In this document: positions 1 through 64,000 of the stretch, in pieces
Layout of the letters: the number at the start of each line of letters is the position of its first letter
How positions within the stretch are numbered: the stretch's first letter is position 1
Origin: Candidatus Cloacimonadota bacterium
GTDB taxonomy: Bacteria > Cloacimonadota > Cloacimonadia > JGIOTU-2
NCBI GenBank assembly: GCA_030613025.1
Contig: JAUWMT010000003.1
Coordinates: forward strand, 14,752-78,751
Direction: 5' to 3'
Length of the DNA: 64,000 nt
Program-made: the position numbers and the translations under genes
The notes under the pieces: generated by a model
Database searches by the model: none
What the model was told of the DNA's origin: nothing
Seen by the model: only the letters and a program-made list of their open reading frames with translations

Positions 1-1
1 A

Positions 2-2197
2 TTCTATTTTATTAATAATTTTGATGCTTTTAAAATAAATTCCTCTTTTGATATCACTCCAAAGATATGGAATACTGTCACACAAAAAGAGATCGAGTCC
101 AAACCCCGCTATACTCAACAATACTCTATCGAAACTGAGATCGACTCGATTGCCGGACAGATACACCACTTGATGAAAGATGGTCGAAACATCTCTAAAA
201 TAAAAGTGGCTGCATCCAGTATGGATGCATATCTTCCAGTGATACGGAAAATCTTTCCCTCCTATGGAATCCCCTATCACTCACTTGCGGGTAATAGATT
301 GATCGAAAAACCTCTCACAAATTTTATGATCTCTCTGCTCACAATTATGCTCTCATCGGAAAGACTTACCTGGAATACAGTATCCTCTCTTGTGCTCCAT
401 CCTCTTTTTGATACCGTAAGGGACATTTTCGAACTCGACTCACATTTGAGAATAAATGGAATTCACTATTTTAGTGATATTACCGAGATCAAAGACATCA
501 AAACATATTCTGAAGCTATTCATCGCATTACAGATTTGTTCAGCAATATAAAAGATATAGCAATCAATTTATCAGGCACTTCACTTCTTGAGAGAATTGA
601 TAATTTGTTTAATGAAACTGGTATCAGCACAAAGATAGAACAGAATGAAATCATGCAGGAATCCTATCGCTATATTCAAAAATGTATAAAAAATACTGTA
701 AACATTTATCGTGATATTGGGCTTCAGTTCAAACCTGATAATCTTTTAAAAGATATAAAAAAAGCTCTGAAAAACCAGGAGATCCCTTCTCGAAGAGGAG
801 AAAAAGGCATTGAGGTCCTTGGGTTCGTGGATACGCTTGAACTTAATGGTGTGATCCTTTTCATTGCCGGATTATCAGAAAACTACTTCCCTGTTCCGCA
901 GAAAAATAATCCCTTTGCTTCATCCATTCCGGCATATAACTGGGAAAAAAGTGTGATGCTTCTCAACCATTGGCAAGAACTGGATTCTGAGCTTTACTAC
1001 TCCTGCGCAGAGCGGGATATGGACGGAAATGTTCTCAATCCATCAACCCTGCTGGAAACATTTACACAAACTAATGAAATCAATGATCAAGCCACCGAAC
1101 CGATCACTGCCCGCCAGCATTATCTTACATATTATGATCATATAATTGAAAACCCGATCCTGCCCGTTTTGAAGCGTCATAATGAATATCAAACCGACGC
1201 AGTTGGTTCTTACAAAGGTTTGGTGAAAACCGATGGAAAATCCACATTCGCCTTTTCTGCAAGTGATATGAACACGCTCATTCAATGCCCTATGCAGTAT
1301 CTGTTCAAAGATGTACTTAATTTAAAACGGCTCTTCTATGATGAAGATGCGGAGCAAAGACTTCAACTTGGAAATGTTATTCATAAGGCGCTTGAATATT
1401 TCGGAAAAAATAACGGATTCCCAATATTAATAGAAAGCACTGCAAAAGCTCTCGATCTGCTTGCAGAATCCCTTTCCTATGCCCTTAATAAATTTCATAT
1501 TGATACCGATAGAGACCTTTTCTTCAGAAGAGTATATTCACCCTATGCAGATGGACTAAGCTCTGGTAAAGATGATAATCTGCTGGTACAGCTTCTTACA
1601 TTTGACAGCGATTATTTAAAAGAATATTCACCAATCAATTTTGAGCAGGTTTTCGGTATGCTGGAATCCGGAAAAGATGACACATGGACTGTTTACCCTC
1701 TCAAGAATGAAGAAGTCACACTGCACTTTCGAGGAAAGATAGATGGCATTTTCCAAAAGAACGATCAACCTGAAATACTTGGCATAGATTACAAAACCGG
1801 CTTCAACCCCAGTCCTACCGAGATCGAAAATTTCTGGGATATTCAACCGTTCTTATACATTCTTGTCATGAAATCACATTTTCCAGAAAGCAAGATCGCA
1901 TTTCTCTACGAATCATTAAAAGACATTGCAAAATCAAAGGACAAGCAGCTTACTTTATATGAAGATAATGAGCTATTCATTATCACTCAGAAAAAAACAA
2001 TGCTCAGTCAATCCAAAGAAGCCACAAAGAATCTCCTTCTTCATTATGGAACAAAAGCGACGAAAGGTGAGTTTCATATTCGGGAAAGGGAGTATGGCAG
2101 CAAACCATGCAGCTATTGCGATTTCAAACGACTCTGCCGAAAAGATTGCTTCCCTTCTCAAATAAAAGACCTCCTTCAAATCACAGAAAATATCTAA
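2..2197 (+). CDS. AddB/RexB-like PD-(D/E)XK nuclease (5' truncated by the window; frame is open from base 2)
   Basis: FSAS..CPMQY, GNVIHKALE, RGKIDG..IDYKTG and C-terminal CSYCDFKRLC Fe-S motif. Confidence 0.8.
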   Translation, partial: FYFINNFDAFKINSSFDITPKIWNTVTQKEIESKPRYTQQYSIETEIDSIAGQIHHLMKDGRNISKIKVAASSMDAYLPVIRKIFPSYGIPYHSLAGNRLIEKPLTNFMISLLTIMLSSERLTWNTVSSLVLHPLFDTVRDIFELDSHLRINGIHYFSDITEIKDIKTYSEAIHRITDLFSNIKDIAINLSGTSLLERIDNLFNETGISTKIEQNEIMQESYRYIQKCIKNTVNIYRDIGLQFKPDNLLKDIKKALKNQEIPSRRGEKGIEVLGFVDTLELNGVILFIAGLSENYFPVPQKNNPFASSIPAYNWEKSVMLLNHWQELDSELYYSCAERDMDGNVLNPSTLLETFTQTNEINDQATEPITARQHYLTYYDHIIENPILPVLKRHNEYQTDAVGSYKGLVKTDGKSTFAFSASDMNTLIQCPMQYLFKDVLNLKRLFYDEDAEQRLQLGNVIHKALEYFGKNNGFPILIESTAKALDLLAESLSYALNKFHIDTDRDLFFRRVYSPYADGLSSGKDDNLLVQLLTFDSDYLKEYSPINFEQVFGMLESGKDDTWTVYPLKNEEVTLHFRGKIDGIFQKNDQPEILGIDYKTGFNPSPTEIENFWDIQPFLYILVMKSHFPESKIAFLYESLKDIAKSKDKQLTLYEDNELFIITQKKTMLSQSKEATKNLLLHYGTKATKGEFHIREREYGSKPCSYCDFKRLCRKDCFPSQIKDLLQITENI

Positions 2198-2424
2198 AAG
2201 GGGTACTATGAAGACAGGATTAGTTTCTGTTTTTATCCCGACAATGATTTTGATCTTCAGGTAAAAGTAATTATTAATGGAAAAACCTATTTCGATAATT
2301 AAATCGAAACAGGTCGAGAATTCATGATGGATAACTTTCTGAGAAACCGCGACAGGACAGCACTCTGGGTAAAGAAAGTGGAGTTTGGGTTGTGAAACAG
2401 AAGTACGATTGTTTAAAAATAAAT

Positions 2425-2452
2425 TTGACAATGAGAATTATACATTTATATT
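2425..2452 (+). promoter_or_regulatory. Sigma70-like promoter
   Basis: TTGACA-16 nt-TATATT about 50 nt upstream of ATG 2501. Confidence 0.5.
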
Positions 2453-2500
2453 CTCGTTGCAAAATACAAAAAAATAATCTTTATAAGTTAAGGTGGTTAT

Positions 2501-3157
2501 ATGAAAAAGATTAGTATGTGTTTTATTTTCATTTTATTCACAGTTTCTTTTTTGCACGCTCAATTTAATCCACCACAAAATTTTTATATCGAACATAATT
2601 ATGTTTGTCCCTGTAATTTTTATCATTTATATTGGGATCCACCTGAACCGGGAACACCACAACTCGTTAATTATAATGTATATAGAAATTGGGAAGTGAT
2701 TGCCACAGTTTCACCAAATACATTATCGTACTCTGAGATCGATCCTCCATGGTATCAAGGTACTCCATATATTTATTATTATATCACTGCCCTTTATGAA
2801 AATCCTAGTGGAGAATCGACTCCGACAGATACTATATGCTGTGGAGTTGCAGTAACGAATGATGATGAAGTCACACCTTCTTCCAAACCGGTGTTAACGA
2901 ACCGACCTAATCCTTTCATGAGCACTACAACTATTGATTTTAGCATTCAGAAGGATTCTTATGTAACTCTATCTGTGTACAATGTGAAAGGCGAGGTTGT
3001 TACGACACTTGTGAATGAGCTAAAATCCATTGGTGATTACCACCTTGCATGGAATGGGAAAGATGCGTCGGGTACAGATGTCCCTTCTGGAATGTATTTT
3101 TGTAATATAAAGACTGAATTTACTACGATTTCTAAAAAACTCGTCGTAATAAGATAA
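2501..3157 (+). CDS. Secreted FN3-like protein with FlgD-Ig/Por-type CTD
   Basis: Signal peptide; WDPP..YNVYR..GES FN3-like module; NRPNPF..YNVKGE..WNGKD..SGMYF CTD. Confidence 0.8.
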   Translation: MKKISMCFIFILFTVSFLHAQFNPPQNFYIEHNYVCPCNFYHLYWDPPEPGTPQLVNYNVYRNWEVIATVSPNTLSYSEIDPPWYQGTPYIYYYITALYENPSGESTPTDTICCGVAVTNDDEVTPSSKPVLTNRPNPFMSTTTIDFSIQKDSYVTLSVYNVKGEVVTTLVNELKSIGDYHLAWNGKDASGTDVPSGMYFCNIKTEFTTISKKLVVIR

Positions 3158-3290
3158 TTATTTAAAGAATTACCTTGTCATAAGTCGAAGAGCTTGTGAC
3201 AAGTAATTTGTATGAGGAGTCAGAGACCACTCCCTGACTGATTCGTATGTCATGGAATGGTCCATGACACCCCCAGCCATAGTATTATAT

Positions 3291-4043
3291 CTATATCCTG
3301 AACATCACTCCAAACACGATATGATGAAAGAGTGCGTAGTTATACACTGCATCTTTATCTGCGCCGCCTTCGAGGAATCTGTAGCCAAGTTTCACACTTA
3401 CTTTATCAGAAATACAACCAGTCCATGCAAAAAGGATATCCTCTGCTCTTCCATGAGGAGTTGCAATCGCATCACCTTCAATACGAAAATTCATACAGGG
3501 AGTGAATTTCCATACAAAAAGGAAGTTGATGAGCGGCATAAATCCGACATTGCTTTTTGAAGATTCAACTACTGTGCCAAAATTATCCTGACCCTTAATG
3601 CTGATCTTGGCATCTCTGATCATACCGGTCAATCCAATTCCGATCTGGAAGTGTTTGGAATTAATAAAATCCCACCTGTAGGAAAGCCGCCAGGAATTGA
3701 ATTTATATATCGCTTTTACCTCATGAATGCTGGAATAACTTTGTCCCGCAAAATTAAAATTCTGTTTTGGTTTCCCCTTATAGGTTTTCGTAAAGGGAGC
3801 TAAAAGCACAGATATGGTATGTCGTTCCGCAAAAGTATAGTTGAATTTCACTCTAAAAAACAGGGAAGCATTAGATCCAATATCTTTTTGTAAAGAAAAC
3901 GGACTTCCAGTGTTGCCCGGCACTCTTACATCATTATATCCGCTCAAGTTTAGTCCGGTTTCCAGGTCTGCTATGAATTGCGCATGAATTATTGGAACGC
4001 ATAAAAAAAGAATTAATAAACAAATTACGATTAATTTTCTCAT
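3291..4043 (-). CDS. Putative outer-membrane beta-barrel protein
   Basis: Signal peptide MRKLIVICLL..IHA; alternating beta-strand pattern; GYRFLEGGAD; C-terminal GVMFRI. Confidence 0.6.
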   Translation of the reverse strand: MRKLIVICLLILFLCVPIIHAQFIADLETGLNLSGYNDVRVPGNTGSPFSLQKDIGSNASLFFRVKFNYTFAERHTISVLLAPFTKTYKGKPKQNFNFAGQSYSSIHEVKAIYKFNSWRLSYRWDFINSKHFQIGIGLTGMIRDAKISIKGQDNFGTVVESSKSNVGFMPLINFLFVWKFTPCMNFRIEGDAIATPHGRAEDILFAWTGCISDKVSVKLGYRFLEGGADKDAVYNYALFHHIVFGVMFRI

Positions 4044-4077
4044 TATTATACCTCTAAACTGTATTTTAATATGACGC

Positions 4078-4908
4078 TCACTTGTCTTCTTTGAACAAAT
4101 GTACATCTGTCTGCGGGAAGGGAATAGAGATATTTTCCTGGTCAAAGGTTAGCTTCACCTTCTCCTGCATATCATAATAAACATTCCAGTATTTTGCATT
4201 ATCACACCAAACTTTTACTGCAAAATTAACAGAGCTGTCACCCAAGCTGGAAACTGCAATTAGTGGAGACGGATCTTTCAATATTCGGGAATCTTCCTTA
4301 ACCAACCCGGCTAACACCTCTTTTGCTTTCTTTATATCATCACCATATCCTATCCCAAAAGTCATGTCCACCCGCCGAATGGGTTCATTTGAATAGTTTG
4401 TGATATTACCATTCGAGAGAGTACCATTCGGGATATAGATCATTTTATTATCGAAAGTTTTCATAATAGTATTGAAAATCTGTATCTCATGAACTTTCCC
4501 GACAAATCCCTGAGCTTCGATAGTATCCCCAACTTTGAATGGTTTGAGTAGAAGTATTAGTACGCCACCGGCAAAGTTCGACATACTACCTTGCAGTGCA
4601 AGACCGATCGCAAAGGTTGCAGCACCGAGAATTGCAATAAATGATGTTGTGGCAATTCCTATCATAGATGCCACACTGATCAAGAGCAACACTTTCAGCA
4701 GAACTGTGATCATACTGATGAGAAATTTCTGCAATGATATCTCAACATGTCCTTTTTGCATTGCTTTTGTAACAAGTTTTTTGATGCCTTTTATGATCCA
4801 CATACCGATAATGAGAACCAGAATTGCCAATATTAATTTGGGACCATACTCCATAACTAGTTCAATCGCCTTATTCAAATATGGTTTTGTTGCTTGAACC
4901 GCATCCAT
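4078..4908 (-). CDS. mscS: Small-conductance mechanosensitive channel
   Basis: AIGLALQGSMSNFAGG, PFKVGD, IPNG, IPFPQ motifs. Confidence 0.95.
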   Translation of the reverse strand: MDAVQATKPYLNKAIELVMEYGPKLILAILVLIIGMWIIKGIKKLVTKAMQKGHVEISLQKFLISMITVLLKVLLLISVASMIGIATTSFIAILGAATFAIGLALQGSMSNFAGGVLILLLKPFKVGDTIEAQGFVGKVHEIQIFNTIMKTFDNKMIYIPNGTLSNGNITNYSNEPIRRVDMTFGIGYGDDIKKAKEVLAGLVKEDSRILKDPSPLIAVSSLGDSSVNFAVKVWCDNAKYWNVYYDMQEKVKLTFDQENISIPFPQTDVHLFKEDK

Positions 4909-4935
4909 ATTAAAATCCTTTCTTTAATATATTAT

Positions 4936-5400
4936 TCATTCTTTGGGTTTGATATACCAGTGTTTTTTACCTTTCAAAAATTCCTGTTTCCCCTTTTTCT
5001 TTATGATCTTCATGTTTTGCAGGTGTGCATCGCCATGGTTGGTTTTCAGGAATGCGAGCTTCCCACAGGACATGAAATCATCACACTCCCAGCAACCGTC
5101 ATACCTCTTCTTCACACAACAGCTTCTGATATTGCAAAAAGGGTTTCCACCGCCGTCTCTGCAAGATTTTCTGCAACGAAGCTTTACCATTGCACCCAGC
5201 ACTTTGTAACAGGTATGATAATCCTCGAACTCCTTGAAAAATGGAATCTCAGAAAGCGCATCAGCGGTCTTATCAAACCTGTAGTTCCTTAATTCTTTTC
5301 GTAGATCACGAGCCAGGTCTGCGATTGTTCCTGTGTAACTAAAACACTCGCTGCAGTATAAGCCACAATAGGCAATTAAATCAATTTTACTTTTTATCAT
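4936..5400 (-). CDS. DUF3795-like Cys-rich protein
   Basis: AYCGLYCSEC...CRKSCR..C.IRSCC..CWECDDFMSC. Confidence 0.75.
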   Translation of the reverse strand: MIKSKIDLIAYCGLYCSECFSYTGTIADLARDLRKELRNYRFDKTADALSEIPFFKEFEDYHTCYKVLGAMVKLRCRKSCRDGGGNPFCNIRSCCVKKRYDGCWECDDFMSCGKLAFLKTNHGDAHLQNMKIIKKKGKQEFLKGKKHWYIKPKE

Positions 5401-5686
5401 ACTTGATCATCCGAATAATCATATTGATAAACTGGAGAATTTCTCCAAGAAGTCAACTTTTTTAAAATATTGTTTCCTAACTGGGATAAACAGAAACCAA
5501 AAATAATTCACCACAGAGAGCACAGAGAAAATCTCCTCTTGTTCGTCTCGCCATAATGAAATGAAGGCGGAAGAGGAGTACTCCGCCAGCTGGCGGAGGG
5601 AGGTGTGTTTCATTGGAAATTCATCCCGAAAGCGTTTGAGATTTACTCCCGAAGACATTCGAGATAAGAAATTTAAGATTAAGTGC

Positions 5687-6337
5687 CTATTTGGGTGAGG
5701 TGCCGCAGCCATTATATTCTTTTCCGTTAAAAAAAAACTCAACATGATAAGGAAAAGTCTGATCACTTTTTTTATCATAGCATTTCTTCTCTGTGATGAT
5801 AACTTTCAGAGTATGCTCTTCCGATTGTGCATTATACACTTTTGCACCTTTCCCCGTTTTCTCTAAAGATGATGAGGAGAATCGGTACACTTTATTTTTC
5901 TTATCAAAAAATACTGCAATTTCATTATCAAAGATCGTTAGTGACCAACGCGGATCATTGCTCATAGCCCAGAAATAATCTGCTGGTAATTTTACCTGCC
6001 GTTCATTAGGATGCACCAATTCGCAGTTCTGATAGGATTCATCACCGATCGTGATCATTGCCATATCACCCTTATTCCAGAACTCATTCACACCATCACT
6101 ATAGCGTGCTCCCGAAGCGGAAAGTGCACGTGGCAATTTGTACACCTCGTAACCGTGATACAGATACGCAGCATCATCCTGAAAGTGGACTGTGTAAAAC
6201 TCATCATTTTCACACTGAAATACAAACACATTATCAGCAGGGATGTTATATTTAGGAGGAGAATTGAAATGGCACTTTTTTGTACATGAACACATAAGAA
6301 GAATAATGGCAAGTATCGGAATCATGATTTTTTTCAT
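5687..6337 (-). CDS. Lipoprotein with MliC (lysozyme inhibitor) domain plus COG3650-like domain
   Basis: Lipobox LMCSC; SASGARY..FWNKG MliC motif; NDPRWSL..C.D..GCG C-terminal domain. Confidence 0.75.
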   Translation of the reverse strand: MKKIMIPILAIILLMCSCTKKCHFNSPPKYNIPADNVFVFQCENDEFYTVHFQDDAAYLYHGYEVYKLPRALSASGARYSDGVNEFWNKGDMAMITIGDESYQNCELVHPNERQVKLPADYFWAMSNDPRWSLTIFDNEIAVFFDKKNKVYRFSSSSLEKTGKGAKVYNAQSEEHTLKVIITEKKCYDKKSDQTFPYHVEFFFNGKEYNGCGTSPK

Positions 6338-6486
6338 GGCATCTCCATTGCTTAATTGAATACAAAAGATATAATTTTTCTCATATAAGTTTTGTCAATG
6401 TTATCGGAAAACTTGCGAATAAATAATGCTGACAGGAAATTTTGTTCATCTAAAAATGTTAACTAAAAAACAAAATATTCACTCAT

Positions 6487-6680
6487 GAGTTTGCTCTAAA
6501 AAGGCTATAATTAGAAATATGTTAGAGAAATTATTAAATATTTGGAAACAGATGAATCGGTTGAAAGTTACTATCTTCCTATTAACCACCAACTTAAGTT
6601 GGTGGTTAATGAAACAAAAAAACATTAACCGTTTTAACGGTTTCTTGTTTTATTAAATCTGGCTTTTTTAGAGTGAATTC
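6487..6680. mobile_element. MITE-like element, 194 bp, inserted at the mfd start codon
   Basis: TIRs GAGTTTGCTCTAAAAA / TTTTTAGAGTGAATTC; ACTCAT duplicated at 6481-6486 and 6681-6686; internal palindromes; related copy at about 44529-44783. Confidence 0.8.
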
Positions 6681-6684
6681 ACTC

Positions 6685-9600
6685 ATGTTTTATAAAAAAT
6701 TAGAAACCTATCTCAACCGATCAAGCCAATTTTCGAAATTGCTTCAATTGGTAAACACTGTACAGAAGCTCCGCCTCTCCGGATTGAACAGCTCTGCAAA
6801 AGCTCTTGCACTTAGCCATGTTTTCAGTAATTCTGATAAATCCATATTGCTCGTTACCGAAAATGATTCAATTGCTCAACACACCTGTGATGATCTTGAA
6901 GTGCTTCTGGGCAAGGAAAGAATATTCCATCACTCTGGTTATGAACTTCTTCCCTACGAGCGATTCTCTCCAAGAAAAACAGTTCAACTCGAACGAAGCA
7001 ATACACTTTCCGCAGCAGTTTCAGGAAAAACAGGCATTTATGTTGTTTCATTAAAGGAATTACTTAGATCCATCAGTCATCCGCAAATATATAAAAAACT
7101 TCTTCTCATTCTTGAAAAAGATAAAGAATACAATATTGATTCTGTGCTATCACACCTTGTTTCAGCGGGCTACGAAAACACCTCACAGATCACCCAAGCC
7201 GGTGAGATAAGTAAACGCGGCGGTATTCTTGATATTTTCTCTCCCCAATATAAGAATCCTCTCCGATTGGAATTTTGGGGTGATGAGATAACTTCGATCC
7301 GTGAATTCGATCTGTCATCCCAGCTTTCATTAAGAGAAGATCTAACCGAAATAATTGCACAGCCAATACGCGAACTTTCGCTGGAGCATTTAAAAACAAA
7401 TATTCCGGAACGCCTTCAGAATCGAATTGCCGAACATGGATTTTACGAGGGAATCGAGCATGATATGTCATTGCTTCTTGATAAAACTTCCTCTTTTCTA
7501 TCCTACTTTACTTCAGAGGATTGTATATTAGCTTTCGATAATGAAGAAAAATTTGCAGGTGCAGAAACGTATCTATTAGAAGAAGTTCACGAAAATTATA
7601 CAAAAAAAATTTCACATGTGAATCTGGAATTTGTCCCTGAACCCAGCGCACTTTTCAAAAAACGAACTGACCTTGACATAAAACCCTTTCAGACACTTCA
7701 TCTCACACAAGCTGATATAAAAACAGTAACCTCGTATATCGATTTTCCCTGCAAAGCGCAGATGAATTATAATAGCAAATTGTCACTGCTTACAGATGAT
7801 ATCGACCAACTTATAAAAAAACACTATTCTGTTTTCATCCAGTCCGATAATAAGAGCCAGAGCAACCGCATGCAGACAATGCTTTCTGATCATGAAGAAA
7901 ATATTCATTTTCATGTTGGGGTATTTCAAAAAGGATTCATTCTTGAAGATGCTGCACTTGCAGTCTTCACGGATCATGAAATTTTTAACCGCTACAGGCA
8001 GAAACGCAGGTTTGCTCATTTTAAAAAAGCAGAAGCACTTTCGGATTACGAAGCTCTCAAACCAGGTGATTATGTCGTTCATATAGATTACGGCATTGGA
8101 ATTTTTCAGGGTATTGAGAACATCTCGGTTCAGGAACGGAATATGGACTGTCTGCTACTTTTGTATGCAGATAATGACAAAATCTATGTCCCGACAGATC
8201 AGCTTCAGCAGGTGGCTAAATTCGTCACACAAGAGGGAATCATACCTGAACTGCACAAGCTGGACAGTACTCGCTGGGAAACCACAAAGAAGAAGCTAAA
8301 GAAAGATGTTGAGCAGATCGCTGCAGAGCTCCTCTACCTGTATGCTCAGAGAAAAATTGCTGCCGGATATGCATTTTCTGATGATACCGAATGGCAGAAG
8401 GATGTTGAATCTTCTTTCATTTATGAAGATACACCAGATCAGATAAAAGCCACTGAAGAGGTCAAAGCAGATATGGAGACGGCAATCCCCATGGAACGCC
8501 TCATCTGCGGTGATGTGGGATTTGGAAAAACAGAAGTAGCTGTCCGGGCTGCCTTTAAAACTGTAATGGACAGCAAGCAGGTTGCCCTTCTTGTCCCAAC
8601 TACGATTCTCGCAGAACAGCATTATGTCACTTTTTCAGAGCGATTAAAGGATTACCCTGTTCGAATAGAAATGTTAAGCAGATTCGTCACACCAACCAAA
8701 CAAAAAGTTATCATCGACAGGATCAAATATGGTGAAGTTGACATAATAATCGGCACACACCGTTTGCTTTCAAAGGATGTTGAATTCAAAGAACTCGGGC
8801 TGATCATTATTGACGAAGAACAGCGATTCGGAGTTCGGCACAAAGAAAGGTTGAAAGCTCTCAAGCATAATGTGGATGTGCTCATGCTGTCTGCAACACC
8901 GATACCGAGAACGCTGAACATGGCACTTACAGGTGTTAAGGACATGACTATCATGAACACACCTCCGGAAAATCGGCTTCCTGTGCGAACTGCTGTGATC
9001 GAATATAATGAAGATATGATCATCGCTTCAATACGCAGGGAGATAGACCGGCAGGGACAGGTCTTCTTCCTTCATAATAGAGTTGAAACCATTTACGGCA
9101 TGGAAGAAAAACTGAGTGCTTTGATTAAGGGCGTGGACTTCCGGGTTGCTCATGCACAGATGTCCGCGCGTGAACTCGAACAGGTCATGCTGGATTTTTA
9201 TCATCACGAGTTTGATGTGCTCATATGCACTACAATTATTGAATCGGGCATTGATATTCCCAATGTTAATACGATAATCATAAACCGTGCTGACAAATTC
9301 GGGCTTGCACAACTCTATCAATTACGCGGTCGGGTCGGGCGCTCTGACCATCAGGCATATGCCTATCTCATTGTGCCCAAAAAGATAACCAAAACTGCAC
9401 ATGAGCGTCTTAGAACCATTGAACAACATGAAGCTCTCGGTTCCGGTTTACATATTGCCATGCGTGATCTTGAGATACGTGGTGCGGGAAATATTCTCGG
9501 TAAAAAACAACATGGCATTATGAACACGATCGGTATGAACTTCTACAACCAGCTTTTGAAACGAGCCATCGAGAAGATCAAACAAGGTGAGGATAGAGAT

Positions 9601-10077
9601 ATTTTTGATGTGGAGCGATATCATACAAAAATACAATGCGAAATACCTTTTTCCTTGCCTGAAACTTATATTGAAGATGATGCGATCCGACTGAATTTTT
9701 ACAAACGCCTGAACAATGCTGAAGATGAAGCTGAATTTCAATCCTTGCAGGAAGAGATGCGTGACCGCTTCGGTCCGCTTCCCCAGGTTGCAAAGTATGT
9801 CTTCCAATATTATCATGTATCTTTCCTGCTTGCAAAGACTTCCATCTTATCAGTTTACATCGGAAAAAGAAAGATAACGATAGAAGTTGACTCAACAGTG
9901 CTTACTAGAAACAGGATCGAGGAGATCATGAAAAATATTCCACATGAAGTCCAATTCAGCATGACCAAAGGAGCAAAAATCATTGTCAAACTGTCCCACA
10001 ATAAAATTGACAGCTTCAAGGCGAACTTTGACGTTTGTATTCAAATAATTAAAATATTAGGTAAGAAAAAAACCTGA
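6685..10077 (+). CDS. mfd: Transcription-repair coupling factor
   Basis: RGGILDIF, GDYVVHIDYGIG (CarD/RID), GDVGFGKTEVA, DEEQRFG, QLRGRVGRS, TRCF C-terminus. Confidence 0.97.
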   Translation: MFYKKLETYLNRSSQFSKLLQLVNTVQKLRLSGLNSSAKALALSHVFSNSDKSILLVTENDSIAQHTCDDLEVLLGKERIFHHSGYELLPYERFSPRKTVQLERSNTLSAAVSGKTGIYVVSLKELLRSISHPQIYKKLLLILEKDKEYNIDSVLSHLVSAGYENTSQITQAGEISKRGGILDIFSPQYKNPLRLEFWGDEITSIREFDLSSQLSLREDLTEIIAQPIRELSLEHLKTNIPERLQNRIAEHGFYEGIEHDMSLLLDKTSSFLSYFTSEDCILAFDNEEKFAGAETYLLEEVHENYTKKISHVNLEFVPEPSALFKKRTDLDIKPFQTLHLTQADIKTVTSYIDFPCKAQMNYNSKLSLLTDDIDQLIKKHYSVFIQSDNKSQSNRMQTMLSDHEENIHFHVGVFQKGFILEDAALAVFTDHEIFNRYRQKRRFAHFKKAEALSDYEALKPGDYVVHIDYGIGIFQGIENISVQERNMDCLLLLYADNDKIYVPTDQLQQVAKFVTQEGIIPELHKLDSTRWETTKKKLKKDVEQIAAELLYLYAQRKIAAGYAFSDDTEWQKDVESSFIYEDTPDQIKATEEVKADMETAIPMERLICGDVGFGKTEVAVRAAFKTVMDSKQVALLVPTTILAEQHYVTFSERLKDYPVRIEMLSRFVTPTKQKVIIDRIKYGEVDIIIGTHRLLSKDVEFKELGLIIIDEEQRFGVRHKERLKALKHNVDVLMLSATPIPRTLNMALTGVKDMTIMNTPPENRLPVRTAVIEYNEDMIIASIRREIDRQGQVFFLHNRVETIYGMEEKLSALIKGVDFRVAHAQMSARELEQVMLDFYHHEFDVLICTTIIESGIDIPNVNTIIINRADKFGLAQLYQLRGRVGRSDHQAYAYLIVPKKITKTAHERLRTIEQHEALGSGLHIAMRDLEIRGAGNILGKKQHGIMNTIGMNFYNQLLKRAIEKIKQGEDRDIFDVERYHTKIQCEIPFSLPETYIEDDAIRLNFYKRLNNAEDEAEFQSLQEEMRDRFGPLPQVAKYVFQYYHVSFLLAKTSILSVYIGKRKITIEVDSTVLTRNRIEEIMKNIPHEVQFSMTKGAKIIVKLSHNKIDSFKANFDVCIQIIKILGKKKT

Positions 10078-10098
10078 TCGAACATAAGAAGGATTTAC

Positions 10099-11442
10099 AT
10101 GAAAAAATCTACAAAAATTATTCTCATAATCATTGTTATCATTTCTGCTGCATTGATCATCATTAACAATTTCATACGAAAGGATACAGATGTACTCTTT
10201 GCTAAAGTAAATGATAATGAAATTTTTCTTTCGGACATTGAAAATACCGCTGCCATGTATGGTTTGCAGGTCAATCAGGAAGACACGGGTCTCATTCTCG
10301 ACCAGCTTATAAATAATGAAGTTGCGAAAATCTACGCTCAAAACACAGGAATGGTTAACGAGCCGGGCTTCAATAAAGATTTTGAATGGCAAAAGAACGA
10401 GATGCGGAAGGAACTGCTCATTAACACCATGCTTGAGGATATTGTGAAAACTCAAACCACTATCTCCGACGAAGAACTCCTTAAATATGTGGAGGTGAAT
10501 CCTTTTGTAAAGATCAGGACGATCTTCATCCCTGTTCAGGATGATAGTGCAAAAGCGGAAGAAGAGATTTACGAAGCTTATGGAAAACTTGAGAAGGGAT
10601 ATGATTTTGAGAGTCTGCAAAAAAAATATACGGATAAAGCATATCGTACACCAAATAACAAAGCTGAATTGATCAAGCTGGAAGTCCTGCAGAACATTTT
10701 GCCCTATGACGGCAACCTTCCAGAGATCGATGCATTTACGCAGCCAGTGCTTACAAAATACGGATATTACATCATCAAACGTTATGAAGATCCTACTCTT
10801 GCTGAGATCAAAGAAGAAGTGGGCACAACAATTCGAAGTGAAAAAGAAAACTCCTTTCTAAATGATTATCTTGAATCTTTTAAAGAAGATATCATCATCA
10901 ATGATACGAATCTGGAGAAGGGTCTTGCTTCTCAAACTAATGCCAATGATGACCTTGTTGTCGCAACAAAGGGAAATGTGACACTTCTTTACGGAACGCT
11001 GAAAAAAATTCTTGATTTCTTCCTCACCACAGAGCAGAGACAAAATCTGGATTATCTCGATTACAAGGATATCTCGGAACAAATCGCTCTGCAGGAATTC
11101 TTACTCAGAACTGCGCTTGATGATAATTATGAATCATCAATGAATTTCATCTCCCAATGGGATGCGCAGTCACAGGAGTTCGACAAAAATCGGGGAGACT
11201 ATGTTGTTCAGCAGATGTATAAGGATGTGATCAGTCCTGCAATACAGGTCAATGAAGATGAAATTCTGAATTACTATGATGCTCACAAAAATGAATTTAT
11301 TATAGACGGCGTTCAGCAGCCACTCTCCGAAGTCCATTATGATATCGGTCTTGAACTGACGAATAAAAAGTACCAGGAGTGGTTCACAAATGTTATCAAT
11401 GAATATAACATAACAGTTGAAAAATATGAAGAAAATTTGTAG
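10099..11442 (+). CDS. Membrane-anchored SurA/PrsA-like parvulin chaperone
   Basis: N-terminal TM; AKVND.EI; PVLTKYGYYIIK parvulin motif; V.E.EI..YY. Confidence 0.7.
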   Translation: MKKSTKIILIIIVIISAALIIINNFIRKDTDVLFAKVNDNEIFLSDIENTAAMYGLQVNQEDTGLILDQLINNEVAKIYAQNTGMVNEPGFNKDFEWQKNEMRKELLINTMLEDIVKTQTTISDEELLKYVEVNPFVKIRTIFIPVQDDSAKAEEEIYEAYGKLEKGYDFESLQKKYTDKAYRTPNNKAELIKLEVLQNILPYDGNLPEIDAFTQPVLTKYGYYIIKRYEDPTLAEIKEEVGTTIRSEKENSFLNDYLESFKEDIIINDTNLEKGLASQTNANDDLVVATKGNVTLLYGTLKKILDFFLTTEQRQNLDYLDYKDISEQIALQEFLLRTALDDNYESSMNFISQWDAQSQEFDKNRGDYVVQQMYKDVISPAIQVNEDEILNYYDAHKNEFIIDGVQQPLSEVHYDIGLELTNKKYQEWFTNVINEYNITVEKYEENL

Positions 11443-12217
11443 TCTTTTACTGTGCCTAATTCTTATATTATTGATCCTCCAGTGCAATAAAGAGGAAAAT
11501 AAGAAGGGCATCGTCGTTGCTGAAGTGAACAAGGAGAAACTCTATGAGCACGAATTCCGCTCACTTTTCACAGAAGAGGAATGGCTCAAAGCTACTCCCG
11601 AAGAAAAGAACAAGATAATCAATGATTGGATTGAGATAACTCTTCTTGCCCAGGAAGCGGAGAAGCTTGGTCTGGACAAAAAGCCCGAAGTGAAATTCAA
11701 TATCAAATATGCAAAAAGAACACTTCTTGCGAATGAGATCCTTGCATATAACCTCAAGGATATTTTTGTATCTCGTGACGAAGTTCTGGATTACTATAAT
11801 CTACATAGAAATGATTTCTTGAAAGACAGAACATTATACAAGATCCAGCAATTCATTGTGCCAAACTGGGCTATTGCCGATTCAGCGATCAAACTCTTTA
11901 ATGGAGGTGAAGCATTCTACACAGTTGCAAAAAATACCGGCTCCAATTATCTTGTGAGGACTATCACAAAGAATGAAGTCACTCCTGCATTCTGGGATTT
12001 TGTTTCCGGTATGAAGAAGTGGCATATTCGTATTATTGATGACGAAGCAAAACTTAAGGTCGTGCAACTCCTTGATATTCAAGAAGAAGAATCCCCTATA
12101 CCCTTCCAGGAAATAAGCGACTCTCTTCTAATAGAGCTTCTGGAGATCAAGCGAAATGAATTTCTGACTAATGCATTAGATAGTCTTGAAATCAGTTACA
12201 AAGTAAAAATTTATTAG
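11426..12217 (+). CDS. PPIase-like lipoprotein
   Basis: Lipobox-like LILQC; VAEVN; LLAQEAEKLGLD; lies between two PPIase genes. Confidence 0.65.
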   Translation: MKKICSLLLCLILILLILQCNKEENKKGIVVAEVNKEKLYEHEFRSLFTEEEWLKATPEEKNKIINDWIEITLLAQEAEKLGLDKKPEVKFNIKYAKRTLLANEILAYNLKDIFVSRDEVLDYYNLHRNDFLKDRTLYKIQQFIVPNWAIADSAIKLFNGGEAFYTVAKNTGSNYLVRTITKNEVTPAFWDFVSGMKKWHIRIIDDEAKLKVVQLLDIQEEESPIPFQEISDSLLIELLEIKRNEFLTNALDSLEISYKVKIY

Positions 12218-12224
12218 GAATAAA

Positions 12225-13493
12225 ATGAAATTATTACAAATCCTCTTATTTATCAGTATCTTGGCTGTTGCCGGTATGCTTCATGCAGATCAAGTGGACG
12301 GCATTGCTGCGATCGTTGGCAATAAGGTCATTCTCAAATCAGAGATTGAAACCAATTATGAAGAGCTGAAAGCATCTGCTGCACTTGGTGAAAATATCAC
12401 AAGAGAAAATATTCTCAGATTACTTATTGAAGAAAAACTCATCATAGAGAAGGCAGAACGTGATGATATCACTGCATCTGAAGGTGAGATTCAAATGCAA
12501 CTCGAACGTGTCATGAAAAATATCATTGCCCAGTTTCCCACCTACCAGGATTTCCTGAAAGTACTTCAAAACGAAGGGCTAACAGTAGATGGATTAAAGG
12601 ATCGTTACAGAAGCCAGATCGCAAAACAGGTTATGCGTGATAAATTGCTTCAGCAGGCAGTTTTTTCAAAGATCGATGTGTCTGAATACGAAAAGAGAAA
12701 TTATTATGAAACTCATTTAGATAGTTTCCCTGATCGACCCAAAATGGTAAAGATCGCAGAAATAGCTATAAAACCGGCTATGGGTGGTGAGAGTCTCGAT
12801 CAAGCATTGCAGGAGATAGAAGATATTCAGAATGAACTAAATAAAGGTGCTGATTTTGAAACCCTTGCACAAACGTATTCTGACTGCCCTTCTGCCGCAC
12901 AAAACGGTGATCTCGGTTACTTTTCTCGAGGGCAGATGGTCCCGGAATTTGAGAAAGCTGCCTTTGAACTGGAGATCGGTGAAGTCAGCGAACCTGTACT
13001 TACTGAGTTTGGTTACCATCTAATAAGAGTTGACGACAAACGTGATGGTGAGGTCAAAGCACGTCATATTCTTATAGAAGCAGCAATGTCGGACAGCGAT
13101 AAAGAAAAGATCACTCAACTCGTAAATGAAGTATATCAAAAATTACAAGATGGGGCTGATTTCATGGAGTGTGCAATAGAGTATTCAACCCCGACAGAGG
13201 AAACCGTTGAAGAAGTTGTTATTGATGAATATCCTATCGATCAATTGGATCAAATACCTCAGATCGGTACATACATTAAGGATCTGCAGGAAAGCGAATT
13301 TACAGAAGTCCTTGAAATTGATGATACTTATTATATCTTCAAAAATATCGGATACACAGAACCTCGTCCTTATACATATGATGAAATCACTCCGCAATTA
13401 GAGCAGATCGTGTATCAGCAAAAACAGCAAAAAGCGATCGATGAATGGATCGATAAACTTAAATCTGAGATCTATGTTAAAGTGATCGAGTAA
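12225..13493 (+). CDS. surA: SurA-like chaperone/peptidyl-prolyl isomerase
   Basis: VDGIAAIVG..ILKSE; FETLAQTYSDCPSA.NGDLGYFSRGQMVPEFE; TEFGYHLI. Confidence 0.85.
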   Translation: MKLLQILLFISILAVAGMLHADQVDGIAAIVGNKVILKSEIETNYEELKASAALGENITRENILRLLIEEKLIIEKAERDDITASEGEIQMQLERVMKNIIAQFPTYQDFLKVLQNEGLTVDGLKDRYRSQIAKQVMRDKLLQQAVFSKIDVSEYEKRNYYETHLDSFPDRPKMVKIAEIAIKPAMGGESLDQALQEIEDIQNELNKGADFETLAQTYSDCPSAAQNGDLGYFSRGQMVPEFEKAAFELEIGEVSEPVLTEFGYHLIRVDDKRDGEVKARHILIEAAMSDSDKEKITQLVNEVYQKLQDGADFMECAIEYSTPTEETVEEVVIDEYPIDQLDQIPQIGTYIKDLQESEFTEVLEIDDTYYIFKNIGYTEPRPYTYDEITPQLEQIVYQQKQQKAIDEWIDKLKSEIYVKVIE

Positions 13494-13519
13494 CTATTAT
13501 AATTATTTGTAAAAACACC

Positions 13520-13553
13520 GAAGGTTCGATTGGCAAATCGAGCCTTCTTTTTT
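13520..13553 (+). terminator. Intrinsic terminator of the mfd-surA operon
   Basis: GAAGGTTCGATT-GGCA-AATCGAGCCTTC followed by a T-tract. Confidence 0.8.
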
Positions 13554-13584
13554 GTGTTGAGATACATACAAAAAATAGAATAAA

Positions 13585-13614
13585 CTTTGCGAAAGATAGG
13601 AAACTTTCGCAAAG
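13585..13614. repeat. Palindromic repeat CTTTGCGAAAG-N8-CTTTCGCAAAG
   Basis: Near-identical copy at 17573-17602; both lie just after stop codons of minus-strand genes. Confidence 0.7.
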
Positions 13615-13620
13615 ATACAA

Positions 13621-14448
13621 TTACGGTACGATCCTCCTGCCCATAGCATCTTTTCTGCCGGGAGAGTTATCATAAATTTCTGAAACAAAATATATCACAG
13701 CAGGATAATCGCGTGGAAATTTTCCATGAAAATAGCTGTGCACATCATTAATATAGCGCACAACCAGCTTCTCATATTCTGTCAGATCGGGGTCATCCGG
13801 ATGAAGCAGACGAGCAATGGTCTTCAATTTATAAGAAGGAATATCAAGAAATACTATCGTCGAAGATGGATCTGTCATCTGGTTCAAGAAGGTTTGTGTC
13901 TCGAACTCCGGAATTGCATATAATTCTAGGGAAACCTGACGGTCTAGGTCGAAGAGAGAATCAACATTAGTATAAAAATAGCGGAGTATTTCCAGTTTTT
14001 TCACAAAAGAAGAATCGTCAGTATCTTCCATCAACTGGATAAGTTCCTGAAGTTTATCTGCTTTTGGCAAAAACCCCATACCCTTGACTGCGTTGTTCAG
14101 TTTGAACTGCGAATCCTCTCTCTTATAGCCATAAGTTGCAACAATTCCATTATGCGGTCCGGCAAGTTCAGGTGGTTTCATTTGCAAAAACCTATCAAGC
14201 GTTTCAATCCTTTTCTGAACATCCCATTCCATGAATTTTTCCGGAAATTCTACAAGCTGAAATTTTCCCCATTTCCCGTCAACACGAGCTTGTATGACAG
14301 AATCTCCTGGCTCGGGAGTTACCACGCAATCCTGCTGAAAGTAATTATCTATCCAGAAATTTGTTTTTACTGATTTTTGTGTGTCCTCACAGGAAACAAG
14401 TGCGAAAACAATTCCGAGAATAAGGCATAAATTGATTATTTTTTTCAT
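13621..14448 (-). CDS. Hypothetical lipoprotein, possibly an FMN-binding split-barrel fold
   Basis: Lipobox ALVSC; TFLNQMTDPSSTIVFLD and EIYDNSPG resemble PNPOx-like proteins (weak). Confidence 0.55.
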   Translation of the reverse strand: MKKIINLCLILGIVFALVSCEDTQKSVKTNFWIDNYFQQDCVVTPEPGDSVIQARVDGKWGKFQLVEFPEKFMEWDVQKRIETLDRFLQMKPPELAGPHNGIVATYGYKREDSQFKLNNAVKGMGFLPKADKLQELIQLMEDTDDSSFVKKLEILRYFYTNVDSLFDLDRQVSLELYAIPEFETQTFLNQMTDPSSTIVFLDIPSYKLKTIARLLHPDDPDLTEYEKLVVRYINDVHSYFHGKFPRDYPAVIYFVSEIYDNSPGRKDAMGRRIVP

Positions 14449-14587
14449 TATCGCTGCTCCTATTTTTTTTCTGTGATTCGAATACATTTGAATTCTCAAT
14501 TGATTGTCAATTTTCACAAGAAAAGAAACATTGACAGTCAGCTGCCATTATCTGAATTCCAAATCAACTTAATCTCAAGAGGTTAAC

Positions 14588-16078
14588 ATGAAATTCAAAA
14601 GATCCTGTGGTGTTTTACTGCATCCCACTTCTCTGCCCGGCAGATTCGGCATTGGAGATCTTGGTCCGGAAGCATATAGATTTATTGATTTCCTGGTAAA
14701 ATCGGAACAAAAAATCTGGCAGATACTTCCGCTAAATTATCCCGGCTATGGAAATTCACCATACAATCCGATCTCTGCTTTTGCAGGTAATCCTTATTTG
14801 ATCAGCCCGGAAAAACTAGTTGAGCAAGGATATCTTGACCCAGAAGAGATCGAAGATCATCCCGAGTTTGATGCTCATAAAGTTGATTTTCACAAAATTA
14901 TTGAATACAAAGATTTATTATTTAAGAGAGCTTTTCAGAATTTTCAAGATCACACCCCACATAAAATTTTATCTGATTTCGATATTTTCTGCTATGAAAA
15001 TACTTCTTGGCTCGATGATTTCAGCTTATTCGCTGCACTTCGTGAGAAAAATGATTTTCGTTCGTGGAATACATGGGAAAAAGATGTGCGGATGAGAAAA
15101 GAAAAAGCACTCATTCTTTCCAGAAATAAACTCGCAGAGCAGATACGTTACCATAAATTCGTACAATACCTTTTCTACACTCAATGGCAGGAACTTCTGA
15201 ATTATGCTCACAAGAAGAATGTTCAGATAGTTGGTGACATTCCGATATTTGTTGCTTATGACAGCGCCGATGTATGGGTGCATCAAAACCTTTTTTATCT
15301 TGATGAAAATGGAAATCCGACTGTCATTTCCGGAGTACCTCCTGACGAATTTTCCAAAGAGGGGCAACTCTGGGGAAATCCGCTCTATGATTGGGATGTG
15401 ATGAAACAGAATGACTATCTCTGGTGGCAGGAACGCATTTCTCATTTACTGAATTTTGTTGATTATATCCGTATTGATCATTTTATAGGATTCATCCGGT
15501 ATTGGATGGTGAAACCCGGTTCAAAAACTGCCCAAAAAGGTAAATGGGGCAAAGGACCAGATGCTCATTTCTTTTCTACGATAAAGAGCCATCTGGGAGA
15601 ACTTCCCATTATTGCAGAAGATCTCGGAATTATCATTCCCCGCGTGAATGAGCTTCGTGATGAGTTTGGCTTTCCGGGCATGAAGATCCTGCAATATTCT
15701 TTTGCTGAGCAAGATCAGCGTCCTCATGAGTTTGAGCAGAATTCAATTACTTATCCCGGTACTCATGATAATGATACTATGAAAACCTGGTTTGTGAATT
15801 TGAAAAAGTATGAACCCGAGATATATAAAACCTTAACTGAATATATTAATTATAATGAAGAAGAGTCCTTTTGCCAGCAGATGATCGAGTGTGCCTATTC
15901 AACTCCTTCCAATTGGACGATCATTCAATTGCAGGATATTCTCTGCCTTGGTGCTGAAGCACGGATGAACCGACCCGGTACAGTTGAAGATAATTGGGTC
16001 TGGCACTTTACTGATGAAATGATCACGAATGAAATAATTGAGAAGCTTCGGGAATTGGTTGAGAAGTATAAGAGATAA
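14588..16078 (+). CDS. malQ: 4-alpha-glucanotransferase (GH77)
   Basis: LHPTSLPG, WQILPL, GVPPD..GQLWGNPLY, RIDHF, AEDLG, GTHDNDT, RMN.PG. Confidence 0.97.
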   Translation: MKFKRSCGVLLHPTSLPGRFGIGDLGPEAYRFIDFLVKSEQKIWQILPLNYPGYGNSPYNPISAFAGNPYLISPEKLVEQGYLDPEEIEDHPEFDAHKVDFHKIIEYKDLLFKRAFQNFQDHTPHKILSDFDIFCYENTSWLDDFSLFAALREKNDFRSWNTWEKDVRMRKEKALILSRNKLAEQIRYHKFVQYLFYTQWQELLNYAHKKNVQIVGDIPIFVAYDSADVWVHQNLFYLDENGNPTVISGVPPDEFSKEGQLWGNPLYDWDVMKQNDYLWWQERISHLLNFVDYIRIDHFIGFIRYWMVKPGSKTAQKGKWGKGPDAHFFSTIKSHLGELPIIAEDLGIIIPRVNELRDEFGFPGMKILQYSFAEQDQRPHEFEQNSITYPGTHDNDTMKTWFVNLKKYEPEIYKTLTEYINYNEEESFCQQMIECAYSTPSNWTIIQLQDILCLGAEARMNRPGTVEDNWVWHFTDEMITNEIIEKLRELVEKYKR

Positions 16079-16087
16079 AAACTTACC

Positions 16088-16180
16088 TTGTCATTTTTGA
16101 GGAGCGGAGCGAAGAATCTCGTTAAAGGATAAACTATTCTATCGGGAGATTCTTCGCTCCACTTCGTTACTCTCAGAATG
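16088..16180. repeat. REP-like palindromic element, interrupted at its right end by the IS110
   Basis: Perfect 15-bp arms 16106-16120 / 16146-16160; outer arms TTGTCATT... / CTCAGAATG|ACAA, with the final ACAA found after the IS at 17389. Confidence 0.75.
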
Positions 16181-16200
16181 TACTGTGTTTCAAAGTCAAC

Positions 16201-17163
16201 TTATTTTGCATATTGAGGGTTCCATTCTCTATCATATTTTACAATAGCAAAGATATGACGTAGTAATTTATGTGCGACTGCAACAAGTGCAACTTTCTTT
16301 AATTTACCTGATGCCAATAATCGGTCATAATATTCTCGATATACCGGGTTATATTTCTTTGCACTCAACGCACTCATGTAAAGAGTCTTACGTATCAAAG
16401 CATGTCCCTTCTTACTTATGTTGGAACCTCTTTTTACACTCGTTCCAGATTGTCTTGGGTTGGGATTTAGTCCCGCAAAGGAAACCGCCTGCTTTGCTGT
16501 CTCAAATTGCTCAAAATTACCATAAAAAGCCATAATCATTGATGCCGTCATCTTGCCGACCCCCTTGATAGAGGTCAGCTTCGATGACTGATCTGGAAAA
16601 TGAGTATCGAGATAATCATAAAGAATCTTCTTAAGCTTGTCTATCTCACACTCTATCTTCTAAACCATCGACCGATAAGTCTTTCCAACTTCCTTCGATA
16701 CCGGATACCCATGAGTATACGATTCAAGCCGATTACTGAACGCGGTGTGGGTTTTATGTAAATCTTCGATAGCTTTTGATAACTGGAACAATACCATACG
16801 ATCATCTGAGTGGGGGGCAAATTCTTCGGGATTTTGTTCATAACCATATTCGGCTATTAGTCTTGCATCAATACTGTCCGTCTTCGCTCTTAACATCTTC
16901 ATCTCGCCATAACGCTTGATGATCAAAGGATTTATTACTGATACAAAGTAGCCCCAATCATGAGCTTCCAAGGCAATCCTTAAATGATAGATACCAGTAG
17001 CTTCCATCACTATCTGAAGATCGTCTGATGAATATTTCTTAAGAAATTTCACAAAAGCTTTCTTGTTGTTAGCGATGGTAATATTATCATGCTTCTCTCC
17101 ATTATAAAGAGAAATATCAAGTGTCTCTTTTGACACGTCTATTCCGGCTGTTAGCTTTTTCAT
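16201..17163 (-). pseudogene. IS110 DEDD recombinase with a single in-frame TAG at 16660-16662
   Basis: GIDVSK, MEATG, KTDSIDA; after the stop the same frame continues KIECEIDKLKK..LTSIKGVGKMTA..GLNP..QSG..ISKKG..VAVAHKL. Confidence 0.9.
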
Positions 17164-17169
17164 CTAAAC

Positions 17170-17370
17170 TCCTTTACAAGATTGTAAGGAATAAGTAATC
17201 TATCATTGTGCATTATGCAGGTTATAAACCTAATGTACTGTTCAGATTCGTGGAAGGTGGGCTTAACATTCCCTGCGGTCTGTAAGACCAATGACAATAT
17301 AAGCTTGCTCACCTTCCCCTATTCCTTTCAATTATGCTTTTCATGACTATTCTTCTATTTATAAATAATT
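17170..17370 (-). ncRNA. Predicted IS110 bridge RNA (target-binding and donor-binding loops); ends approximate
   Basis: Two stem-internal-loop-hairpin units (17252-17317, 17198-17247) whose loop sequences match the flanking target and the element ends. Confidence 0.75.
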
Positions 17371-17460
17371 TGTAGTCAATATACAATGACAATATTGTTT
17401 TACCTTTAAACACCATTAATTTCCTTCTCCTCCCAGTAGAGGGCTGGGGTGAGGTAAAAT

Positions 17461-17489
17461 AAAAAAAGGGGCTGAATATATTCAGCCCC
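17461..17489 (-). terminator. Intrinsic terminator
   Basis: GGGGCTGAAT/ATTCAGCCCC hairpin with a T7 tract on the minus strand. Confidence 0.7.
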
Positions 17490-17529
17490 GATATGAGCGT
17501 CCCCAACGAGGGCGTTGGGAACGAGAAGT

Positions 17530-17558
17530 AAAAACCGTCAGGAATTTCTCCCTGACGG
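17530..17558 (-). terminator. Intrinsic terminator at the end of the glucan locus
   Basis: CCGTCAGG/CCTGACGG hairpin plus T-tract on the minus strand. Confidence 0.7.
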
Positions 17559-17613
17559 CTCTTGAATATTTAACTTTGCGAAAGTGAAAAACTTTCGCAA
17601 AGGTTTATTAAAT

Positions 17614-18954
17614 CTATCTCATCAAAATAACTTGCTTCGTTGCGTAATACTGTCCATTTACCTGTACAGAATACAGGTAAATACCGTTGGATAATGTTTT
17701 GCCATGCTCATCTTTACCATTCCATTGCATAGAAACAGGAACATCAGCATTAACATGGAGTGAACTAAAAGATTTAACCAGCGCACCCTTTACATCATAA
17801 ATCGCAACATCGACCATTGCTGTTTGAGTAAGCATGAACTCGATCTTCGTTGTCTCATTAAAGGGATTTGGTGAAGCAATTAGATCATACACACGAGGAG
17901 GAGTAACGTTTGGATTTGGATCATTGGTTTCGGGAATGGTTATCATTGCAACTTTATCAAAGTGATGTATTGTACCACTGTAATCTACGCTCTCAAGCCA
18001 GTAATAATAAACATCATCAACCTGCGGATTAGCGATTACATCTTCATAAATATAGGACTGCATTTGTGTAGTTGTACCGTGACCTTCTATCATGCCGGAT
18101 ACTCTTGTTGCAGAAGTGAAATCCTCTGCCTGATTACGGTATACGAACCAGCCCATATTATCTGTCTCGGATTGAGTGGTCCAGTAGAGTAAAGGTTTTC
18201 CTGCAAGGTATTGAGCAGTGAAGGTTGAGAGCTCAACGGGGAGGGTGACACCACTATCGGGAATACCATCGCTGTTAGAATCAATAGTGATTGACCATAA
18301 GTTAGTAAGATGATCAGGCCCGCCATCTCCATCAGTATCAGCATTATCTGGTGCTGAGTCACAAGCTCCGTAATTATCGCCACCAGCAATAACACCAACA
18401 ATTTTCAGTGACGCCCCTGAAGGAACAGTCCCTGCCCCTAATCCATAAATACTATTCCATGGAATTGCAACCTCAGCAGATGTCGTTCCGCTAATTGTAC
18501 AGCTACCACTTATAGCATCATCTGAAGTATTATCAGTAATAGTCCAAACACCTGGAGTTCCGCTATCCCAACTTGCGATCATAAGATCAATAGCATCATC
18601 CTAATTGAAGATTATATTTCTAGGATATGCACCTGTATATCCATTATTACTATTAAAATCAGTTTCACCACCAACAATACTCATATCCAAATAAACAATC
18701 ATTGCATTGCCTGATGCAGTATATTCTATGCCCACATATAAATTATCAGCATCCCAAGTTAACCACAGATTATTCATTTCGCTTGATGCACCCCATGCAG
18801 AATCATCATTGGGATCATCTACAATTAATTCATCCGAATCCCAATCACCTGCTGCTATGTTAATAGAACCATCAATAGTAGGTGTGTTATATGTTACACC
18901 AAAAAGCAATGATGTACAAAACACAAACACTGTAATTAATATTATTTTTTTCAT
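17614..18954 (-). pseudogene. Secreted CTD protein with DOMON/CBM9-like domain; single in-frame TAG at 18601-18603
   Basis: ORFs 18601-18954 and 17614-18582 share a frame (..IIFN*DDAIDLMIASWD); signal peptide; TLPVELSTFTA motif; CTD. Confidence 0.8.
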
Positions 18955-19039
18955 CGTACCTCCTAAATATTATTTTAGATTTTTCATAATTTTTTAATTA
19001 CTATTTAAGAAATTTTTGTCAAATTTTATTCTAATTTTA

Positions 19040-22000
19040 TCATTTTCTCAATAAATATTCTTGTGTTCCAATTTTATAAAAATAAATTCCTGAACGAACT
19101 TCCTTTCCTTTTTCATCTTTGCAATCCCAAATAATTTCATGAATTTTTAACTTTGAATTTTTAATTTTTAATTTTTTCACAAGTTGACCTTTTACATTAT
19201 AAATACTAATTTGGGATAATTCGAGTGAATTCGTGGTTGCAAAAAAGTGTATTGTTGTTGAAGTTTTGAAGGGATTTGGATAGTTCCAGGTTTCTAATCC
19301 TACATTATTATTCTGGGGGTGAATTGAGACGATAGGAATTTGGTAGGTGAAGTATTCATCAAAACCGATGTTGCCATCTACGTTTCCTGAGGGAAGTTGC
19401 CCAACCAAAGTTCCACTATCACTGGTTTCATATTCACCAATTGCGATAAAGAAGCTGTCCACTTCTCCAAGCTCAGAATCAATCGAGAAATATCCTTCGA
19501 GTACAGTATTGAGTGCTGCTCCAGTAGTTCCTTCATTATCAAACCATGCATGGTAGCCGTTCGAACCTTCCTGGGCAAGAAATAGATCCCACTGGGCTAC
19601 CTGTCCTGCTTTTGCCCACGGTGCTGCGGTCATTTGTGTAAGTTCACTGGAAATGAGCATAAACAGATCAGTTGTACTTCCTGCAGGGGTGCATGCAACG
19701 TAGCACCAATCTTCATCAACTGCTGCCCAGAGCTCGATTTCTGAGGAAAAAGCAACAAGCTCTGCCTGAGCATCGACAACGCCGTTCATAATAAAAGGAA
19801 CACTTGCTCCTTGCACCTGCACATGCCAGTCCTGCCCATTGTTATTATCCCAGTTGCCCTGTCCGTCATGGAAACAGAAATCAACTACTGTAGTACCGCT
19901 TTCAATTGTGAAGGTAAACACCCAAACTGAATCCTGCGCATTGAAGGTCATTGCAAAATCATCCACATTCTGCCAGCAATTCATACCTTTATGAATTTGT
20001 AATTGAGTCACATCATACAAAGGTCCTTCCGCTCCATAGGTAATGTTGAGCTCATCTCCGACTTCCGACTCTTCCGGACTCCACTGTACATAGTCCTGCA
20101 CAGAGACACCGCCTGAACCAACATATACATGCTGGATCGGAGACTTCTTCACATTGCTATGGTTGTCTTCAGCTTGGACATAATAATCAATCAAACAGTC
20201 TGAATACCCTGCAATTTCTGCATAGTATTCATCAGCAATATAGTCCGGAAGTACAAAGAAATCAATTGCAGGATTGCCTGTTACATTACCTGTGGGAAAA
20301 TCTCTCACAGACATTATTATTGAATTCCACGAGCCCACTTCCGAACCGCCTGCATAGGTTTCATTATCATAAGAAGTTAGAGAATTTTCTCCGTCATTAT
20401 CAATACGGAATTTTAATTCAACTGATGAGAGTCCGGACACATCATACACAAAAGTCCATACATGGAAATCGCTTGAATTTTGATGAGTTTGATAGCCATA
20501 TATCGGACCAAAACCTTCTCCGCCGGGATTGTAAGGAAATCTTTGAGGAATGAAAATTGTGGGTGCAACATCGTCTTCACCCGGATTGGCATCAATTTCA
20601 TAATCTGCATACTCTACTGCGTTGTTGCATGCAATGGTCTGCTTCACTTCCATATCCAGCGAAGTGCCGTAATACATATATCCACTTGTAAGAGAAGGCA
20701 GGAAGAAATGCCATGCCAGTTCTGCATTATTTGCACTTGCATTCGGATACACGATCTTGCTAATATCAACTGAGCCAATTAGCTCTTCTGCTGTTTCCAC
20801 CCTGTTCTGAGCCGCGGTTATCACTGCCCAATTGCGCACATCCTCGGTCCAACCATAAGGATCGAACCGATAATTTCCATTATACATAGGCCATATCCAG
20901 TTTATGAACTGCGGATGCCCCCAATCATTGGCGGCGTTCACCCAGCTTCCGTCTTCCACATGCACGATGTCGTTTGAAGGAACGGGATTGTTATCAAGAA
21001 ATTGCTGAACTGTCGAGGGAATGTATCCCTGCGATGCTGCTGCGTTTGCAAAATTCGGCACTGAATTCATATAGTAATCGTATCCGCCACCCCATGCATT
21101 ATCGCCGTCATGTGCAAGGAGTACGATGCTCGGATGTGAAGGGTCATTATAGGGTGCAATATGAGAATCGATCTCGCCGGTTCCCATTGAAGAATAGCCG
21201 TTCATATAGCTGAGAAGATCGCACATAGGCACGACATTGATAGTATATACCTGTTCGGTTTCAGGATCGACATACTGAGCTTTGTGTGCCTGATAACAGA
21301 ATGGTGCAGCAAAAGTGCCACCTCTGCCATCGATCTGACCACTCCACCAATTGCTTCCGACAGGTCCGAGAATATCTGCCGGATTGGGTGGATCAATATT
21401 ACATCCCGAAGTTCCATAACTAAGCGGGTAATCCTGGCAAGTCCGTGCAAGATGGCTGTTCGCGATAACCGACCATTCGAGTCCTTCCTCCGCAAGCGTT
21501 TGAATAATTCTCTCAGAGAAAGAGCATTCTGCAGGCCAGAATCCTTTTGAATATACCGGGTCATTTCCGAAGAATTGTGAGTAAATATAGCGGTGAGCTT
21601 GAATTTCTTTATGCAGTGCGTTCTCATCGATGAGCGGTGCAAGTGCATGATGAAAGGTGAAGGCAGTAATATCCATTCGAGGATTCCCGCCTGATGTCTG
21701 CCATGAACGAGCAGTCTGGAAATTGCCCTGCCATCCGGAGTTGTATCCCCATTGGACGGCTTCTGCCAAACTTTGCACATTTTCAATAAGGCAGCCGGAA
21801 TAGTTCACTTGTGCTCCTGCGTCTGCATGGACGAGGAGGGTTTGCACTGCGTCTTTTGGGCGCCATTGATACGCGGCAACTCTGTCATCCTTGTTGAATA
21901 TATCCTCAAGATCATTCAAGGGATGCTGAAGCCCGTCGGAATACCAGTTGCCATTGTTCTGCTTTAGCCATTGGGACTCCCGGCAGGTTTGGTAACGGTA

Positions 22001-22132
22001 CGTATTCCATGTGCCTTTGTCGGGCCAGTAGATCGGTTGCTGAAGGTGCCATAGATAGGTAGTATGTACCGGAGCGGATACCCCGGTGTTTGATATAATG
22101 AGCAGCAGTACAAAGAGAATCGTTTTTTTCAT
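19040..22132 (-). CDS. Secreted GH57/GH119-like alpha-glucanase with CBM25-like module and CTD
   Basis: WHLQQP, FWPAE (nucleophile-like), AHDGDN; FCFHDGQGNWDNNNGQDW CBM25/53-like; NYPNPF CTD. Confidence 0.75.
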   Translation of the reverse strand: MKKTILFVLLLIISNTGVSAPVHTTYLWHLQQPIYWPDKGTWNTYRYQTCRESQWLKQNNGNWYSDGLQHPLNDLEDIFNKDDRVAAYQWRPKDAVQTLLVHADAGAQVNYSGCLIENVQSLAEAVQWGYNSGWQGNFQTARSWQTSGGNPRMDITAFTFHHALAPLIDENALHKEIQAHRYIYSQFFGNDPVYSKGFWPAECSFSERIIQTLAEEGLEWSVIANSHLARTCQDYPLSYGTSGCNIDPPNPADILGPVGSNWWSGQIDGRGGTFAAPFCYQAHKAQYVDPETEQVYTINVVPMCDLLSYMNGYSSMGTGEIDSHIAPYNDPSHPSIVLLAHDGDNAWGGGYDYYMNSVPNFANAAASQGYIPSTVQQFLDNNPVPSNDIVHVEDGSWVNAANDWGHPQFINWIWPMYNGNYRFDPYGWTEDVRNWAVITAAQNRVETAEELIGSVDISKIVYPNASANNAELAWHFFLPSLTSGYMYYGTSLDMEVKQTIACNNAVEYADYEIDANPGEDDVAPTIFIPQRFPYNPGGEGFGPIYGYQTHQNSSDFHVWTFVYDVSGLSSVELKFRIDNDGENSLTSYDNETYAGGSEVGSWNSIIMSVRDFPTGNVTGNPAIDFFVLPDYIADEYYAEIAGYSDCLIDYYVQAEDNHSNVKKSPIQHVYVGSGGVSVQDYVQWSPEESEVGDELNITYGAEGPLYDVTQLQIHKGMNCWQNVDDFAMTFNAQDSVWVFTFTIESGTTVVDFCFHDGQGNWDNNNGQDWHVQVQGASVPFIMNGVVDAQAELVAFSSEIELWAAVDEDWCYVACTPAGSTTDLFMLISSELTQMTAAPWAKAGQVAQWDLFLAQEGSNGYHAWFDNEGTTGAALNTVLEGYFSIDSELGEVDSFFIAIGEYETSDSGTLVGQLPSGNVDGNIGFDEYFTYQIPIVSIHPQNNNVGLETWNYPNPFKTSTTIHFFATTNSLELSQISIYNVKGQLVKKLKIKNSKLKIHEIIWDCKDEKGKEVRSGIYFYKIGTQEYLLRK

Positions 22133-22140
22133 TTTAAATC

Positions 22141-22190
22141 CTCTCCCTTTGATTCCCTCTCCTTGCGAAGGAGAGGGTTAGGGTGAGGTG
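22141..22190. repeat. REP-like palindrome (CCCTCTCCTT-GCG-AAGGAGAGGG..GGGTGAGG family)
   Basis: Hairpin 22155-22177; related motifs at about 17422-17456 and 54081-54111. Confidence 0.6.
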
Positions 22191-22245
22191 AAAAATCAAA
22201 CCCGGCTACCACACTATGTGATAGCCAGGTCTGTTTGTATAATCA

Positions 22246-23625
22246 TCAGTCGATCATTAATTTTTTGGTTTCTTGATAATCTTCGGTCTTGAGCTGATAG
22301 AAATAAATACCGCGTCCAAAATTCTCAGTATTCCATTCAACTGTGTAATTATTCACCACACGATCATCATTGACCACTTCTGCCACACGCTGTCCAAGCA
22401 CATTATAAATATTCAACTGCACAGGACGAACTGTTCCTTCCATTCCGCCAAGACAGAAATTGAATGTGACAGACTGTCCCATTCTTGCAGGATTCGGAAA
22501 ACTTGGAAGCAAGTTTGAGTTTATAATATTCATCTCACCATTCTGATCAACATCGATAGGTGTAAACTCGATCGAGCCGTAAAGATCATTCGTTCCACCA
22601 AAGTTCACCACTTCAAGCCAGTAATAGTAGGTTGTATAATAAGGATCAGCACTGAGATCAGTAAATTCGTATGTATGAGGAGTGGTAGTGGTTCCATGTC
22701 CGGGGATAATGGAAGTATTTACTTTTTGAACAGTTGAGAAATCATCCTCTTCGGAACGGAAAATGTTATAGCCAATAACATCTGTCTCTGTAGCGGTCTG
22801 CCATGAAACAGTTACAAATTCATTCACATATACTGCAGTGAATGCAGAAAGTTCGACAGGAAGAGTGTAATATGATGAATGATATGGACCGCCACTCAAA
22901 GTTGAATAATCGGGATTATTACCAAGATCTCCTGAAGGAGGGGTACCTGGTGCACAATCCTGACAGAACCATCCAGTATTACTGACAACCATTCCAAAAG
23001 CAGCCAATGTTCCAGATGAAGTAACACCTAACTCAGCAAAAGGAATTGCAAACTCAACACCATGATCTCCGGTGTTATCATTATTTACAGCAAAGGCAAC
23101 TGAATTTTCACTAAATATACCAGCAGGAGATGGTCCAGTAGCTGACGTACCAACCTGATCACATGTGCCGATGTATGATGGAAACCCTACACCTGCATTA
23201 AATACTAATGCATCAAAATAAACATTTGTTGCTCCACCTCCAGTATTCCAGGCAAACATATAGTCTACTTCAAAATCTGCTTTATAATCATTATTACCAG
23301 TATCACCCATATAACTACCTGCACTGGCTGTTCCTCCAAGAGAAGTTCCTGCGGGCATTCCAGTTAATTGGTTGAATCCAAGCCATAAACCAAAAGCATT
23401 AGAACTACCTGTACAAAGATTGCCAACTAAACCAATGTACAATACATTAGCTACTACGTCAGGATAATAAACAATTTTATCAATGTTCATACCCCAAGTA
23501 CCTAATCCATTTCCCGTAGCTATTTGCACATATTCAGCATCGCTCATATCGCCATCGATTGTTGGTGCTCCATATGCAAATGAAGCAATGAATAATAACA
23601 CAACTAAAACACTAATTTTTTTCAT
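22246..23625 (-). CDS. Secreted CTD protein with DOMON/CBM9-like domain
   Basis: Signal peptide; PTIDG..LYIG..EFAIPF..LG; TLPVELSAFTA; FPNP..YNVLGQ..GIYFY CTD. Confidence 0.8.
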   Translation of the reverse strand: MKKISVLVVLLFIASFAYGAPTIDGDMSDAEYVQIATGNGLGTWGMNIDKIVYYPDVVANVLYIGLVGNLCTGSSNAFGLWLGFNQLTGMPAGTSLGGTASAGSYMGDTGNNDYKADFEVDYMFAWNTGGGATNVYFDALVFNAGVGFPSYIGTCDQVGTSATGPSPAGIFSENSVAFAVNNDNTGDHGVEFAIPFAELGVTSSGTLAAFGMVVSNTGWFCQDCAPGTPPSGDLGNNPDYSTLSGGPYHSSYYTLPVELSAFTAVYVNEFVTVSWQTATETDVIGYNIFRSEEDDFSTVQKVNTSIIPGHGTTTTPHTYEFTDLSADPYYTTYYYWLEVVNFGGTNDLYGSIEFTPIDVDQNGEMNIINSNLLPSFPNPARMGQSVTFNFCLGGMEGTVRPVQLNIYNVLGQRVAEVVNDDRVVNNYTVEWNTENFGRGIYFYQLKTEDYQETKKLMID

Positions 23626-23726
23626 CTTAATTCTCCTTAAAGTTTTTTTTGTGGGTTAACAAATTTGAATCACAAACCTTCCAAAGAAATTAACATTCCT
23701 ATCTACCTATCTAAGATATTTCCAGT

Positions 23727-26700
23727 TTATTTATGTAAATACACTACCTTCTCGGTACAATATTCTGAAGAAGTGGAAAGTTGAATGAGATATACACCGG
23801 AAGTTATTTTTCTGCCCATAAGATCGCAACCGTTCCAGGTAAGTGAATGTGATCCCTGTCTGAGTTCATTTTCTACCAGAGTACTTATTCTCTGTCCTTT
23901 TATATTAAATATTTCAATACTTACTTTTGAGGGCTGGCGCACATAGTAACCGATAACGAGCTGTTCATAGAATGGTGAGGGATGTGGAGATGAAAGGGTA
24001 AGATTGACTTCCTCTTGAGGATACTCCGACTCATCGACCGACACGCCTGCAACTTCCGCCCAGACGAAATTTTGTGACATATCATAATGAAAATATACAT
24101 CGCTGTTCGCAATCAGACTCAAAAAGAGATTTTCCCCTGTAGTATTTTGATCCCAGTTGTTATTGAGCACGATCTTGTATTCATATTCACCTGATGGGAT
24201 CGCACCAAAGAAAGTGTAGATGCCATCAAAGGCAGCAGCATCACCATCAATACCCTCATCGTTCATTTGTGTAAGAGTGGTTTCCTGATTCCAGTCAATC
24301 CCACCGATCTCAGAGAGAAAATCTCCTACAACCAGAGGAGGATTAGGACTATGAAAAACATACTCGTCATAATTCTTTTCTCCCACCATAATACCACAGT
24401 TCGCATAGATGGTTACCACGGAAGCATCTCCAAGGACAAAGGATTGATTTTCGCCGGGCCAGTCATTGCCATCCCAGCTATTGCTTTCTATGACTTTATA
24501 ATTGTATGAACCTGCAGGAAGCGACAGAACCGCCTGCCACACACCATTATCCATGAGCATCAGATCGTAATCATGATTGCTAGGAGTCCAGCTATTCATA
24601 CTGCCAACAATATGGGGAATGATTATTTCTGTGACTGTGGCAGTATCATAATCTGGATCAATGACATTGCCATGCAGATCTTCTATATTTGACACAACCA
24701 CGTCGCCAAAATCTCCAGTCAGGAAGGTTTCATTTATTGTGATTGTAACTTTTCTAATATGTGACAGCTTTATATTATCAATTGAATAGGAACCCGTGAA
24801 ATTTTCAAATGAGTAATTGGCTACATTGACTGCACTTGTTTCTTCGACTGGTTCGTTATATATGATTTGCAACTTATTATCGCTTACAAGGTATGCTTCT
24901 CCATTCACGATGCGCGGAGCATAGGTATCCTGAAGCTCATCAGCAAGGTCGTCCAGTTCAACTACTTTATTATTATTAACATCATATGGCTCGCTCGTAA
25001 ATCCTGCAAACAGGTATATCACAAAGCTGCCCTGCCCTCTTATTTCATCACCTTTAACAAGGGTGCCTTCAAACTCAGTATTGAATTCTGCGCCAGCATC
25101 TCCGAGAACTATCGCAGCAGTTGCGCCTGATGAGGAATTTCTCTGTCCGCAGTATTCACCCCAGTCACCCCACATTCTCTGCAGATTGGATTTTCCTGAC
25201 CATATCAGATCGAGCAGATCGGGCGACCAGCCGGATTTTATATATCCTGTTTCGTAGCCAAAATTGTACTCAACTGTTAGATGTGAATCACCAGTTTGAA
25301 GAGAAACAACTTTGCTTACTTCATTCTTCATCAATGTCGCCTGCACGCTATCACCAGTTCCTGTATTCACAACCATTGCATAGAGATCATGCTGATAATT
25401 TGGAGAGACTTCGGACAGTGCTGCAACGTGATTATTCGAACTTTCATTATAATCACCGTCAGTTTCAGACCAATATGCCACATCCGAGCCGACGATAGAA
25501 TAACAATTGCCGTAACCATCTTTGACGAAGATCCAGTTTGCCTTTCCACCTATAGTTTCGAACACATAAAATGCCACATCATTATACATGATAAGCTCGT
25601 CAACACCATCCCGATCTATATCAGACAAATAGGATGCAGTGGTTTCTGTGTAGTCGCCATTCGCCCATCTGGATGCTTCTGCATAGACATTTGCATTTTT
25701 CATGTGAGCTGAGTAACGGTGTTCCCAATCAGCTATCTCACCGCTTGTATGCCAGCCGGTTTCATGAAGATTTATCATAAGCGTGTACCAGGCAAGTTGA
25801 GAAAGTCCGTTATCGGGACATGTTATGATATTGTTATATACATCATTCCATACATACCCGTAGGTCCATTTTGGCGAATGATAATCCGAATGAGATTCAG
25901 CAGCAGCCCAATTTATATACCAACTGTTATTACTTCCTCCGTAACCGTCGCCACCGCCAAGGAGTCCATAGGTGCCTGGGGTAATATCAAAGCTAATTCC
26001 ATTGAAGTCAGTATTTGCCAATGCGTCATCGAGCTTCCATACATTGATTGCATTATCATGGCAGTACCAGAGTACGCTTTCATAATTATCCAGAAAGAAG
26101 GTATTATGATGCTCGTTCATTTCAGCTGCAACTTCCCAGTCCGTTCCGTACACAGCAAGTTCGTACTGCCCCTGGGAGCTGATATAATTCTTTGCACCAT
26201 TAGCATCATAGTGCATTTTGCCGACGAATTCATTATCAATTGGAATTACGCGCAAGTTAATGCTGCTTCCACTACTCATCCAATGAATTTTATTTTTATT
26301 AACATTCCAGCAGTGTGGACTGTCATCGAGAATAACTGCATCGACATCGTACTGTTCCCAGTTATCTCCAAGCCAGTCGATCACACCTGCTTCGGGATAT
26401 TGTCCGGGATTGAGCCATACACGTTCGGGAATCCAGGCAACATGCGGAATATAATTATAGCGGTAATCTACCATATCGCATTCGATATTCACTGACCAGT
26501 TATTCATATCATTCTGCATAAAAGGCATAATGTGCTGTCCGAGCGCTGAGGTAAGCATTGCCACCCATCCTTCTGAAGCGCCGGTTTCCAACCAGTCATT
26601 GAATTCCGGATTATGCCATTCCGCAGCAGGCATGAGTGTTCCGGACATGTGAAAATTGCCGGGAATATTTGTCGCCTCATGCACTTCGAGCACTTCGTCA

Positions 26701-27314
26701 AAACCACTTGTTTCCTGGGGATCCTGTCCGTAAAAGACTTCAGTATAGGTCAATCCCTGATTGCCGTGATGTACAAAAGCACAGTTACCTCCACGATACT
26801 GAGTGTTTCCTTTACTGATAAAACTATCTACAAGAATATCATCAATAAGAATATCAACTTTGTAGGTGAGCTGCTCTTTGGAAAATTTATGTATGAAGGG
26901 TGTTGAGCACTCTGCCAAATTGAATGTGGGTGTTCGAAGTATCTTTTCACCTCCGGTTTTCTCAAGAAGAGATTTCAGGGGAAATGTATGCTGACAGATT
27001 ACCTTATTCTCTTTACCTGCAAACAAACTTATTCTTGCAAAAATATCCTTATCCAAAAAATTATCTTTTACTACCTGATTGTGCGAGCGCTGTACCATAT
27101 CATCAAAAGTGATGCGTATAAAGAGAATTTCATTTTCGATACGGGAAAAAACAGAAGTTATATCTCCGCAGGATGCTGCACAGTCACCGACTTCATCAAA
27201 GCCGATAAAATCTTCTTTTTGCCAGACGGAAACATCTCCGGTTATGTCAAATGCGTATGCATTGATGGCGACAAGAAGAAAAACCATCAACACTGCTGAT
27301 AATTTTCTATTCAT
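23727..27314 (-). CDS. Secreted multimodular GH57 amylase/amylopullulanase with X25/CBM-like modules and CTD
   Basis: FVHHGNQ (CSR1), WIPERVW (catalytic Glu), YGTDWE (catalytic Asp); VGSMNSW..YNYKV and VGDF..YEYKIV modules; CTD. Confidence 0.8.
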   Translation of the reverse strand: MNRKLSAVLMVFLLVAINAYAFDITGDVSVWQKEDFIGFDEVGDCAASCGDITSVFSRIENEILFIRITFDDMVQRSHNQVVKDNFLDKDIFARISLFAGKENKVICQHTFPLKSLLEKTGGEKILRTPTFNLAECSTPFIHKFSKEQLTYKVDILIDDILVDSFISKGNTQYRGGNCAFVHHGNQGLTYTEVFYGQDPQETSGFDEVLEVHEATNIPGNFHMSGTLMPAAEWHNPEFNDWLETGASEGWVAMLTSALGQHIMPFMQNDMNNWSVNIECDMVDYRYNYIPHVAWIPERVWLNPGQYPEAGVIDWLGDNWEQYDVDAVILDDSPHCWNVNKNKIHWMSSGSSINLRVIPIDNEFVGKMHYDANGAKNYISSQGQYELAVYGTDWEVAAEMNEHHNTFFLDNYESVLWYCHDNAINVWKLDDALANTDFNGISFDITPGTYGLLGGGDGYGGSNNSWYINWAAAESHSDYHSPKWTYGYVWNDVYNNIITCPDNGLSQLAWYTLMINLHETGWHTSGEIADWEHRYSAHMKNANVYAEASRWANGDYTETTASYLSDIDRDGVDELIMYNDVAFYVFETIGGKANWIFVKDGYGNCYSIVGSDVAYWSETDGDYNESSNNHVAALSEVSPNYQHDLYAMVVNTGTGDSVQATLMKNEVSKVVSLQTGDSHLTVEYNFGYETGYIKSGWSPDLLDLIWSGKSNLQRMWGDWGEYCGQRNSSSGATAAIVLGDAGAEFNTEFEGTLVKGDEIRGQGSFVIYLFAGFTSEPYDVNNNKVVELDDLADELQDTYAPRIVNGEAYLVSDNKLQIIYNEPVEETSAVNVANYSFENFTGSYSIDNIKLSHIRKVTITINETFLTGDFGDVVVSNIEDLHGNVIDPDYDTATVTEIIIPHIVGSMNSWTPSNHDYDLMLMDNGVWQAVLSLPAGSYNYKVIESNSWDGNDWPGENQSFVLGDASVVTIYANCGIMVGEKNYDEYVFHSPNPPLVVGDFLSEIGGIDWNQETTLTQMNDEGIDGDAAAFDGIYTFFGAIPSGEYEYKIVLNNNWDQNTTGENLFLSLIANSDVYFHYDMSQNFVWAEVAGVSVDESEYPQEEVNLTLSSPHPSPFYEQLVIGYYVRQPSKVSIEIFNIKGQRISTLVENELRQGSHSLTWNGCDLMGRKITSGVYLIQLSTSSEYCTEKVVYLHK

Positions 27315-27339
27315 CGTTACCCCATTTCTCAGGAAAGAT

Positions 27340-30258
27340 CTATTTCAAGATCGCTCCGCTCATTGCCTGAAGAGTGATCTCTACTTCACCTTTGTTGATC
27401 TGATAAGATATATCATTCAAAAGATTTATTACTGATTTCTGACCTTCATTGAAGGGAATCTTCACTGTATGAGCTTGTGTGTCATTATTGATCACGACTG
27501 TGATAGCACACTCATCATCACTTCTCTTATAAGCATAGACCATACCGTTAGTGAGCACTGTATGGAAATCACCGGTTCGAAGGCAGGAGAATTTTTTCCT
27601 GATTTGAATAAGCTTTTTATACCAGTCGCGCAAAGCAACCTTTTCTTTGTCTTTAGTATATTTCCAGTTCATTGGACGACGGCAGTCAGGATCATGTGCT
27701 CCCATCATACCGATCTCGTCGCCATACCAGATATGAGGAGCACCGACATAGGTCATCGAGAACAGCATTGTGATTTTAAGTTTGTCAGTATCCCCTTTGA
27801 TGGATTCAAGATATCGGAAGGTATCATGACTGTCTATGAGGTTCATCATACATTGCACTGCTTGAGTAGGATAGGCAAGCAATCCCTGTTTGATGTCTCT
27901 GTCAAAGGTCTTTGCACTGCAGCTTCTCATTGCAAAGAAACGCATCACAGGATCTTTAAAGAATGCATAGTTCATGACCGCATCAAAATAATGACTATTT
28001 ACCCAATCGGTTGCATTGCCCCAGATCTCACCAACGAGATAGGCATCCGGTTTGATAGACTTCACCTTATCTCGGAAAAGCTCCCAGAACCAAAAAGGTA
28101 CTTCATTAGGCACATCAAGACGGAAGCCGTCGCAATCCATATCCTTGATCCAATATTCTGCTACATCGAGAACATAATTCACCACATCCCAGTTAGGGTC
28201 TGCATCATTGATATTCTTTATACTGTTCTCAGCAGGATTGGGCAGTGTGAGATCCCAGTTAAGGTCAGGCATTTCACCCACTCCCCACCAGCATTCATAA
28301 TAATCTGATGGATTATATTTTGCTGGGATCGGATCCGGCAGAGGCCATTTCTTTATCTCATACCAGTGCCAGTACGGTGAATCCGGTCCTTTCTCCAGCG
28401 CATCTTGAAATGCCCAGAAAGTCTCACCTGTATGATTAAAAGCACAGTCAATAATAATATGAATCCCGTGTTCGTGAGCTACCTTTACAAATTCTTTGAA
28501 TTCCTCGGCTGTACCAAAATGCGGATCGAGTTTCATATAATCAACTGCGTCATATTTATGATTGGATTTCGCTTCAAAAAGCGGGTTGAAATAAATCACA
28601 GTAATTCCAAGATCTTCCAGATAATTGAGTTTTTGACGAATACCGTTAATGTCGCCGCCATAGAAAGACCACCAGTCCGGTTTGCCGTCATGCCTGTATG
28701 GATTGCTCTTCAAGCTTGAGATATCATACCAGTCTTCGACCAGATGAAAATACTGTTTGTTTGAGGGTAATTTCTTTCCCGGCGCAGGTGGCTGGTTAAC
28801 ACCTTCATAATACCATTCTGTAAAATCCTGATCATTTGATTTGTCGCCATTATAAAATCTGTCACAGAATATCTGGTAAATAATGCCGTTCTTTACCCAC
28901 TCCGGCGTGAAGAAGGGTTCGACTGATTCCTTTGAATAATGGAAAACCATATCTTCATCAAAGTTCTCTGTCAGTGCGCCATTAAGAAGGTAATATTCCT
29001 TTCCACCATCAATATATATGAAATAATAATCAAATTCATCTTCAGGTGAATTTAGTTCTATTATTTTATGATAATAATCAAATGTATCGTCTGCATCCAC
29101 AAAATCCAATTCGATCTTCTCTCCATCCTTCCAGAGATAGATATTTTCGAGGTCATTTCTGTGGGCACGAGCTTTGAATTCTATTTTTGTATCGGATATT
29201 GGATTAATCGTTTCCAGCGATTGGCTGGTTGGAATTCCATAAGTCATGATGTTTCCATCACTCATTTCAATCTGGACTTTGGAGAAGCGATTGTCCACAT
29301 CGAGCACGGAATTCTGTCCGCCAAAGCCGTCATCAGCAAAACGGGATGCGCTCATATCTGTGACCCAGTCCATACCGTTCACCACAAATTTGTACTGATA
29401 TTCTCCGCCTTTGAGAAGAAGCGTTGTGCTGAAAAGTCCGTCTTCTGCTTCGTCCATTTTATTGGCTTTTGCATTCCATCCATTAAAGGAACCCGCAAGA
29501 TATACTTCGGTGACGGCTTCCTTATCGGGTCTAAAAGAAAATTCGACTTTATAAAGAGCTTCGACATCCTCTTTGTTACCCACGAACACAATGGAATTCT
29601 GCCCACCAAGTCCGTCGCCGACAAACTCAGTTGCGTTCTCATCAGTAACCCAGTTGCCATCCACAACGAATTTATAGGCATATTTTCCTTTGGGAAGCTG
29701 AACTGTGGTTTTGTATATTCCGTTATCTTCTTCAAGTTTTATGTCTTTATCTGACCAATTATTGAATTCACCTGCCAGATATACTACATGTTTACCACTG
29801 GTGAGTGGTTGATATTCAAAGGTAACAGGGAAGACTCCGCTTTGGGGTTTCGTTTCTTCTTGAATATAGGTTGTCATTGATTCTTCTCCAATAGTTATTA
29901 CTGAGTTTTGTCCACCAAATCCGTCATCAGCAGTAGTTGTATTATTGGGATCGGGTTTCCATTCCGAACCGTTTATCACAAATTTGTATTGATAGGTTCC
30001 GGGTGCAAGATCGAGGGTGACCACCCAGATATCATCCTGTTTTACCATAGGATCAGCTTTTGGATCCCAGCTATTGAAATCGCCTGCAATATAAACATTG
30101 GCTGCGTCAGGTGCTTCATACGAGAAGATTGTTCCGCCTTCTGGTTGGGTTGTTGTGGCTGTTTGAGGTGGTTTGCCCTCAAAAGAGCCAAAGCCCAGAG
30201 TTCCGCATCCTGCAAGAAGCAGTGGAATGATCAGGAGTAAAAAAGAAATACGTTTCAT
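27340..30258 (-). CDS. Lipoprotein GH13 (neopullulanase/cyclomaltodextrinase-like) with three CBM48-like domains
   Basis: Lipobox LLAGC; three AG.FN.W..Y.YKFV..DG.GGQNS repeats; DCAFNH, GFRLDVP, GEIW, LIDSHD. Confidence 0.9.
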   Translation of the reverse strand: MKRISFLLLIIPLLLAGCGTLGFGSFEGKPPQTATTTQPEGGTIFSYEAPDAANVYIAGDFNSWDPKADPMVKQDDIWVVTLDLAPGTYQYKFVINGSEWKPDPNNTTTADDGFGGQNSVITIGEESMTTYIQEETKPQSGVFPVTFEYQPLTSGKHVVYLAGEFNNWSDKDIKLEEDNGIYKTTVQLPKGKYAYKFVVDGNWVTDENATEFVGDGLGGQNSIVFVGNKEDVEALYKVEFSFRPDKEAVTEVYLAGSFNGWNAKANKMDEAEDGLFSTTLLLKGGEYQYKFVVNGMDWVTDMSASRFADDGFGGQNSVLDVDNRFSKVQIEMSDGNIMTYGIPTSQSLETINPISDTKIEFKARAHRNDLENIYLWKDGEKIELDFVDADDTFDYYHKIIELNSPEDEFDYYFIYIDGGKEYYLLNGALTENFDEDMVFHYSKESVEPFFTPEWVKNGIIYQIFCDRFYNGDKSNDQDFTEWYYEGVNQPPAPGKKLPSNKQYFHLVEDWYDISSLKSNPYRHDGKPDWWSFYGGDINGIRQKLNYLEDLGITVIYFNPLFEAKSNHKYDAVDYMKLDPHFGTAEEFKEFVKVAHEHGIHIIIDCAFNHTGETFWAFQDALEKGPDSPYWHWYEIKKWPLPDPIPAKYNPSDYYECWWGVGEMPDLNWDLTLPNPAENSIKNINDADPNWDVVNYVLDVAEYWIKDMDCDGFRLDVPNEVPFWFWELFRDKVKSIKPDAYLVGEIWGNATDWVNSHYFDAVMNYAFFKDPVMRFFAMRSCSAKTFDRDIKQGLLAYPTQAVQCMMNLIDSHDTFRYLESIKGDTDKLKITMLFSMTYVGAPHIWYGDEIGMMGAHDPDCRRPMNWKYTKDKEKVALRDWYKKLIQIRKKFSCLRTGDFHTVLTNGMVYAYKRSDDECAITVVINNDTQAHTVKIPFNEGQKSVINLLNDISYQINKGEVEITLQAMSGAILK

Positions 30259-30282
30259 GTATTTACCTCCATTTATATTTTG

Positions 30283-31245
30283 CTAATATTGTCTACTGAA
30301 GACTGTCATAAAGGTCATGGGGTTATCCTGCTGGGGGATCGTGTCGTCAGCAATATATTGGTCACCACCACCACCGATAATAGCTATCAATGCAATCTTT
30401 GAGCCGATTGGCACTTCACCATTTTCATAAATTTCAGCAAAAGGAATTGCCATTTCAATGACCGAAGTATTTACCACAATATTCGCATTAAAAATATGTT
30501 GATCGACAGCGTAAGGATCTTCCAGACTCACCACAGCAATTTCATAATTCAATGACCATCCTGAGTATGCAAGATCTGCTCCAAAGTTTTCTGGCGCTGT
30601 CACTGTTTTACGGAGATGGTCACCATACCCACCACCTGTAATAGTTGAGAAATCATTGATGCCGGTTCCGTCACCGTAATCCTTATCAATATATATATTC
30701 ACTGCGTTCCCACCAGCATCAAAACCACCATCAACAGCGATATACAAGCTGTCGTCACTTCGAGCAAGATAGAGATTTTCAAAGTTGTTCGAAGGTCCCC
30801 AATTGGAAATGTGTGTGTTTTCATACACAGAATTCCAACTCGGATCGATCGTGCCGTCTATGGTAATGACTTTCACTACAATCGTTTTTATCACGACGAG
30901 TTCGACAGTATCGATCGTGGTCGTTGAAAAGGCATTGACCTGAATATCGCTGACTGTGAAATCATCATAATTAGGTGCTGACACATTAAGCTGATAGGTG
31001 CCTTCAGAAAGATTGCCTATCTCGAAGAAACCGGTAGTATCTGTTGTTGATTCTCCCATTAGTGTAGAAACACCAATTTTATATGCTCGAACAGTTGCGA
31101 TTATCGTATCGGGGGTTGCTTCTTCGAATTGAATAATTCCCTGAATTATTGCGTTATAGCTGAAAGGTGAACCAGTCGGTGTTTTCTCGCATCCAATATA
31201 GAACAGTATTGCGAATATTGAAAGTATCAAAATTATCTTTTTCAT
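30283..31245 (-). CDS. Lipoprotein: carboxypeptidase-regulatory-like Ig domain plus DOMON/CBM9-like domain
   Basis: Lipobox YIGC; TTDTTGFFEI.NL.EGTY; TIDG..LYIAVDG..EMAIPF. Confidence 0.7.
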   Translation of the reverse strand: MKKIILILSIFAILFYIGCEKTPTGSPFSYNAIIQGIIQFEEATPDTIIATVRAYKIGVSTLMGESTTDTTGFFEIGNLSEGTYQLNVSAPNYDDFTVSDIQVNAFSTTTIDTVELVVIKTIVVKVITIDGTIDPSWNSVYENTHISNWGPSNNFENLYLARSDDSLYIAVDGGFDAGGNAVNIYIDKDYGDGTGINDFSTITGGGYGDHLRKTVTAPENFGADLAYSGWSLNYEIAVVSLEDPYAVDQHIFNANIVVNTSVIEMAIPFAEIYENGEVPIGSKIALIAIIGGGGDQYIADDTIPQQDNPMTFMTVFSRQY

Positions 31246-31259
31246 AAGTTACCTCAAAA

Positions 31260-31685
31260 TTAATTTATAATAAGGACAGAATTGCTTCCACCGAAACCGT
31301 CATCGATCATTTCGAAGGCATTGGGATCTTTCACCCAAGTATTTCTGTCTAAGACATATTTATATTCATATCTTCCGGGAGAGAGCTGCTTTATGACAGA
31401 CCAAATTCCGTCTTCGGCAACTCTGTCGCCGTGGGTTCCGTCATCATACATCTTATCAATATTTTCATTGAAAGTTCCTGATGCAGTTGCAGTTCCGCTC
31501 CACATGTTATCAGGAAAATTTCCGGAAAGGGTCACAATTCGTGCAGAAGGGGCTTCAAGTTGGAATAGAACTCCTTCACCGGGAATTCGATGTGGAGCAG
31601 GCAGCCGTTTCTTGATAAAGTTCAATGAACAGGCGGATACAAGGATGAACGAAAGCAGTATTATGATCAAAATTATTTTTTTCAT
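31260..31685 (-). CDS. Small CBM48-like (glycogen-binding) lipoprotein
   Basis: Lipobox LVSAC; APSA..VTLSGNF; DDGTHGD.VAEDGIW insert; PGRYEYKYV..DP..DDGFGG.NS. Confidence 0.75.
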   Translation of the reverse strand: MKKIILIIILLSFILVSACSLNFIKKRLPAPHRIPGEGVLFQLEAPSARIVTLSGNFPDNMWSGTATASGTFNENIDKMYDDGTHGDRVAEDGIWSVIKQLSPGRYEYKYVLDRNTWVKDPNAFEMIDDGFGGSNSVLIIN

Positions 31686-31698
31686 ATTTTGTCGATCC

Positions 31699-33642
31699 TT
31701 AAAATCTCAGCACAGCTTCGATGCCGATACGCTGTTCTTCTGTGAGCGCTTTCTCGGCTTCACGTATCTTTTCACCGAGTCCTGTGTAACTGTTCTCGAG
31801 ATAATTATTGAAATTAGCGATATCATTCATAAATTCAAATCTGCCGATCGGCATAAATTCATCGGTGACATTGCTGAGGGCAATCGGGTTCACGCCCCAG
31901 TATAATGAAATATCAATATTTTTCCTCAGGTGATAAGTTAAGCTGGTAAAGTTGCACCAGAAAACATCCTGCCATTGGCTGAAGTCTGTTTTAACTTGCA
32001 GGAAGGGATCATTGTAGATCGGCACACGGAGATCAGAATATAGTGTCCATTGTGGTGAAATATCCCATTGGAGGGAAGCAATATTTTCAATCAATTTTGG
32101 CTCATATTTAATATCCTGCTGTGCGATCTTGCCCTCGTATCCCACATGGAATTTCTGACGAAATAGCTCGAAATTATAGCCCAGTAGAATATCCCAATAC
32201 ATAGCTGTTTCGTAACCCATGAGAGTGTATTGCGCATATGGCACATTCGTATATTTCTGGAACCAGCGTCCATTTCCGTCCGTCTTCTCCATATACACAT
32301 AATAATCATTCCAGCTTACAAGACTATCAGGAAAATCGGTTTTCCATGAGCTTGCAGCAACCTTCGCATAAATTTTCTCTGTAGAGAATTCTCCACCGAG
32401 TGTAATACGGTTCTTAACTATATCTCTTGCAAACTCAAGTTTATTTCTCTGATAATGAGCAAAGATTTTCATTGCTGCAGGAAATTTCACTTCCAGTCCC
32501 GCAAATATTCTATCACCTTTTGCAAAAGTAGTTTTCAGAGAATCCATATTCTCATTATCACTATCCTTAAAATGATAATATTCACCGGAGAAGATGAGTT
32601 GCATCGGTCCCTGCCAGCCGGGCTGGTTCATGGAATAGACAACCTGCATATCAAATTCCGAACTTGTATGCTCTTTTGAGGAAGTTGAAGTTTGCGGAAG
32701 TTGTGCATGATATTCACCAAATCCGAATCTCAAGGAAGTAGTTTCTGGAATAATATCAAAGAGAACTTTTCCTCTGTAGGCATTGATGTCTGTATCATCG
32801 TCACCGACATTATCTGCAAATACTGCTTCTGCCTGGAATTGTATAGGGATCGCTGTCATTGGAATGGACAACATCGGCAGGTTTGACCATCCATACACAC
32901 CCATGACATCATATCCGAAATTGTAGTTATTACAGCCGATATTTCCAACAAGATGCAGGGGGTCATCAAAGGTAAGGAAGCCGTATTTATCGAATGCCTG
33001 CACCAGAAAATATGGTGTATCAAGCTTGAGGTAGCTTCGCTTGAAATTGAGGTGGGTCTTCCACATATCAACACCTTCAGCAATGTTGTTGATATTCAAT
33101 ACTGTATAGCCCTCAACCTGTGAGTTGAACTTGATCTTCACGCCAAGGTTGATATCATGCAGGGGCTTATCGAGCATCAATTTGTCGTTGTAATCCTTTT
33201 TCTCAAACAGGTTCTTTGAGTATAAACGCCCATCAAAAAGAACTTTAGGATTGAGCAGTGTTCTTATTCCTTGCTGCTGCACAGGTTCCTTCCCTGCAAC
33301 GAGCCCACCTGTTGCATTGACTTCCACTAAAGAGTTCATTCCGCCAAAACCGTCATCCTTCTGCTTGGGATTATCCGGGTCTGCATACCAGTTGTCATCC
33401 ACAACGAATTTGTACATATATGCACCTGAAGAAAGTGGGACAACAATTCTCCAAACTCCGTCATTACCGAGTTTCATTACATGAGCTGATGTGTTCCAGT
33501 CATTGAATTCGCCAGCTACGCTGACCATACCTGCATTCGGTGCTTCATAAAAGAATTCCACACCTTTTTGGGTTGTTGAGACACCTGCAGATGCCATGCT
33601 GACCCAACAAAATATCAATATGAAAAGTATTACTTTTCTCAC
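31699..33642 (-). CDS. CBM48 domain fused to a putative outer-membrane beta-barrel
   Basis: Signal peptide; AGEFNDW..YMYKFVVD..DDGFGGMNS; about 520 aa of amphipathic beta pattern ending IGIEAVLRF. Confidence 0.65.
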   Translation of the reverse strand: MRKVILFILIFCWVSMASAGVSTTQKGVEFFYEAPNAGMVSVAGEFNDWNTSAHVMKLGNDGVWRIVVPLSSGAYMYKFVVDDNWYADPDNPKQKDDGFGGMNSLVEVNATGGLVAGKEPVQQQGIRTLLNPKVLFDGRLYSKNLFEKKDYNDKLMLDKPLHDINLGVKIKFNSQVEGYTVLNINNIAEGVDMWKTHLNFKRSYLKLDTPYFLVQAFDKYGFLTFDDPLHLVGNIGCNNYNFGYDVMGVYGWSNLPMLSIPMTAIPIQFQAEAVFADNVGDDDTDINAYRGKVLFDIIPETTSLRFGFGEYHAQLPQTSTSSKEHTSSEFDMQVVYSMNQPGWQGPMQLIFSGEYYHFKDSDNENMDSLKTTFAKGDRIFAGLEVKFPAAMKIFAHYQRNKLEFARDIVKNRITLGGEFSTEKIYAKVAASSWKTDFPDSLVSWNDYYVYMEKTDGNGRWFQKYTNVPYAQYTLMGYETAMYWDILLGYNFELFRQKFHVGYEGKIAQQDIKYEPKLIENIASLQWDISPQWTLYSDLRVPIYNDPFLQVKTDFSQWQDVFWCNFTSLTYHLRKNIDISLYWGVNPIALSNVTDEFMPIGRFEFMNDIANFNNYLENSYTGLGEKIREAEKALTEEQRIGIEAVLRF

Positions 33643-33661
33643 TATTACTCCTTATATCCTG

Positions 33662-35191
33662 TTAAAACCATGCTTTGAAAACGACTCTAATTTCATCCTG
33701 CATTCTGCCGCCGGACACAAAGCTGTCGTCATTTACAAGTCCATACCCGCCATACCAGCTTGGACCGTATTGAAGATACAGTTCGGAATTACCGCCAATC
33801 CTGTATTGAAGCTCCCCGAAGAAACTCATTCGGGAGCCAACTCTATCATTCACGACAAGTCCACGGGCAAAGGCACGCCAGCGGTCAGAGAGATTCACTG
33901 CACATTCGATTCCGGCGATCTGTTTTTCCCAGGTTTCACCAATATCTTTTATTTTGAACTGCGTAAGTAATTTTGCCAAGCGGTTTTCTACTGAAAGCTC
34001 AACAAAGAAATCATTATGTTTATATTCTTTACCATGCCAGACTTCATCTTTTTTATTATAATAAATTTTTCCCTTGAAGCCGTTCACGAATTCGATATAT
34101 GCTTCTGTATATAGATTTGTGACCGGATCGAGACTGACACCTGTGGAGTACACTTCACCTTCTAATTTCTTGCGCTGCCAGTAGTTCAGGGTGAACGTTA
34201 TAGCTCTTTGGGGAACAAAATAATAGGAATTCACCCAAATGCCATATTCATCTGATTTATTCTCACCCATGTAATTTCTGTAGCATTTCCCATAAGTCCA
34301 GACTCCCGGATTGATGAACCAGTAGCCAATATTTGGAGTGCCGATTCGAAACCCGCGAAATTCCATTTTTGCAGCAACATTTCCTTTGAAGAACTCACGC
34401 AAACCGCTGATGTAATCTCCATCCTTAAAATATTCGTTGCTCTGATCTCTGTAATATTTCAGAGTATCTTTTATTTCCTGCTCAGATGGAACACTGGAAA
34501 ATGCCATCTCAAAATTGATCTGATAATTGCCGATCTCGGCATGCTCGTCAAAGGCAAAAACTTCATTATAGGAATCCTTATCCCCAATTCCATAGTTCTT
34601 ACGTTGATAGAACATCCCGGTCCTGAACTTATTCTTGAATAAATTCTGTCGTAGTCTCACGAGATGGATGTCATCACTATCACCCTGAGAGAAATCTGAA
34701 AAGACATAAGTAGCGCTTCCGCCCAAGGGCTCCCACAGGTCAAAACGCACTCCCTGCCCGTTGCCATCATTATTGACCGAGCCAGTATTGAGCACGTTCA
34801 GCAGAGAGCCATCTGTCCAGTAATGATTATTTTCCCGGGAAAAAAGCACAGCATTGAATCCCCTGCCGTTAACTTCCTGCCTGTAGGAAAGATGGGCTTC
34901 TGCGAGAATCGCTTCAGCATGGTCGGTCATCTGCCCATGCTCGTTCCACTTATCGCCGTAAAATTTCACGTATGCTTCAGAATTTGCTATCGGATTTGCA
35001 TATAATCTGAATTCCACTCTAAAATCAGGATCCCACACATTCCAATGAAAGCTGTCGGATTCATATTTCGTTCCGAAAACGCTCTCAAGATACCCTTCCA
35101 AACGAATTTGGGCATGAATAGAGAATGAGCAGATTACAAGAAAAATCACAACAAATAATATACTTTTTTTCACGTTAGAATACATGTACAT
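33662..35191 (-). CDS. Putative outer-membrane beta-barrel of unknown family
   Basis: Signal peptide ..SIHA; alternating aromatic beta-strands; C-terminal RVVFKAWF beta-signal. Confidence 0.65.
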   Translation of the reverse strand: MYMYSNVKKSILFVVIFLVICSFSIHAQIRLEGYLESVFGTKYESDSFHWNVWDPDFRVEFRLYANPIANSEAYVKFYGDKWNEHGQMTDHAEAILAEAHLSYRQEVNGRGFNAVLFSRENNHYWTDGSLLNVLNTGSVNNDGNGQGVRFDLWEPLGGSATYVFSDFSQGDSDDIHLVRLRQNLFKNKFRTGMFYQRKNYGIGDKDSYNEVFAFDEHAEIGNYQINFEMAFSSVPSEQEIKDTLKYYRDQSNEYFKDGDYISGLREFFKGNVAAKMEFRGFRIGTPNIGYWFINPGVWTYGKCYRNYMGENKSDEYGIWVNSYYFVPQRAITFTLNYWQRKKLEGEVYSTGVSLDPVTNLYTEAYIEFVNGFKGKIYYNKKDEVWHGKEYKHNDFFVELSVENRLAKLLTQFKIKDIGETWEKQIAGIECAVNLSDRWRAFARGLVVNDRVGSRMSFFGELQYRIGGNSELYLQYGPSWYGGYGLVNDDSFVSGGRMQDEIRVVFKAWF

Positions 35192-35196
35192 TTATC

Positions 35197-36078
35197 CTAT
35201 TTGAATTGAATCCCAAAGGAAAGGCGGTAGGTACTACCAAGCTCCTCGTGTGAATACACCGCTCCATCGAGGGTCCAATTTTTCGCTTTTATGCCGAAGC
35301 CGATCGTTAAATAATCTCTGTTCAATCCCATTCTCGGAGCAAACACGTCAAAGAACCAGATCTCCCATCCAAAATGAAGACTGCTCTCGTCTTTATCCCA
35401 GTTATAGTCCAGCAGGAAATTTACTACATCCCGCCATTTATAATGAGCACCAAGAGCAAAGTTTTTTTTGATCTTCTCGCTTTCAGAAACCAGCGTTATA
35501 CTTCTTTCGATGAGATTTCGTGCAGTAAATCCAATTGAGAAATTCTTCAGGGGAGTAGCTATAATGCCCACATCGACATCGAATTTTCCCGGGAGTTTGA
35601 TACCAAGCACTTTGGTAGAGGGACTTTCAACATCATCATAACCCGGCACGCTGACATAGTAATTATCCAAGCTGATACCAAATCTGACAGGGATGTTCTT
35701 ATACCGGATAATGCTTGCTGCCGAGAGTGCTATCACCTGCTCAGAATATTCATCGAGAAGATTTATCTGAGTCCAGCCCATCCCAAGTCGTACTCTTTTC
35801 AAAGGAATGGACAGGGCTACCATCTCATTATACAGATCTCCGATACCATACAGATTCTGGTGAGATACCAGAACAGAGTAGCTGCTTATATAAGATAGAC
35901 CTGCAGGATTCCAGAACACTGCCGAGGGATCATCCGCAAGCCCCACGTATGCTTCGCCCAAAGCCATAGGACGAGCACCCCAGTTCATGCCGATGAAATT
36001 CGCCTGCAATGAAATTGGAATCAACAACAGAACAATAAAAAATAACCCGATACGTTTATTAATACATTTTTTCATCAT
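35197..36078 (-). CDS. PorV/PorP-like (FadL-related) outer-membrane protein
   Basis: GARPMALGEAYVGLADDPSAVFWNPAG N-terminal motif; HEELGSTYRLSFGIQF C-terminus. Confidence 0.8.
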   Translation of the reverse strand: MMKKCINKRIGLFFIVLLLIPISLQANFIGMNWGARPMALGEAYVGLADDPSAVFWNPAGLSYISSYSVLVSHQNLYGIGDLYNEMVALSIPLKRVRLGMGWTQINLLDEYSEQVIALSAASIIRYKNIPVRFGISLDNYYVSVPGYDDVESPSTKVLGIKLPGKFDVDVGIIATPLKNFSIGFTARNLIERSITLVSESEKIKKNFALGAHYKWRDVVNFLLDYNWDKDESSLHFGWEIWFFDVFAPRMGLNRDYLTIGFGIKAKNWTLDGAVYSHEELGSTYRLSFGIQFK

Positions 36079-37214
36079 TATTTAATTACCGAAATAGCTT
36101 CATTACGGCTGACCTCTTTTGAGTCCGAGACCACTCTCAGGATGTAAATGCCAAAGGGAACTTCATTCCCATTCTTATCTTTGCCGTCCCATTCCCAATC
36201 CTGATTTTCCGGATCGATCAGCTCAGCATTGCCAACAAATTCTCCACGCACATCATATATCTCGACATTGAAAGCGCTGATGCGGTTTAGTGTAAGCTGA
36301 AAAGTGAGTTTTTCACCTTTGCTTGACGCAAATACTTTCCCATCCGGGAATTTCACTGAAATAACATTAAGTGGAATCTCTTCAAAAGGAGGAGTTTTAT
36401 TAAAAGTAACCCTCTCTTTTGGACTTATACCAATATCAGGACTTCCGTCTCCAGTAGAATCAACACATATTTCTAGATAATTATCGAGCACTGAAGTTGA
36501 AATACCGTCACTTGGCATTCCTCCGAGATTATTAGGTATGACATCGGGACCGCCAAGATTATCCGAACCCGTGGTGATCACTGCGAGCATTTTCAAGTTT
36601 GGAAAATCCTTCATTGTGTGAAGCGAGTCATAATAGATCACTTCCCACGGAATAGCTGCTTCCATTGCTCTGCCAAGATTACCTGTGTTATATGTCGAGT
36701 AATCCTCAATCGAGACTTCATCTGCCTGTAATGACGAGCCCTCGCGCATTTTCCAGAACTGCGGATTATCATTTGTATCCCAGGTTGCAAGAAAAAAATC
36801 AGGATTGGTGCCGTAGAACTTAAACGCTCTCATCCATGTGTTCAGGTTTAGCATATCCTGAATGCCATAAGAAGGATACACATCAAGATAATAGATCACG
36901 TTATTATCCCAGCAGCAGGCATCGATAGCAACATACAGGTAGGTCAGATCCCAGGTCAGGTCGATCTGTTTGACGTCGTTATATTCACCCCACCAGGAAT
37001 CATCGTCCAGCTCCTGAGATTCGGAAAGGGGCTCCTTTATAAAGAGGCGTTCATCATCCATAAAATCATCACTGAATCCATCAATAATGATCCTGCCACT
37101 GAGGTCATCACCTGTGGTGGCATAAATAGAATTCAAAGAAAATGCAAACAATATAAGAAAGAAGAGACCCCGATGCAAAAATCGGGATCCCCTTTTAAAA
37201 TAGTTTTTCATCAT
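36078..37214 (-). CDS. Secreted DOMON/CBM9-like protein with FlgD-type CTD
   Basis: IIIDG..LTWD.TYLYVAID..EAAIPW; EIYDVRG..WDGKDKNG.EVP.GIY. Confidence 0.75.
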   Translation of the reverse strand: MMKNYFKRGSRFLHRGLFFLILFAFSLNSIYATTGDDLSGRIIIDGFSDDFMDDERLFIKEPLSESQELDDDSWWGEYNDVKQIDLTWDLTYLYVAIDACCWDNNVIYYLDVYPSYGIQDMLNLNTWMRAFKFYGTNPDFFLATWDTNDNPQFWKMREGSSLQADEVSIEDYSTYNTGNLGRAMEAAIPWEVIYYDSLHTMKDFPNLKMLAVITTGSDNLGGPDVIPNNLGGMPSDGISTSVLDNYLEICVDSTGDGSPDIGISPKERVTFNKTPPFEEIPLNVISVKFPDGKVFASSKGEKLTFQLTLNRISAFNVEIYDVRGEFVGNAELIDPENQDWEWDGKDKNGNEVPFGIYILRVVSDSKEVSRNEAISVIK

Positions 37215-37266
37215 AATGTGACTTCTATCGGTAGAAATAAGCTGCCCCGATGTATCGGGGTCAGCT

Positions 37267-37458
37267 TCATTGGATCGTTAGCGATGTTTTTAATAAACAT
37301 ATTTTCTTTATTAAAGGTCCTAATATACTATTATTAAAAATCCTTTCCATTTGAATTTTATTAGCTTTGTCGTCGGGGATACCTCTAAACTCTCGTTCAA
37401 GCTTTTTTTGAATATCCCATTTCATTTGTACACAATCAAATCGCTTATGTTTTTTCAT
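37267..37458 (-). CDS. Small putative antitoxin partner of the PIN protein
   Basis: 63 aa, ATGA overlap with the PIN gene; FDCVQMKWDIQ motif. Confidence 0.55.
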   Translation of the reverse strand: MKKHKRFDCVQMKWDIQKKLEREFRGIPDDKANKIQMERIFNNSILGPLIKKICLLKTSLTIQ

Positions 37459-37913
37459 TGTTCAATAACCTCTTTGGGTGAATAAATGTTAATAGGTTTA
37501 TATCCATTTAGCAAATTTACTGCTTTATAGCCGCATATTTTATCATAATGTACAATATGTTTGAAATTCCAGCTTATAATTAAATCAACTTCTGCAATGG
37601 AAGCAGAAGCAACATGTTCAGCATCTGATTTACAAGAATTACTAACTACACCAGCTTTCAGGTATTCATCCCGGAGAAAACCAATTTCATCAGAATATTC
37701 TAAAAGTTCTAATGAACTTGGAGGTAAATCTGCTAAAACTTTCTGAACAAAATCAGGTGCATTGTTAAGTTCACGCAAGGTGGTTGGTGAAACTATGAGA
37801 ATGAATTTTCCTGCTTTAATATCATTAAAAAAAGCCTTGCTATCTTCGGAAAACTCATCATCAAAACAACCTCCAAAAACAGAAGTGTCTGCATAAATTC
37901 TAAGCTTTTTCAT
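37455..37913 (-). CDS. PIN-domain (VapC-like) ribonuclease toxin
   Basis: IYADTSVFGG.FD.EF, REL, DAEHVA.A, ISWNFKHIV. Confidence 0.85.
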   Translation of the reverse strand: MKKLRIYADTSVFGGCFDDEFSEDSKAFFNDIKAGKFILIVSPTTLRELNNAPDFVQKVLADLPPSSLELLEYSDEIGFLRDEYLKAGVVSNSCKSDAEHVASASIAEVDLIISWNFKHIVHYDKICGYKAVNLLNGYKPINIYSPKEVIEQ

Positions 37914-37936
37914 AATAAAATACCATTAAAAACAAT

Positions 37937-40900
37937 CTATCTCATCATTATCATTTTTTTTATGATCTCTTTCTTATCAGCAGTGAGTTTGTAGAAGTAG
38001 ATACCGTTACACAAGGTCATTCCATTCTCATCTTTGCAGTCCCACTTAAGATTACCAGTAGTTCCTTTTTCATTGCTTTCAGGGATAAAGGTCTTTACCA
38101 ACTGCCCCTTGACGTTATAGATTTTTAGATCAGCATTTTTTGTATTTGCAGGGATTGAAAAAGAGAATGTTGTTGATAGGGATGCAGGATTTGGATAATT
38201 TTGATTTAAGGCAAATTCTATTGTTTGCGGGTATGTTGTAGGAGGTTCTGAGGTAGGGATCGCTTTATCTAATAGATTTTTTGTAAGATTTTGAGAAACA
38301 TATTTAAACTCATCAAAAGATCTTGGCTTGAACTTGCATTCAATAGGATCGTCTTGACCAACTTGTTCATCCAGCTTGAGATAGCAATATCCTTCGTCAA
38401 TATACGCAAAGATAGAATCTGCAAAAGATGGTGGATTAGCAAGAATAGCTTCCAATCTCGTAATTGCAGCTTCATAATCCTTTTCTGCCATATAAGTTGA
38501 AGTTATAGTATTATATTTGGTTCTCTCGAGATGTGGATGGGAAACATCATCAATAGTTTCAATATAAGCTCGCAAATCCGTATAATCATGTCCGCTGAAC
38601 TTTTCCAGATACATTAGCAACTGCAGAGCATTTTCTGCGGTTCCTGTCTCAGGATAGTTATTTACAATATCTTTCATTGTTAATTTTGCAGGTTCAAACT
38701 CATTATTATTTATTAGTGAAATACCTTGATCATAAAGAACCTTTTCCGGTGGTTTTTCACCATCAAAGATATAAGCATCATAGAACGGATGGAATCTATC
38801 TTCAAAGTCTAGGTCATTTTCATTTGGGAAAATATTATCTCTTACATCAATCGGAATTTCATCATATCTTCCACACATTAAGAGATATTGATCAAGATAA
38901 TTATAGCCATCAGGATCATATTCAACATATATTGTATTAGGTCCATAAATTCCTACGAATGATGTTAAATTTGGGTAACATCTACGATCACCAATTATTT
39001 CTGCACCACCATTATTTTCAATTATATTTCCTGCCAATACTGCTGAGCCCATGCTTCCTTGAGCTACAACACCATGAGAAATATTTTCGCTAATATCATT
39101 ATTAAAAGATTGTATGTGTGTATCATAATAGGAAATGCCCCAGTATTCATTATATTTTATAGTATTACCACTAATATTACCACATTGACTTGAAGGATAA
39201 AAAATAGATATACCATTTCCATTATTATTTGTTATAGTACAATTATTAATTTGATTAATAGATTCATAACTAACAATAGGACAAGCATTAAGATTGTCAA
39301 AAGTGCTATTATCAATATTCAAACCAGAATTATTTTTTGCAATTATTTGCGAACCATTAGAAAAGGTAGAATTCTCAAATAATAATCCTGAAAAGTTTAC
39401 CTTTATAAAATTTAGGTTTGATACATCACAGTAGTTGAAATGTGAGGGCGAATTATCATTTAATTCTATACCATCCCAGAAATAATCACTACCTACTGAA
39501 CTAATTGTTATCCTGTTTGTCGAGTCCCCAAGAGCATTAAAGCTGCTATTGTTAACGATTATCCTATCACCAGGAATTGCATGTTCAGCTCCAATATTTG
39601 GAATATTTTGAGATGCTTCTACCCAGGTGTCATACCTCTCTCCTGTTGCTGGGTCCTCCCATATTGTATGATCCGTGCCATATAAACTGGAGCCAGGTTC
39701 TAATCGCAATTCAGAATTATCATTGATTTCTAATAAACTACGGTGGCCAAGTTGTAAAGTTGAATTGTTATAAACAAACATTTTTGAGTGGTTGTTAATT
39801 GTTAAATTGGCAGGTGTGACATCAGGAGTAATATATATATTTGAATTTTCATTGGCATAAAAATTTGAATGGTTGTCTATTATACAAGCAGATGAAGATT
39901 CAAGATCTAACCATGGTGAATTAAAAAAAATATTAGAATAGTTTTCAATAATAAGAGTAGCATCACATTGAATCCATAAAGAGGAATTAAAATAAATATT
40001 TGAGTTATCAGAAATTGTGAGAGTAACATCATGATATACTGAAAATGCATCAGACACTAAAAAATTTCCTGTTACAGTTTGGGTATTTCGAACCCATCCA
40101 CCAAGCCCCGAAAGTGTGAGAAGATCTTCCTGAAACCCTATCTCAGTGAAATCTTGTGGAAATTCATCATAACTACCTGAATACGGACAATAATATTCAT
40201 AAGGACTCCAGGTATCCAGATTATTAGTATAATCAAACGCTTCACCCATCTGAACATCGTGATCTCCATTAGTGTCAGGATCATAATCTCCTGGATGATC
40301 AATCATTGTATGATACATTGAAAATGGGAAATTTCCTGTAAATGTACCATGGTTCCACGGTTCAATTACTATAGTACTAGGACCATAGTGCATTATTAAT
40401 GGATAATAACCTCTTGCTGCTGCTGTCCAGTAAAAAGCAAACTCAGGATATCTATACCCAGTTATATGACCTTCAAAATAGGCGGATTCATTTTCTTCAC
40501 AAGAAGTATGAATAGCTCTGTTTTTACATAATGCATCGTTATCATTTGCAAGTTCATCAATAAAACCTCCTGAATAACATGGCAAAAGCACAAATATCAT
40601 TTGTGCACAATCGATGTATCTAACACAATCTCGCAATTCTGTATCTCTCAAATCACCATTTCCCGGTAAACTTATATAAGAATGTCCACCAGAAGGAAAT
40701 CCATGAGTTGCAACAAATATAAACAACTGGTCATCCGGACCAAGCTCTGGTACATTAGGGTCATTTGTCTCTTCTCCAGATAAATTACGTAATGTCCTTT
40801 TTATACGCCATTCTTGTGCACTATAGTCTATGTCATCAACGTCGTCCATATTAAAATCATTCGATACACCACTTGTACCATTCTCACCAAAATGTACAAA

Positions 40901-41479
40901 AATATTTTCATCTGTATAACCATATTTTTCTAATAGAGTACAATATATACCAGAAACAGGATTCCATAGACGACCATCATAGAGTCCATCATGCTGACCG
41001 ATTATTACTGCATATAAATGATCATCAGGATCACGAGTTGGTATTATCGGGTTTGGATCTTGAGGTATATCCAAAACCTCTGGTCTGGGTGCATAAGAAA
41101 TCAATTCAAAATCATCTTCAATATTTTTCGGATAGATATTTTTATCGATCACCTGATATGCACCGGTCGCTATATCGACAAAAACATAACGACAGGGATG
41201 ATGCCACATGGCTGATGGGATATCATTTATAAAAAAGACCCAGTTATTATCATAAGTAGGAACTAACATTTGACTTTCGTCATTATACATTTCCAATACA
41301 TCTTGAATACTTATACTTGTGTTTTTTACTTACACATCTACATTTCCAATATCATTGGGTAATATCTGATTCAAAACCAAATCTTCTGCATCATTTTTTG
41401 TTATCTCTGCATGCAAAGACACAGAAGACACGAATACTAAAAGCACTAATAGTGCTATTTTGAATTTTGTTATACTCAT
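37937..41479 (-). pseudogene. Secreted legumain/C13-like (caspase-fold) peptidase with beta-helix, TPR-like region and CTD; in-frame TAA at 41330-41332
   Basis: ATG 41479 with AAGGAG RBS and signal peptide MSITKFKIALL..LHA, in frame with ORF 37937-41296; FVATHG and LPCYSGGF His/Cys dyad; NYPNP CTD. Confidence 0.7.
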
Positions 41480-41511
41480 CTGATTCTCCTTATTCCGATT
41501 GTTTATCGGGT

Positions 41512-42972
41512 TTATTTGAGCATTATTACTTTTTCAACTTTTTTACTTACTCCATTCAATTTCAAATCCATTAAGTAGATACCGGAACTACAACACCGAT
41601 TATTTTCGTCTCTTCCATTCCATGTAACATTGTGTTCACCTCCTTTCATTTTTTGGTTAATTATTTGTTTAATTAACCCCCCTTTTATATCATAAATTTT
41701 TAATTCAACAAATCCATGTTCTTTAATTGAAAAATTGATCATTGTGTTTATTTTAAATGGATTAGGATAAAGAGATAAAGTAACTTCTGAAATTGGAGGA
41801 TATTGGGGATCTGCTCCTACTTGTGGCTCTTGCACAAAATTACCATTCCCGTCATTGAAAACGATATTTAAAAGTGATGGTGTGGACTGACCAAAGTATC
41901 TTATAGAAATCATGTCATCGTATTCATTTCCATCTAAATCTGAACAAAAAAAATCATAATGATAAGCATACAAACTATCATAAAATAATGTATAGTAGCT
42001 TGGTTCCGATAGATTGAAGTTCCCCTCATTATATAGTACATATTCACATCCAATAATATCAGGTAAGCTGTCTTTATTTACATCGGAGATTAAAAACTCA
42101 CTCAAACCAAACTCATAAACTATTTCATGCAGCAAGAAAATATCATCACCTAAATTTTCATATATTCTAAAAAAAGTCCAGCCAAGGAAAAAATTATATT
42201 CATAACCAATTACATCATTATCTCCATCATTATCCATATCTGCAATTGAAACTCTTAGATTATAATTTATACTGTCTAAAACCAATGGATTGGGATTAAT
42301 AGGATAAGAGTACATATATGTTTCTTCCCCTGAAACAACTATCTCATTACCTCCATTTTCATTCAAATCTCCACAAGCAAGTCCATTTGGAGGAAAGTAT
42401 AAATCAAAATATGACGGTAATGAAAACCCTCCATTACCTTCATTCAATAAATAACCCCAGAAAAAACCATTATTGGAAAGAACTAATAAATCTACATTAT
42501 TATCATTGTCTATGTCGCCATAGGTAATATAAGAAAAAGTTTCACTATTATTTAATGTAAAATCTGCAAATATATTAAAAAATCCATATTCATTATAAAA
42601 TATTCTAATATACCTATCTGCTGTCCCCGATGAATGGTCTGATCTAAAAGCAATTATATCGGGGTAATTATCATTATCTATATTTTGTGCAAAAATATTT
42701 TGTTGATAACCACAAAAAACAAATGATGTATCAAAAATGGAAAATGTCCCATTACCTTCATTTTTTAAAATAGAAATCGTTGGATTATTATATTCCCATC
42801 CAGTTTTATGTCCCACCACAATGTCATTATCTCCATCCAAATCTAAATCTCCTGCGTAAACGGACCATGCAGCACAAGGGATGGTATATTCTGCAGCAAA
42901 GGTTGTAGTAAAAATTAGTAAGAAGAAAAGGAGCAAAACTACGTATTTTATCTTATATATTTTTTCCTCCAT
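41512..42972 (-). CDS. Secreted FG-GAP/VCBS-repeat protein with CTD
   Basis: Repeated GD.D.DG..D motifs; YPNPF..IYDIKG..WNGRD..SGIY. Confidence 0.85.
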   Translation of the reverse strand: MEEKIYKIKYVVLLLFFLLIFTTTFAAEYTIPCAAWSVYAGDLDLDGDNDIVVGHKTGWEYNNPTISILKNEGNGTFSIFDTSFVFCGYQQNIFAQNIDNDNYPDIIAFRSDHSSGTADRYIRIFYNEYGFFNIFADFTLNNSETFSYITYGDIDNDNNVDLLVLSNNGFFWGYLLNEGNGGFSLPSYFDLYFPPNGLACGDLNENGGNEIVVSGEETYMYSYPINPNPLVLDSINYNLRVSIADMDNDGDNDVIGYEYNFFLGWTFFRIYENLGDDIFLLHEIVYEFGLSEFLISDVNKDSLPDIIGCEYVLYNEGNFNLSEPSYYTLFYDSLYAYHYDFFCSDLDGNEYDDMISIRYFGQSTPSLLNIVFNDGNGNFVQEPQVGADPQYPPISEVTLSLYPNPFKINTMINFSIKEHGFVELKIYDIKGGLIKQIINQKMKGGEHNVTWNGRDENNRCCSSGIYLMDLKLNGVSKKVEKVIMLK

Positions 42973-43025
42973 AATATGCGTAAAATCATTTCAGAAAAAC
43001 AATCTGTCAATTTTTTTTATTCAAT

Positions 43026-44420
43026 CTATCTCATCATTATCATTTTGTGTGTTACGGATGCATCGTCAGTAGAGACTTTATAGAAGTAAATGCCGTTGTT
43101 AATCTTCTTGCCCTGGATATCTTTACCGTTCCAGTGAATTTCTCCCTGACCAAAGGCATTGGTGTGAGTGTGGAATTCATTCACAAGCTGTCCTTTGAGG
43201 TTGAAGATCGACACAGTCGCTTCTTTATAGTTATGTGATTTCAGCATAAACGAAATAATCGTACCATTGATGAAGGGATTGGGAACGTTCTTTATAAATA
43301 TGTCACCCTGCATTTGCGGATCATCAATCGAAGTGACTGGTCCCATTGTTCCATACACACAGTCAATATTTTGCGTGGGATTGGAATCGTCAATATCAAA
43401 AGTATGATTTTCTCCAAATCCAGCTTCCAGGTCAAGTCCGTTTCGTCCAAGTTTAAACTCTACATACTTCCATGAGCCGGCAGGGAATAAAATATCACCG
43501 CTCCAGAGCACGTCAGGAGTTACTTCTGTAAGAGGATTGTTCACAATGCCGAAATCCCAATCCAGGGGTTCAACATTGCCGTACACACCAAGTGAATCAA
43601 ACACATAGCCAGCACCAGCGGAATCAGCTATATCTACATAGATCGTAACTGTAACATCAATATCAGTGAAATCATTAGGATCCAGATCGTTGAAATACAC
43701 AACCGGCAAGATCATTGTTGGTGAAGAATCATCGATGGTAAGCGTTCGGTTGCCGATCTGATCTTCCCAATTACCGCCATTTACGAATTTATATTCCTGG
43801 CTTGGATTTGTTCCGGCTGTAAATAATACATCACCTGCATAAATATCACTACCCTGGTTTGTGAGTACATCTACTCCTGGTGACCAGCCATTAAACGATC
43901 CTGCAACTGAAACCGGTTCAATTGGTCCGACAAAACTCATATCAACCTGGAAGGTAACTGTCACATCCTGACTGATCCCACCAACTATATAATACTCGCC
44001 GGGATTATCCGCATCAAAAGGACCTGCACCTGACTGGTCTGTTCCATAAGAATATGTTGCATCAGTGGAATCATACCCTTCGCAGTAGAAATGAATGGTT
44101 TCACCGGAATAAAAGTACGTATCGGGAATAATTCCCATATACTCATCATTATCTCCAACATCAGTATTATAAACCATTGCAACATCCAGCCATGAAGTCT
44201 CATAAGATTTCTTATAATACAATTTTGCAGAAAGACTATCACCACGACCTGGTTGATCTGTTACTCCGGATTTCCATATTTGATAATAGACGGTGATATC
44301 ATCACCATTTGTTTGATTGGTGCCTGAATTAGGCCAGATATTTCCGCTCCAACCGATTGCCGCATTCAGCATGCTTGCAAATAGTAAAACGAAAACAAAC
44401 AAAACTATAACTTTTTTCAT
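43026..44420 (-). CDS. Secreted non-catalytic protein: unknown N-domain plus two CBM20/48-like modules plus CTD
   Basis: IGWSGNIWP N-domain; VTFQVDMS..AGSFNGW..EYKFVNG; PNPF CTD; paralogue of 44867-47536. Confidence 0.75.
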   Translation of the reverse strand: MKKVIVLFVFVLLFASMLNAAIGWSGNIWPNSGTNQTNGDDITVYYQIWKSGVTDQPGRGDSLSAKLYYKKSYETSWLDVAMVYNTDVGDNDEYMGIIPDTYFYSGETIHFYCEGYDSTDATYSYGTDQSGAGPFDADNPGEYYIVGGISQDVTVTFQVDMSFVGPIEPVSVAGSFNGWSPGVDVLTNQGSDIYAGDVLFTAGTNPSQEYKFVNGGNWEDQIGNRTLTIDDSSPTMILPVVYFNDLDPNDFTDIDVTVTIYVDIADSAGAGYVFDSLGVYGNVEPLDWDFGIVNNPLTEVTPDVLWSGDILFPAGSWKYVEFKLGRNGLDLEAGFGENHTFDIDDSNPTQNIDCVYGTMGPVTSIDDPQMQGDIFIKNVPNPFINGTIISFMLKSHNYKEATVSIFNLKGQLVNEFHTHTNAFGQGEIHWNGKDIQGKKINNGIYFYKVSTDDASVTHKMIMMR

Positions 44421-44528
44421 GTGCTCCTCCGATTAAGTCTTTCAGATTATGTGTTAGACAATTTATTTTGTGTCAAGTTTTTGTGAAATTTACACGAACT
44501 TTATGATTAAAGTAAATAATTCTAAGTC

Positions 44529-44783
44529 CATATCCGTCTGAAAAGTTAAATTATAGAAAGCGAGAAACCGTTCCCAGTTAAATAATGAAAGATTTAACGG
44601 GACAGGTGAAACGGTTAATACATTTTTTTGTTTCATTAACCACCAACTTATCCGTCAAAGACGGAGTAAACAGTCCTTTGGTGGTTAATAGGAAGATAGC
44701 TAATTGTAACCGATTTATCGGTTTCCAAATATTTGATGCATTTTCTAACATATTTCTAATTACACACTTTTTAGAGTAAACTC
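44529..44783. mobile_element. Second, inverted copy of the MITE at 6487-6680, with two micro-hairpin insertions
   Basis: Reverse complement aligns over about 160 bp (GAGTTTACTCTAAAAA..TAATTAGAAATATGTTAG..CTATCTTCCTATTAACCACCAA..GTTGGTGGTTAATGAAACAAAAAAA). Confidence 0.75.
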
Positions 44784-44804
44784 AATTCTTTTGATTATTG
44801 TCAT

Positions 44805-44847
44805 AAAAAAAGAAAAAGACTCGAACACAGATCATGCATTCGAGTCT
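44805..44847 (-). terminator. Intrinsic terminator
   Basis: AGACTCGAA/TTCGAGTCT hairpin plus T-tract on the minus strand. Confidence 0.65.
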
Positions 44848-44866
44848 ATAATTTATACTGCTTATC

Positions 44867-47536
44867 TTATCGCAGAATTATTGTTTTGTGAATATCGGAA
44901 ACTTTATCATCAACTTTCAATTTAACGAAGTAAATACCAGCGCTCAAATCCGTGCCATCCCACCTGAAAGTGTGAATTCCGGAATCGCGATTTTCATTCA
45001 TTATAGTAGATACTCGCTCACCTTTTACATTGTAAATCACTATTTCAACATGTGAATTATCCTTAAGAGAAAAGGAGATCGTTGTTGAAGAATTGAATGG
45101 ATTTGGATAACTTGCATGGAGTGCAGTTTCATAACTTTGTTGCTCATCTCCCGTATCCATAAGCTCGATGACTGTGATGAATACAGTATCCGGGGCGGAC
45201 CATGAATCTCCATCATACACTAAGAGTTCAATCGGGAATACCTCGTCCTGCGTAACCCAGGGGGCAGTAAAACTCGGATCAACAATTGTCGGATCATCAA
45301 GTGTGATTTCAGCAGGTGTCGTCCACAAATATGTTAAAGGAAGACCTTCCGGGTCATAGGAGCCGGATCCGTCAAGCTGAACAAAAACACCTTCGTTAAC
45401 TGTCTGATCCGGACCTGCATCTGCAACCGGTGTATTATTTATAATATCAACTGTGATTGGATTTGTAGGACCGGATTCACCTTCCGGATACATTGCAGTA
45501 ACGAAATATTCATATTGACCATAAGCTAAATTCATATCATAATATGAAGTTGTGGGCACATAAACTAAAGCAATTATATCGTAATTACGATAAACTTTAT
45601 AATAGATCACTTCGCGAGCATCTGATGCAGGAGCATCCCAGTCGATCATCACATTACTGCCATTTACATCATAAGTCAGATTGGTGGGCGGATCAAGAGG
45701 TACGGCAGCAACAGTAATATAATCCAATTCTGTAATGCTGTCTGTTCCAAATATATTGATCACAGTGAGAGTAACAGAAAAGGTGCCTGCGGTATTGTAA
45801 GTGTGGACAGGATTTTGTACTACACTTGTCCCGCCATCACCGAAATCCCACTCCCAGCTTATAATATCCGGATAGGATTCATCATTAAATGTAACTTCCA
45901 AAGGTACAGAACCCGTTATAGGAAATCCTTTGAAATCAGCAGTTGGCGGTACGCTATTCAAGACGGTGATCACAACTTGATCCGGATCGGAGTATAACAC
46001 TCCATCAAAAACGATCAGTGAAAAAATAAAATCAGTATCTTCAACTACAATAGGTGACACGAAGTTCGGATCCACGGCTGTGGAATCAGAGAGTACTATT
46101 CCTTCAGGAGAAATCCAGTGGTAGATGAGAGGTAATCCGTCCGGATCATATGAACCGGAACCATCAAGATATACTATGTCCTCTTCGATCACAACTTGAT
46201 CAATTCCTGCATCTGCAACGGGCGGTGTGTTTGGTCCGATAAAAACCGTCTGTGTGTTGGAAGGAAGCGATTCGCCTTCCGGATAGAATGCTGTGGCATA
46301 ATAAATATGACTACCCAAAGGTACCGAAGTATCGGTAAAGCTTGTGGTGGGAGAATAAATCAGAGCAAAAACTGAATCATCGCGATAGAGCTTGTAATAA
46401 TCCACATCACGTTTTGCAGGAGCATCCCAATCAAGAAATACATCCGTATCATTTACTGTTGCAGAGAGATTTGTTGGTGATTTGGGATTGAAATCATCAT
46501 AAAACACAGCAGGTATTGTCGTGATAGTATCATCAATAGTAAAATTTCTATTTGGCAGTCCATATAATTCATAGTTCTCATTGAGGCAGTATTTATACTC
46601 GATCACATCACCGACACTACCGTAGAATGAATACTCTCCTGTATAAATCTCATCGCCATCTACATCGGTCAGTTCCCATTTTGACCAGTTATTCATCGAG
46701 CCGCTCACAGATGAAGTATCAACATCCGGTACGAACCAGTCATTGATTATCTGCACAGACATATCAACCTGAAAGGTAACATGTATTTCATCTGGTGGAA
46801 TATCATTGAAATATACGGGAGGTAACACCATTGTTGGCGAGGAATCATCGATCGTAAGAATTCGATTCCCGATCTGATCTTCCCAGTTTCCGCCATTTAC
46901 AAATTTGTATTCATGGCTTGGATTTGTTCCGGCAGCAAACAGTATGTCTCCTGCATATAGGTCATTACCCTGGTTTGTGAGCACATCTACTCCCGGTGAC
47001 CAGCCATTAAATGATCCTGCGGCAGAAACCGGTTCAATAGGTCCGACAACGCTCATGTCAACCTGAAAAGTCACAGTCACATCTTGATTTAATCCAGCTA
47101 TGATATAGTACTCGCCGGGATTGTTCACATCAAAAGGACCAGCATTGTTCTGATCTGTTCCATAAGAATAGGTGCCATCAGTGGAATCGTATCCTTCGCA
47201 ATAGAAGAAAATCGTGTCGCCTGAATTGAAGATGGAATTAGGTATTACTCCATAATATTCATCATTGTTGTAAACATCGACATTGAAGGTCATCAATTCT
47301 GATGTGTAGGAAGTTTGGGATTGAGTTTTGTAATAGATCGTAACAGAAATACTATCTCCCTGCCCGGGTAAGTTCGTCACACCATCTTTCCAAATTTGAT
47401 AGTACACAGTAATATCAAGGCCATTTGTATGATCGCTATAGGAGTTCGGCCAAATATTACCGCTCCATCCGATCACTGCGTGAAGAGAGCTTGCCAGTAC
47501 AAGCATCAAAACCGCAATTATTAGAGATTTTTTCAT
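44867..47536 (-). CDS. Secreted multimodular protein: unknown N-domain, two CBM20/48-like, two FN3, PKD/REJ-like repeats, CTD
   Basis: IGWSGNIWP; two VTFQVDMS modules; two PTNL..WDAPA..YPEGES; two PVADAG.DQ.V; WEWDFGDG PKD; YPNPFN CTD. Confidence 0.8.
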   Translation of the reverse strand: MKKSLIIAVLMLVLASSLHAVIGWSGNIWPNSYSDHTNGLDITVYYQIWKDGVTNLPGQGDSISVTIYYKTQSQTSYTSELMTFNVDVYNNDEYYGVIPNSIFNSGDTIFFYCEGYDSTDGTYSYGTDQNNAGPFDVNNPGEYYIIAGLNQDVTVTFQVDMSVVGPIEPVSAAGSFNGWSPGVDVLTNQGNDLYAGDILFAAGTNPSHEYKFVNGGNWEDQIGNRILTIDDSSPTMVLPPVYFNDIPPDEIHVTFQVDMSVQIINDWFVPDVDTSSVSGSMNNWSKWELTDVDGDEIYTGEYSFYGSVGDVIEYKYCLNENYELYGLPNRNFTIDDTITTIPAVFYDDFNPKSPTNLSATVNDTDVFLDWDAPAKRDVDYYKLYRDDSVFALIYSPTTSFTDTSVPLGSHIYYATAFYPEGESLPSNTQTVFIGPNTPPVADAGIDQVVIEEDIVYLDGSGSYDPDGLPLIYHWISPEGIVLSDSTAVDPNFVSPIVVEDTDFIFSLIVFDGVLYSDPDQVVITVLNSVPPTADFKGFPITGSVPLEVTFNDESYPDIISWEWDFGDGGTSVVQNPVHTYNTAGTFSVTLTVINIFGTDSITELDYITVAAVPLDPPTNLTYDVNGSNVMIDWDAPASDAREVIYYKVYRNYDIIALVYVPTTSYYDMNLAYGQYEYFVTAMYPEGESGPTNPITVDIINNTPVADAGPDQTVNEGVFVQLDGSGSYDPEGLPLTYLWTTPAEITLDDPTIVDPSFTAPWVTQDEVFPIELLVYDGDSWSAPDTVFITVIELMDTGDEQQSYETALHASYPNPFNSSTTISFSLKDNSHVEIVIYNVKGERVSTIMNENRDSGIHTFRWDGTDLSAGIYFVKLKVDDKVSDIHKTIILR

Positions 47537-47566
47537 GTTTAACTCCTTATATTTAATTTCATTTTT

Positions 47567-48403
47567 TTATCCTTTTACACTTCCCAGCGTTAAACCCGAA
47601 ACGAGCCATTTACTGAGGACTAAAAATACAATTATAACAGGGACGCTGATAATCAAAGCGCCTGCTGCATACATACCCCATTGTGTGGTCATATTGCCTT
47701 GCAGACTTTTCAAACCAAGTGGAATAGTGAACATATCTTCATACCACAAAACTTGTGCTGCAACCACATATTCGTTCCACGCAGCCATGAAAGAGAAAAG
47801 CGCTGTGATAACAAGAGCGGGAGATGCGAGGGGAAGAATGATTTTCCAGAAAGCATAGAATTTTCCAGCGCCGTCAACTTTTGCAGATTCTTCCAAGCTC
47901 GGAGGTATCGTATCGTAATATCCTTTCATGAGCCAGATGCAGAAAGGAAGAGCCGATGCACTGTACATGACGATCAATCCGAGAAAACTGTTAACCAGTC
48001 CAAGCTTGGAGATCATAATATATAAAGGAAGCAAAAGCATCGTTGCCGGAAACATCTGCGTTACGAGAAGTGCAAGCAAGCCCGACCTACGTCCGGGAAA
48101 TTTATATCGCGAAAAGGCATAACCTGCTGTTGATGACAGTGCAACACCGATGATCGTAACTGCTAATGTAACTAGCAAACTATTTTTTATCCATGTGAGG
48201 AATGGCTTTTCTGTAAAGAGCTGAACGTAATTAGCCCATGTTGCGTCTTCCGGAATAATTCGCAGTGAAGTGTTGAGAAGATTGTCGCCGGGACGTAATG
48301 ATATCGTGAGAACACGGAGGATCGGGAAAATAGAGATCGCGACAAATAAAAGCAGGATCGAATAGATAATTACATATTGATACCAATGTCTTGTTTTATT
48401 CAT
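47567..48403 (-). CDS. malG: Maltose/maltodextrin ABC permease (MalG-like)
   Basis: AGYAFSRYKFPG, QMFP, EESAKVDGA EAA loop, SGLTLGSVKG. Confidence 0.85.
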   Translation of the reverse strand: MNKTRHWYQYVIIYSILLLFVAISIFPILRVLTISLRPGDNLLNTSLRIIPEDATWANYVQLFTEKPFLTWIKNSLLVTLAVTIIGVALSSTAGYAFSRYKFPGRRSGLLALLVTQMFPATMLLLPLYIMISKLGLVNSFLGLIVMYSASALPFCIWLMKGYYDTIPPSLEESAKVDGAGKFYAFWKIILPLASPALVITALFSFMAAWNEYVVAAQVLWYEDMFTIPLGLKSLQGNMTTQWGMYAAGALIISVPVIIVFLVLSKWLVSGLTLGSVKG

Positions 48404-48412
48404 AGCTTCACC

Positions 48413-50701
48413 TTATGCCTTATCTGCAACTTGCGTTTTTTTCAAAAACGTCACGCTAAAAACTACCAGAATGAGGAAAATGATCATCGAAAATGCAGCA
48501 GCATATCCGTAACGATACAGATTGAATGCCGCTCGATATACATAAGAAACAAGAATGTGAGATTTATCAGCCGGCTGACCACCATTCGTGACCAACCATA
48601 TCACTGTCAGTTTATTGAATGTCCATACAATTCCCAGTGTGATCGCAGGGATCATCACAGGTTTGAGAAGCGGAACAGTTACACTCCAGAATTTTTTCCA
48701 GGCAGACGCACCATCGATCTCTGCTGCTTCATAAAGCTCTTTTGGTATGGACTGTAAACCTCCCATTGCAATGATCATCATGAAAGGCACACCGAGCCAA
48801 ATATTTGTCATGATACTGGCAATGAAAGCAGTTGTCGCCCCGGAAAGCCAGTGCACCGCAGGAATGCCCAGTTTATGCAATATCAGATTGATCGCACCGG
48901 TATCATACATAAACATACCGCGCCAGGTCAAAGCAGTGATATATTCCGGCACAGCCCAAGGCAGAATGAGTAGTACCCGAATGATCGATTTGCCGGGTAA
49001 ATGCCGATTGAGCAACACTGCAAGAAATACACCCAGAGTTACATGGAAGAATACGTTCACAACTGTCCAGACCACCGTCTTAAAGAAAACCGAATAAAAT
49101 ATTTTTTCTGCAAAAACTTTAGCATACTGCCCGAAACCGATAATGGTCCACGAATTCACATTCGTCATATTCATGTTGGAGAATGAGAGCACGATATTAT
49201 AAAAGAAGGGATAAATGACAACTCCGAAAAGAATTACCGATGCGGGAACTGCCATGATAACTGCGAATCGTGCATTTTGAGTTTCAAATGAATTCGGCTT
49301 CCTCATCAATGCAAGGATAAATTTGAACACAAGCAGATATGTAAAATACAAACCAAGTGCAATTCCAAGGATCGTAAAAATGGTTGAAGCCAAAGCAGTT
49401 TTTTTCTCGACTCCTTCTTCTGAGCCCTCATACATAGCAGCGATCTTCTGCTCACAGAGTTCCTGTTGGTATTCTGCTGCTTCGGCCGGAGTCATGTCTC
49501 CTGAGATGACATTTTGAAGCGCAGGGCGCATCGCATCCCATGCAGCTCTCATTTCAGGAATAATCGGCATGAGCTGTCCAACTTCGATCTGCTTGGCGGA
49601 CATCATCATAACCGGATCGTTTGCAATGGCAGGTCTTTCCTGAAGTGATTTCAAGCTGGGAATGGATTTGAATTTTTCTACAAACTGCTCCTGCACTTCC
49701 TCAGAAGTGAGATATTCAAGCACTCGCTTTGTAGCTTCCAAAACCTCGCCCTTTGCAGAGCTGTTTACAGAATATCCGGTGGCAGATACCATTGGAGAGC
49801 ACCACATCTGGGTTTCTTCCACATAAGGAATGCGAGCCAAACCGAAATCAACATGAGGAGAAGCAATATATTTATTCCATGACCAGTCCCCATTTATTAT
49901 CATTGCAGCATTGCCCTGATTGAACATATTATCCGCAATATCATAATCACACTCCGGTGGCATGATCCGAGATTTATTCCGCATATCAAGGATGAGCTGG
50001 AATGCTTTCTCTGCAGCATGAGTATCCAACTCGGGATTGTTATTCTCATCAAAAACTTTTCCTCCGTACCCACCAAAGAATGGAATATACCAGAAAGGTT
50101 CCGTATAATTCCACACAAGCCCCCATTGATCGATTTTACCGTCAGCGTTTTTATCAACTGTCAATTTCTGTCCGAATTCTATAAGCTCATTTATCGTTTG
50201 AGGAGGTTCGGTCAACCCTGCTTCTTCAAACAATCTCTTATTATACACGAGAGCAAGATGATTTCCCATTCGGTCTGCGATCTGGTATATATGCCCTTTA
50301 TATCGCACCAAACCCTGATCAACGAATTTGTCAAAAAATTCTTCCGGATAGAGGTCTTCAATTGGTTTGATGATGCTCTCGTCACTGTCTTTTAATTTCA
50401 TCACCTCAAAAGGTCCGATCTGATCCATTGGACCATATACCAGTTCTGGTCCTCCACCGGCGAATGCAGCTGCAGCCTGGTATCCTGTGCGAACTTCCTC
50501 AGTTCCCTTTGCCAGAACTACTACTTCGATATCCGGATTGTTCTGCTCAAAATCCTCTATGATTTTCTTTAGAATGGGTCTCTTCTCCGGCTCCATTTGA
50601 TGCCAGAGATGAACGATCGTTTTACCTTCTTCGGTTCTTTTGCATCCTATGAGTGCAAAAGCCACAATTAAGGTGAGAAAAATCAGCAATATTTTATTCA
50701 T
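48413..50701 (-). CDS. Fused maltodextrin-binding lipoprotein (MalE-like) and MalF-like permease
   Basis: Lipobox LIGC; LVYNKRL, AAMIINGDW, MPIIPEM..W SBP motifs; then TM helices with LYEAAEIDGA EAA loop. Confidence 0.85.
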   Translation of the reverse strand: MNKILLIFLTLIVAFALIGCKRTEEGKTIVHLWHQMEPEKRPILKKIIEDFEQNNPDIEVVVLAKGTEEVRTGYQAAAAFAGGGPELVYGPMDQIGPFEVMKLKDSDESIIKPIEDLYPEEFFDKFVDQGLVRYKGHIYQIADRMGNHLALVYNKRLFEEAGLTEPPQTINELIEFGQKLTVDKNADGKIDQWGLVWNYTEPFWYIPFFGGYGGKVFDENNNPELDTHAAEKAFQLILDMRNKSRIMPPECDYDIADNMFNQGNAAMIINGDWSWNKYIASPHVDFGLARIPYVEETQMWCSPMVSATGYSVNSSAKGEVLEATKRVLEYLTSEEVQEQFVEKFKSIPSLKSLQERPAIANDPVMMMSAKQIEVGQLMPIIPEMRAAWDAMRPALQNVISGDMTPAEAAEYQQELCEQKIAAMYEGSEEGVEKKTALASTIFTILGIALGLYFTYLLVFKFILALMRKPNSFETQNARFAVIMAVPASVILFGVVIYPFFYNIVLSFSNMNMTNVNSWTIIGFGQYAKVFAEKIFYSVFFKTVVWTVVNVFFHVTLGVFLAVLLNRHLPGKSIIRVLLILPWAVPEYITALTWRGMFMYDTGAINLILHKLGIPAVHWLSGATTAFIASIMTNIWLGVPFMMIIAMGGLQSIPKELYEAAEIDGASAWKKFWSVTVPLLKPVMIPAITLGIVWTFNKLTVIWLVTNGGQPADKSHILVSYVYRAAFNLYRYGYAAAFSMIIFLILVVFSVTFLKKTQVADKA

Positions 50702-50802
50702 ATTATATCAATAGGGCGAATATTTCAAAACAAATGAAAACAAAAAAACAAGCAAACTTTTGTCAACTAAAATGGGTTCGCAGCACTAAATCAAATCATT
50801 AA

Positions 50803-51942
50803 CTACTTTTCTTTTAGCACTTCCTCGTACATTTCTTTGGTTTGCTTTGCAATGATCTTCCAATCAAAAAATTCCTCAACTCTTTTCCGTCCGTTCTCTC
50901 CGAATTTCTTCGCTAATGCTTTATCATATAGCAGCTTATTGATCTTTTCTGAAAGCTGCTTTGGCTTAGCCGGCTCAACGAAAAATCCGGTCTCGCCTTC
51001 CACGACAACTTCCTTTATTCCGCCAACTTTACTTGCAACGACAGGAGTCTTACACGCCATAGCTTCAAGGTTTATGATACCAAATGGCTCATAGATTGAT
51101 GGACATGCAAAGACCGAGGCGTTGCTGTACAATTCGATATACTGCTCTTCTTTTAGCAGCTTGTTTATCCACAAGGTATTGGTCGTTTCCTTCATCTTTT
51201 TTGTAATCAGCTGCTCGATTTCAGGAGTGTCCGGTGCACTTGTGCAGAATACAACTTTTGCTTTGATATCTTTCGCTGCCTCGATGAGATAGACCATCCC
51301 CTTCTGCTGGGTAGTTCTTCCCACAAAAAGTACAAATTCCTCATCGATGCCATATTCTTTCAGCGTGTAGTCAGTCAGCGTTTCTTTCCATTTACGTAAA
51401 TCGATTCCATTATAAATAACCTTTATCTTTTTCTCATCGATATCAAAATATTTTAGGATATCGGCTTTCATCATTTTGGAAACTGCGACAACTCTGTCTG
51501 CATTTTCGATGCCGAGTTTCTCCACCCAACTGCTAAGTTTATAACCTGATCCAAGCTGCTCTTCCTTCCATGGACGAAGTGGCTCAAGACTGTGTGAGGT
51601 AAGCACGAACTTGTTATCATATAGCATTTTAGCAAGAAAGCCGGCAAAGGCAGCATACCAAGTGTGAGTATGTACAATGTCGGAATCCATTACATCATTA
51701 ACGATCGAAAGGTCTATTCCAAGTGTATCGAGGGCTTTGCTTATGCGTGGATCACCTTCCAGCTTTCCAAGAGTTGAATATCCTTTGATGCGATATCCTT
51801 CTTCTTTGATATCTTGCTCGCCAAAGCTTCTCACCTCGATATCTATCATTTTGCGAAGTTCCTGAACGAGATATCGAACGTGCACTCCAGCGCCGCCATA
51901 TACATTCGGCGGATATTCTTTAGTAATAAATGTAACTTTCAT
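50803..51942 (-). CDS. glgM: GT4 glycosyltransferase of the GlgM (actinobacterial GlgA, maltose-1-phosphate synthase) type
   Basis: TKEYPPNVYGGAGVHV, HTHTWY, HSLEPLRPWKEEQLG, PSIYEPFGIINLEAMAC. Confidence 0.85.
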   Translation of the reverse strand: MKVTFITKEYPPNVYGGAGVHVRYLVQELRKMIDIEVRSFGEQDIKEEGYRIKGYSTLGKLEGDPRISKALDTLGIDLSIVNDVMDSDIVHTHTWYAAFAGFLAKMLYDNKFVLTSHSLEPLRPWKEEQLGSGYKLSSWVEKLGIENADRVVAVSKMMKADILKYFDIDEKKIKVIYNGIDLRKWKETLTDYTLKEYGIDEEFVLFVGRTTQQKGMVYLIEAAKDIKAKVVFCTSAPDTPEIEQLITKKMKETTNTLWINKLLKEEQYIELYSNASVFACPSIYEPFGIINLEAMACKTPVVASKVGGIKEVVVEGETGFFVEPAKPKQLSEKINKLLYDKALAKKFGENGRKRVEEFFDWKIIAKQTKEMYEEVLKEK

Positions 51943-51952
51943 AAGAACCTTT

Positions 51953-53650
51953 CTAATATTTTTTATGTAGCATGAAAATCCATGCAGGATCTTCATTTTG
52001 TAATGTTATTGATAATTCTTTCCCTTTATGTGTAAAGGTTTTTTCTGATAACAATTCCTCGATAGTATATTCTTCATCAGCATGAATACCGAATTTTTCT
52101 AAGGGCAAATGCAGCACACTCGAATGTTCGTTATAAGCATCCATATTGACAGCAACGAGGACTGTGTTCTCTTTATCATAGGAAGTTTTTCCATAAAAGA
52201 GAATGTTATCATCTGAGGATTCGTAGAAAGATAGATTGCGATAATAATGGAGCGCAGTGTTTTCTCTTCGTATTTGGTTGAGTTTCTTAATATAAAATTT
52301 GATATTGCCTGGTCTATCCCAGTCCCAGACTTTGTAATCATATTTTTCTGAATCGAGGTATTCTTCAGTGCCTGGAATCGCCTTATTTTCGCAGAGTTCA
52401 TAACCATTATACATTCCATACACAGAAGAGAGCGTACTTGCCAGCACAATTCTCTGCATGAACGCAGGGCGTCCTGCTTCCTGTAAGAGTGGCATGAGAA
52501 TATCAGGCGTATTGGTAAAGAAATTTCCCCTGAAGTAATACTGCATATCCGTCATGGTGAGCTCGGTAAGATATTCTGTAAAATCAAACTTGTTATAACG
52601 CCATGTGAAGTAGGTGTATGATTGCGTAAAGCCAATTTTTGCCAGAAGCTTCATCATTTTGGGCTCGGTGAACGCTTCTGCAAGCAGTATCGCGCTGGAA
52701 TCTTTTTCATGAATTTCCCGACTTATCCACTCCCAGAATTTAACCGGTTTTGTATGAGGATTATCCACGCGAAACGTGCGAATTCCCTGATCGATCCAGA
52801 AAAGGAAAATATCTCGAAGTTCGTTCCACAATTCCAGATAATTCTCGCATTCGAAATTCAGCGGATGTACATCTTCATATTTCTTTGGCGGATTTTCTGC
52901 ATACTTAATTGTGCCGTCGGGATTATGAAAAAACCACTCCGGATACTGTTTTATCCAGGGATGGTCAGGCGAGCAAGTAAAGATAATATCGAGGACTAAT
53001 TCAATGCCGAATTTGGCAGCTTCTTCTATGAAACGATGAAAATCCTCCATCGTACCGAAATCAGGATTGACCGCTTTATGTCCACCATGCTCATTGCCGA
53101 TAGAATAGAGACTACCGGGATCATCGGGACCTGCTTGGAGCGAATTATTCGGACCTTTCTTATTTGTTTTGCCAACAGGATAAGTGGGTGCAAGATATAT
53201 CGTGTCAAAGCCAAGATCGTGCACATATGGCAAGCGTTTTATCATGTCATCGAAAGTGGCACTTTTGCCTTTAACTTTTCCCTGCGATCTGGGCCACATC
53301 TCATACCATGCTGCGAAGCGTGCTCGTGGTCTATCAAAATAGACTTCATAAATTTGCTCATGAATAATGCCCTCGCCATTCATTTCAACAACAAAAGTGT
53401 ATTCGTATAAACCCGTTTCATTTGTTTCTATTGCTGCTTCATATCGGTTTGTCTCGACTAAATTCATAATGATTTGCTGCCAGTGCTTTTCTGCTTTTTT
53501 CCTGAAATTCAGAAAGACTTTCGAGGTCTCATTCAGTCCGGTAATAGTGACATATATTTTGAATGGCAAGTCGGTTTCCCACTTACAATAATACTGCCCT
53601 TCGTCAACAAGCGGGGCTATATTGGAAAAGGTGATTTCATTATTTTCCAT
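51953..53650 (-). CDS. glgE: Alpha-1,4-glucan:maltose-1-phosphate maltosyltransferase
   Basis: WYEMWPRS, YAENPPKKYED, FRVDNPHTKP, LAEAFT, NTPDIL, EEYLDSEKY. Confidence 0.92.
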   Translation of the reverse strand: MENNEITFSNIAPLVDEGQYYCKWETDLPFKIYVTITGLNETSKVFLNFRKKAEKHWQQIIMNLVETNRYEAAIETNETGLYEYTFVVEMNGEGIIHEQIYEVYFDRPRARFAAWYEMWPRSQGKVKGKSATFDDMIKRLPYVHDLGFDTIYLAPTYPVGKTNKKGPNNSLQAGPDDPGSLYSIGNEHGGHKAVNPDFGTMEDFHRFIEEAAKFGIELVLDIIFTCSPDHPWIKQYPEWFFHNPDGTIKYAENPPKKYEDVHPLNFECENYLELWNELRDIFLFWIDQGIRTFRVDNPHTKPVKFWEWISREIHEKDSSAILLAEAFTEPKMMKLLAKIGFTQSYTYFTWRYNKFDFTEYLTELTMTDMQYYFRGNFFTNTPDILMPLLQEAGRPAFMQRIVLASTLSSVYGMYNGYELCENKAIPGTEEYLDSEKYDYKVWDWDRPGNIKFYIKKLNQIRRENTALHYYRNLSFYESSDDNILFYGKTSYDKENTVLVAVNMDAYNEHSSVLHLPLEKFGIHADEEYTIEELLSEKTFTHKGKELSITLQNEDPAWIFMLHKKY

Positions 53651-53709
53651 GCGACTTTTGCATTATTTATAGGATATGATGTCAAGGTTTTTGGGGCTGG
53701 TGCCTGCAT

Positions 53710-54220
53710 TAAAGAATTTTAACCACCCGTCTTCACTACGTTACACCGTGGCATGTGAAAAACACGAAAAAAGAAGAATGGAACACAGATTAACGCTGAT
53801 GATACTGATAAGAACTGATTCGAAAAATTAAAGAAATTTAAAATAAATTTAATTATTAATCTGCGTTCATCCGTGAAAATCCGTCCGCCAGCTGGCGGAT
53901 TGAAGAATGGAACACGGATCAACGCTGATGAAATGAATAAACATCGATAGAGATATTAACTAAAAAATAATAAATAAAGAAAATTCTTAAAATTGACTAT
54001 CTCCGTGGCAGAGCCAAGGAGTATTTCGCCAATTTTATTTCAATCCAATGATTGAAAACAGAATTTTCATTATTTTACATCACCCCAGCCCTCTCCAAAA
54101 TGGAGATGGAGAAATTGGAAACCACGAGGCAGAGCCTCGAGGAATTATTTGATTAAATTTATTTTTAAAATTTCCATTTTCTAAATTTTTTTTCGTGTTT
54201 TTCATGTCATTTCGTGGTTA
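53710..54220. repeat. Cluster of short dispersed repeats and hairpins
   Basis: 30-bp direct repeat at 53773-53802 / 53902-53931; CCGCCAGCTGGCGG hairpin; GGCAGAGCC-centred hairpins at about 54002 and 54125. Confidence 0.6.
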
Positions 54221-54287
54221 ATAATATTTTTTTCAAGAAATAGTTGACAGTCAAAAATTGATTACTCAAATAATAGCGGAGTATCAA

Positions 54288-55583
54288 ATGAAAAAAATAT
54301 TTATTATAATTTTTATTTTATTTCTTCCTTTTATTGTTAACGCACAAACTACAATTGATGAGATATACATTCTTACAGTGGACGGAACGATCGGACCACC
54401 GATAGCAAATTATATTATAGACAGGATCGAAAAAGCTGAAGCGGTTGATGCAGCAGTTCTCATCGAGATCAACACACCTGGCGGACTCGATACTTCTATG
54501 AGGGAAATTATCCAAAAGATAATGAATGCTGATGTGCCGGTTATAGGATATGTAACTCCAGAAGGTGCTCGGGCTGCATCTGCAGGAGCAATTATTATGC
54601 TTGCCTGCGATATAAATGCAATGACTCCAACATCGAGCATCGGCGCTGCTCATCCTGTTTCAATGGGAGCAAAGATAGATTCTACAATGGAAAAGAAAAT
54701 CGTAAATGACATGCTCTCCTATGTCGCATCCATTGCACAGAAAACAGGCAGAAACGAAGAGATCGCAAAAAAGATGGTTTCCGAAAGCATATCCCTTCAT
54801 GCAAGAGAAGCACTGGAAGAAAACGTCATAAATTATGTTGCTTCTTCAAGAAAAGAACTATTCAAACAAATAGATTCCTCTGAAATAATCAAAAATGACA
54901 GGGTGTTTATAATGCGTACTGAGCATGCAGATGTTATTCCTCATAGAATGAATTTCATAGAAAAATTTTTATACCACATTAGCAATCCCAATATTGCCTA
55001 TATTCTCCTAATGCTTGGAATTTATGGTATTATTGCAGAATTCTCCTCTCCGGGAATCGGTTTCGCTGGAGTTTTCGGTGCAATCTCTCTGCTACTCGCC
55101 TTCTTTGCGCTTTCAAGTCTGCCGATCAATATTGTGGGTTTATTACTTATTATAGTTGGATTCATCTTGATCTTACTTGAATTAAGGGTGCAATCCTCCG
55201 GAATATTAGGAATAGGAGGTGTCGTGGGTATTGTACTTGGCTCTATGATGTTGATCCAATCCAAAGCACCATTCCTTCGAATTTCACTCTCTCTAATAAT
55301 CGGCGTCGCTATCTTTACGATACTGTTCTTTCTGCTACTTGCCACGCTTGTGGTTAAAGTTCATAAAAGCAAAGTTGTCACTGGACGAGAGGGTGAGATC
55401 GGCGAAAGAGGGCTCGCAAGAACGGTTCTCGATCCCGAAGGACAGGTTTTTGTCCGTGGCGAACTTTGGACTGCGATTTCCACAGAAGGAAAAATCGATG
55501 CGAACGAACCCGTCGAAGTGGTGAAAATTGACAATCTTACACTCTGGGTCAAAAGGGTATCATCACAGTTTGAAAATTCTTGA
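54288..55583 (+). CDS. nfeD: NfeD family membrane-bound serine protease (long form)
   Basis: INTPGG, ARAASAGA, IGAAHPV, TM region, G.VFVRGELWTA OB-fold. Confidence 0.9.
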   Translation: MKKIFIIIFILFLPFIVNAQTTIDEIYILTVDGTIGPPIANYIIDRIEKAEAVDAAVLIEINTPGGLDTSMREIIQKIMNADVPVIGYVTPEGARAASAGAIIMLACDINAMTPTSSIGAAHPVSMGAKIDSTMEKKIVNDMLSYVASIAQKTGRNEEIAKKMVSESISLHAREALEENVINYVASSRKELFKQIDSSEIIKNDRVFIMRTEHADVIPHRMNFIEKFLYHISNPNIAYILLMLGIYGIIAEFSSPGIGFAGVFGAISLLLAFFALSSLPINIVGLLLIIVGFILILLELRVQSSGILGIGGVVGIVLGSMMLIQSKAPFLRISLSLIIGVAIFTILFFLLLATLVVKVHKSKVVTGREGEIGERGLARTVLDPEGQVFVRGELWTAISTEGKIDANEPVEVVKIDNLTLWVKRVSSQFENS

Positions 55584-55635
55584 CGAACTATCCGCCACTC
55601 GGATTTTTCAGAAAATTTTCTTAAAAGGAGAACAA

Positions 55636-56601
55636 ATGAAAAAATATCTTCCAATATTCTTGGTAATTATTGCTGTATTGGTTCTTGCTGCATGTCAAAG
55701 CATGTATATGAGAACAGCCCGATTAGCCATCCGAGATGAAGACGATCCGGACAAAGCCATCGAAAATCTAAAAAAAGAAATTGAAGCCAATCCCGGAAAT
55801 GCAGACGCATACCTCTTCATGTCCCAAATTTACGGTCAATACAAGGAAGATTATTACACATCTTATCAATATGCAAAAAAAGCATTAAACGCCGATCCTG
55901 CGAAGGATAAAGAAGTTAATCTTATCTATCTTACTACATGGAGCCAACTCCATAATCAGGGGCTTGAAGCGATGAACGCTCAGAATTACCAGGAAGCCAT
56001 ACTCAAACTGGAGCAAGCTCATGAGATCGAGCCCGACAGTATAATGACTTTTGAACTTCTCGGTGACACATACGTGCGGGCAGATTCTATTGATAAAGCT
56101 CTGGATATTTATCTTCAAATTTATGATAAAGATCCGGAAAATATATTTGCGATCAATAGAATTGCCACAACTTATTTTAATCAAAACAAAAATGAAAAAG
56201 CCGTTGAATATTTTTTAGTTCTTCATAATTTAGAACCTGATAAGACTGACTGGCTCTACAATATGTGGGTAGCTGAGATCAAACTGGGAAACACGGAAGC
56301 AGCACTGAATTATGCAATAAAAGCTGTCGCCATCGATCCGAATAATACAGAATTGCTCACTAATATTGCAGATATGCAATTCAATCAAAAAAATTATGTC
56401 GAATCAGCAGAATACTATGCAAAAGCCATTGATGTTGATCCCACCAAACTTGAAACACTTAAATATCTTTGCTACTGCCTGAGCAATATAAAGAATTATA
56501 CTGCCCTCGTCACCTATTCAGAAAAATGGCTTGAGCTCGAACCTGACAGCACTGAAGCTCAGCAGTTCCTTAATCTCGCAAAGCAAATGTTAAATAAATA
56601 A
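55636..56601 (+). CDS. TPR-repeat lipoprotein
   Basis: AGGAG RBS; lipobox LAAC; multiple A...DP/EP helical repeats. Confidence 0.8.
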   Translation: MKKYLPIFLVIIAVLVLAACQSMYMRTARLAIRDEDDPDKAIENLKKEIEANPGNADAYLFMSQIYGQYKEDYYTSYQYAKKALNADPAKDKEVNLIYLTTWSQLHNQGLEAMNAQNYQEAILKLEQAHEIEPDSIMTFELLGDTYVRADSIDKALDIYLQIYDKDPENIFAINRIATTYFNQNKNEKAVEYFLVLHNLEPDKTDWLYNMWVAEIKLGNTEAALNYAIKAVAIDPNNTELLTNIADMQFNQKNYVESAEYYAKAIDVDPTKLETLKYLCYCLSNIKNYTALVTYSEKWLELEPDSTEAQQFLNLAKQMLNK

Positions 56602-56639
56602 ATGGTGCAAAAGCATCAAAAAAAACATAAGGGGGACAC

Positions 56640-56825
56640 ATGAAAATACTTGCATGGATTTGCGGTATTCTCGCTGTGCTCATGGTTATCTTCGCTCTTA
56701 TCATGGGGCTATTTGGCGTTGTTCCATTCCTTAGCGTCACCAAGGGCATCAACTTCATTCACTTCGCCAATACTCTTATTCTATTTACCATTGCATTGCT
56801 CCTTTGTAACAAGAAGAAGGAGTAA
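56640..56825 (+). CDS. Small two-TM membrane protein
   Basis: AAGGGG RBS; 61 aa hydrophobic; operonic position. Confidence 0.6.
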   Translation: MKILAWICGILAVLMVIFALIMGLFGVVPFLSVTKGINFIHFANTLILFTIALLLCNKKKE

Positions 56826-56836
56826 CACAGACGTAG

Positions 56837-57478
56837 ATGCCGGTTAAAGCCATTCTCTTTGATCTTGACGGTGTTATTGTCGATACTCTTCATTTTCATT
56901 TTCTTGCCTGGCAGGAAATGTTTCGCAGATGGGGCGGTGAGGTGAAAGAACTCACCGTCCTCCTTCATGAAGGAAGAAGCTCGCGTGAAATCCTTCCACT
57001 CCTGATAGAAGAAGCAGGTATTGAAATTCCCGAAGATCATCGACACGATTTCATCGAGACAAAACGCGCATATTACCGCTCGATCGTACAAGTTCAATTT
57101 TATCCTGAAGCAAAAGAAACATTACGAAAACTTCATAAAGAGGGATACAAACTTGCATTGGTGACTGCATGCGCAAAGAAAAATATGCATCACGCACTTT
57201 CTGAAGATGAGTTGAAACTTTTTGATGTGATCGTCACCGGTGATGATATTCCACGGGCAAAACCCAATCCTGACCCTTATGAAACTGCACAGAAAAAACT
57301 TGGACTTGAGAAAGATGAATGTCTTGTAATTGAAAATGCTCCGCTTGGAATTGAATCAGGAAAGAATGCGGGTATAAAGGTCGCAGCCATTGCAACAACA
57401 CTCCCAAAAGAGTATCTCAAGGGAGCGGATTATTATCTTAATACTTTAAGAGATATTTTTAAGTATTTAGGCACTTAA
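56837..57478 (+). CDS. HAD-superfamily phosphatase (beta-phosphoglucomutase-like)
   Basis: FDLDGVIVDT, KPNPDPY, VIENAPLGI. Confidence 0.85.
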   Translation: MPVKAILFDLDGVIVDTLHFHFLAWQEMFRRWGGEVKELTVLLHEGRSSREILPLLIEEAGIEIPEDHRHDFIETKRAYYRSIVQVQFYPEAKETLRKLHKEGYKLALVTACAKKNMHHALSEDELKLFDVIVTGDDIPRAKPNPDPYETAQKKLGLEKDECLVIENAPLGIESGKNAGIKVAAIATTLPKEYLKGADYYLNTLRDIFKYLGT

Positions 57479-57737
57479 AAAATGAAATTTACCAACAAGT
57501 TGTCGTGAAATTTTTCAATTAAATGACAAATATCAAATTTCTAATTTCTAATAAAATTTCAAATATCAAATACCAAATATAAAAGGATTAGTAGTCGGAA
57601 ATTTTGTTTTGGTATGATTTGACATTTTGGCTTTGTCATTTTATTTGACATTATGAATTTGGATTTAGAAATTATTAGCTTTATTACTGATTAATATTTC
57701 CTGCTTGGTTCTGACTTGTCTAGGTTAGGGTAAACTT

Positions 57738-58439
57738 TTATAAAAACAATTCTCTTAGTTTTTCGGTATTTCCGATCAGTTCTTTTGATTTCCCCTCAAA
57801 TGCGATTTTACCGAGTTTGATTGAATAGGTCCTATGAGATATTTTCAATATTTCATTAACTTTTTGCTCGACTATTAACAATGACGTATTAGACAATTTA
57901 TTTACCTCGGTTATTTTTTCAAAAACATCATTCAGCAAATTCGGAGCTAATCCTAATGACGGCTCATCAAGCAGTAACAGTCTGGGTTCGGGAACGAGAG
58001 CTCTTGCGATAGCAAGCATCTGCTGCTCCCCACCGCTCAATTTGCCGGCAAGTTGCTTCATTCGCTTTTTTAGAATAGGGAAAATCTCATAAGTTTGCTC
58101 AATTCTCTCATGTAATTTATTTTTATGAAGTAAATATCCTCCAAGTTCAAGATTATCTTTGACGGTGAGTTCGTCGAATACTCGATTTCCTTGAGGGGCA
58201 ATCGTAAGACCATTTTTGATATTTTGTGCAACCGAATTACCTTTTATGGAACGACCATCAAACACAATATCACCAGCCCACAAATGCAGCACTCCGCATA
58301 TTGCTTTCAGGATAGTAGATTTCCCTGCACCATTAGGCCCGATAATTGATACTATCTCGCCATCAGCAACTTTCAGCGAAACATCATAAAGCACCTGTTT
58401 CTTATCATAGCCGGTTTCAATATTTCTAATTTCTAACAT
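57738..58439 (-). CDS. livF: Branched-chain amino acid type ABC ATPase
   Basis: GPNGAGKST, LSGGEQQMLA, LLDEPSLGLAP. Confidence 0.88.
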   Translation of the reverse strand: MLEIRNIETGYDKKQVLYDVSLKVADGEIVSIIGPNGAGKSTILKAICGVLHLWAGDIVFDGRSIKGNSVAQNIKNGLTIAPQGNRVFDELTVKDNLELGGYLLHKNKLHERIEQTYEIFPILKKRMKQLAGKLSGGEQQMLAIARALVPEPRLLLLDEPSLGLAPNLLNDVFEKITEVNKLSNTSLLIVEQKVNEILKISHRTYSIKLGKIAFEGKSKELIGNTEKLRELFL

Positions 58440-58447
58440 ACAATTCA

Positions 58448-59203
58448 CTAATCCAAATAAGCTTCAATAACCTTGGGATCGTTCCGTACTTCTTCGGGTA
58501 AACCTTCGCTTATTTTCTGTCCTGCATCCATAAAGATAACTCTGCCGCATACTTCCGTAATTGCATCCATGTTATGCTCTATGATGATCACGGATTTGCC
58601 TTCTTCAGGAAGCATTTTGATTATCTTTATTATCTCATCGATCATTGCAGGATTTATTCCTGCGATCGGCTCATCGAGTAATAACAACTTAGGGTCAGAA
58701 GCCAAACAGCACACTATGCTCAACAATTTCTGCTGCCCGTAAGACAGATCATTTGCCAGATCATATGACTTTTCATTTAAACCTGCAAAATCCAACAACT
58801 CAACAGCTTTTTTCCTATTTTCCGTTTCTATTTCTTTCACTTTTTTGTTTCTTAGGAAAACATTTTCCAGATGCTCTCCAGGTTGTTTACTAAAGGATAG
58901 TAGCACATTTTCCAGAACCGTCATCTGTCGTATTAACCTGAGATCCTGAAAGGTTCTTGAAATCCCAAGATTATTGATCTTATATGCCGGTTTTTTTGAA
59001 ATATCCTTTTTATTAAAAACTATTGATCCTGAATCCTGATTAATAAAACCCGTAATAACATTAAAAAGCGTTGATTTTCCTGCTCCGTTTGGGCCAATCA
59101 AACCAACGATCTCTTGTTTCTTTACCGTACAGCTAAAATCATCGAGTGCAACGATCCCGTTAAAATGTTTATTACATTTTTGGATATTTAATAATGTTTC
59201 CAT
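58448..59203 (-). CDS. livG: Branched-chain amino acid type ABC ATPase
   Basis: GLIGPNGAGKSTLFN, ISRTFQ, LSYGQQK, EHNM, DPKVIEAYL. Confidence 0.88.
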   Translation of the reverse strand: METLLNIQKCNKHFNGIVALDDFSCTVKKQEIVGLIGPNGAGKSTLFNVITGFINQDSGSIVFNKKDISKKPAYKINNLGISRTFQDLRLIRQMTVLENVLLSFSKQPGEHLENVFLRNKKVKEIETENRKKAVELLDFAGLNEKSYDLANDLSYGQQKLLSIVCCLASDPKLLLLDEPIAGINPAMIDEIIKIIKMLPEEGKSVIIIEHNMDAITEVCGRVIFMDAGQKISEGLPEEVRNDPKVIEAYLD

Positions 59204-59357
59204 ATTTTAATTTTACACCTTGCTTCTGGTTACAAAGCCCCAGCTTTGTAATCCATTCATCAAAGATTCCCAAGCAGGAGTTCCACGCGATGCCACATGG
59301 CTGTCGTGGGAAAGAGAATAATAACCTTTTCCCGAAACAGAGTTTCTTATCCAGGTG

Positions 59358-59459
59358 TGTTCCCAAACAGGGGTTTGGGAACAAGCTGTATTAAGGATTT
59401 GGGAACAAGCTGTATCAGGAGTTTGGGAACAAGCCAGATCAGGAGTTTGGGAGCAAGAG
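59358..59459. repeat. REP-like hairpin followed by four 24-bp tandem units
   Basis: TGTTCCCAAAC..GTTTGGGAACA hairpin; TTTGGGAACAAG at 59374, 59398, 59422 and a variant at 59446. Confidence 0.8.
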
Positions 59460-59480
59460 AAAACTTGCCTTGATATAAAC

Positions 59481-59616
59481 ATTAGTGTTATTTCGTGTTC
59501 ACCCTGTGAAATCCTGCAAGGCAGGAACAGTCCCGATACGATTCCAGTGAAATAGGAAAAAGAGATTTCACAGGACAAATATATCGGGATTATTTCATTG
59601 GGTAAATTCGTGGCTA
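59481..59616. repeat. Nested micro-hairpin elements
   Basis: CCCTGTGAAAT..ATTTCATTGGG enclosing CCTGCAAGGCAGG and TCCCGATA..TATCGGGA, which itself encloses CCAGTGAAAT..ATTTCACAGG. Confidence 0.7.
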
Positions 59617-59625
59617 AAATAAATC

Positions 59626-60510
59626 TCATTTTTCATTATTCCTGTTAAAACTATATTCCCCGATAAATCCCCTTGGACGCCATAACATAAACACAACCAG
59701 AAGTCCGCCATATAACATTTGTCTGATATTCGCAGCCACGGAATTGGGTAATCCGATAAAGCGGAGTAATTCCGGCAGCATAACTAAAACGATCGCTCCC
59801 ACAACAGACCCTTTCAAATTTCCCGCGCCGCCGATGATCACAATTGAGATTATAAAAACAGATTCATTAACCGTGAAGCTGGTAGGATCGATATAGGTTA
59901 TGTACGTAGCATATAACACTCCGGCAATGGATGCCAGAGCAGCACTGACCATAAATATTTTCACTTTGAAAGCTGCAACGTTTTTACCAAGTGATTGAGT
60001 AAATACTTCATCTTCGCGAATTGCTTTAAGAATACGACCATAAGGTGAAGAGACGATCCTATTTGCGATAAAGTACGTAAAGACTGCTAAAATTGTTGTG
60101 AGAATTAAGAAACTCCAGTGATTATCGAACTTCAATCCAAAAATTACCGGTTGTGGAATTCCGGGAAGCCCCATGGGACCGCCTGTAAAAGAAACAAGAT
60201 TATTTAAAACACTGAAGGTGATGATCTGAAAAGCAAAAGTTGCGATAATAAAATAATCATCCTTTATTCGCAATGACGGAATTCCAACAATAGCTCCGAA
60301 AGCGCCTGCTGCGATGATCGCAAGAAAAATATTCAAAATAAAAGGTGTGTGCACATTGAGAGCCAGCAAAGCAACTACATAGGCGCCTACTCCGAAGAAA
60401 GCTGCATGTGCCATGGAAAGAATTCCTGTGTAACCGGCTAATAGATTCAGAGAAACTGAGAGAATGATGTATATTCCGATCAAGATAAAAATATGAAGCA
60501 GGTAGATCAT
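59626..60510 (-). CDS. livM: Branched-chain amino acid type ABC permease
   Basis: GYTGILSMAHAAFFGVGAY, TGGPMG, GRILKAIREDE, IIGGAG. Confidence 0.88.
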   Translation of the reverse strand: MIYLLHIFILIGIYIILSVSLNLLAGYTGILSMAHAAFFGVGAYVVALLALNVHTPFILNIFLAIIAAGAFGAIVGIPSLRIKDDYFIIATFAFQIITFSVLNNLVSFTGGPMGLPGIPQPVIFGLKFDNHWSFLILTTILAVFTYFIANRIVSSPYGRILKAIREDEVFTQSLGKNVAAFKVKIFMVSAALASIAGVLYATYITYIDPTSFTVNESVFIISIVIIGGAGNLKGSVVGAIVLVMLPELLRFIGLPNSVAANIRQMLYGGLLVVFMLWRPRGFIGEYSFNRNNEK

Positions 60511-61298
60511 ACCCCAAATCCTTTCCTGAAAGAATCAAATAGATTAATTATTTCTCTACCCTTAGCAGTATCATATTTAGATATTTTCTGAATAACAGTT
60601 GAGAATTCATCATTAAAATGTTCAAGAAAAGATATAACAAATTCTTGTTCTTCTTTTTGTAGATATTGTTTCAGATCAGTCCCCAGTAAGAATGCTCCCC
60701 GATCTTCATAATTCACTTCCAAAGGAATAGTTGCATCAAACCTTCTTTCGCTCATTTCCAATGATTCATAATTCTGAAAGATAAAAATTATATCTTCAAT
60801 ATCTTTGGTTATATTTTGATTAATTCCTCGATCTAAAAAAGCTAAAATTTTGGTGAAAAGTAAAATATGTAATGGAACGACTGGAATATGTAAATCCGGC
60901 TGGATTTCTATTTTTATTGAGTTTTTTAGAAGACGATCAAAACCAAAAACATTGAGAGTATATCCCGAACCGGGTAATGTTAGAAGACCATCCTTTACTT
61001 CACTATTTAAATAAGGAACAATATCCAGAACAGTACCCTGAAATATAAATCTCAATTCAAAACGATCTTCTTTAAATCCTAAATCGAAAAGTTCTTGCTT
61101 TATTATCTCAAAATCTTTCCAGGAATTTGATTGGAGAGTAATATCAATATCTCGCGTTGGTCGATGTTCTGACATTACCGGAAAATCGATCAAGATGCGA
61201 GGAACTTGTGCTCCTATTAATGCGTAATTTATTCCTTTTTCCCGAAAATATTTATCGAGTATTTTTAGAGTCGCTATTAATTCAGGTTCTAATTTCAT
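60507..61298 (-). CDS. AbiEii-like nucleotidyltransferase toxin (type IV TA)
   Basis: LIGA..R.T.DID motif; K..AFLDR..KDIEDI. Confidence 0.8.
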   Translation of the reverse strand: MKLEPELIATLKILDKYFREKGINYALIGAQVPRILIDFPVMSEHRPTRDIDITLQSNSWKDFEIIKQELFDLGFKEDRFELRFIFQGTVLDIVPYLNSEVKDGLLTLPGSGYTLNVFGFDRLLKNSIKIEIQPDLHIPVVPLHILLFTKILAFLDRGINQNITKDIEDIIFIFQNYESLEMSERRFDATIPLEVNYEDRGAFLLGTDLKQYLQKEEQEFVISFLEHFNDEFSTVIQKISKYDTAKGREIINLFDSFRKGFGV

Positions 61299-62341
61299 TT
61301 AAACATCTCTTTTATATATTTATCAAAGATAATTTCTGCTGTTTCTATTGCTCGATCATTTCCTTGAAAAAGAAGTTCTGCATACATCATTATAGGCAAA
61401 ACAAGGGGAGCAGAAAAAGACTTATCTTTAAATAACAGTTCATCCGAATATAATTCAAAAAGACGCATGTTATATTCTTTTGCCGGCGCTAATTTTAGTT
61501 GTTTGATCACATCCATCGTTTTTTCTTCCGGAATAAACACATCGATGCAACCTGCCCTAAAATATTGAGATAGAATTTCTGCTCCTGTTTCTCCCCCGTA
61601 AGCAAAATCAACAGTGCTATTTTTTAGGATTTGAGCTATTTTTTGAATATCCATTTTGGGAGATATTTTATACGTTCCTATCAAAAGATTCGGTCGTAAT
61701 CGTTCTCCATAATTCTCTATCCACTTGTCAAATAGTCTTTTTTTGTCATATAATTCAGATTTGTTTTCAGCAGTTTTTATAATAAATCCGTTATTCCTTA
61801 ATTCTTTCATAATAGTTCCGGTTCTACCCAATGAAATACCGGAAATTCGAGCTAAATCTCGAAGAGAATAATTTATTGCATCTTCATGTGTCAATAACAG
61901 AGTCAATAACTGAAGTCCTTTGGATTGGAATATCGCTGTTGATTGTTTTTCTTCTGGTACTTTTAACTTATTTCCCTGCACATCGATATAAAGATGATTC
62001 GGAATATGGATAAACGCATTACCCTGAGAATCGATAAAATTTACATTATTTTTTTTCAGATCTCCAGCAATAGACGAATTTACATATTCGGCAAATAATA
62101 TGAAGTTTTCATTTATATTCTTTTGATATATATATAATTGTTCGGGAATGGGTCGTTTGATTATTCTCTTAATTTCATACACAAAAAGCAATTTTCCTTT
62201 ATCGATATGAACTTCTAATAAACCATCTATTCTATGACCTTTTGTATTTATTTCACTCTTCTTAATTTTGATCTCTTTGACAGGAGCTAATGCTTTCAAT
62301 CTCTCGAGACAACGATTCAGGATATTTTTTTCATTTTTCAT
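61295..62341 (-). CDS. AbiEi-like antitoxin/transcriptional regulator (type IV TA)
   Basis: NFID.QGNAFI, HTH SLRDLARISGISLG, GGE.GA, YAELL..GNDRAIETA; overlaps the toxin gene. Confidence 0.8.
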   Translation of the reverse strand: MKNEKNILNRCLERLKALAPVKEIKIKKSEINTKGHRIDGLLEVHIDKGKLLFVYEIKRIIKRPIPEQLYIYQKNINENFILFAEYVNSSIAGDLKKNNVNFIDSQGNAFIHIPNHLYIDVQGNKLKVPEEKQSTAIFQSKGLQLLTLLLTHEDAINYSLRDLARISGISLGRTGTIMKELRNNGFIIKTAENKSELYDKKRLFDKWIENYGERLRPNLLIGTYKISPKMDIQKIAQILKNSTVDFAYGGETGAEILSQYFRAGCIDVFIPEEKTMDVIKQLKLAPAKEYNMRLFELYSDELLFKDKSFSAPLVLPIMMYAELLFQGNDRAIETAEIIFDKYIKEMFK

Positions 62342-62352
62342 TTTAACTACAC

Positions 62353-62420
62353 GCTCAATATATTTTTATGTTCAATCTGACTGAACATGCTTAATTATTG
62401 AACACTCAATTTAGAGTCAA
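62353..62420 (-). promoter_or_regulatory. Putative abiEi promoter with inverted-repeat operator
   Basis: TTGACT -35 (62415-62420); TGTTCA/TGAACA half-sites at 62369, 62382 and 62399. Confidence 0.5.
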
Positions 62421-62568
62421 GAAAAAATTCAATCTCACTTCAGCATCAAACTGAGTTGTTGAAAACGATCGATATGTTTGAATGATCGATCTGATCGATT
62501 ATAGCTTTTTTTCGATCAATATAACTCGACTCGGGTTAGAAGGTTCTGAAGTGTTTGAATGGTGAACA

Positions 62569-63444
62569 TTACACCGTTTGTTTCCTTATTTTCCTGCCAA
62601 AGAAACCTTCCGGCTTGAACAATAGGAACAGCACAAGTATTACAAAGGCAATTGCATCCTTCCATTGCGAGCTGATATACCATACGCCGAAGTTCTGGGC
62701 AAAACCAAGAAGCAAAGCAGCACACACCATGCCTTTTATATTATTTCCACCCACGATCATTACCACCATGCCCATGAGCAGGGCTTTCATTCCCATGGTG
62801 GGTGTCATATCCACATCCAATGAAACAAGAATACCTGCAAGAGCTGCCAACCCGGAACCGATTGCAAAGGACCACAAGATCACACGATTTGTATTTATGC
62901 CCGTATATTCCGCCAGTTCCCTATCGCTTGCTACGGCTTGCATAGACCTGCCGAGTTGAGTTTTTTTATAAAATTGAATTATTAAAATTGTTACCACAAT
63001 TGCTGTTATTATGATTACAATTTGGATGGGAGTAATGCGAGCGCCGAATATATTAATACCCTCTTTTACCACACCGGAACGAATGGACTTTGTATCGTCC
63101 CCAAATAGCATTGAAATAAGATTTTGCAAAAAAATGTAAATTCCCAGCGAAGCAAGAAGCATTACAATTGAAGATGTACCTTTTTTTCTTAATGGTTTAT
63201 ATATGAAATTTTCTATGGAACAGCCAAGAACTATTGCAAATATTATTGCTAATGGGATTGAGATGTAGATTGAGAAACCAAGCAATTTATATAATAGAAA
63301 GGCAAAATAAGCTCCGGATGTGAAAATCACAGCGTGAGCGAAATGAAAGAATCGGGTTGTTGAATAGATTATTGAGAAACTTATTGCAATTAATAAATAT
63401 GTACAGGAAGATGCTATTGAAATATAAAATAATTGAGGAAGCAT
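62569..63444 (-). CDS. livH: Branched-chain amino acid type ABC permease
   Basis: FHFAHA, T.LGRSMQAVA..ELA..GIN, LAALAGIL, LLFKPEGFFG. Confidence 0.88.
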   Translation of the reverse strand: MLPQLFYISIASSCTYLLIAISFSIIYSTTRFFHFAHAVIFTSGAYFAFLLYKLLGFSIYISIPLAIIFAIVLGCSIENFIYKPLRKKGTSSIVMLLASLGIYIFLQNLISMLFGDDTKSIRSGVVKEGINIFGARITPIQIVIIITAIVVTILIIQFYKKTQLGRSMQAVASDRELAEYTGINTNRVILWSFAIGSGLAALAGILVSLDVDMTPTMGMKALLMGMVVMIVGGNNIKGMVCAALLLGFAQNFGVWYISSQWKDAIAFVILVLFLLFKPEGFFGRKIRKQTV

Positions 63445-63457
63445 TTATTATTAGAAA

Positions 63458-63700
63458 TCAATAACCAGAAGAAGAACATAAGACCAATTTCTCATTGAAT
63501 TGTGCATCAACAGTATCACTTTTATTGATATTGAATGATCTAATTATTTCTTTATGTTCCTTTTTTTCAATACCAAGATTATTTAAAACGTTTATTGGAT
63601 TTGAAAAAAAACTATTTCTATTATCCTCAGACTCTAATAAATATTTGAAAATGTCATCAGAGAAATCTTCATTTAATTCAGAAATTCTTTTATTATTCAT
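63458..63700 (-). CDS. Small protein; candidate NHLP-like RiPP precursor
   Basis: 80 aa; RNSFFSNPINVLNNLGI leader-like helix; C-terminal KLVLCSSSGY; AAGGAG RBS and ATGA overlap with the upstream gene. Confidence 0.5.
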   Translation of the reverse strand: MNNKRISELNEDFSDDIFKYLLESEDNRNSFFSNPINVLNNLGIEKKEHKEIIRSFNINKSDTVDAQFNEKLVLCSSSGY

Positions 63701-63999
63701 CGTAAACTCCTTTGTAAAATACGGTTATATTCGAAACCATCCAAAATGCTTTTCCATTGATTGGTTTTAAGTTTTATTTTTACTGTTAATTTATCTAATG
63801 TGTTTTCATTTAACCTATCATTTTTTATTAAATTAATAACAATAAAAAAGTGATTTTTCATATCGTCCATAACTAACATTTCAATGTTATGGAAAATCTT
63901 CTTAGTATTAAGAATGTCAAGATTCGTTTTTCTGAATCCGTTTTCTAAAGCAAATAGTCTAAATCTAATTTTTCTTTCAAGCAATTTTAATCTATATGC
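63697..63999 (-). CDS. C-terminal part of an unidentified protein (runs off the window)
   Basis: Frame is open to the window end; stop overlaps the start of the small peptide gene. Confidence 0.55.
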   Translation of the reverse strand, partial: AYRLKLLERKIRFRLFALENGFRKTNLDILNTKKIFHNIEMLVMDDMKNHFFIVINLIKNDRLNENTLDKLTVKIKLKTNQWKSILDGFEYNRILQRSLR

Positions 64000-64000
64000 T

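What the first reader, a model, noticed from the sequence alone, without database searches (positions are those of the whole stretch)
16177..17395. IS110 bridge RNA decodable in place: guide loops match this element's own target and donor
Seen, on the minus strand: (1) Target loop, closed by stem GGAAGGTGAGC/GCCCACCTTCC with inner hairpin GGTCT-TAC-AGACC. Its left guide ATATTGTCATT (17290-17300) is identical to the flank at 17385-17395. Its right guide GGGAATG is complementary to CATTC(T) of the other flank (16175-16180). (2) Donor loop, closed by ATCT/AGAT with inner hairpin AGGTT-TAT-AACCT. Its left guide ACAGTACATT (17232-17241) is identical to the element end at 16177-16186. Its right guide ACAATG is complementary to CATTGT at the other end (17383-17388). 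Established: IS621-type IS110 elements use bispecific bridge RNAs with this LTG/RTG/LDG/RDG layout. Inference: this is a new bridge-recombinase orthologue with its core inside CATT, target ATATTGTCATTC and donor ACAGTACATTGT.
Basis: partly seen in the sequence, partly recalled or inferred. Interest (0 to 1): 0.85.

Follow-up and report, generated by a model that had tools for sequence, protein, structure and literature searches.

The report
Dead IS110 element with readable bridge RNA
This is an ordinary member of the IS110 family of jumping genes, carrying a guide ("bridge") RNA that spells out both its own ends and its insertion site; this copy's enzyme gene is broken, so it mainly adds one more example to a known system.

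Summary
On the minus strand lies a 1,208-bp IS110-family element (17385..16178). It has a DEDD/Ser recombinase gene broken by one in-frame TAG. A ~180-nt 5' RNA has two internal loops that repeat the left flank and the element's 3' end, and are complementary to the right flank and the 5' end.

Relatives support the bridge-RNA reading:
- A covariance model finds the RNA just upstream of the gene in 38 other loci.
- 28 of 33 base pairs show compensatory changes.
- Guide loops track their own flanks better than other loci's flanks, 0 of 10,000 permutations at both junctions.

Refinements:
- The core is the dinucleotide AT inside CATT.
- The last G of each "right guide" is probably a handshake position.
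- This copy's right target guide matches its site only at core+2, although it fits the genome's main REP-like hairpin family.
- The family inserts at the foot of such hairpins.
- A covarying closing helix brackets both loops, unlike the IS621 RNA as described in the text I read.

Verdict: new member of a known kind (Durrant 2024). It is a single, dead copy. Interest is moderate to low.

The parts
17388..17395 (-). Left target half-site (LT, positions 0-7): ATATTGTC. It is identical to the 5' part of the left target guide.
   Evidence: The flank/guide match covaries in L004 and L005 and across the family.
17386..17387 (-). Left copy of the core dinucleotide AT
   Evidence: Comparative junction analysis.
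16178..17385 (-). The insertion sequence itself, 1,208 bp counting one core copy. It runs from RD (TGTATATTGAC...) to LD + core (...ACAGTAC-AT).
   Evidence: Homology with L004/L005 breaks at these ends apart from target-like flank similarity. The ends match LDG/RDG.
17378..17383 (-). -10-like hexamer TATATT in the left end. With TTGACT of the right end it would form a promoter only in the circular RE-LE junction.
   Evidence: A hexamer pair scoring 9/12 or more spans the junction in 18 of 28 elements. Consensus match only.
17344..17378 (-). 5' stem-loop of the RNA (GACUA...UAGUC)
   Evidence: RNAfold MFE and centroid. IS621-type RNAs have a 5' stem-loop (PMC11208160).
17164..17340 (-). Bridge RNA body as matched by covariance model R1 (223.5 bits)
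17320..17327 (-). 5' strand of the closing helix P0 (AAGGAAUA). It pairs with 17193-17186 (UAUUCCUU) and encloses both binding loops.
   Evidence: All 8 pairs show changes on both sides and 90.7% of cells are paired (helix 1).
17252..17317 (-). Target-binding loop module: stem 17317-17307/17262-17252 and inner hairpin 17289-17277
   Evidence: helices 2-4.
17290..17300 (-). Left target guide AUAUUGUCAUU (LT + core AU + position 10)
   Evidence: 11 of 11 identical to the flank 17395-17385. Covaries in relatives.
17268..17276 (-). Right target guide region GCAGGGAAU. AU is the core complement and A pairs with position 10. G17267 and U17266, just 3' of it, are handshake-like positions.
   Evidence: Family RTGs match right flanks up to position 16. 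Handshake analogy from PMC11208158.
17197..17248 (-). Donor-binding loop module: stem AAUCU/AGAUU and inner hairpin 17231-17219
   Evidence: helices 5-6.
17232..17241 (-). Left donor guide ACAGUACAUU
   Evidence: Identical to the element's 3' end 16186-16177. LDG variants track right-end variants in relatives.
17203..17209 (-). Right donor guide ACAAU, followed by G and A (handshake-like positions)
   Evidence: Complementary to CATTGT at 17388-17383. The RDG base opposite position 10 agrees with the left end in 28 of 28 elements.
16201..17163 (-). IS110-family recombinase gene, 320 codons plus a TAA stop. It has a DEDD RuvC-like domain and a Tnp domain. A likely ribosome-binding site AAAGGAG lies at 17175-17169.
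   Evidence: Pfam PF01548 6.3e-25 and PF02371 1.5e-24. IS621 8wt6 E 4.9e-41. D9, E54, D96, D99 and S239 are invariant.
16660..16662 (-). In-frame TAG at codon 168 (nonsense mutation)
   Evidence: relatives have N, Q, K, S or T there. TAG ends 223 of 1198 long open frames in the genome. Laid relatives read A at the first codon base.
16194..16199 (-). -35-like hexamer TTGACT in the right end
16180..16186 (-). Left donor half-site (LD) ACAGTAC at the element's right end, followed by the core AT at 16179-16178
16084..16177 (-). Right target half-site (T CTGAGAG...) and the REP-like palindromic repeat it belongs to. Arms are GAGCGAAGAATCTC 16159-16146 and GAGATTCTTCGCTC 16120-16107. The second, inverted unit ends at TGACAA 16093-16088.
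   Evidence: DNA fold -18 kcal/mol, z = -4.47. Repeat family in the genome. An uninterrupted paralogue lies at G000:C74.

Best explanation
This is an IS110-group insertion sequence of the IS621 type, in a bacterium whose closest relatives carry Cloacimonetes record titles.

Inferred mechanism, by homology with IS621:
- When an active copy excises as a circle, the joined right and left ends form a promoter (TTGACT-N18-TATATT).
- That promoter drives a ~200-nt bridge RNA from the left end.
- The target-binding loop reads a site (A)TATTGTC-AT-T.... The left guide pairs with the bottom strand. The right guide pairs with the top strand.
- The donor-binding loop reads the circle junction ACAGTAC-AT-TGTAT in the same way.
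- The DEDD/Ser recombinase exchanges strands at the shared AT core. This leaves one AT at each junction.

What the sequence and comparisons show:
- The preferred sites of the family are the 5' foot of short REP-like palindromes that begin GTCAT.
- This copy can no longer make its recombinase, because codon 168 is TAG. It is the only copy in the genome, so it is an immobile relic whose RNA still records its donor and target code.
- Its left guide fits its site perfectly. Its right guide fits only core+2, so it sits in a partly matching site of a sister repeat family.

Shown here: the anatomy, the homology, and the covariation of structure and guides. Inferred: transcription, the circle, and catalysis.
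For: Anatomy at the exact coordinates.

Protein:
- PF01548 and PF02371.
- Full-length homology to the solved IS621 (E 4.9e-41) and ISCro4 (1.7e-40) recombinases.
- D9, E54, D96, D99 and S239 are invariant in 8 of 8 aligned sequences. They align with the IS621 catalytic motifs.

RNA:
- Fold z = -4.11.
- Model R1 hits directly 5' of the gene in 29 of 85 sources and 10 of 86.
- 9 of 151 genomes of the phylum have a match, including G000 itself.
- On 29 sequences, 90.1% of cells are paired and 28 of 33 pairs show double-sided changes. Shuffles reach this 0 of 500 times, and slid controls reach at most 48.8% paired.

Target guides:
- The window, L004 and L005 sit at three different loci.
- LTG and left flank agree in each: ATATTGTCATT / ATATTGTCATT, ATTTTGTCATT / ATTTTGTCATT, CATGTCATT / CATGTCATT.
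- The L004 RTG matches its right flank over CATTCTGAAC.
- Family-wide left junctions: 24 distinct, 10 nt compared, own 5.83 against foreign 3.68 matches.
- Family-wide right junctions: 27 distinct, 7 nt compared, own 4.78 against foreign 2.67 matches.
- Permutations reach these values 0 of 10,000 times at each junction.

Donor guides:
- The element's own LD 9-mer is found exactly downstream of the gene in 23 of 31 loci. A foreign 9-mer is found in 19 of 720 comparisons.
- RDG agrees with position 10 of the left end in 28 of 28.

Core = AT:
- Position 10 follows RDG at the left junction and RTG at the right junction.
- Position 7 stays with LT/LD in L096.

Other:
- Junction promoter 10/12.
- Layout rules are taken from PMC11208160 and PMC11208158.
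Against: - No experiment and no direct evidence of transcription or circles. The four laid runs are contigs, show no RE-LE joint, and RNA-library contigs cannot prove transcription.
- The recombinase gene carries a stop.
- Only one copy is present in a 98-contig draft genome, so no within-genome insertion-site series exists.
- This copy's RTG matches its right flank at only 2 positions beyond the core plus a G.T.
- The permutation tests do not correct for relatedness of elements and of the repeat families they sit in.
- Alignment A7 was fitted to the model, which favours the modelled structure.
- Some relatives fit their flanks poorly: L096 and L088 on the right, L084, L006 and L172 on the left.
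- 8 of 31 loci lack an exact LD 9-mer.
- Rfam has no matching family.
- The integrated state shows no excess of promoter-like sites: 5 found against 4.9 expected.
Confidence: 0.9

Rival explanations
1. The copy is not dead. On this view the TAG is an assembly or sequencing variant, or a minority allele, and the element is intact and mobile in the population the genome was assembled from.
For: A single base separates TAG from the sense codons of relatives, and the two halves remain in frame. Contigs of relatives in four other runs read a sense codon there (place 16662). The genome is a draft of 98 contigs.
Against: The assembled sequence reads TAG. TAG is an ordinary stop in this genome, ending 223 of 1198 long frames.
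Confidence: 0.1
2. The structured 5' region is only a leader that regulates the transposase. On this view the repeats of flank and end sequences inside it are protein-binding subterminal repeats or chance, not nucleic-acid guides.
For: The RNA lies directly upstream of the ribosome-binding site and no terminator separates it from the gene. PMC11208160 cites earlier work that thought small RNAs modulate recombinase expression in the IS110 member ISPpu9.
Against: The target guides match DNA outside the element and change with it between independent insertions. A protein-binding repeat inside the element cannot explain this. One guide of each loop is identical to the DNA and the other is complementary, as in IS621. 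The chance of both repeats arising together was 0 of 2000.
Confidence: 0.03
3. The weak RTG-RT fit arose after insertion rather than from a partly matched insertion. The copy would have been inserted by an RNA with an L004-like right guide (reverse complement CATTCTGAAC). It would later have acquired the GGG version, by mutation or by recombination with a sister element.
For: The L004-type RTG would match the window's right flank at CATTCTGA, 8 contiguous bases. Relatives laid from X2 and the RNA libraries sit in similar flanks and differ from the window exactly at 17272, 17273 and 17275, inside the RTG. L005 shares the window's RTG but sits in a CATTCC site.
Against: This needs three or more changes confined to the guide. 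IS621 naturally uses only a 4-nt RTG and tolerates rG:dT. Insertions at sites matching only part of the bridge RNA are reported for IS621 (abstract of 10.64898/2026.08.31.748434). So insertion with core+2 pairing is plausible without later change.
Confidence: 0.3

Closest known systems
IS621 (E. coli) bridge recombinase and bridge RNA (Durrant et al. 2024, PMC11208160; Hiraizumi et al. 2024, PMC11208158)
   Same: - Two-domain DEDD/Ser recombinase, alignable over residues 6-311.
- RNA in the left end, with a 5' stem-loop followed by a target loop and a donor loop, each with an inner hairpin.
- LTG/LDG are identical to the top strand and RTG/RDG are complementary to it. All include a shared core dinucleotide.
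- The target loop is variable and the donor loop conserved.
- The promoter is split across the RE-LE junction.
- It inserts into palindromic extragenic repeats (reference 11 of the paper).
- The bases 3' of the core complement can pair with position 6 of the non-cognate DNA: U with donor A6, and A with target T6.
   Different: - The proteins are only distantly related (144.6 bits).
- The core is AT, not CT.
- Family RTGs reach about 7 nt beyond the core, whereas IS621 has 2.
- Position 7 is C in both target and donor, so the first handshake base pairs with both. In IS621, cognate handshake pairing blocks exchange.
- An 8-bp covarying helix closes around both loops. The IS621 RNA as described ends with the donor loop at nt 177.
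- This copy has a broken gene.
ISCro4 / IS622-type orthologues used for genome engineering (10.1101/2025.05.14.653916, search listing and abstract only; PDB 9t56)
   Same: Full-length homology of the recombinase, E 1.7e-40. Same family of bridge systems.
   Different: Nothing is known about the activity of the present family. I did not read this paper's text.
ISPpu10 of Pseudomonas putida (10.64898/2026.03.19.712850, abstract read)
   Same: An IS110 element whose natural targets are copies of a conserved intergenic sequence with a stem-loop. Here 13 of 27 right flanks carry an exact inverted copy of positions 8-12 within 10-50 nt, against 1212 of 20000 random positions.
   Different: In ISPpu10 the stem-loop is a GC-rich 5' extension of the target. 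Here the hairpin starts at the core and runs 3' of it, so the RTG reads one of its arms.

Membership tests
IS110 family, IS110 group (IS621-type bridge recombinase system) | N-terminal RuvC-like DEDD domain with the four acidic catalytic residues | tested here: met
   PF01548 at 6.3e-25. D9, E54, D96 and D99 are invariant in 8 of 8 sequences. They align with the IS621 motifs GID, EATG and KTDxVDA.
IS110 family, IS110 group (IS621-type bridge recombinase system) | C-terminal Tnp domain with the catalytic serine | tested here: met
   PF02371 at 1.5e-24. S239 in RQSGTS is invariant and aligns with ESGSS of IS621 (S241).
IS110 family, IS110 group (IS621-type bridge recombinase system) | Intact recombinase reading frame | tested here: not met
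   In-frame TAG at codon 168. TAG is a normal stop in this genome. This bears on the activity of this copy, not on which family it belongs to.
IS110 family, IS110 group (IS621-type bridge recombinase system) | Structured non-coding RNA in the long left end: a 5' stem-loop, then two stem-loops with internal loops | tested here: met
   The left end is 222 nt and the right end 23 nt after the stop codon. Fold. Covariance-model hits. 28 of 33 pairs are compensatory.
IS110 family, IS110 group (IS621-type bridge recombinase system) | The first internal loop pairs with both strands of the target (LTG bottom strand, RTG top strand), core included, and covaries with insertion sites | tested here: met
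   Permutations 0 of 10,000 at both junctions. For this copy the RTG pairing is short (core + 2 + G.T).
IS110 family, IS110 group (IS621-type bridge recombinase system) | The second internal loop pairs with both strands of the donor (the joined element ends) | tested here: met
   LD 9-mer found in 23 of 31 own loci against 19 of 720 foreign comparisons. RDG agrees with left-end position 10 in 28 of 28 and with all three bases in 22 of 28.
IS110 family, IS110 group (IS621-type bridge recombinase system) | A core dinucleotide shared by target and donor and present once at each junction, with no longer target duplication | tested here: met
   CATT is at both junctions. It was narrowed to AT by relatives in which positions 7 and 10 differ between target and donor. 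One exception: L175 and L176 read GT on the left and AT on the right.
IS110 family, IS110 group (IS621-type bridge recombinase system) | Promoter for the RNA reconstituted across the RE-LE junction of the circular form | tested here: inconclusive
   TTGACT-N18-TATATT scores 10/12 across the computed junction. 18 of 28 elements score 9/12 or more (no shuffle control). No transcription data show a start site.
IS110 family, IS110 group (IS621-type bridge recombinase system) | Circular intermediate and RNA-guided recombination activity | not testable with these tools
   No joints appear in four laid runs, all contigs. This needs bench work.
IS1111 group of the IS110 family | Bridge RNA in the long right end, and subterminal inverted repeats of 7-17 bp | tested here: not met
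   The RNA is in the left end and the right end is only 23 nt. Only a 3-bp ACA...TGT inverted pair flanks the donor. Criteria are from PMC11208160.

The most novel reading that the evidence does not exclude
The element would represent a distinct architectural branch of bridge RNAs, in three respects.
1. A strongly covarying 8-bp helix ties the target and donor loops of one molecule into a three-way junction. In the IS621 synaptic complex the two loops come from two separate RNA molecules.
2. The core is AT and the right target guide is long.
3. The family has co-diversified, across several phyla, with a superfamily of GTCAT-N3...N3'-ATC hairpin repeats. The guide reads the variable stem triplet of these repeats, so each repeat subfamily has its own matching IS lineage.

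In addition, the mixed-core junctions of L175 and L176 (GT left, AT right) would be natural footprints of top-strand-only inheritance.
Probability: 0.35. Interest if true: 0.55.

Novelty: new member of a known kind. Interest (0 to 1): 0.33.

Why it matters
- It confirms that a bridge RNA can be decoded from a single genomic copy by eye. It also shows that comparison with a few dozen relatives can fix the core dinucleotide and guide lengths without experiments.
- For tool builders, the family offers an AT core, naturally long right target guides and a closing helix. All three could be tried in intact orthologues.
- For genome biology, it adds a case, outside the Proteobacteria, of IS110 elements living on REP-like hairpin repeats. 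The guide sequence tracks the repeat subfamily.
- None of this changes the established picture of IS110 biology.

Tried and rejected
- Rfam 15 at E up to 10 over 15900-17700 gave only weak, unrelated matches, the best being His_leader at 28.8 bits in the left flank. No bridge-RNA family matched.
- A search of the own genome for further copies, by DNA and by PF01548, found none. A within-genome insertion-site series was therefore impossible.
- My first exact-suffix search for junctions missed many left junctions, because position 10 differs there. I replaced it with a junction definition based on the conserved left-end motif.
- The 8-nt inverted-arm test on right flanks gave 8 of 27 against 305 of 5000 random positions. 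It misses the short 5-bp arms, so I repeated it with 5-nt arms.
- Promoter scan of the integrated state: 5 sites against 4.9 expected, no signal.
- Read laying returned contigs only. There were no joints, no starts or ends, and nothing covered 17416-17480 in the RNA runs. None of this bears on transcription or circles.
- RNA-run shares of 0.14-0.18 were treated as relatives, not as the same element.
- I considered TAG recoding and rejected it.
- I considered that L004/L005 might be orthologous loci to the window and rejected it. Similarity ends within about 30 nt of the element.
- Rows left out of counts: L164, L165 and L173 (same bit scores as L005, the window and L004, so treated as the same copies). 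Also identical guide/flank pairs (27 to 24 left junctions, 31 to 27 right junctions), loci with a truncated flank, and the seven rows with E above 0.01 or on the opposite strand.
- Supplementary data of Durrant et al. list predicted orthologues and could already contain this family. I could not see them.
- One literature search for IS110 together with Cloacimon* found one unrelated paper. I make no wider claim that the family is not in print.
Full report
**What is there.**
- The only omission is that the 11-bp target stem has one A.C mismatch.
- An open frame of 320 codons runs from 17163 to 16201. One in-frame TAG interrupts it at 16662-16660.
- Read through with X, the protein carries the two Pfam domains of IS110 transposases: PF01548 at 6.3e-25 and PF02371 at 1.5e-24.
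- Its close homologue P0001 (96% identical) aligns over residues 6-311 with the solved IS621 recombinase (E 4.9e-41) and with ISCro4 (E 1.7e-40).
- In an alignment with seven relatives of 96-56% identity, D9, E54, D96, D99 and S239 are invariant. Codon 168 is N, Q, K, S or T.
- TAG ends 223 of 1198 long open frames in the genome, so the TAG is a nonsense mutation, not recoding.
- The genome (2.83 Mb, 98 contigs, 98.45% complete) holds no second copy, by DNA or by the Pfam model.

**Is it more than chance?**
- Shuffles of the 221-nt non-coding part reach an 11-mer shared with the left flank in 7 of 2000 trials.
- They reach a 10-mer shared with the element's end in 24 of 2000, and both together in 0 of 2000.
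- The RNA folds at -56.3 kcal/mol with z = -4.11. The fold has a 5' hairpin, both stems and both inner hairpins.

**Relatives.**
- A protein search found 1286 homologues. They include full-length 320-residue proteins at 96, 90 and 81% identity.
- Locus searches returned 80 genome loci and 80 metagenome loci.
- The two nearest, L004 and L005, are 92 and 90% identical in DNA. Their record titles read Cloacimonetes bacterium SCGC AAA252-N17. They lie at loci unrelated to the window's.
- The model matched directly upstream of the recombinase gene in 29 of 85 sources at E up to 0.01.
- It also matched in 10 of 86 further sources. All ten came from a scan of 151 genomes of the phylum, in which 9 genomes, G000 included, have a match.
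- On 29 aligned sequences, 90.1% of cells pair and 28 of 33 pairs show changes on both sides.
- No shuffle of 500 reaches this, and sliding the partners drops pairing to 48.8% or less. The caveat is that the alignment was fitted to the model.

**Do the guides covary with the DNA?**
- In the three close copies, the left target guide and the left flank change together (ATATTGTCATT, ATTTTGTCATT, CATGTCATT).
- The right target guide of L004 matches its right flank over CATTCTGAAC.
- For the wider family I defined junctions independently of the target guides. The left junction is set by the conserved left-end motif. The right junction is set by the match to the left donor guide.
- Left junctions: own guides match own flanks at 5.83 of 10 positions against 3.68 for foreign pairs (24 distinct junctions).
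- Right junctions: own guides match at 4.78 of 7 positions against 2.67 (27 distinct junctions).
- Permutations reach these values 0 of 10,000 times at each junction. Relatedness of elements and of their target repeats inflates such tests, so the figure is not a probability.
- Donor side: variants of the left donor guide (ATAGTAC, ACGGTAC, ACAGCAC, ACAGTTC and others) recur at the element's right end.
- The own 9-mer is found exactly in 23 of 31 loci, against 19 of 720 foreign comparisons.
- The right donor guide predicts the first base of the left end in 28 of 28 elements, and all three bases in 22 of 28.
- Poor fits exist and are listed under evidence against.

**Refinements.**
- Core. The base after CAT follows the right donor guide at the left junction (T or C). 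It follows the right target guide at the right junction (T, C or G), matching in 25 of 27 junctions. In L096 the base before the dinucleotide differs between target (T) and donor (C) and stays with each. The core is therefore AT. The target is (A)TATTGTC-AT-TCTGAG and the donor is ACAGTAC-AT-TGTATATTG.
- Handshake positions. The G ending both 'right guides' pairs with C7. The next bases are U in the target loop and A in the donor loop. They can pair with donor A6 and target T6. This is the non-cognate handshake logic described for IS621 (PMC11208158, passages). In the family this holds only partly: G with C6 in L166 and L171, A with T6 in L096 and L103, and several misfits.
- Promoter. The computed RE-LE junction gives TTGACT-N18-TATATT, 10 of 12. 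18 of 28 elements score 9 or more. IS621 behaves this way (PMC11208160, passages).
- Closing helix. An 8-bp helix (17327-17320 with 17193-17186) encloses both loops, and all 8 pairs covary. In the text I read, the IS621 RNA ends with the donor loop at nt 177, and its two loops in one complex come from different molecules. This appears to be a difference. I could not see the figures or the supplements.

**The target.**
- The right flank is part of a palindromic repeat (DNA fold z = -4.47).
- The genome holds two related hairpin families that start TGTCATT.
- The first reads TTGTCATTCTGA...GAAGAATCTC. By my reading of the listed sequences, 13 of the 16 GTCATTCTGA sites belong to it. One is an uninterrupted close paralogue of the split repeat, on contig C74.
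- The second is larger and reads TGTCATTCCCGAG...CGGGAATCCAG. There, 96 of 1142 TGTCAT[TC] sites have an inverted 8-nt arm, against 605 of 20000 random positions.
- The window's right target guide (reverse complement CATTCCC) fits the second family, but the copy sits in the first.
- A perfect 14-nt predicted site, ATATTGTCATTCCC, exists unoccupied on contig C68.
- Across the family, 13 of 27 right flanks carry an exact inverted copy of positions 8-12 within 10-50 nt, against 1212 of 20000 random positions.
- IS621 itself uses a 4-nt right guide and tolerates rG:dT. Insertions at sites that match only part of the bridge RNA are reported for it (abstract). So the short match here does not argue against guidance.

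**Expression.**
- Related copies, mostly 90-95% alike, occur in contigs of three RNA libraries and one DNA run. They cover 16147-17415.
- There are no joints, and contigs cannot show transcription.
- At 16662 these relatives read the base that gives a sense codon.

**Comparison and verdict.**
- The element meets the sequence-level defining features of the IS110 group with an IS621-type bridge RNA. It fails only on gene integrity.
- It does not fit the IS1111 group.
- Durrant et al. 2024 predicted bridge RNAs in 85.7% of IS110-group elements and read guide-target pairs the same way. This is therefore a new member of a known kind.
- The neighbours are ordinary: a GH77 4-alpha-glucanotransferase and a protein with a type IX secretion sorting domain.
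- Interest is moderate to low. The closing helix, the AT core with long right guides, and the pairing of guide lineages with hairpin-repeat subfamilies are the parts worth a specialist's look.

Noticed in passing
L175 and L176 (two copies in genome G025): The left junction reads ...ACCC-GT-TGTAT and the right junction reads ...GTAC-AT-GG.... The left target guide has CGUU, while the right target guide and both donor guides have the AT form. The two junctions of one element therefore carry different 'cores'. This would be expected if only the top-strand products were inherited, or if a target core of GT recombined with a donor core of AT.
   Followed up: partly
G000 contig C68, + strand near 3522 (outside the window): ATATTGTCATTCCC is an exact 14-nt match to the target predicted from this element's own left and right target guides, and it is unoccupied. 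From base composition I estimate about 0.04 such sites by chance. This is my arithmetic, not a call.
   Followed up: no
G000 genome-wide, e.g. contigs C26, C43, C81; window 16084-16177: A large family of short palindromic intergenic repeats reads TGTCATTCCCGAG...CGGGAATCCAG(T)ATT, and a smaller sister family reads TTGTCATTCTGA...GAAGAATCTC. They are often preceded by A-rich sequence. Similar GTCAT-hairpin repeats flank related IS copies in other phyla (Fidelibacterota, Acidobacteriota and Campylobacterota record titles).
   Followed up: partly
window 17468-17489 (minus strand): A terminator-like hairpin GGGGCTGAATATATTCAGCCCC followed by a T-run lies downstream of the type IX secretion sorting-domain gene (17614-18582). 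It is about 70 nt upstream of the insertion point.
   Followed up: no
window 17387-17392 (minus strand): The conserved target half-site itself contains TTGTCA, a -35-like hexamer. The scan pairs it with AATTAT at a 16-nt spacing (9/12). The target might therefore supply promoter activity to an integrated copy. The region as a whole shows no excess of promoter-like sites.
   Followed up: no
L166 and L174 (genome G025, about 4 kb apart on one contig): Two copies have identical RNA and identical flanks on both sides. This suggests a local segmental duplication that includes the element, rather than two insertions.
   Followed up: no
window 17272-17275: Relatives laid from four runs differ from the window at three bases that all fall inside the right target guide. 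The rest of the RNA differs little.
   Followed up: partly

What the first reader, a model, noticed from the sequence alone, without database searches (positions are those of the whole stretch)
17614..53650. Candidate new alpha-glucan utilisation system without SusC/SusD
Seen: about 36 kb of co-oriented genes covering an entire starch/glycogen route. It includes CTD-bearing GH57 and GH57/GH119-like enzymes, several non-catalytic CTD proteins, CBM48 lipoproteins, a three-CBM48 GH13 lipoprotein, two unknown beta-barrels, a PorV-like barrel, a MalE-MalF/MalG ABC and GlgM/GlgE, with malQ adjacent. I recognised no TonB-dependent receptor, SusD or LamB. Established: Bacteroidota use SusCD PULs and enterobacteria use LamB plus MalEFGK. 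Inference: this is a third architecture, combining T9SS-like surface display with a dedicated barrel importer and an ABC transporter, in an uncultured FCB lineage.
Basis: partly seen in the sequence, partly recalled or inferred. Interest (0 to 1): 0.85.

Follow-up and report, generated by a model that had tools for sequence, protein, structure and literature searches.

The report
Starch-uptake gene cluster with novel outer-membrane barrels
An uncultured Cloacimonadota bacterium carries a starch/glycogen-feeding gene cluster whose outer-membrane part is three uncharacterised barrel proteins, kept together in several related phyla, in place of the known sugar gates.

Summary
Positions 17614-53650 carry 21 co-oriented minus-strand genes: GH57-type enzymes with T9SS C-terminal domains (CTD), a neopullulanase-type GH13 lipoprotein with three CBM48, a MalE-MalF fusion plus MalG, GlgE and a GlgM-type GT4, several non-catalytic CTD proteins and three predicted outer-membrane barrels. 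The genome (98% complete) has no SusD or LamB. Its only two TonB-dependent receptors lie elsewhere, without CAZyme neighbours.

The main result is a conserved module: CTD protein (378 aa), PorV-like barrel (293 aa), 24-strand barrel (509 aa), CBM48-fused 22-strand barrel (647 aa), CBM48 lipoprotein (141 aa). It usually sits beside the GH13 and the ABC genes. It recurs in 80 loci from Cloacimonadota, Eiseniibacteriota, Krumholzibacteriota, Latescibacterota, Fibrobacterota and Fidelibacterota MAGs. Neither large barrel matches a Pfam family or a solved structure by sequence, apart from the CBM48.

Not all 36 kb is one unit. The PIN, C13-peptidase and FG-GAP genes are a variable insert, and the GlgE/GlgM and GH57 genes are not conserved partners.

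That the barrels import glucan is inferred, not shown. They could instead anchor surface proteins. Verdict: a real, conserved, undescribed variant of a glycan-utilisation locus. Interest 0.68.

The parts
51953..53650 (-). GlgE-type alpha-1,4-glucan:maltose-1-phosphate maltosyltransferase (565 aa, short N-terminus)
   Evidence: PDB sequence search E 5.6e-139 to Streptomyces GlgE; Pfam GLGE_C, Alpha-amylase, GlgE_dom_N_S. Adjacent to the module only in close relatives (GlgM seen in L025 only).
50803..51996 (-). GT4 of the glgA_Coryne/GlgM type (397 aa)
   Evidence: TIGR02149 519.1 bits against a cut-off of 302.4. The name GlgM is recalled, not given by a tool.
48413..50701 (-). MalE-MalF fusion: lipobox, solute-binding domain and ABC permease (762 aa)
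   Evidence: SBP_bac_1 at 43-338 and BPD_transp_1 at 554-753. A single HSP spans the fusion in Cloacimonadota loci.
47567..48403 (-). MalG-like ABC permease (278 aa)
   Evidence: BPD_transp_1. MalEF or MalG lies within 10 kb of the barrel in 32 of 34 loci with 8 kb or more on both sides. The only MalK-type ATPase is elsewhere, on C61.
44867..47536 (-). Non-catalytic CTD protein: about 345-aa N-terminal domain with CBM48/X25-like stretches, PKD repeats, CTD (889 aa)
   Evidence: Pfam PKD_4 and Por_Secre_tail; 58% identity to the 464-aa paralogue and BLASTP similarity to the GH13's CBM48 region.
43026..44420 (-). Non-catalytic CTD protein, paralogue of the N-terminus of the 889-aa protein (464 aa)
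   Evidence: Relatives lie beside the module in many loci.
37455..42972 (-). Variable insert, probably unrelated to glucan use: FG-GAP CTD protein (41512-42972), C13-peptidase/beta-helix CTD protein (37937-41296), PIN-domain protein (37455-37913)
   Evidence: Pfam. GC 0.326-0.339 in the bins 38001-42000. Absent between the p464 and p378 homologues in L025; only 28-30% identical counterparts in L026.
36078..37214 (-). CTD protein with an unassigned N-terminal 'domain X' (378 aa); proposed surface glucan binder docked on the PorV-like barrel
   Evidence: FlgD_ig/CHU_C-type C-terminus. The profile matches PorU's CTD at E 0.0012. Domain X has no Pfam or PDB sequence match. Found upstream of the PorV-like gene in 58 of 68 loci. 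Its stop overlaps the next gene's start by 1 nt.
35197..36078 (-). PorV/PorQ-like small outer-membrane barrel (293 aa)
   Evidence: NF033709 E 1.4e-16, 61 bits, below the cut-off of 90; weak PorP_SprF and TraF_2 hits. Directly upstream of the 509-aa barrel in 73 of 73 loci.
33662..35191 (-). 24-strand outer-membrane barrel of no known family (509 aa); proposed glucan channel
   Evidence: AF2 pLDDT 89.4. Best fold matches are usher barrels, Z 16.8 and 15.7, and MtrB, Z 15.6. 0 PDB sequence hits. Polar face more conserved than apolar face, 3.06 against 2.41 bits, p 2e-9. 186 clusters in 1.84 billion representatives. Single copy in the genome.
31699..33642 (-). CBM48 fused to a 22-strand outer-membrane barrel (647 aa)
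   Evidence: AMPK1_CBM/CBM_48 at 22-110, present in 49 of 49 aligned members. AF2 pLDDT 86.5. CBM48 Z 14.0 at rmsd 1.7; the barrel matches only generic barrels. Downstream of the 509-aa barrel in 66 of 67 loci.
31260..31685 (-). CBM48 lipoprotein with a conserved tether after the lipidated Cys (141 aa)
   Evidence: AMPK1_CBM. 36-39% identical to the CBM48s of the barrel and the GH13. Alignment of 38 sequences shows the conserved Cys and tether. Downstream of the 647-aa barrel in 59 of 63 loci.
30283..31245 (-). Lipoprotein: CarboxypepD_reg plus domain X (320 aa)
   Evidence: Pfam. hhalign to the p378 family: probability 96.8%, E 2.6e-10.
27340..30258 (-). GH13 lipoprotein with three N-terminal CBM48; catalytic part of the neopullulanase/cyclomaltodextrinase type (972 aa)
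   Evidence: Pfam. E 1.3e-116 to TVAII/neopullulanase. A long GH13 match occurs in 36 of 44 loci with enough flank.
23727..27314 (-). Large CTD protein: weak GH57-like N-terminus, CBM48-like stretch, two X25 domains, CTD (1195 aa)
   Evidence: X25_BaPul_like E 1.3e-27; GH57 16 bits, below cut-off. Atlas lead to GH57 clusters at 0.87. Full-length relatives in L025, L029, L037 and L047.
22246..23625 (-). Non-catalytic CTD protein with domain X (459 aa); probable end of the core transcription unit
   Evidence: Por_Secre_tail. 30% identity to the broken paralogue. A terminator-like hairpin of 17 pairs at 22233-22197 on the minus strand follows it.
19040..22132 (-). GH57 enzyme with CBM53/25-like stretch and CTD (1030 aa)
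   Evidence: Glyco_hydro_57 47.7 bits, partial; Por_Secre_tail. No PDB sequence hit at E<=0.001. Catalytic residues not checked.
17614..18954 (-). Domain-X CTD protein cut by one in-frame stop (117 aa + 322 aa)
   Evidence: Read-through translation. The halves align with successive parts of p378.
14588..16078 (+). MalQ (GH77 4-alpha-glucanotransferase), separated from the cluster by IS110 transposase fragments
   Evidence: Glyco_hydro_77 E 6.3e-173. MalQ also lies near the module in L030, L037 and L047.

Best explanation
This is an alpha-glucan (starch, glycogen, pullulan) utilisation locus of an uncultured Cloacimonadota bacterium. Its outer-membrane stage is built from a conserved, uncharacterised module instead of SusC/SusD or LamB.

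Shown here:
- the gene content;
- three predicted barrels, two of them in no known family;
- CBM48 fused to one barrel;
- tight, co-oriented gene packing;
- conservation of the module next to GH13 and MalEFG genes in several FCB phyla;
- absence of SusD and LamB from the genome;
- presence of SprA, PorU and PorV-family genes.

Inferred mechanism:
1. GH57-type enzymes and CBM-rich non-catalytic proteins with CTDs are exported by a T9SS-like system. They bind and cut glucan at the cell surface.
2. The 378-aa CTD protein stays docked on the adjacent PorV-like barrel, as type B CTD proteins do on PorP/SprF barrels.
3. Maltodextrin chains cross the outer membrane without TonB through the 24-strand 509-aa barrel, whose polar face is the conserved one. 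The 22-strand barrel, with its N-terminal (probably periplasmic) CBM48, and the small CBM48 lipoprotein capture the chain.
4. The lipid-anchored neopullulanase-type GH13 trims the chain to maltose or short dextrins.
5. MalE-MalF/MalG, with a MalK encoded elsewhere, import these.
6. MalQ and GlgE/GlgM feed them into metabolism and glycogen storage.

Odds: about 0.9 that it is a conserved alpha-glucan utilisation locus with a new outer-membrane module; about 0.5 that the two large barrels are the import route.
For: Gene content.

Barrels:
- AF2 pLDDT 89.4 and 86.5.
- Strand and turn pattern: 24 and 22 strands, with turns of 2-5 residues (one of 12, and one of 8, in the 647-aa protein) on the side of the N-terminus and the long loops on the other side.
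- No Pfam or PDB sequence relatives.
- Fold matches are generic.

Synteny in the best 80 of 137 species genomes with a relative, counted over loci with enough flank:
- PorV-like gene 73 of 73;
- 647-aa barrel 66 of 67;
- CBM48 lipoprotein 59 of 63;
- p378-like protein 58 of 68;
- GH13 36 of 44;
- MalEF/G 32 of 34.
Where p378 is missing, a 1765-aa protein with domain X, Glucodextran_C and a weak CTD takes its place.

CBM48 is present in 49 of 49 members of the 647-aa family.

The 509-aa barrel's polar face is more conserved than its apolar face: 3.06 against 2.41 bits, Mann-Whitney p 2e-9.

Genome:
- both barrels are single-copy, and the A2 profile hits only ORFs of this locus;
- no SusD and no LamB;
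- two TBDTs with no CAZyme neighbours;
- SprA 569.7 bits, PorU 532.3 bits, six PorV-family genes over the cut-off;
- 150 ORFs with a CTD-like end;
- 7 of 13 PorV-like places have a same-strand CTD ORF within 400 nt.

Precedent for CTD protein plus cognate barrel: PMC9143113 and PMC12618676 (abstracts read).

The B509 tree clusters by phylum label: 9 changes against a shuffled mean of 25.8.
Against: - No tool result shows transport, localisation or expression.
- The 647-aa barrel's polar face is not more conserved than its apolar face: 2.33 against 2.43 bits, p 0.2.
- I had no model coordinates, so pore size and plugging loops could not be examined. A 22-24 strand barrel without a plug domain is unusual for a passive sugar channel.
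- The best structural neighbours (ushers, MtrB, LptD) pass or house proteins and LPS, not sugars.
- The PorV-like protein is below its family cut-off.
- T9SS motor genes were not found: GldM no hit with a silent control; GldK only below the cut-off.
- The module is patchy within the phylum: 27 of 232 genomes, and 0 of 98 in one family.
- The two TBDTs elsewhere cannot be excluded as maltodextrin gates.
- The side of the membrane on which the lipoproteins sit is unknown.
- GH57 catalytic residues were not checked, and the 1195-aa protein is GH57-like only by sub-threshold evidence.
Confidence: 0.55

Rival explanations
1. The three barrels are not a sugar gate. They are a T9SS-linked display platform: cognate shuttle or anchor barrels that hold glucan-binding and glucan-cutting CTD proteins, and the barrel-fused CBM48, on the cell surface so the cell can stick to starch or glycogen granules. 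Oligosaccharides enter by another route, such as general porins or one of the two TBDTs.
For: - The PorV-like barrel always follows a CTD protein or its larger substitute.
- PorV-like plus CTD gene pairs recur in this genome, at 7 of 13 places.
- Type B CTD proteins are known to anchor on PorP/SprF-like barrels (PMC9143113 and PMC12618676, abstracts).
- The best fold neighbours of the 509-aa barrel are protein-conducting or protein-housing barrels: ushers and MtrB.
- The 647-aa barrel shows no extra conservation of its polar face.
- If the linker threaded the barrel as in autotransporters, the CBM48 would be displayed outside (inference).
Against: - Only the 293-aa protein resembles T9SS barrels.
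- The strand and turn pattern places the CBM48 on the short-turn side, normally the periplasm.
- The 509-aa barrel's polar face is strongly conserved.
- The module is single-copy and tied to glucan genes, although the genome has about 150 CTD ORFs.
- No alternative gate for maltodextrins was found: no LamB, no SusD, and the TBDTs have no CAZyme neighbours.
Confidence: 0.27
2. The module exports an alpha-glucan (capsule or matrix) made by GlgE/GlgM, and the barrels are the outer-membrane exit, as AlgE, PgaA or Wza-type proteins are for other polymers.
For: - GlgE and a GlgM-type GT4 lie at the head of the co-oriented block.
- AlgE and a polysaccharide secretin appear among the generic barrel matches, Z 14.1 and 11.6.
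Against: - The ABC system carries a solute-binding domain and so is an importer.
- The conserved partners are hydrolases (neopullulanase-type GH13, GH57) and CBM proteins.
- GlgM was seen next to the module only in the closest relative, L025. No GlgE or GlgM hit was listed in the rest of the output that I could read, which was cut.
- No polymer synthase, copolymerase or periplasmic export protein lies in the locus.
Confidence: 0.05
3. The large barrels are very divergent TonB-dependent transporters or porins that have drifted beyond recognition, so the system is an ordinary TBDT- or porin-based maltodextrin locus.
For: - The 22-strand count equals that of TBDT barrels, and TBDT barrels align over 350-382 residues at Z 12-14.
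- 3 of 49 members give weak Porin_4 hits, best E 2.3e-5.
Against: - No Plug or TonB_dep_Rec hit in any of 49 and 44 members at E<=1.
- The N-terminus is a CBM48, not a plug.
- Genuine TBDTs of the same genome are readily recognised.
- Usher, porin, VDAC and TBDT barrels all score alike.
Confidence: 0.08

Closest known systems
Bacteroides starch utilisation system (SusCDEFG with SusA/SusB) and SusCD-type PULs
   Same: - One co-oriented locus joins surface glucan binders, a surface or periplasmic GH13, an outer-membrane barrel with a following lipoprotein gene, and downstream sugar handling.
- The GH13 is of the neopullulanase type, like SusA: SusA E 3e-25, TVAII E 1.3e-116.
   Different: - No SusC-like TBDT and no SusD.
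- Three barrels without a plug.
- CBM48 is fused to a barrel.
- Surface proteins carry T9SS CTDs rather than only lipid anchors.
- The inner-membrane step is an ABC importer with a fused binding protein rather than an MFS (the MFS is recalled for Sus).
Enterobacterial maltose regulon (LamB, MalEFGK2, MalQ, MalS/MalZ)
   Same: MalE/MalF/MalG-type ABC importer and MalQ are present. A TonB-independent passive outer-membrane channel is the proposed logic.
   Different: - No LamB family member in the genome.
- The barrels have 24 and 22 strands rather than 18 (the 18 is recalled).
- MalE is fused to MalF, and MalK is unlinked.
- There are secreted CTD enzymes.
T9SS type B CTD cargo with cognate PorP/SprF-like shuttle or anchor barrels (P. 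gingivalis PG1035-PorP; F. johnsoniae SprB-SprF)
   Same: A CTD protein gene sits directly beside a small PorV/PorP-like barrel gene, and the pairing recurs across the genome. Abstracts of PMC9143113 and PMC12618676 read.
   Different: - The barrel here scores best against the PorV/PorQ family, below its cut-off.
- The CTD is FlgD_ig-like with weak hits to both type A and type B models.
- The pair is embedded in a glucan locus with two further barrels.
- The lineage is outside Bacteroidota.
T9SS-dependent, SusCD-independent cellulose utilisation of Cytophaga hutchinsonii and Fibrobacter succinogenes
   Same: An FCB bacterium uses T9SS-exported, cell-associated glycanases and an as yet undefined outer-membrane route for oligosaccharides. 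Basis: abstract of PMC11611037 seen in a listing, passages of PMC6851124, otherwise recalled.
   Different: - The substrate is alpha-glucan.
- A specific, conserved candidate outer-membrane module can be named here.
- No homology between the components of the two systems was tested.
Chaperone-usher translocation barrels (PapC, FimD)
   Same: These are the best structural matches of the 509-aa barrel: Z 16.8 (rmsd 6.4, 368 aligned) and Z 15.7 (rmsd 4.4, 377 aligned). The strand count of 24 is the same.
   Different: - 7-10% identity and no Usher Pfam hit.
- No plug domain and no N- or C-terminal periplasmic domains.
- No chaperone or pilin genes nearby.
- MtrB, TBDT and porin barrels score almost as well.

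Membership tests
SusC/SusD-type PUL | A SusD-family lipoprotein gene next to a SusC-like TonB-dependent transporter gene | tested here: not met
   PF07980 finds nothing in the 98.45%-complete genome, and the control rang in B. thetaiotaomicron. No TonB_dep_Rec or Plug hit on any ORF of the cluster or on the flanking ORFs scanned. The two TBDTs lie on other contigs.
LamB/maltoporin | Membership of Pfam LamB (PF02264) | tested here: not met
   No match in the genome; the control rang in E. coli. No LamB hit on the barrels.
TonB-dependent transporter (for the 647-aa and 509-aa barrels) | N-terminal plug domain (PF07715) and TonB_dep_Rec barrel (PF00593) | tested here: not met
   No such hit in the queries at E<=0.01, nor in 49 and 44 family members at E<=1. 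The N-terminus of the 647-aa protein is a CBM48. The same models recognise the genome's two real TBDTs.
TonB-dependent transporter (for the 647-aa barrel) | 22-strand barrel fold | tested here: inconclusive
   22 strands counted from the DSSP string. TBDT barrels align at Z 12-14, but 16-strand porins, ushers and VDAC score the same.
PorV/PorQ family (for the 293-aa barrel) | NCBIfam NF033709 at or above its curated cut-off of 90 bits | tested here: not met
   61 bits, E 1.4e-16, matched in two stretches. This is significant similarity but below the cut-off, so I call it PorV-like and not a member.
T9SS cargo (CTD proteins) | C-terminal Por_Secre_tail/CHU_C-type sorting domain after a signal peptide | tested here: met
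   Por_Secre_tail at or above 27 bits in the 1030-, 459-, 1119-, 464-, 889- and 322-aa ORFs. It is just below 27 bits (26.9) in the 486-aa ORF and weaker (22.4 and 16 bits) in the 1195- and 378-aa ORFs, which have FlgD_ig hits above the cut-off. N-terminal signal-like sequences are seen.
Type IX secretion system in the host genome | SprA translocon, PorU sortase, PorV | tested here: met
   SprA 569.7 bits summed in one 2104-aa frame. PorU 532.3 bits against 420. Six PorV_fam matches over the cut-off.
Type IX secretion system in the host genome | GldK/L/M/N (PorK/L/M/N) motor and ring | tested here: inconclusive
   GldM: no match, but the model rang in none of the control genomes. GldK: best 94.5 bits against a cut-off of 350. 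GldL and GldN were not searched.
GlgE (GH13_3 maltosyltransferase) | Full-length similarity to solved GlgE and the GLGE_C domain | tested here: met
   E 5.6e-139 over residues 104-548 to 5vsj/4u2y; GLGE_C 59.6 bits. The N-terminal domain is shortened (565 aa against 663-723 aa).
CUT1-type maltodextrin ABC importer | Solute-binding protein, two permeases and a MalK-type ATPase | tested here: met
   SBP_bac_1 plus BPD_transp_1 as a fusion, and a second BPD_transp_1. One OB_MalK-bearing 378-aa ORF on C61. Substrate specificity was not tested.
GH57 | Pfam Glyco_hydro_57 over its cut-off, with the catalytic Glu/Asp pair | tested here: inconclusive
   1030-aa protein: 47.7 bits, over the cut-off, but only profile positions 99-173 of 291, and no PDB sequence hit. 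1195-aa protein: 16 bits, below the cut-off; Atlas lead 0.87. Catalytic residues were not examined.
GH13 neopullulanase/cyclomaltodextrinase group | Close similarity of the catalytic and C-terminal domains to solved members | tested here: met
   E 1.3e-116 to TVAII and E 1.1e-106 to cyclomaltodextrinase over residues 521-971. The typical N-domain is replaced by three CBM48.
Chaperone-usher pathway usher (for the 509-aa barrel) | Usher Pfam family, in-barrel plug domain, periplasmic N/C domains, adjacent chaperone | tested here: not met
   Only the barrel fold matches, Z 16.8. No Usher hit in 44 members at E<=1. The mature protein starts directly with strand 1. No chaperone or pilin genes in the locus.

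The most novel reading that the evidence does not exclude
The module is a TonB-independent outer-membrane polysaccharide translocon, a third way beside SusCD and porins for diderm bacteria to take up glycans.
- The 24-strand barrel is the channel for long maltodextrin chains.
- The 22-strand barrel's periplasmic CBM48, the CBM48 lipoprotein and the lipid-anchored neopullulanase act as a binding-and-cleavage ratchet that pulls the chain inward.
- A PorV-like barrel holds a T9SS-delivered surface binder at the mouth.
On this reading the module is old and mostly vertically inherited in the non-Bacteroidota FCB phyla.
Probability: 0.35. Interest if true: 0.85.

Novelty: new variant of a known kind. 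Interest (0 to 1): 0.68.

Why it matters
Glycan uptake across the outer membrane is understood for two designs. One is SusCD-type TonB-dependent pairs in Bacteroidota. The other is specific porins or TBDTs in Proteobacteria.

The candidate phyla around Bacteroidota are abundant in sediments, digesters and the ocean. They include Cloacimonadota, Eiseniibacteriota, Krumholzibacteriota, Latescibacterota, Fidelibacterota and Fibrobacterota. They are credited with polymer degradation from CAZyme counts alone, and how the products enter the cell is unknown.

This locus names a concrete, conserved and compact candidate for that step: three barrels, a CBM48 lipoprotein and a CTD protein. It gives biochemists five small genes to express, image and test.

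If the barrels are a TonB-independent translocon, it is a new transporter family. If they are anchors, it extends the T9SS 'cognate barrel' principle to nutrient capture outside Bacteroidota.

It also gives annotators a marker set for alpha-glucan use in these MAGs, where the proteins are now called hypothetical or 'glycogen-binding domain-containing'.

Tried and rejected
- Complex prediction of the 647-aa barrel (residues 20-647, alignment A2) with the CBM48 lipoprotein (residues 19-141, alignment A4): 'no answer', score 0.00 in two runs, controls not folded. This is neither support nor evidence against. The pairs p378/PorV-like and lipoprotein/509-aa barrel could not be tried, because the cap is one job.
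- Expression: no RNA holder was listed for 30283-37300. The only full holder is a cold-seep metagenome run that may be the source of this DNA.
- Domain X (in p378, the 320-aa lipoprotein, p459 and the broken gene):
  - no Pfam hit in 35 members;
  - the profile finds only CTD-type PDB hits;
  - hhalign to the Glucodextran_C segment of L088 gives probability 0.1%;
  - Atlas leads to Glucodextran_C and CBM9 clusters score only 0.82.
  I leave it unassigned. 'CBM9-like' is a recollection from its motif pattern only.
- Homology between the two large barrels: hhalign probability 17% over 65 C-terminal columns. Not accepted.
- Fused forms of the 509-aa barrel: among the best 150 representatives only two are longer, at 682 and 698 aa. 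Neither has a CBM48; one has a weak CsgG-like N-terminus.
- Sigma-70 promoter scan: 63 sites against 56.5 +/- 8.4 in shuffles, so no signal. Terminator-like sites: 18 against 13.8 +/- 3.5. Only the 17-pair hairpin after 22246 was used.
- Paralogous modules for other glycans in this genome: none found.
Strand counts come from the DSSP strings. For the 509-aa protein I merged 272-279 with 281-285 and left out the short hairpin 346-353.
- Literature: searches found no paper describing this module.
  - PMC12590816 only counts CAZymes (passages).
  - The 2026 transporter review PMC13543919 has none of the terms Cloacimonadota, Fibrobacter, Marinimicrobia, CBM48 or type IX.
Gene tables there could mention these genes.

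Full report
WHAT IS THERE

The window is G000:C89:14752-78751 of a 2.83-Mb, 98-contig genome, 98.45% complete. Its close relatives are labelled Candidatus Cloacimonadota MAGs.

Between 17614 and 53650 every large ORF lies on the minus strand. In transcription order, by Pfam/NCBIfam, the genes are:
- GlgE (51953-53650; E 5.6e-139 to solved GlgE).
- A GT4 of the glgA_Coryne type (50803-51996; TIGR02149, 519 bits).
- A lipobox-bearing MalE-MalF fusion (48413-50701).
- MalG (47567-48403).
- Two paralogous non-catalytic CTD proteins with CBM48/X25-like stretches (44867-47536 and 43026-44420; 58% identical N-termini).
- An FG-GAP CTD protein, a C13-peptidase/beta-helix CTD protein and a PIN protein (37455-42972).

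After a 240-nt gap comes a tightly packed run, with gaps of -1 to 101 nt:
- a 378-aa CTD protein;
- a 293-aa PorV/PorQ-like barrel;
- a 509-aa protein of no family;
- a 647-aa protein with an N-terminal CBM48;
- a 141-aa CBM48 lipoprotein;
- a 320-aa lipoprotein;
- a 972-aa GH13 lipoprotein with three CBM48;
- a 1195-aa CTD protein with two X25 domains and a sub-threshold GH57 signal;
- a 459-aa CTD protein.

A 17-pair terminator-like hairpin follows (22233-22197). Next are a 1030-aa GH57 CTD protein and a further CTD gene that one in-frame stop cuts into 117-aa and 322-aa pieces. IS110 transposase fragments and then malQ on the other strand close the region.

THE BARRELS

With alignments of 44 and 49 homologues, AlphaFold2 gives confident models: mean pLDDT 89.4 (pTM 0.79) for the 509-aa protein and 86.5 (pTM 0.74) for the 647-aa protein.

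From the DSSP strings I count 24 strands for the 509-aa protein and 22 for the barrel part (133-647) of the 647-aa protein. In both, the connections on the side of the N-terminus are short, mostly 2-5 residues. The long, partly helical and partly very conserved connections lie on the other side. These are 26, 38 and 24 residues in the 509-aa protein and 27, 42 and 56 in the 647-aa protein. That is the usual outer-membrane topology. It would put the CBM48 (residues 21-108, joined by a low-confidence linker at 118-129) in the periplasm. This is an inference, since I had no coordinates.

Both proteins end in Phe.

Fold searches return only generic barrel matches:
- 509-aa protein: usher barrels PapC Z 16.8 (rmsd 6.4, 368 aligned) and FimD Z 15.7, MtrB Z 15.6, a SusC-like barrel Z 14.8. 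Foldseek TM is at most 0.50.
- 647-aa protein: the CBM48 matches amylase and branching-enzyme CBM48s at Z 12.7-14.0 (rmsd 1.7-1.8). The barrel matches porins, ushers and TBDT barrels alike at Z 12-14.

By sequence:
- A profile of the 509-aa family finds no PDB chain at E<=10.
- The 647-aa family matches the PDB only through its CBM48.
- Among 44 and 49 members scanned one by one at E<=1 there is no TonB_dep_Rec, Plug, LamB or Usher hit. The only hits are 5 of 44 weak DUF5095 and 3 of 49 weak Porin_4.
- The two barrels are not detectably related to each other.
- The 293-aa protein resembles the PorV/PorQ family (E 1.4e-16) but stays under the curated cut-off, 61 against 90 bits.

CONSERVATION

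The 509-aa family is small: 186 clusters at E<=0.001 among 1.84 billion 50%-identity representatives.

A scan of one genome per species found 137 genomes with a relative. The best 80 loci carry these labels:
- Cloacimonadota: 22 by record title; 21 of the 77 loci in the tree by the taxonomy labels.
- Eisenbacteria/Eiseniibacteriota: 24 by title, 23 in the tree.
- Krumholzibacteriota: 4.
- Fidelibacterota/Neomarinimicrobiota: 2.
- Fibrobacteraceae: 2.
- Latescibacteria: 1.
- 'Candidatus Stygibacter': 1.
- Unnamed bacteria: 22.
- Archaeal MAG labels: 2, on contigs of 4.4 and 2.8 kb, which I take for mis-binning.

tblastn of the window's proteins against these loci, counted only where the flank was long enough, gives:
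- PorV-like gene directly upstream on the same strand: 73 of 73.
- 647-aa barrel downstream: 66 of 67.
- CBM48 lipoprotein after it: 59 of 63.
- p378-like CTD protein upstream: 58 of 68.
- A long GH13 match: 36 of 44.
- MalEF or MalG within 10 kb: 32 of 34.

Where p378 is missing (L083, L087, L088, L090, L092, L096, L101-L103), a much larger gene occupies its place. In L088 it encodes 1765 aa with an N-terminal domain X, CarboxypepD_reg, Ig-like domains, Glucodextran_C (E 8.8e-29) and a weak CHU_C-type end.

All 49 aligned members of the 647-aa family keep the CBM48.

The closest relative with long flanks (L025, 90% identity) has the order GlgM, MalEF, MalG, p889, p464, p378, PorV-like, 509, 647, 141 and so on to GH13 and the 1195-aa protein, without the FG-GAP, C13 and PIN genes. 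These three are therefore a variable insert, which agrees with their GC of 0.33-0.34 in the 38-42 kb bins.

GlgM appears beside the module only in L025. MalQ appears in three loci. Full-length relatives of the 1195-aa protein appear in four loci (part of that output was cut from view).

A quick maximum-likelihood tree of the 509-aa barrel (77 loci plus the window) groups the sequences largely by phylum label: 9 label changes, the least possible being 7, against a shuffled mean of 25.8. The two Fidelibacterota rows are nested inside Cloacimonadota.

Within the phylum the barrel is patchy: 27 of 232 genomes, 22 of 151 high-quality ones, 12 of 66 genera, and 0 of 98 in one family.

THE GENOME AROUND IT

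- No SusD and no LamB. The controls rang where expected.
- Two TonB-dependent transporters on other contigs. Their neighbours are an ExbB, a lipoate ligase and an AIR-synthase-like gene in one case. In the other they are an ABC ATPase, a CTD protein, a Mur ligase and an aminotransferase. There is no CAZyme among the ten ORFs scanned.
- The 509-aa and 647-aa barrels are single-copy. The profile of the 647-aa family hits only ORFs of this locus.
- One MalK-type ATPase is encoded on C61.
- SprA (2104-aa frame), PorU and six PorV-family genes score over their cut-offs.
- GldM gave no hit, but its model rang in no control genome. GldK-like hits are far below the cut-off.
- A home-made CTD profile finds 150 ORFs with a CTD-like C-terminus. 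At 7 of 13 PorV-like places a same-strand CTD ORF lies within 400 nt.
- A review passage lists Cloacimonadota among phyla where T9SS 'may also be present' (PMC11285876, passage).

OTHER FEATURES BEARING ON MECHANISM

- In the strands of the 509-aa barrel the polar (lumen-type) face is clearly more conserved than the apolar face: 3.06 against 2.41 bits, p 2e-9. It is rich in invariant charged and aromatic residues. The 647-aa barrel shows no such difference (2.33 against 2.43 bits). Its conserved parts are the long loops and the C-terminal helical stretch.
- The CBM48 lipoprotein keeps, across phyla, not only the CBM48 core but also a basic, proline-rich tether right after the lipidated Cys. 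That suggests a docking partner.
- p378, the 320-aa lipoprotein, p459 and the broken gene share an unassigned 'domain X' of about 200 aa.
- The GH13's catalytic part is closest to neopullulanase, TVAII and cyclomaltodextrinase (E 1e-116 to 1e-100). That type acts on dextrins and pullulan.

HOW IT MOST LIKELY WORKS

Shown: a conserved operon-like module that links three outer-membrane barrels, CBM48 domains, a CTD protein, a dextrin-cutting GH13 and a binding-protein-dependent importer, in genomes without the known glucan gates.

Inferred:
1. CTD-bearing GH57-type enzymes and CBM-rich proteins are exported by the T9SS-like system and work at the surface.
2. p378 stays docked on its PorV-like barrel. 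Precedent is type B CTD proteins on PorP/SprF-like barrels (abstracts of PMC9143113 and PMC12618676).
3. Dextrin chains pass the 509-aa barrel without TonB.
4. The CBM48 of the 647-aa barrel and the CBM48 lipoprotein hold the chain.
5. The lipid-anchored GH13 shortens it.
6. MalE-MalF/MalG with the unlinked MalK import the products.
7. MalQ and GlgE/GlgM process them.

I put about 0.9 on 'conserved alpha-glucan utilisation locus with an undescribed outer-membrane module' and about 0.5 on 'the two large barrels are the import route'.

The main rival (0.27) is that the barrels are display or anchor devices for surface glucan binders and that sugars enter elsewhere. The structural neighbours (ushers, MtrB, LptD) conduct or house proteins and LPS, and nothing here measures flux. 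Export of an alpha-glucan (0.05) and 'drifted TBDT or porin' (0.08) fit the data poorly.

COMPARISON AND NOVELTY

In logic the locus resembles the Bacteroides Sus system and the enterobacterial maltose regulon. It fails the defining tests of both, having no SusC/SusD pair and no LamB.

The CTD-protein/PorV-like pair resembles the cognate cargo/shuttle pairs of Bacteroidota T9SS. The 24-strand barrel resembles usher barrels in fold only.

Seven literature searches and two targeted readings found no description of this module. Database names for its members are 'hypothetical protein' or 'glycogen-binding domain-containing protein'.

I rate it a new variant of a known kind: a polysaccharide-utilisation locus with a new outer-membrane stage. 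The outer-membrane module may prove to be a new transporter family.

Interest is 0.68. The conservation is strong, and the question of how non-Bacteroidota FCB bacteria take up glycans is open and now testable. The function is still inferred.

Noticed in passing
window 16201-17163 (minus strand): An IS110-family transposase is split into two ORFs: DEDD_Tnp_IS110 at 16660-17163 and Transposase_20 at 16201-16551. It lies between malQ and the cluster, next to the CTD gene that carries the in-frame stop.
   Followed up: no
window 17614-18954 (minus strand): A domain-X CTD gene is interrupted by a single in-frame stop: a 117-aa signal-peptide part and a 322-aa part in the same frame. It is either a pseudogene or an assembly error. 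Intact relatives exist in other loci, for example as the N-terminus of the L088 protein.
   Followed up: partly
window 37214-37913 (minus strand): A PIN-domain ORF (37455-37913) is followed by a small ORF in the 240-nt gap before the core operon (seen in the sequence). It looks like a toxin-antitoxin pair riding in the low-GC variable insert.
   Followed up: no
window 48413-50701; loci L025-L049 against L055-L100: In Cloacimonadota and Fidelibacterota loci the maltose-type binding protein is fused to the first permease, seen as one HSP over residues about 20-761. In Eiseniibacteriota loci the two parts match as separate adjacent HSPs.
   Followed up: no
L034 (4.4 kb) and L091 (2.8 kb): Two short contigs binned as Methanosarcinales and Thermoplasmata archaea carry the bacterial PorV-like/509/647 module. 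In the tree they sit next to Cloacimonadota and Latescibacteria sequences. This is probably mis-binning.
   Followed up: partly
L036, L037, L042, L047: The Fidelibacterota (Neomarinimicrobiota) copies of the 509-aa barrel are nested within the Cloacimonadota clade, SH-aLRT 100 for the joint group. This may reflect lateral transfer of the whole module between the phyla.
   Followed up: no
L050-L053: In the Krumholzibacteriota-type loci the ABC genes and the GH13 lie divergently upstream of the module. In L050 an amylo-alpha-1,6-glucosidase (GDE_C, E 2.4e-60) sits between them.
   Followed up: no
G000:C40:71975-78033: A second PorU-like 1683-aa CTD ORF (232 bits, below the PorU cut-off) lies directly upstream of a PorV-like barrel. 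This is the same arrangement as p378 and the 293-aa barrel.
   Followed up: no
window 6673-13493 (plus strand): Mfd (TRCF) is followed by three PPIase/SurA-like genes, the last with a SurA N-terminal domain. These are periplasmic chaperone genes just upstream of the region. No link to the barrels was tested.
   Followed up: no
window 57738-62341: A branched-chain amino-acid ABC transporter (two ATPases and a permease) and an AbiEi-type antitoxin gene lie downstream of the cluster. They appear unrelated to it.
   Followed up: no

What the first reader, a model, noticed from the sequence alone, without database searches (positions are those of the whole stretch)
30283..35191. Two unknown outer-membrane barrels (one CBM48-fused) with CBM lipoproteins: putative novel maltodextrin channel
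Seen: tightly packed genes for a 509-aa barrel ending KAWF, a 647-aa CBM48+barrel fusion ending VLRF, a CBM48 lipoprotein and an Ig+DOMON-like lipoprotein, directly upstream of the GH13 lipoprotein. No TonB box or plug is evident. Inference: a heteromeric porin in which the N-terminal CBM48, probably periplasmic, captures incoming glucan and passes it to the GH13 and the ABC binding domain. This is the most novel core of the locus.
Basis: inference. Interest (0 to 1): 0.8.

Follow-up and report, generated by a model that had tools for sequence, protein, structure and literature searches.

The report
Starch-uptake barrels plugged by sugar-binding modules
Two large, unclassified outer-membrane barrels, each apparently paired with a starch-binding module that sits in or at its pore, form the core of an undescribed starch/maltodextrin uptake gene set shared by several little-studied bacterial phyla.

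Summary
Window 30283-35191 (minus strand) holds four tightly packed genes:
- a 509-aa barrel;
- a 647-aa CBM48+barrel fusion;
- a 141-aa CBM48 lipoprotein;
- a 320-aa Ig-domain lipoprotein.

All four lie directly upstream of a GH13 lipoprotein. AlphaFold2 models are confident (pLDDT 89.4 and 86.5). They show a 24-strand and a 22-strand barrel. Neither has a Plug, TonB-receptor, LamB or usher family match.

The real unit is larger. It also includes a T9SS-CTD protein and a PorV-like barrel upstream. The order CTD protein, PorV-like, B509, CBM48-barrel, CBM48 lipoprotein recurs in 80 loci from Cloacimonadota, Neomarinimicrobiota, Krumholzibacteriota, Eisenbacteria, Latescibacteria and Fibrobacteraceae, usually beside MalEFG and GH13/GH57 genes.

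A complex prediction is the new result. It places the 141-aa CBM48 lipoprotein inside the 509-aa barrel (ipSAE 0.75, best control 0.00), touching 16 of the 24 strands. By analogy, the fused CBM48 of the 647-aa protein may plug its own barrel.

The most likely function is a TonB-independent alpha-glucan conduit with CBM48 plugs. This is not proven. Nothing like it turned up in the six paper searches aimed at it. Heteromer formation between the two barrels was not tested.

The parts
36078..37214 (-). 378-aa secreted protein. It has an N-terminal domain of unknown family (a CBM9/Glucodextran_C-like lead only) and a T9SS-type C-terminal domain. It is the first gene of the conserved module.
   Evidence: FlgD_ig 36.1 bits (cut-off 27); CHU_C E 0.0017; Por_Secre_tail 16 bits, below cut-off. 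ESM feature hits to a CBM9_1 cluster at 0.84 and a Glucodextran_C cluster at 0.79 are leads only. A CTD protein lies upstream of the barrel genes in 64 of 66 loci with enough sequence. The domain is shared with the 322-aa, 459-aa and 320-aa proteins.
35197..36078 (-). 293-aa divergent PorV/PorQ-family-like outer-membrane barrel. Its start overlaps the stop of the CTD gene by 1 nt.
   Evidence: NCBIfam PorV_fam 61 bits, E 1.4e-16, below the cut-off of 90. PorP_SprF E 0.0047. Directly upstream of the B509 homologue in 69 of 72 loci. The genome has SprA and 15 PorV_fam matches, 6 of them over the cut-off.
33662..35191 (-). B509: a 509-aa, 24-strand outer-membrane barrel with no N-terminal domain. 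Long loops: L3 (119-145), L6 (234-271, two helices) and L12 (476-499). No known family.
   Evidence: AF2 pLDDT 89.4. Best structural matches are the 24-strand usher barrels FimD (Z 17.3, rmsd 5.7, 362 aligned) and PapC (Z 16.8). Foldseek TM is at most 0.49. Pfam and NCBIfam give nothing. Single copy in the genome. 185 clusters at E<=1e-3 among 1.84 billion representatives.
31699..33642 (-). B647: 647 aa. CBM48 (21-108), a low-confidence linker (109-132), then a 22-strand barrel (133-647) with helical loops at 437-478 and 583-638.
   Evidence: AF2 pLDDT 86.5. The CBM48 matches 4aef at Z 14.1, rmsd 1.8, 90 aligned. The barrel aligns end to end with TonB-dependent transporter barrels: FecA Z 14.3, rmsd 4.3, 378 aligned; Cir rmsd 3.8, 342 aligned. 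The fusion is kept in 61 of 61 orthologues that match more than 300 profile positions. The barrel is single copy in the genome.
31260..31685 (-). L141: a 141-aa CBM48 lipoprotein (Cys19) with a conserved post-cysteine motif, LNFIK(K/R)RLPPP. It is predicted to sit in the lumen of B509.
   Evidence: Alignment A3 of 47 sequences: R27 and P31 invariant; W62, K109, W117 and N135 invariant. K109, W117 and N135 align with K, W and N of the AMPK beta1 CBM. Complex prediction with B509: ipSAE 0.75, best control 0.00.
30283..31245 (-). L320: a 320-aa lipoprotein (Cys19) with an Ig-like CarboxypepD_reg domain and a C-terminal domain of unknown family. It is an accessory member, missing in some lineages.
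   Evidence: A homologue of 290-350 aa was found in 13 of the 80 loci, and longer forms in some Krumholzibacteriota-like loci.
27340..30258 (-). 972-aa GH13 lipoprotein (Cys18) with three CBM48 modules and a neopullulanase/cyclomaltodextrinase-type catalytic domain.
   Evidence: Alpha-amylase domain 199 bits; AMPK1_CBM in three stretches. Closest solved chains are TVAII/neopullulanase 2 at E 1.3e-116 and cyclomaltodextrinase at E 1.1e-106.
23727..27314 (-). 1195-aa T9SS-secreted protein with X25 starch-binding domains and a weak GH57-like match.
   Evidence: X25_BaPul_like 96.1 bits; Glyco_hydro_57 E 0.0079, below cut-off; Por_Secre_tail TIGR04183 30.3 bits. Orthologues follow GH13 in several loci.
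22246..23625 (-). 459-aa T9SS-CTD protein that shares a domain with the 378-aa and 322-aa proteins. It is the last gene before the terminator-like hairpin.
   Evidence: Por_Secre_tail 35.2 bits. blastp to the 322-aa protein E 6.8e-25.
22197..22233 (-). Terminator-like hairpin (17-pair stem, 8 G-C pairs, T-rich tail). Probable end of the transcription unit.
   Evidence: This is a consensus scan only. Terminator-like sites in the region: 19 found against 12.4 +/- 2.4 in shuffles.
47567..50701 (-). MalE-MalF fusion (762 aa) and MalG (278 aa) ABC importer. They are adjacent to the module in relatives. Here a roughly 10-kb lower-GC block of T9SS cargo genes separates them from it.
   Evidence: SBP_bac_1 plus BPD_transp_1 in one ORF. 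MalG is immediately upstream of the CTD gene in L018 and L022. GC 0.33-0.36 at 38-44 kb against 0.41-0.42 in the module.

Best explanation
The four genes are the core of a conserved outer-membrane alpha-glucan (starch/maltodextrin) uptake module in a Cloacimonadota genome.

What the parts are:
- B509 is a 24-strand barrel and B647 is a 22-strand barrel. Neither has a TonB-type plug.
- Each is paired with a CBM48 starch/glycogen-binding module that enters from the periplasmic side.
- In B509 the module comes in trans, as the 141-aa lipoprotein. That lipoprotein is predicted to fill the periplasmic half of the lumen, with its lipid anchor at the periplasmic rim and loops L3 and L12 closing on it from outside.
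- In B647 the module is fused in cis to the N-terminus. This placement is inferred.

Proposed working:
1. T9SS-secreted GH57-like/X25 enzymes cut starch outside the cell.
2. Surface proteins hold the polymer. These are the 378-aa CTD protein, probably tethered by its cognate PorV-like barrel, and the 320-aa lipoprotein.
3. Fragments pass the two wide barrels along the CBM48 modules, which act as specificity elements or substrate-displaced plugs, without TonB energy.
4. The neopullulanase-type GH13 lipoprotein trims the fragments.
5. MalE-MalF/MalG imports the products.

Status of each step:
- Shown: the folds, the domain content, the conserved gene order, and the absence of known transporter families.
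- Predicted: the L141-in-B509 complex.
- Inferred: the cis plug in B647, the channel function, the direction of transport, and the side of the membrane on which GH13 and L320 sit.
For: Folds:
- 24 strands by DSSP, with all 11 even-to-odd turns only 2-5 residues long, as expected for periplasmic turns.
- 22 strands after a CBM48 and a linker.
- best structural matches are 24-strand usher barrels and 22-strand TonB-transporter barrels respectively.

No known transporter family.

Link to alpha-glucan use:
- In 10 of 10 loci taken from 10 of the 21 matching Cloacimonadota genomes, the order is CTD protein, PorV-like, B509, B647, L141, (L320), GH13. MalEF/MalG lie upstream in 8 of the 10; L021 and L023 show none.
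- In the 80 loci from at least six phylum-level groups:
  - PorV-like upstream in 69/72;
  - CTD protein upstream in 64/66;
  - B647-like downstream in 60/65;
  - L141 in 50/57;
  - a MalEF/MalG, GH13 or GH57 gene within the fetched locus in 64/80.
- CBM48 is fused to the barrel in 61/61 orthologues.

Complex prediction:
- ipSAE 0.77/0.71/0.75, median 0.75, against a best control of 0.00.
- That mark was reached by 58 of 80 solved complexes and by 2 of 110 mismatched pairs in the tool's calibration.
- The runs agree in at least 83% of contacts, and partner pLDDT is at least 78.
- Contacts fall on 16 of the 24 strands with an i, i+2 pattern, on periplasmic turns T4 and T7-T9, and on loops L3 and L12. 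The partner is therefore enclosed by the barrel.

Conservation:
- Contact residues of B509 are more conserved than the rest: mean 0.66 against 0.48, Mann-Whitney p 1.9e-5. At 90% conservation or more: 16/65 against 46/417, Fisher p 0.004.
- In L141, W62, K109, W117 and N135 are invariant across phyla. K109, W117 and N135 align with K, W and N of the AMPK beta1 CBM. That these are the sugar-contacting positions is recalled, not tested.

Genome context:
- No LamB and no SusD.
- 3 Plug-bearing transporters and 2 TonB elsewhere.
- GH13 is closest to neopullulanase/cyclomaltodextrinase enzymes, which act on oligosaccharides.
Against: - There is no experimental data, and no RNA run holds the locus.
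- The complex is a single prediction made with my own alignments. The tool says its calibration then holds only roughly.
- An empty 24-strand barrel may attract any small domain. One control with an unrelated partner also made 133 contacts, though none was confident.
- Lumen-facing residues are more conserved in barrels in general, so the conservation enrichment is weak support.
- L141 contact residues are not significantly enriched for conservation at the 90% level (Fisher p 0.14).
- W117 is itself in the predicted interface, so the canonical sugar site may be buried rather than lining a channel.
- The position of B647's own CBM48 could not be read. No coordinates or PAE were available, and the linker has pLDDT 44-63, which fits a free periplasmic domain as well as a plug.
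- The two barrels show only a weak shared C-terminal motif (hhalign probability 11%), so the 'fusion versus split' parallel rests on architecture, not proven homology.
- A fully plugged barrel without an energy source would not conduct.
Confidence: 0.5

Rival explanations
1. The two barrels form a heteromeric open porin. The CBM48 of B647 and the L141 lipoprotein are free periplasmic receivers that catch incoming glucan and hand it to GH13 and the MalE domain. They are not in the pore.
For: The CBM48 is N-terminal to strand 1 and so lies on the periplasmic side. The 24-residue linker has low confidence, pLDDT 44-63. L141 lacks acidic residues after its cysteine, which would fit a periplasm-facing lipoprotein; that sorting rule is recalled from Bacteroidota. 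The two barrel genes are always adjacent.
Against: The complex prediction puts L141 inside B509 with high confidence and zero-scoring controls. Open 22- and 24-strand barrels with nothing in the lumen would be very wide, non-selective holes; every solved barrel of that size listed (ushers, TonB transporters, LptD, MtrB) carries a plug or partner in the lumen, which is recalled knowledge. Heteromer formation was not tested.
Confidence: 0.17
2. The barrels are not conduits but membrane scaffolds. Like LptD-LptE, they hold the CBM48 lipoprotein, and through it the amylolytic proteins, in a stable outer-membrane complex. Sugars enter through an unrelated general porin.
For: The barrel-plus-lipoprotein-plug architecture is predicted. 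The module also carries an anchoring pair, the CTD protein and the PorV-like barrel. No open channel has been demonstrated.
Against: Two large dedicated barrels are a costly way just to anchor a 12-kDa domain that already has a lipid anchor. The CBM48 would be hidden from the polymer. The genome has no LamB or SusD alternative. The module is constantly linked to MalEFG.
Confidence: 0.15
3. The barrels are translocons that move CBM48-bearing lipoproteins (L141, and the GH13 with three CBM48 modules) or L320 to the cell surface. The CBM48 seen in the lumen is a transport intermediate.
For: L141 and the GH13 share CBM48 modules. A 24-strand lumen could take a folded 100-residue domain, by my own estimate. 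The strongly conserved post-cysteine motif of L141 could be a recognition signal.
Against: There is no similarity to Slam, BamA or TamA families (only generic barrel matches). B647 carries its CBM48 covalently, so that module cannot be a passenger. The predicted lipid-anchor end of L141 sits at the periplasmic rim.
Confidence: 0.08
4. The module exports an alpha-glucan (capsule or storage polymer) made by the nearby GT4 and GlgE-like enzymes, with the CBM48 modules guiding the outgoing chain.
For: GT4 and GlgE-like genes lie at 50803-53650 in the same window. AlgE and other polysaccharide-export barrels appear among the structural matches.
Against: The conserved neighbours are hydrolases (GH13, GH57-like) and an ABC importer with a solute-binding domain. 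No Wza/OPX, PCP or synthase-type partner is in the module. AlgE-type matches are no better than other barrels.
Confidence: 0.04

Closest known systems
Bacteroidota starch utilisation system (SusC/SusD with SusE/F/G; 'utilisome')
   Same: An outer-membrane gene set for alpha-glucan capture, cleavage and import. It combines a 22-strand barrel, several lipoproteins with starch-binding modules and a GH13 lipoprotein, feeding a periplasmic/inner-membrane pathway. It occurs in the same superphylum.
   Different: No Plug or TonB_dep_Rec family match. No SusD in the genome. There are two different barrels instead of one. The CBM48 stands where the plug would be. A PorV-like barrel and a T9SS-CTD protein are integral members. 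The inner-membrane step is an ABC importer.
LptD-LptE (large barrel with a lipoprotein plug)
   Same: In the prediction, a lipoprotein anchored at the periplasmic rim fills the lumen of a barrel of more than 20 strands. LptD chains appear among the structural matches at Z 11.1-11.7.
   Different: No OstA/LptD or LptE family match. 24 strands, not 26. The plug is a carbohydrate-binding module. The genomic context is starch use, not LPS export.
Maltoporin LamB and the cyclodextrin channel CymA
   Same: The proposed job is the same: TonB-independent, substrate-specific passage of maltodextrins. CymA offers a precedent, recalled and not tested here, for a mobile element in the pore that the substrate displaces.
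   Different: LamB is an 18-strand trimer and CymA a 14-strand monomer (recalled). There is no LamB family match in the genome. Here the barrels have 22 and 24 strands, and the pore element is a whole CBM48 domain.
Chaperone-usher barrels FimD/PapC
   Same: The best structural match of B509: 24 strands, Z 17.3 and 16.8.
   Different: No usher family match, no internal plug domain, no N- or C-terminal usher domains, and 8-9% identity. The likeness is one of barrel size only.
T9SS PorP/PorV-type anchoring of CTD proteins
   Same: A CTD-bearing protein is encoded next to a PorV/PorP-like barrel. This fits the reported anchorage of type B CTD proteins by PorP-like proteins (PMC9143113, title and start of abstract seen in the listing) and the specialised shuttle proteins (PMC12618676, listing only).
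   Different: The 293-aa protein scores below the PorV_fam cut-off (61 against 90 bits). The type of the CTD is ambiguous. The pair is embedded in a sugar-uptake operon. Binding was not tested.

Membership tests
TonB-dependent transporter / SusC | N-terminal Plug domain (PF07715) | tested here: not met
   No match in B509 or B647 at E up to 10. The same model finds 3 other genes in this genome. In B647 the plug's position is taken by a CBM48.
TonB-dependent transporter / SusC | 22-strand barrel of the TonB_dep_Rec family (PF00593) | tested here: inconclusive
   No sequence match. However, the B647 barrel (133-647) aligns end to end with FecA (Z 14.3, rmsd 4.3, 378 aligned) and Cir (rmsd 3.8, 342 aligned). 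Z values of unrelated porins are as high, so this shows size and fold, not kinship.
TonB-dependent transporter / SusC | TonB box at the N-terminus | not testable with these tools
   No model for this short motif is available. By eye the mature N-terminus (GVSTTQKG...) runs straight into the CBM48. No claim is made either way.
SusD/RagB lid lipoprotein | SusD_RagB family protein next to the barrel | tested here: not met
   PF07980 finds nothing in the whole genome (98.45% complete), while the control rings in B. thetaiotaomicron.
Maltoporin (LamB) | LamB family (PF02264), 18-strand barrel | tested here: not met
   No match in the genome or in either protein. The models have 24 and 22 strands.
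CBM48 (glycogen/starch-binding module) | Family match above cut-off and CBM48 fold, for the N-terminus of B647 | tested here: met
   PF02922 at 42.6 bits (cut-off 22.4) and PF16561 at 51.2 bits (cut-off 26.8). VIA Z 14.1, rmsd 1.8, 90 aligned to 4aef, plus AMPK beta and branching-enzyme CBM48 chains.
CBM48 (glycogen/starch-binding module) | Family match for the 141-aa lipoprotein | tested here: inconclusive
   PF16561 gives 20.6 bits, below the cut-off of 26.8. Against that: blastp to B647's CBM48 at E 1.7e-18; profile A3 against AMPK beta1 CBM chains at E 6.9e-5 and a pullulanase CBM at E 1.3e-6. Membership is very likely but the curated cut-off is not reached.
CBM48 (glycogen/starch-binding module) | Sugar-contacting Trp/Lys/Trp/Asn kept | tested here: met
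   W62, K109, W117 and N135 are invariant in 47 L141 sequences. W49, K78, W85 and N103 are invariant in 48 B647 sequences. K109, W117 and N135 align with K, W and N of AMPK beta1. That these are the ligand-contacting residues is recalled from the AMPK beta1-cyclodextrin structure. Binding itself was not tested.
PorV/PorQ family (T9SS outer-membrane shuttle/anchor) | NCBIfam PorV_fam score over cut-off | tested here: inconclusive
   61 bits against a cut-off of 90, E 1.4e-16, with the best stretch on residues 26-88. Weak PorP_SprF and FadL-type hits. Conserved adjacency to a CTD protein.
Chaperone-usher | Usher family sequence, with plug and N-/C-terminal domains | tested here: not met
   No Pfam match. 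B509 has no domain outside the barrel. Only barrel-size similarity.
LptD/LptE | OstA/LptD and LptE family sequences | tested here: not met
   No Pfam or NCBIfam match. The likeness is architectural only.

The most novel reading that the evidence does not exclude
This would be a previously unrecognised class of outer-membrane glycan transporter, ancient in the non-Bacteroidota FCB phyla. Very wide barrels of 22-24 strands are gated not by a TonB-driven plug but by a carbohydrate-binding module lodged in the pore. The module is fused to the barrel in one case and supplied as a lipoprotein in the other. Substrate recognition and pore opening would then be the same event, which could allow long or branched alpha-glucan fragments to be taken up without TonB energy.
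Probability: 0.35. Interest if true: 0.9.

Novelty: new variant of a known kind. Interest (0 to 1): 0.78.

Why it matters
Glycan uptake across the outer membrane is understood mainly through two models: TonB-dependent SusCD systems of Bacteroidota, and small specific porins such as LamB.

This module is neither. It is conserved in at least six poorly studied phylum-level groups that are common in sediments, digesters and the ocean, and none of its barrel components has a family name.

If the predicted CBM48-in-barrel arrangement holds, three things follow:
- it would show a new way to make a wide pore selective;
- it would explain how these uncultured lineages feed on starch-like polymers;
- it would give annotators a marker set for alpha-glucan use outside Bacteroidota.

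It also makes a testable prediction: a small lipoprotein plug inside a 24-strand barrel, which could be checked with a two-protein co-expression and cryo-EM.

Tried and rejected
Family and structure searches that found nothing
- Pfam and NCBIfam on both barrels gave no informative family. The one hit, DUF3567 at E 0.0087 and below cut-off, is taken as chance.
- Foldseek against PDB gave only generic barrel matches, with TM at most 0.49 for B509 and 0.40 for B647.
- hhalign of the two barrel alignments found only a 65-column C-terminal stretch at probability 11%. Homology of the two barrels is therefore not established.

The 'DOMON-like' domain
- Nothing was found for the C-terminal domain of the 320-aa protein in Pfam at E up to 5, in PDB by single sequence, in PDB by a 29-sequence profile, or in the precomputed Pfam domains of 48 homologues.
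- For the 378-aa protein, PDB matched only its C-terminal Ig domain.
- ESM Atlas gave scores of 0.78-0.88, below the level the tool calls more than a lead.

Other checks
- The N-terminus of P0203 compared with the CBM48 profile: no similarity, probability 1.3%.
- Promoter scan: 64 sites against 57.4 +/- 6.4 in shuffles, so no promoter is claimed.
- Expression: no RNA holder was listed for window 27340-37214.
- Earlier-findings look-ups by place and by sequence returned nothing.

Literature
- Six searches aimed at the system found no description of it.
- Passages read in PMC6851124 and in bioRxiv 10.1101/2021.10.08.463351 did not mention it.
- The library lacks most subscription journals, and supplements were closed.

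What could not be done
- The models' coordinates and PAE were not available to me. I could not see where AF2 placed B647's CBM48, nor measure pore openings.

Script error: one search failed on an empty list and was corrected.

Full report
THE OBSERVATION

All genes of interest lie on the minus strand.
- 33662-35191: 509 aa, ends KAWF.
- 31699-33642: 647 aa, ends VLRF.
- 31260-31685: 141 aa.
- 30283-31245: 320 aa.

The 972-aa GH13 gene follows 24 nt downstream (27340-30258). Intergenic gaps within the set are 13-24 nt.

Read directly from the sequence:
- both barrels have type I signal peptides;
- the 141-aa, 320-aa and GH13 proteins have lipoboxes with Cys19, Cys19 and Cys18.

Pfam confirms CBM48 at residues 22-110 of the 647-aa protein and an Ig-like CarboxypepD_reg domain in the 320-aa protein. 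The 141-aa protein is below the Pfam cut-off. It is nevertheless clearly related to the CBM48 of the 647-aa protein (blastp E 1.7e-18) and to AMPK beta CBM chains (profile E 6.9e-5). The 'DOMON-like' label for the second half of the 320-aa protein could not be confirmed. Only weak language-model leads point to CBM9/Glucodextran_C.

THE TWO BARRELS

AlphaFold2 with alignments of 42 and 48 homologues gave confident models: pLDDT 89.4 with pTM 0.78, and pLDDT 86.5 with pTM 0.73.

B509
- From the DSSP strings, B509 has 24 strands that start right after the signal peptide.
- All eleven even-to-odd turns are 2-5 residues long, as expected for periplasmic turns.
- Three odd-to-even loops are long: L3 (119-145), L6 (234-271, two helices) and L12 (476-499).
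- VIA-align puts the 24-strand usher barrels first: FimD Z 17.3, rmsd 5.7, 362 aligned; PapC Z 16.8.

B647
- B647 has a CBM48 (21-108), a low-confidence linker (109-132) and 22 strands (133-647), with helical insertions in two outer loops.
- The barrel aligns end to end with TonB-dependent transporter barrels: FecA Z 14.3, rmsd 4.3, 378 aligned; Cir rmsd 3.8.
- The N-domain matches CBM48 structures at rmsd 1.6-2.6.

Shared points
- Foldseek TM-scores stay at or below 0.49 for B509 and 0.40 for B647.
- Neither protein matches Plug, TonB_dep_Rec, LamB, OprB or usher models, even at E 10.
- The two barrels share only a short C-terminal motif (hhalign probability 11%).
- Both are single copy in the genome.

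THE REAL EXTENT OF THE UNIT AND ITS DISTRIBUTION

Names attached to homologues place the organism in Cloacimonadota.

Within the phylum
- The B509 profile is found in 21 of 151 genomes and 11 of 53 genera. The trait is therefore accessory.
- In 10 of 10 loci taken from 10 of those 21 genomes, the order is: 378-aa CTD protein, 293-aa PorV-like barrel, B509, B647, L141, usually L320, then GH13. MalE-MalF and MalG lie upstream in 8 of the 10; L021 and L023 show none.

Across species genomes
- A scan found 137 relatives. The 80 loci kept come from Cloacimonadota, Neomarinimicrobiota, Krumholzibacteriota, Eisenbacteria, Latescibacteria and Fibrobacteraceae, plus unclassified MAGs.
- Counting only loci with enough flanking DNA:
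  - a PorV-like gene lies directly upstream of B509 in 69/72;
  - a CTD protein lies upstream in 64/66;
  - a B647-like gene lies downstream in 60/65;
  - an L141-like gene lies after it in 50/57;
  - 64 of 80 loci hold a MalEF/MalG, GH13 or GH57-like gene within the fetched stretch.
- Most misses trace to my naive ORF calling in high-GC genomes.
- All 61 B647 orthologues that match more than 300 profile positions include the N-terminal CBM48.

Rarity
- The family has only 185 clusters at E<=1e-3 among 1.84 billion representatives.

In this window
- The CTD gene and the PorV-like gene overlap by one base.
- The packed series continues through GH13, a 1195-aa X25/GH57-like T9SS protein and a 459-aa CTD protein.
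- It ends at a 17-pair terminator-like hairpin at 22197-22233.
- The ABC importer sits 10 kb upstream, behind a lower-GC block of T9SS cargo genes. In relatives it is adjacent.

THE NEW EVIDENCE: A CBM48 INSIDE A BARREL

The reasoning for the test
- B647 is a CBM48 followed by a barrel.
- B509 is a bare barrel.
- L141 is a CBM48 homologous to that of B647.

On that basis I spent the single complex job on B509 (28-509) with L141 (20-141), using alignments A1 and A3.

Scores
- 0.77, 0.71 and 0.75, median 0.75, against 0.00 for all three controls. Two controls used unrelated partners and one an unrelated first chain.
- In the tool's calibration this mark was reached by 58 of 80 solved complexes and by 2 of 110 mismatched pairs. 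Because I supplied my own alignments, those counts hold only roughly.
- The runs agree in at least 83% of contacts, and partner pLDDT is at least 78.

Geometry of the interface
- Confident contacts lie on strands 2, 3, 4, 9, 10, 11 and 13-22, that is 16 of 24.
- They often fall at alternating positions, for example 217/219, 292/294, 321/323/325, 330/332/334/336, 429/431/433 and 439/441.
- They also lie on periplasmic turns T4 and T7-T9, and on outer loops L3 and L12.
- A partner touching strands all round the circumference through inward-facing residues must be inside the lumen. The positions place it in the periplasmic half, capped by L3 and L12.
- The conserved post-cysteine motif of L141, LNFIK(K/R)RLPPP (R27 and P31 invariant), contacts the rim near turn T7 (R27 with A330). 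The lipid anchor would therefore sit in the inner leaflet.

Conservation
- B509 contact residues are more conserved than the rest: 0.66 against 0.48, p 1.9e-5. At 90% conservation or more: 16/65 against 46/417, p 0.004.
- Part of this is expected for any lumen-facing residue.
- L141 contact residues show no significant enrichment at the 90% level (p 0.14).

HOW IT PROBABLY WORKS

Shown
- Two plug-less large barrels.
- CBM48 modules with invariant Trp/Lys/Trp/Asn: W62, K109, W117, N135 in L141 and W49, K78, W85, N103 in B647. K109, W117 and N135 align with the AMPK beta1 K, W and N. Their role in sugar contact is recalled, not tested.
- A constant link to GH13, GH57-like and MalEFG genes.
- A genome without LamB or SusD that does have TonB and three ordinary plugged transporters elsewhere.

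Predicted
- L141 fills B509.

Inferred
- The fused CBM48 of B647 does the same in cis.
- Both units are alpha-glucan conduits in which the CBM48 provides the binding track, or is nudged aside by substrate.
- The 378-aa CTD protein is exported by the T9SS and held on its neighbouring PorV-like barrel. SprA is present, and the genome has 15 PorV_fam matches. Type B CTD proteins are reported to be held by PorP-like proteins (PMC9143113, seen as listing and start of abstract only).
- The neopullulanase-type GH13 (closest to TVAII at E 1.3e-116) trims imported oligosaccharides for the ABC system.

A rough geometric estimate of my own: a Cα radius of about 22 Å for 24 strands against a domain of about 25 x 30 Å. 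This suggests a 100-residue plug need not seal a 24-strand lumen, but I could not measure it.

Rivals
- A scaffold that only anchors the complex (0.15).
- A lipoprotein or CBM48 surface translocon (0.08).
- Glucan export (0.04).

COMPARISON WITH KNOWN SYSTEMS

Functionally the closest is the Bacteroidota Sus system. Architecturally the closest is LptD-LptE, a lipoprotein in a large barrel. In its proposed job it resembles LamB or CymA. It is a member of none of these: the defining families were tested and not found (see the membership table). The only firm family assignments are:
- CBM48 for the N-terminus of B647;
- CarboxypepD_reg for L320;
- GH13 for the enzyme;
- a T9SS-type C-terminal Ig domain for the 378-aa protein.

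The PorV-like barrel scores below its family cut-off (61 against 90 bits).

NOVELTY AND PRIOR NOTES

Six literature searches aimed at the system found no description of it. The library lacks most subscription journals, and supplements were closed.

Three earlier notes of this scan, on other genomes, describe the same conserved module as an uncharacterised alpha-glucan outer-membrane set: e1-3772292, e1-4959192 and e1-1167407. I re-derived the synteny independently. Those notes are not independent evidence.

- confident barrel models with strand counts;
- the CBM48-in-barrel prediction with controls;
- the conserved L141 N-terminal motif;
- the cross-phylum counts.

VERDICT

The locus is a real, conserved and unnamed outer-membrane alpha-glucan module. 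Its most interesting feature is a carbohydrate-binding module lodged in a wide barrel. That feature rests on one well-controlled prediction and needs a structure or an electrophysiology experiment.

Noticed in passing
window 37455-47536: A roughly 10-kb block separates MalG from the module. It has lower GC (0.33-0.36 against 0.41-0.42). It holds a 152-aa protein without family, a 1119-aa peptidase C13/beta-helix CTD protein, two further CTD proteins (486 aa with FG-GAP repeats, and 464 aa) and an 889-aa PKD-repeat CTD protein. In relatives MalG is adjacent to the module or separated by one GH57-like gene, so this looks like an insertion of T9SS cargo genes.
   Followed up: partly
window 48413-50701: The solute-binding protein and the first permease of the maltose-type ABC importer are fused in one 762-aa ORF (SBP_bac_1 plus BPD_transp_1). 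The fusion is kept in Cloacimonadota loci. In Eisenbacteria-type loci the matches fall in two separate ORFs.
   Followed up: partly
proteins P0203 and P0206 (distant B509 relatives): Two distant relatives of the B509 barrel (E 5.5e-44 and 4.6e-42 to the profile) carry an extra N-terminal stretch of about 180-200 residues in cis. P0206 matches CsgG (31.1 bits, cut-off 20.8) and, below cut-off, LpoB models; P0203 matched no Pfam family. This hints that barrels of this superfamily generally pair with a periplasmic-side domain.
   Followed up: partly
window 31260-31685, residues 79-98 of the 141-aa protein: A 'choice-of-anchor X' motif (NCBIfam NF041940, 35.2 bits, cut-off 25) sits in a loop of the CBM48. 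The loop is present in Cloacimonadota and Neomarinimicrobiota copies and shortened by about 8 residues in Eisenbacteria-type copies. It is not among the predicted contact residues.
   Followed up: no
loci L034 and L091: Two contigs carrying the module are filed under archaeal MAGs (Methanosarcinales, Thermoplasmata). With PorV-like and outer-membrane barrel genes on them, they are most likely bacterial contigs binned wrongly.
   Followed up: no
window 16660-17163: A 167-aa IS110-type transposase ORF (DEDD_Tnp_IS110, 90.5 bits), probably truncated, lies between the GH77 gene and the T9SS-CTD genes.
   Followed up: no
window 14588-16078 and 50803-53650: Cytoplasmic alpha-glucan enzymes flank the locus: a GH77 4-alpha-glucanotransferase (576 bits), a GT4 glycosyltransferase and a GlgE-like maltosyltransferase-type protein.
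   Followed up: no
whole genome G000: The PorV_fam model gives 15 matches in the genome, 6 of them over the cut-off. That suggests many specialised PorV/PorQ-like barrels in this 2.8-Mb genome.
   Followed up: no
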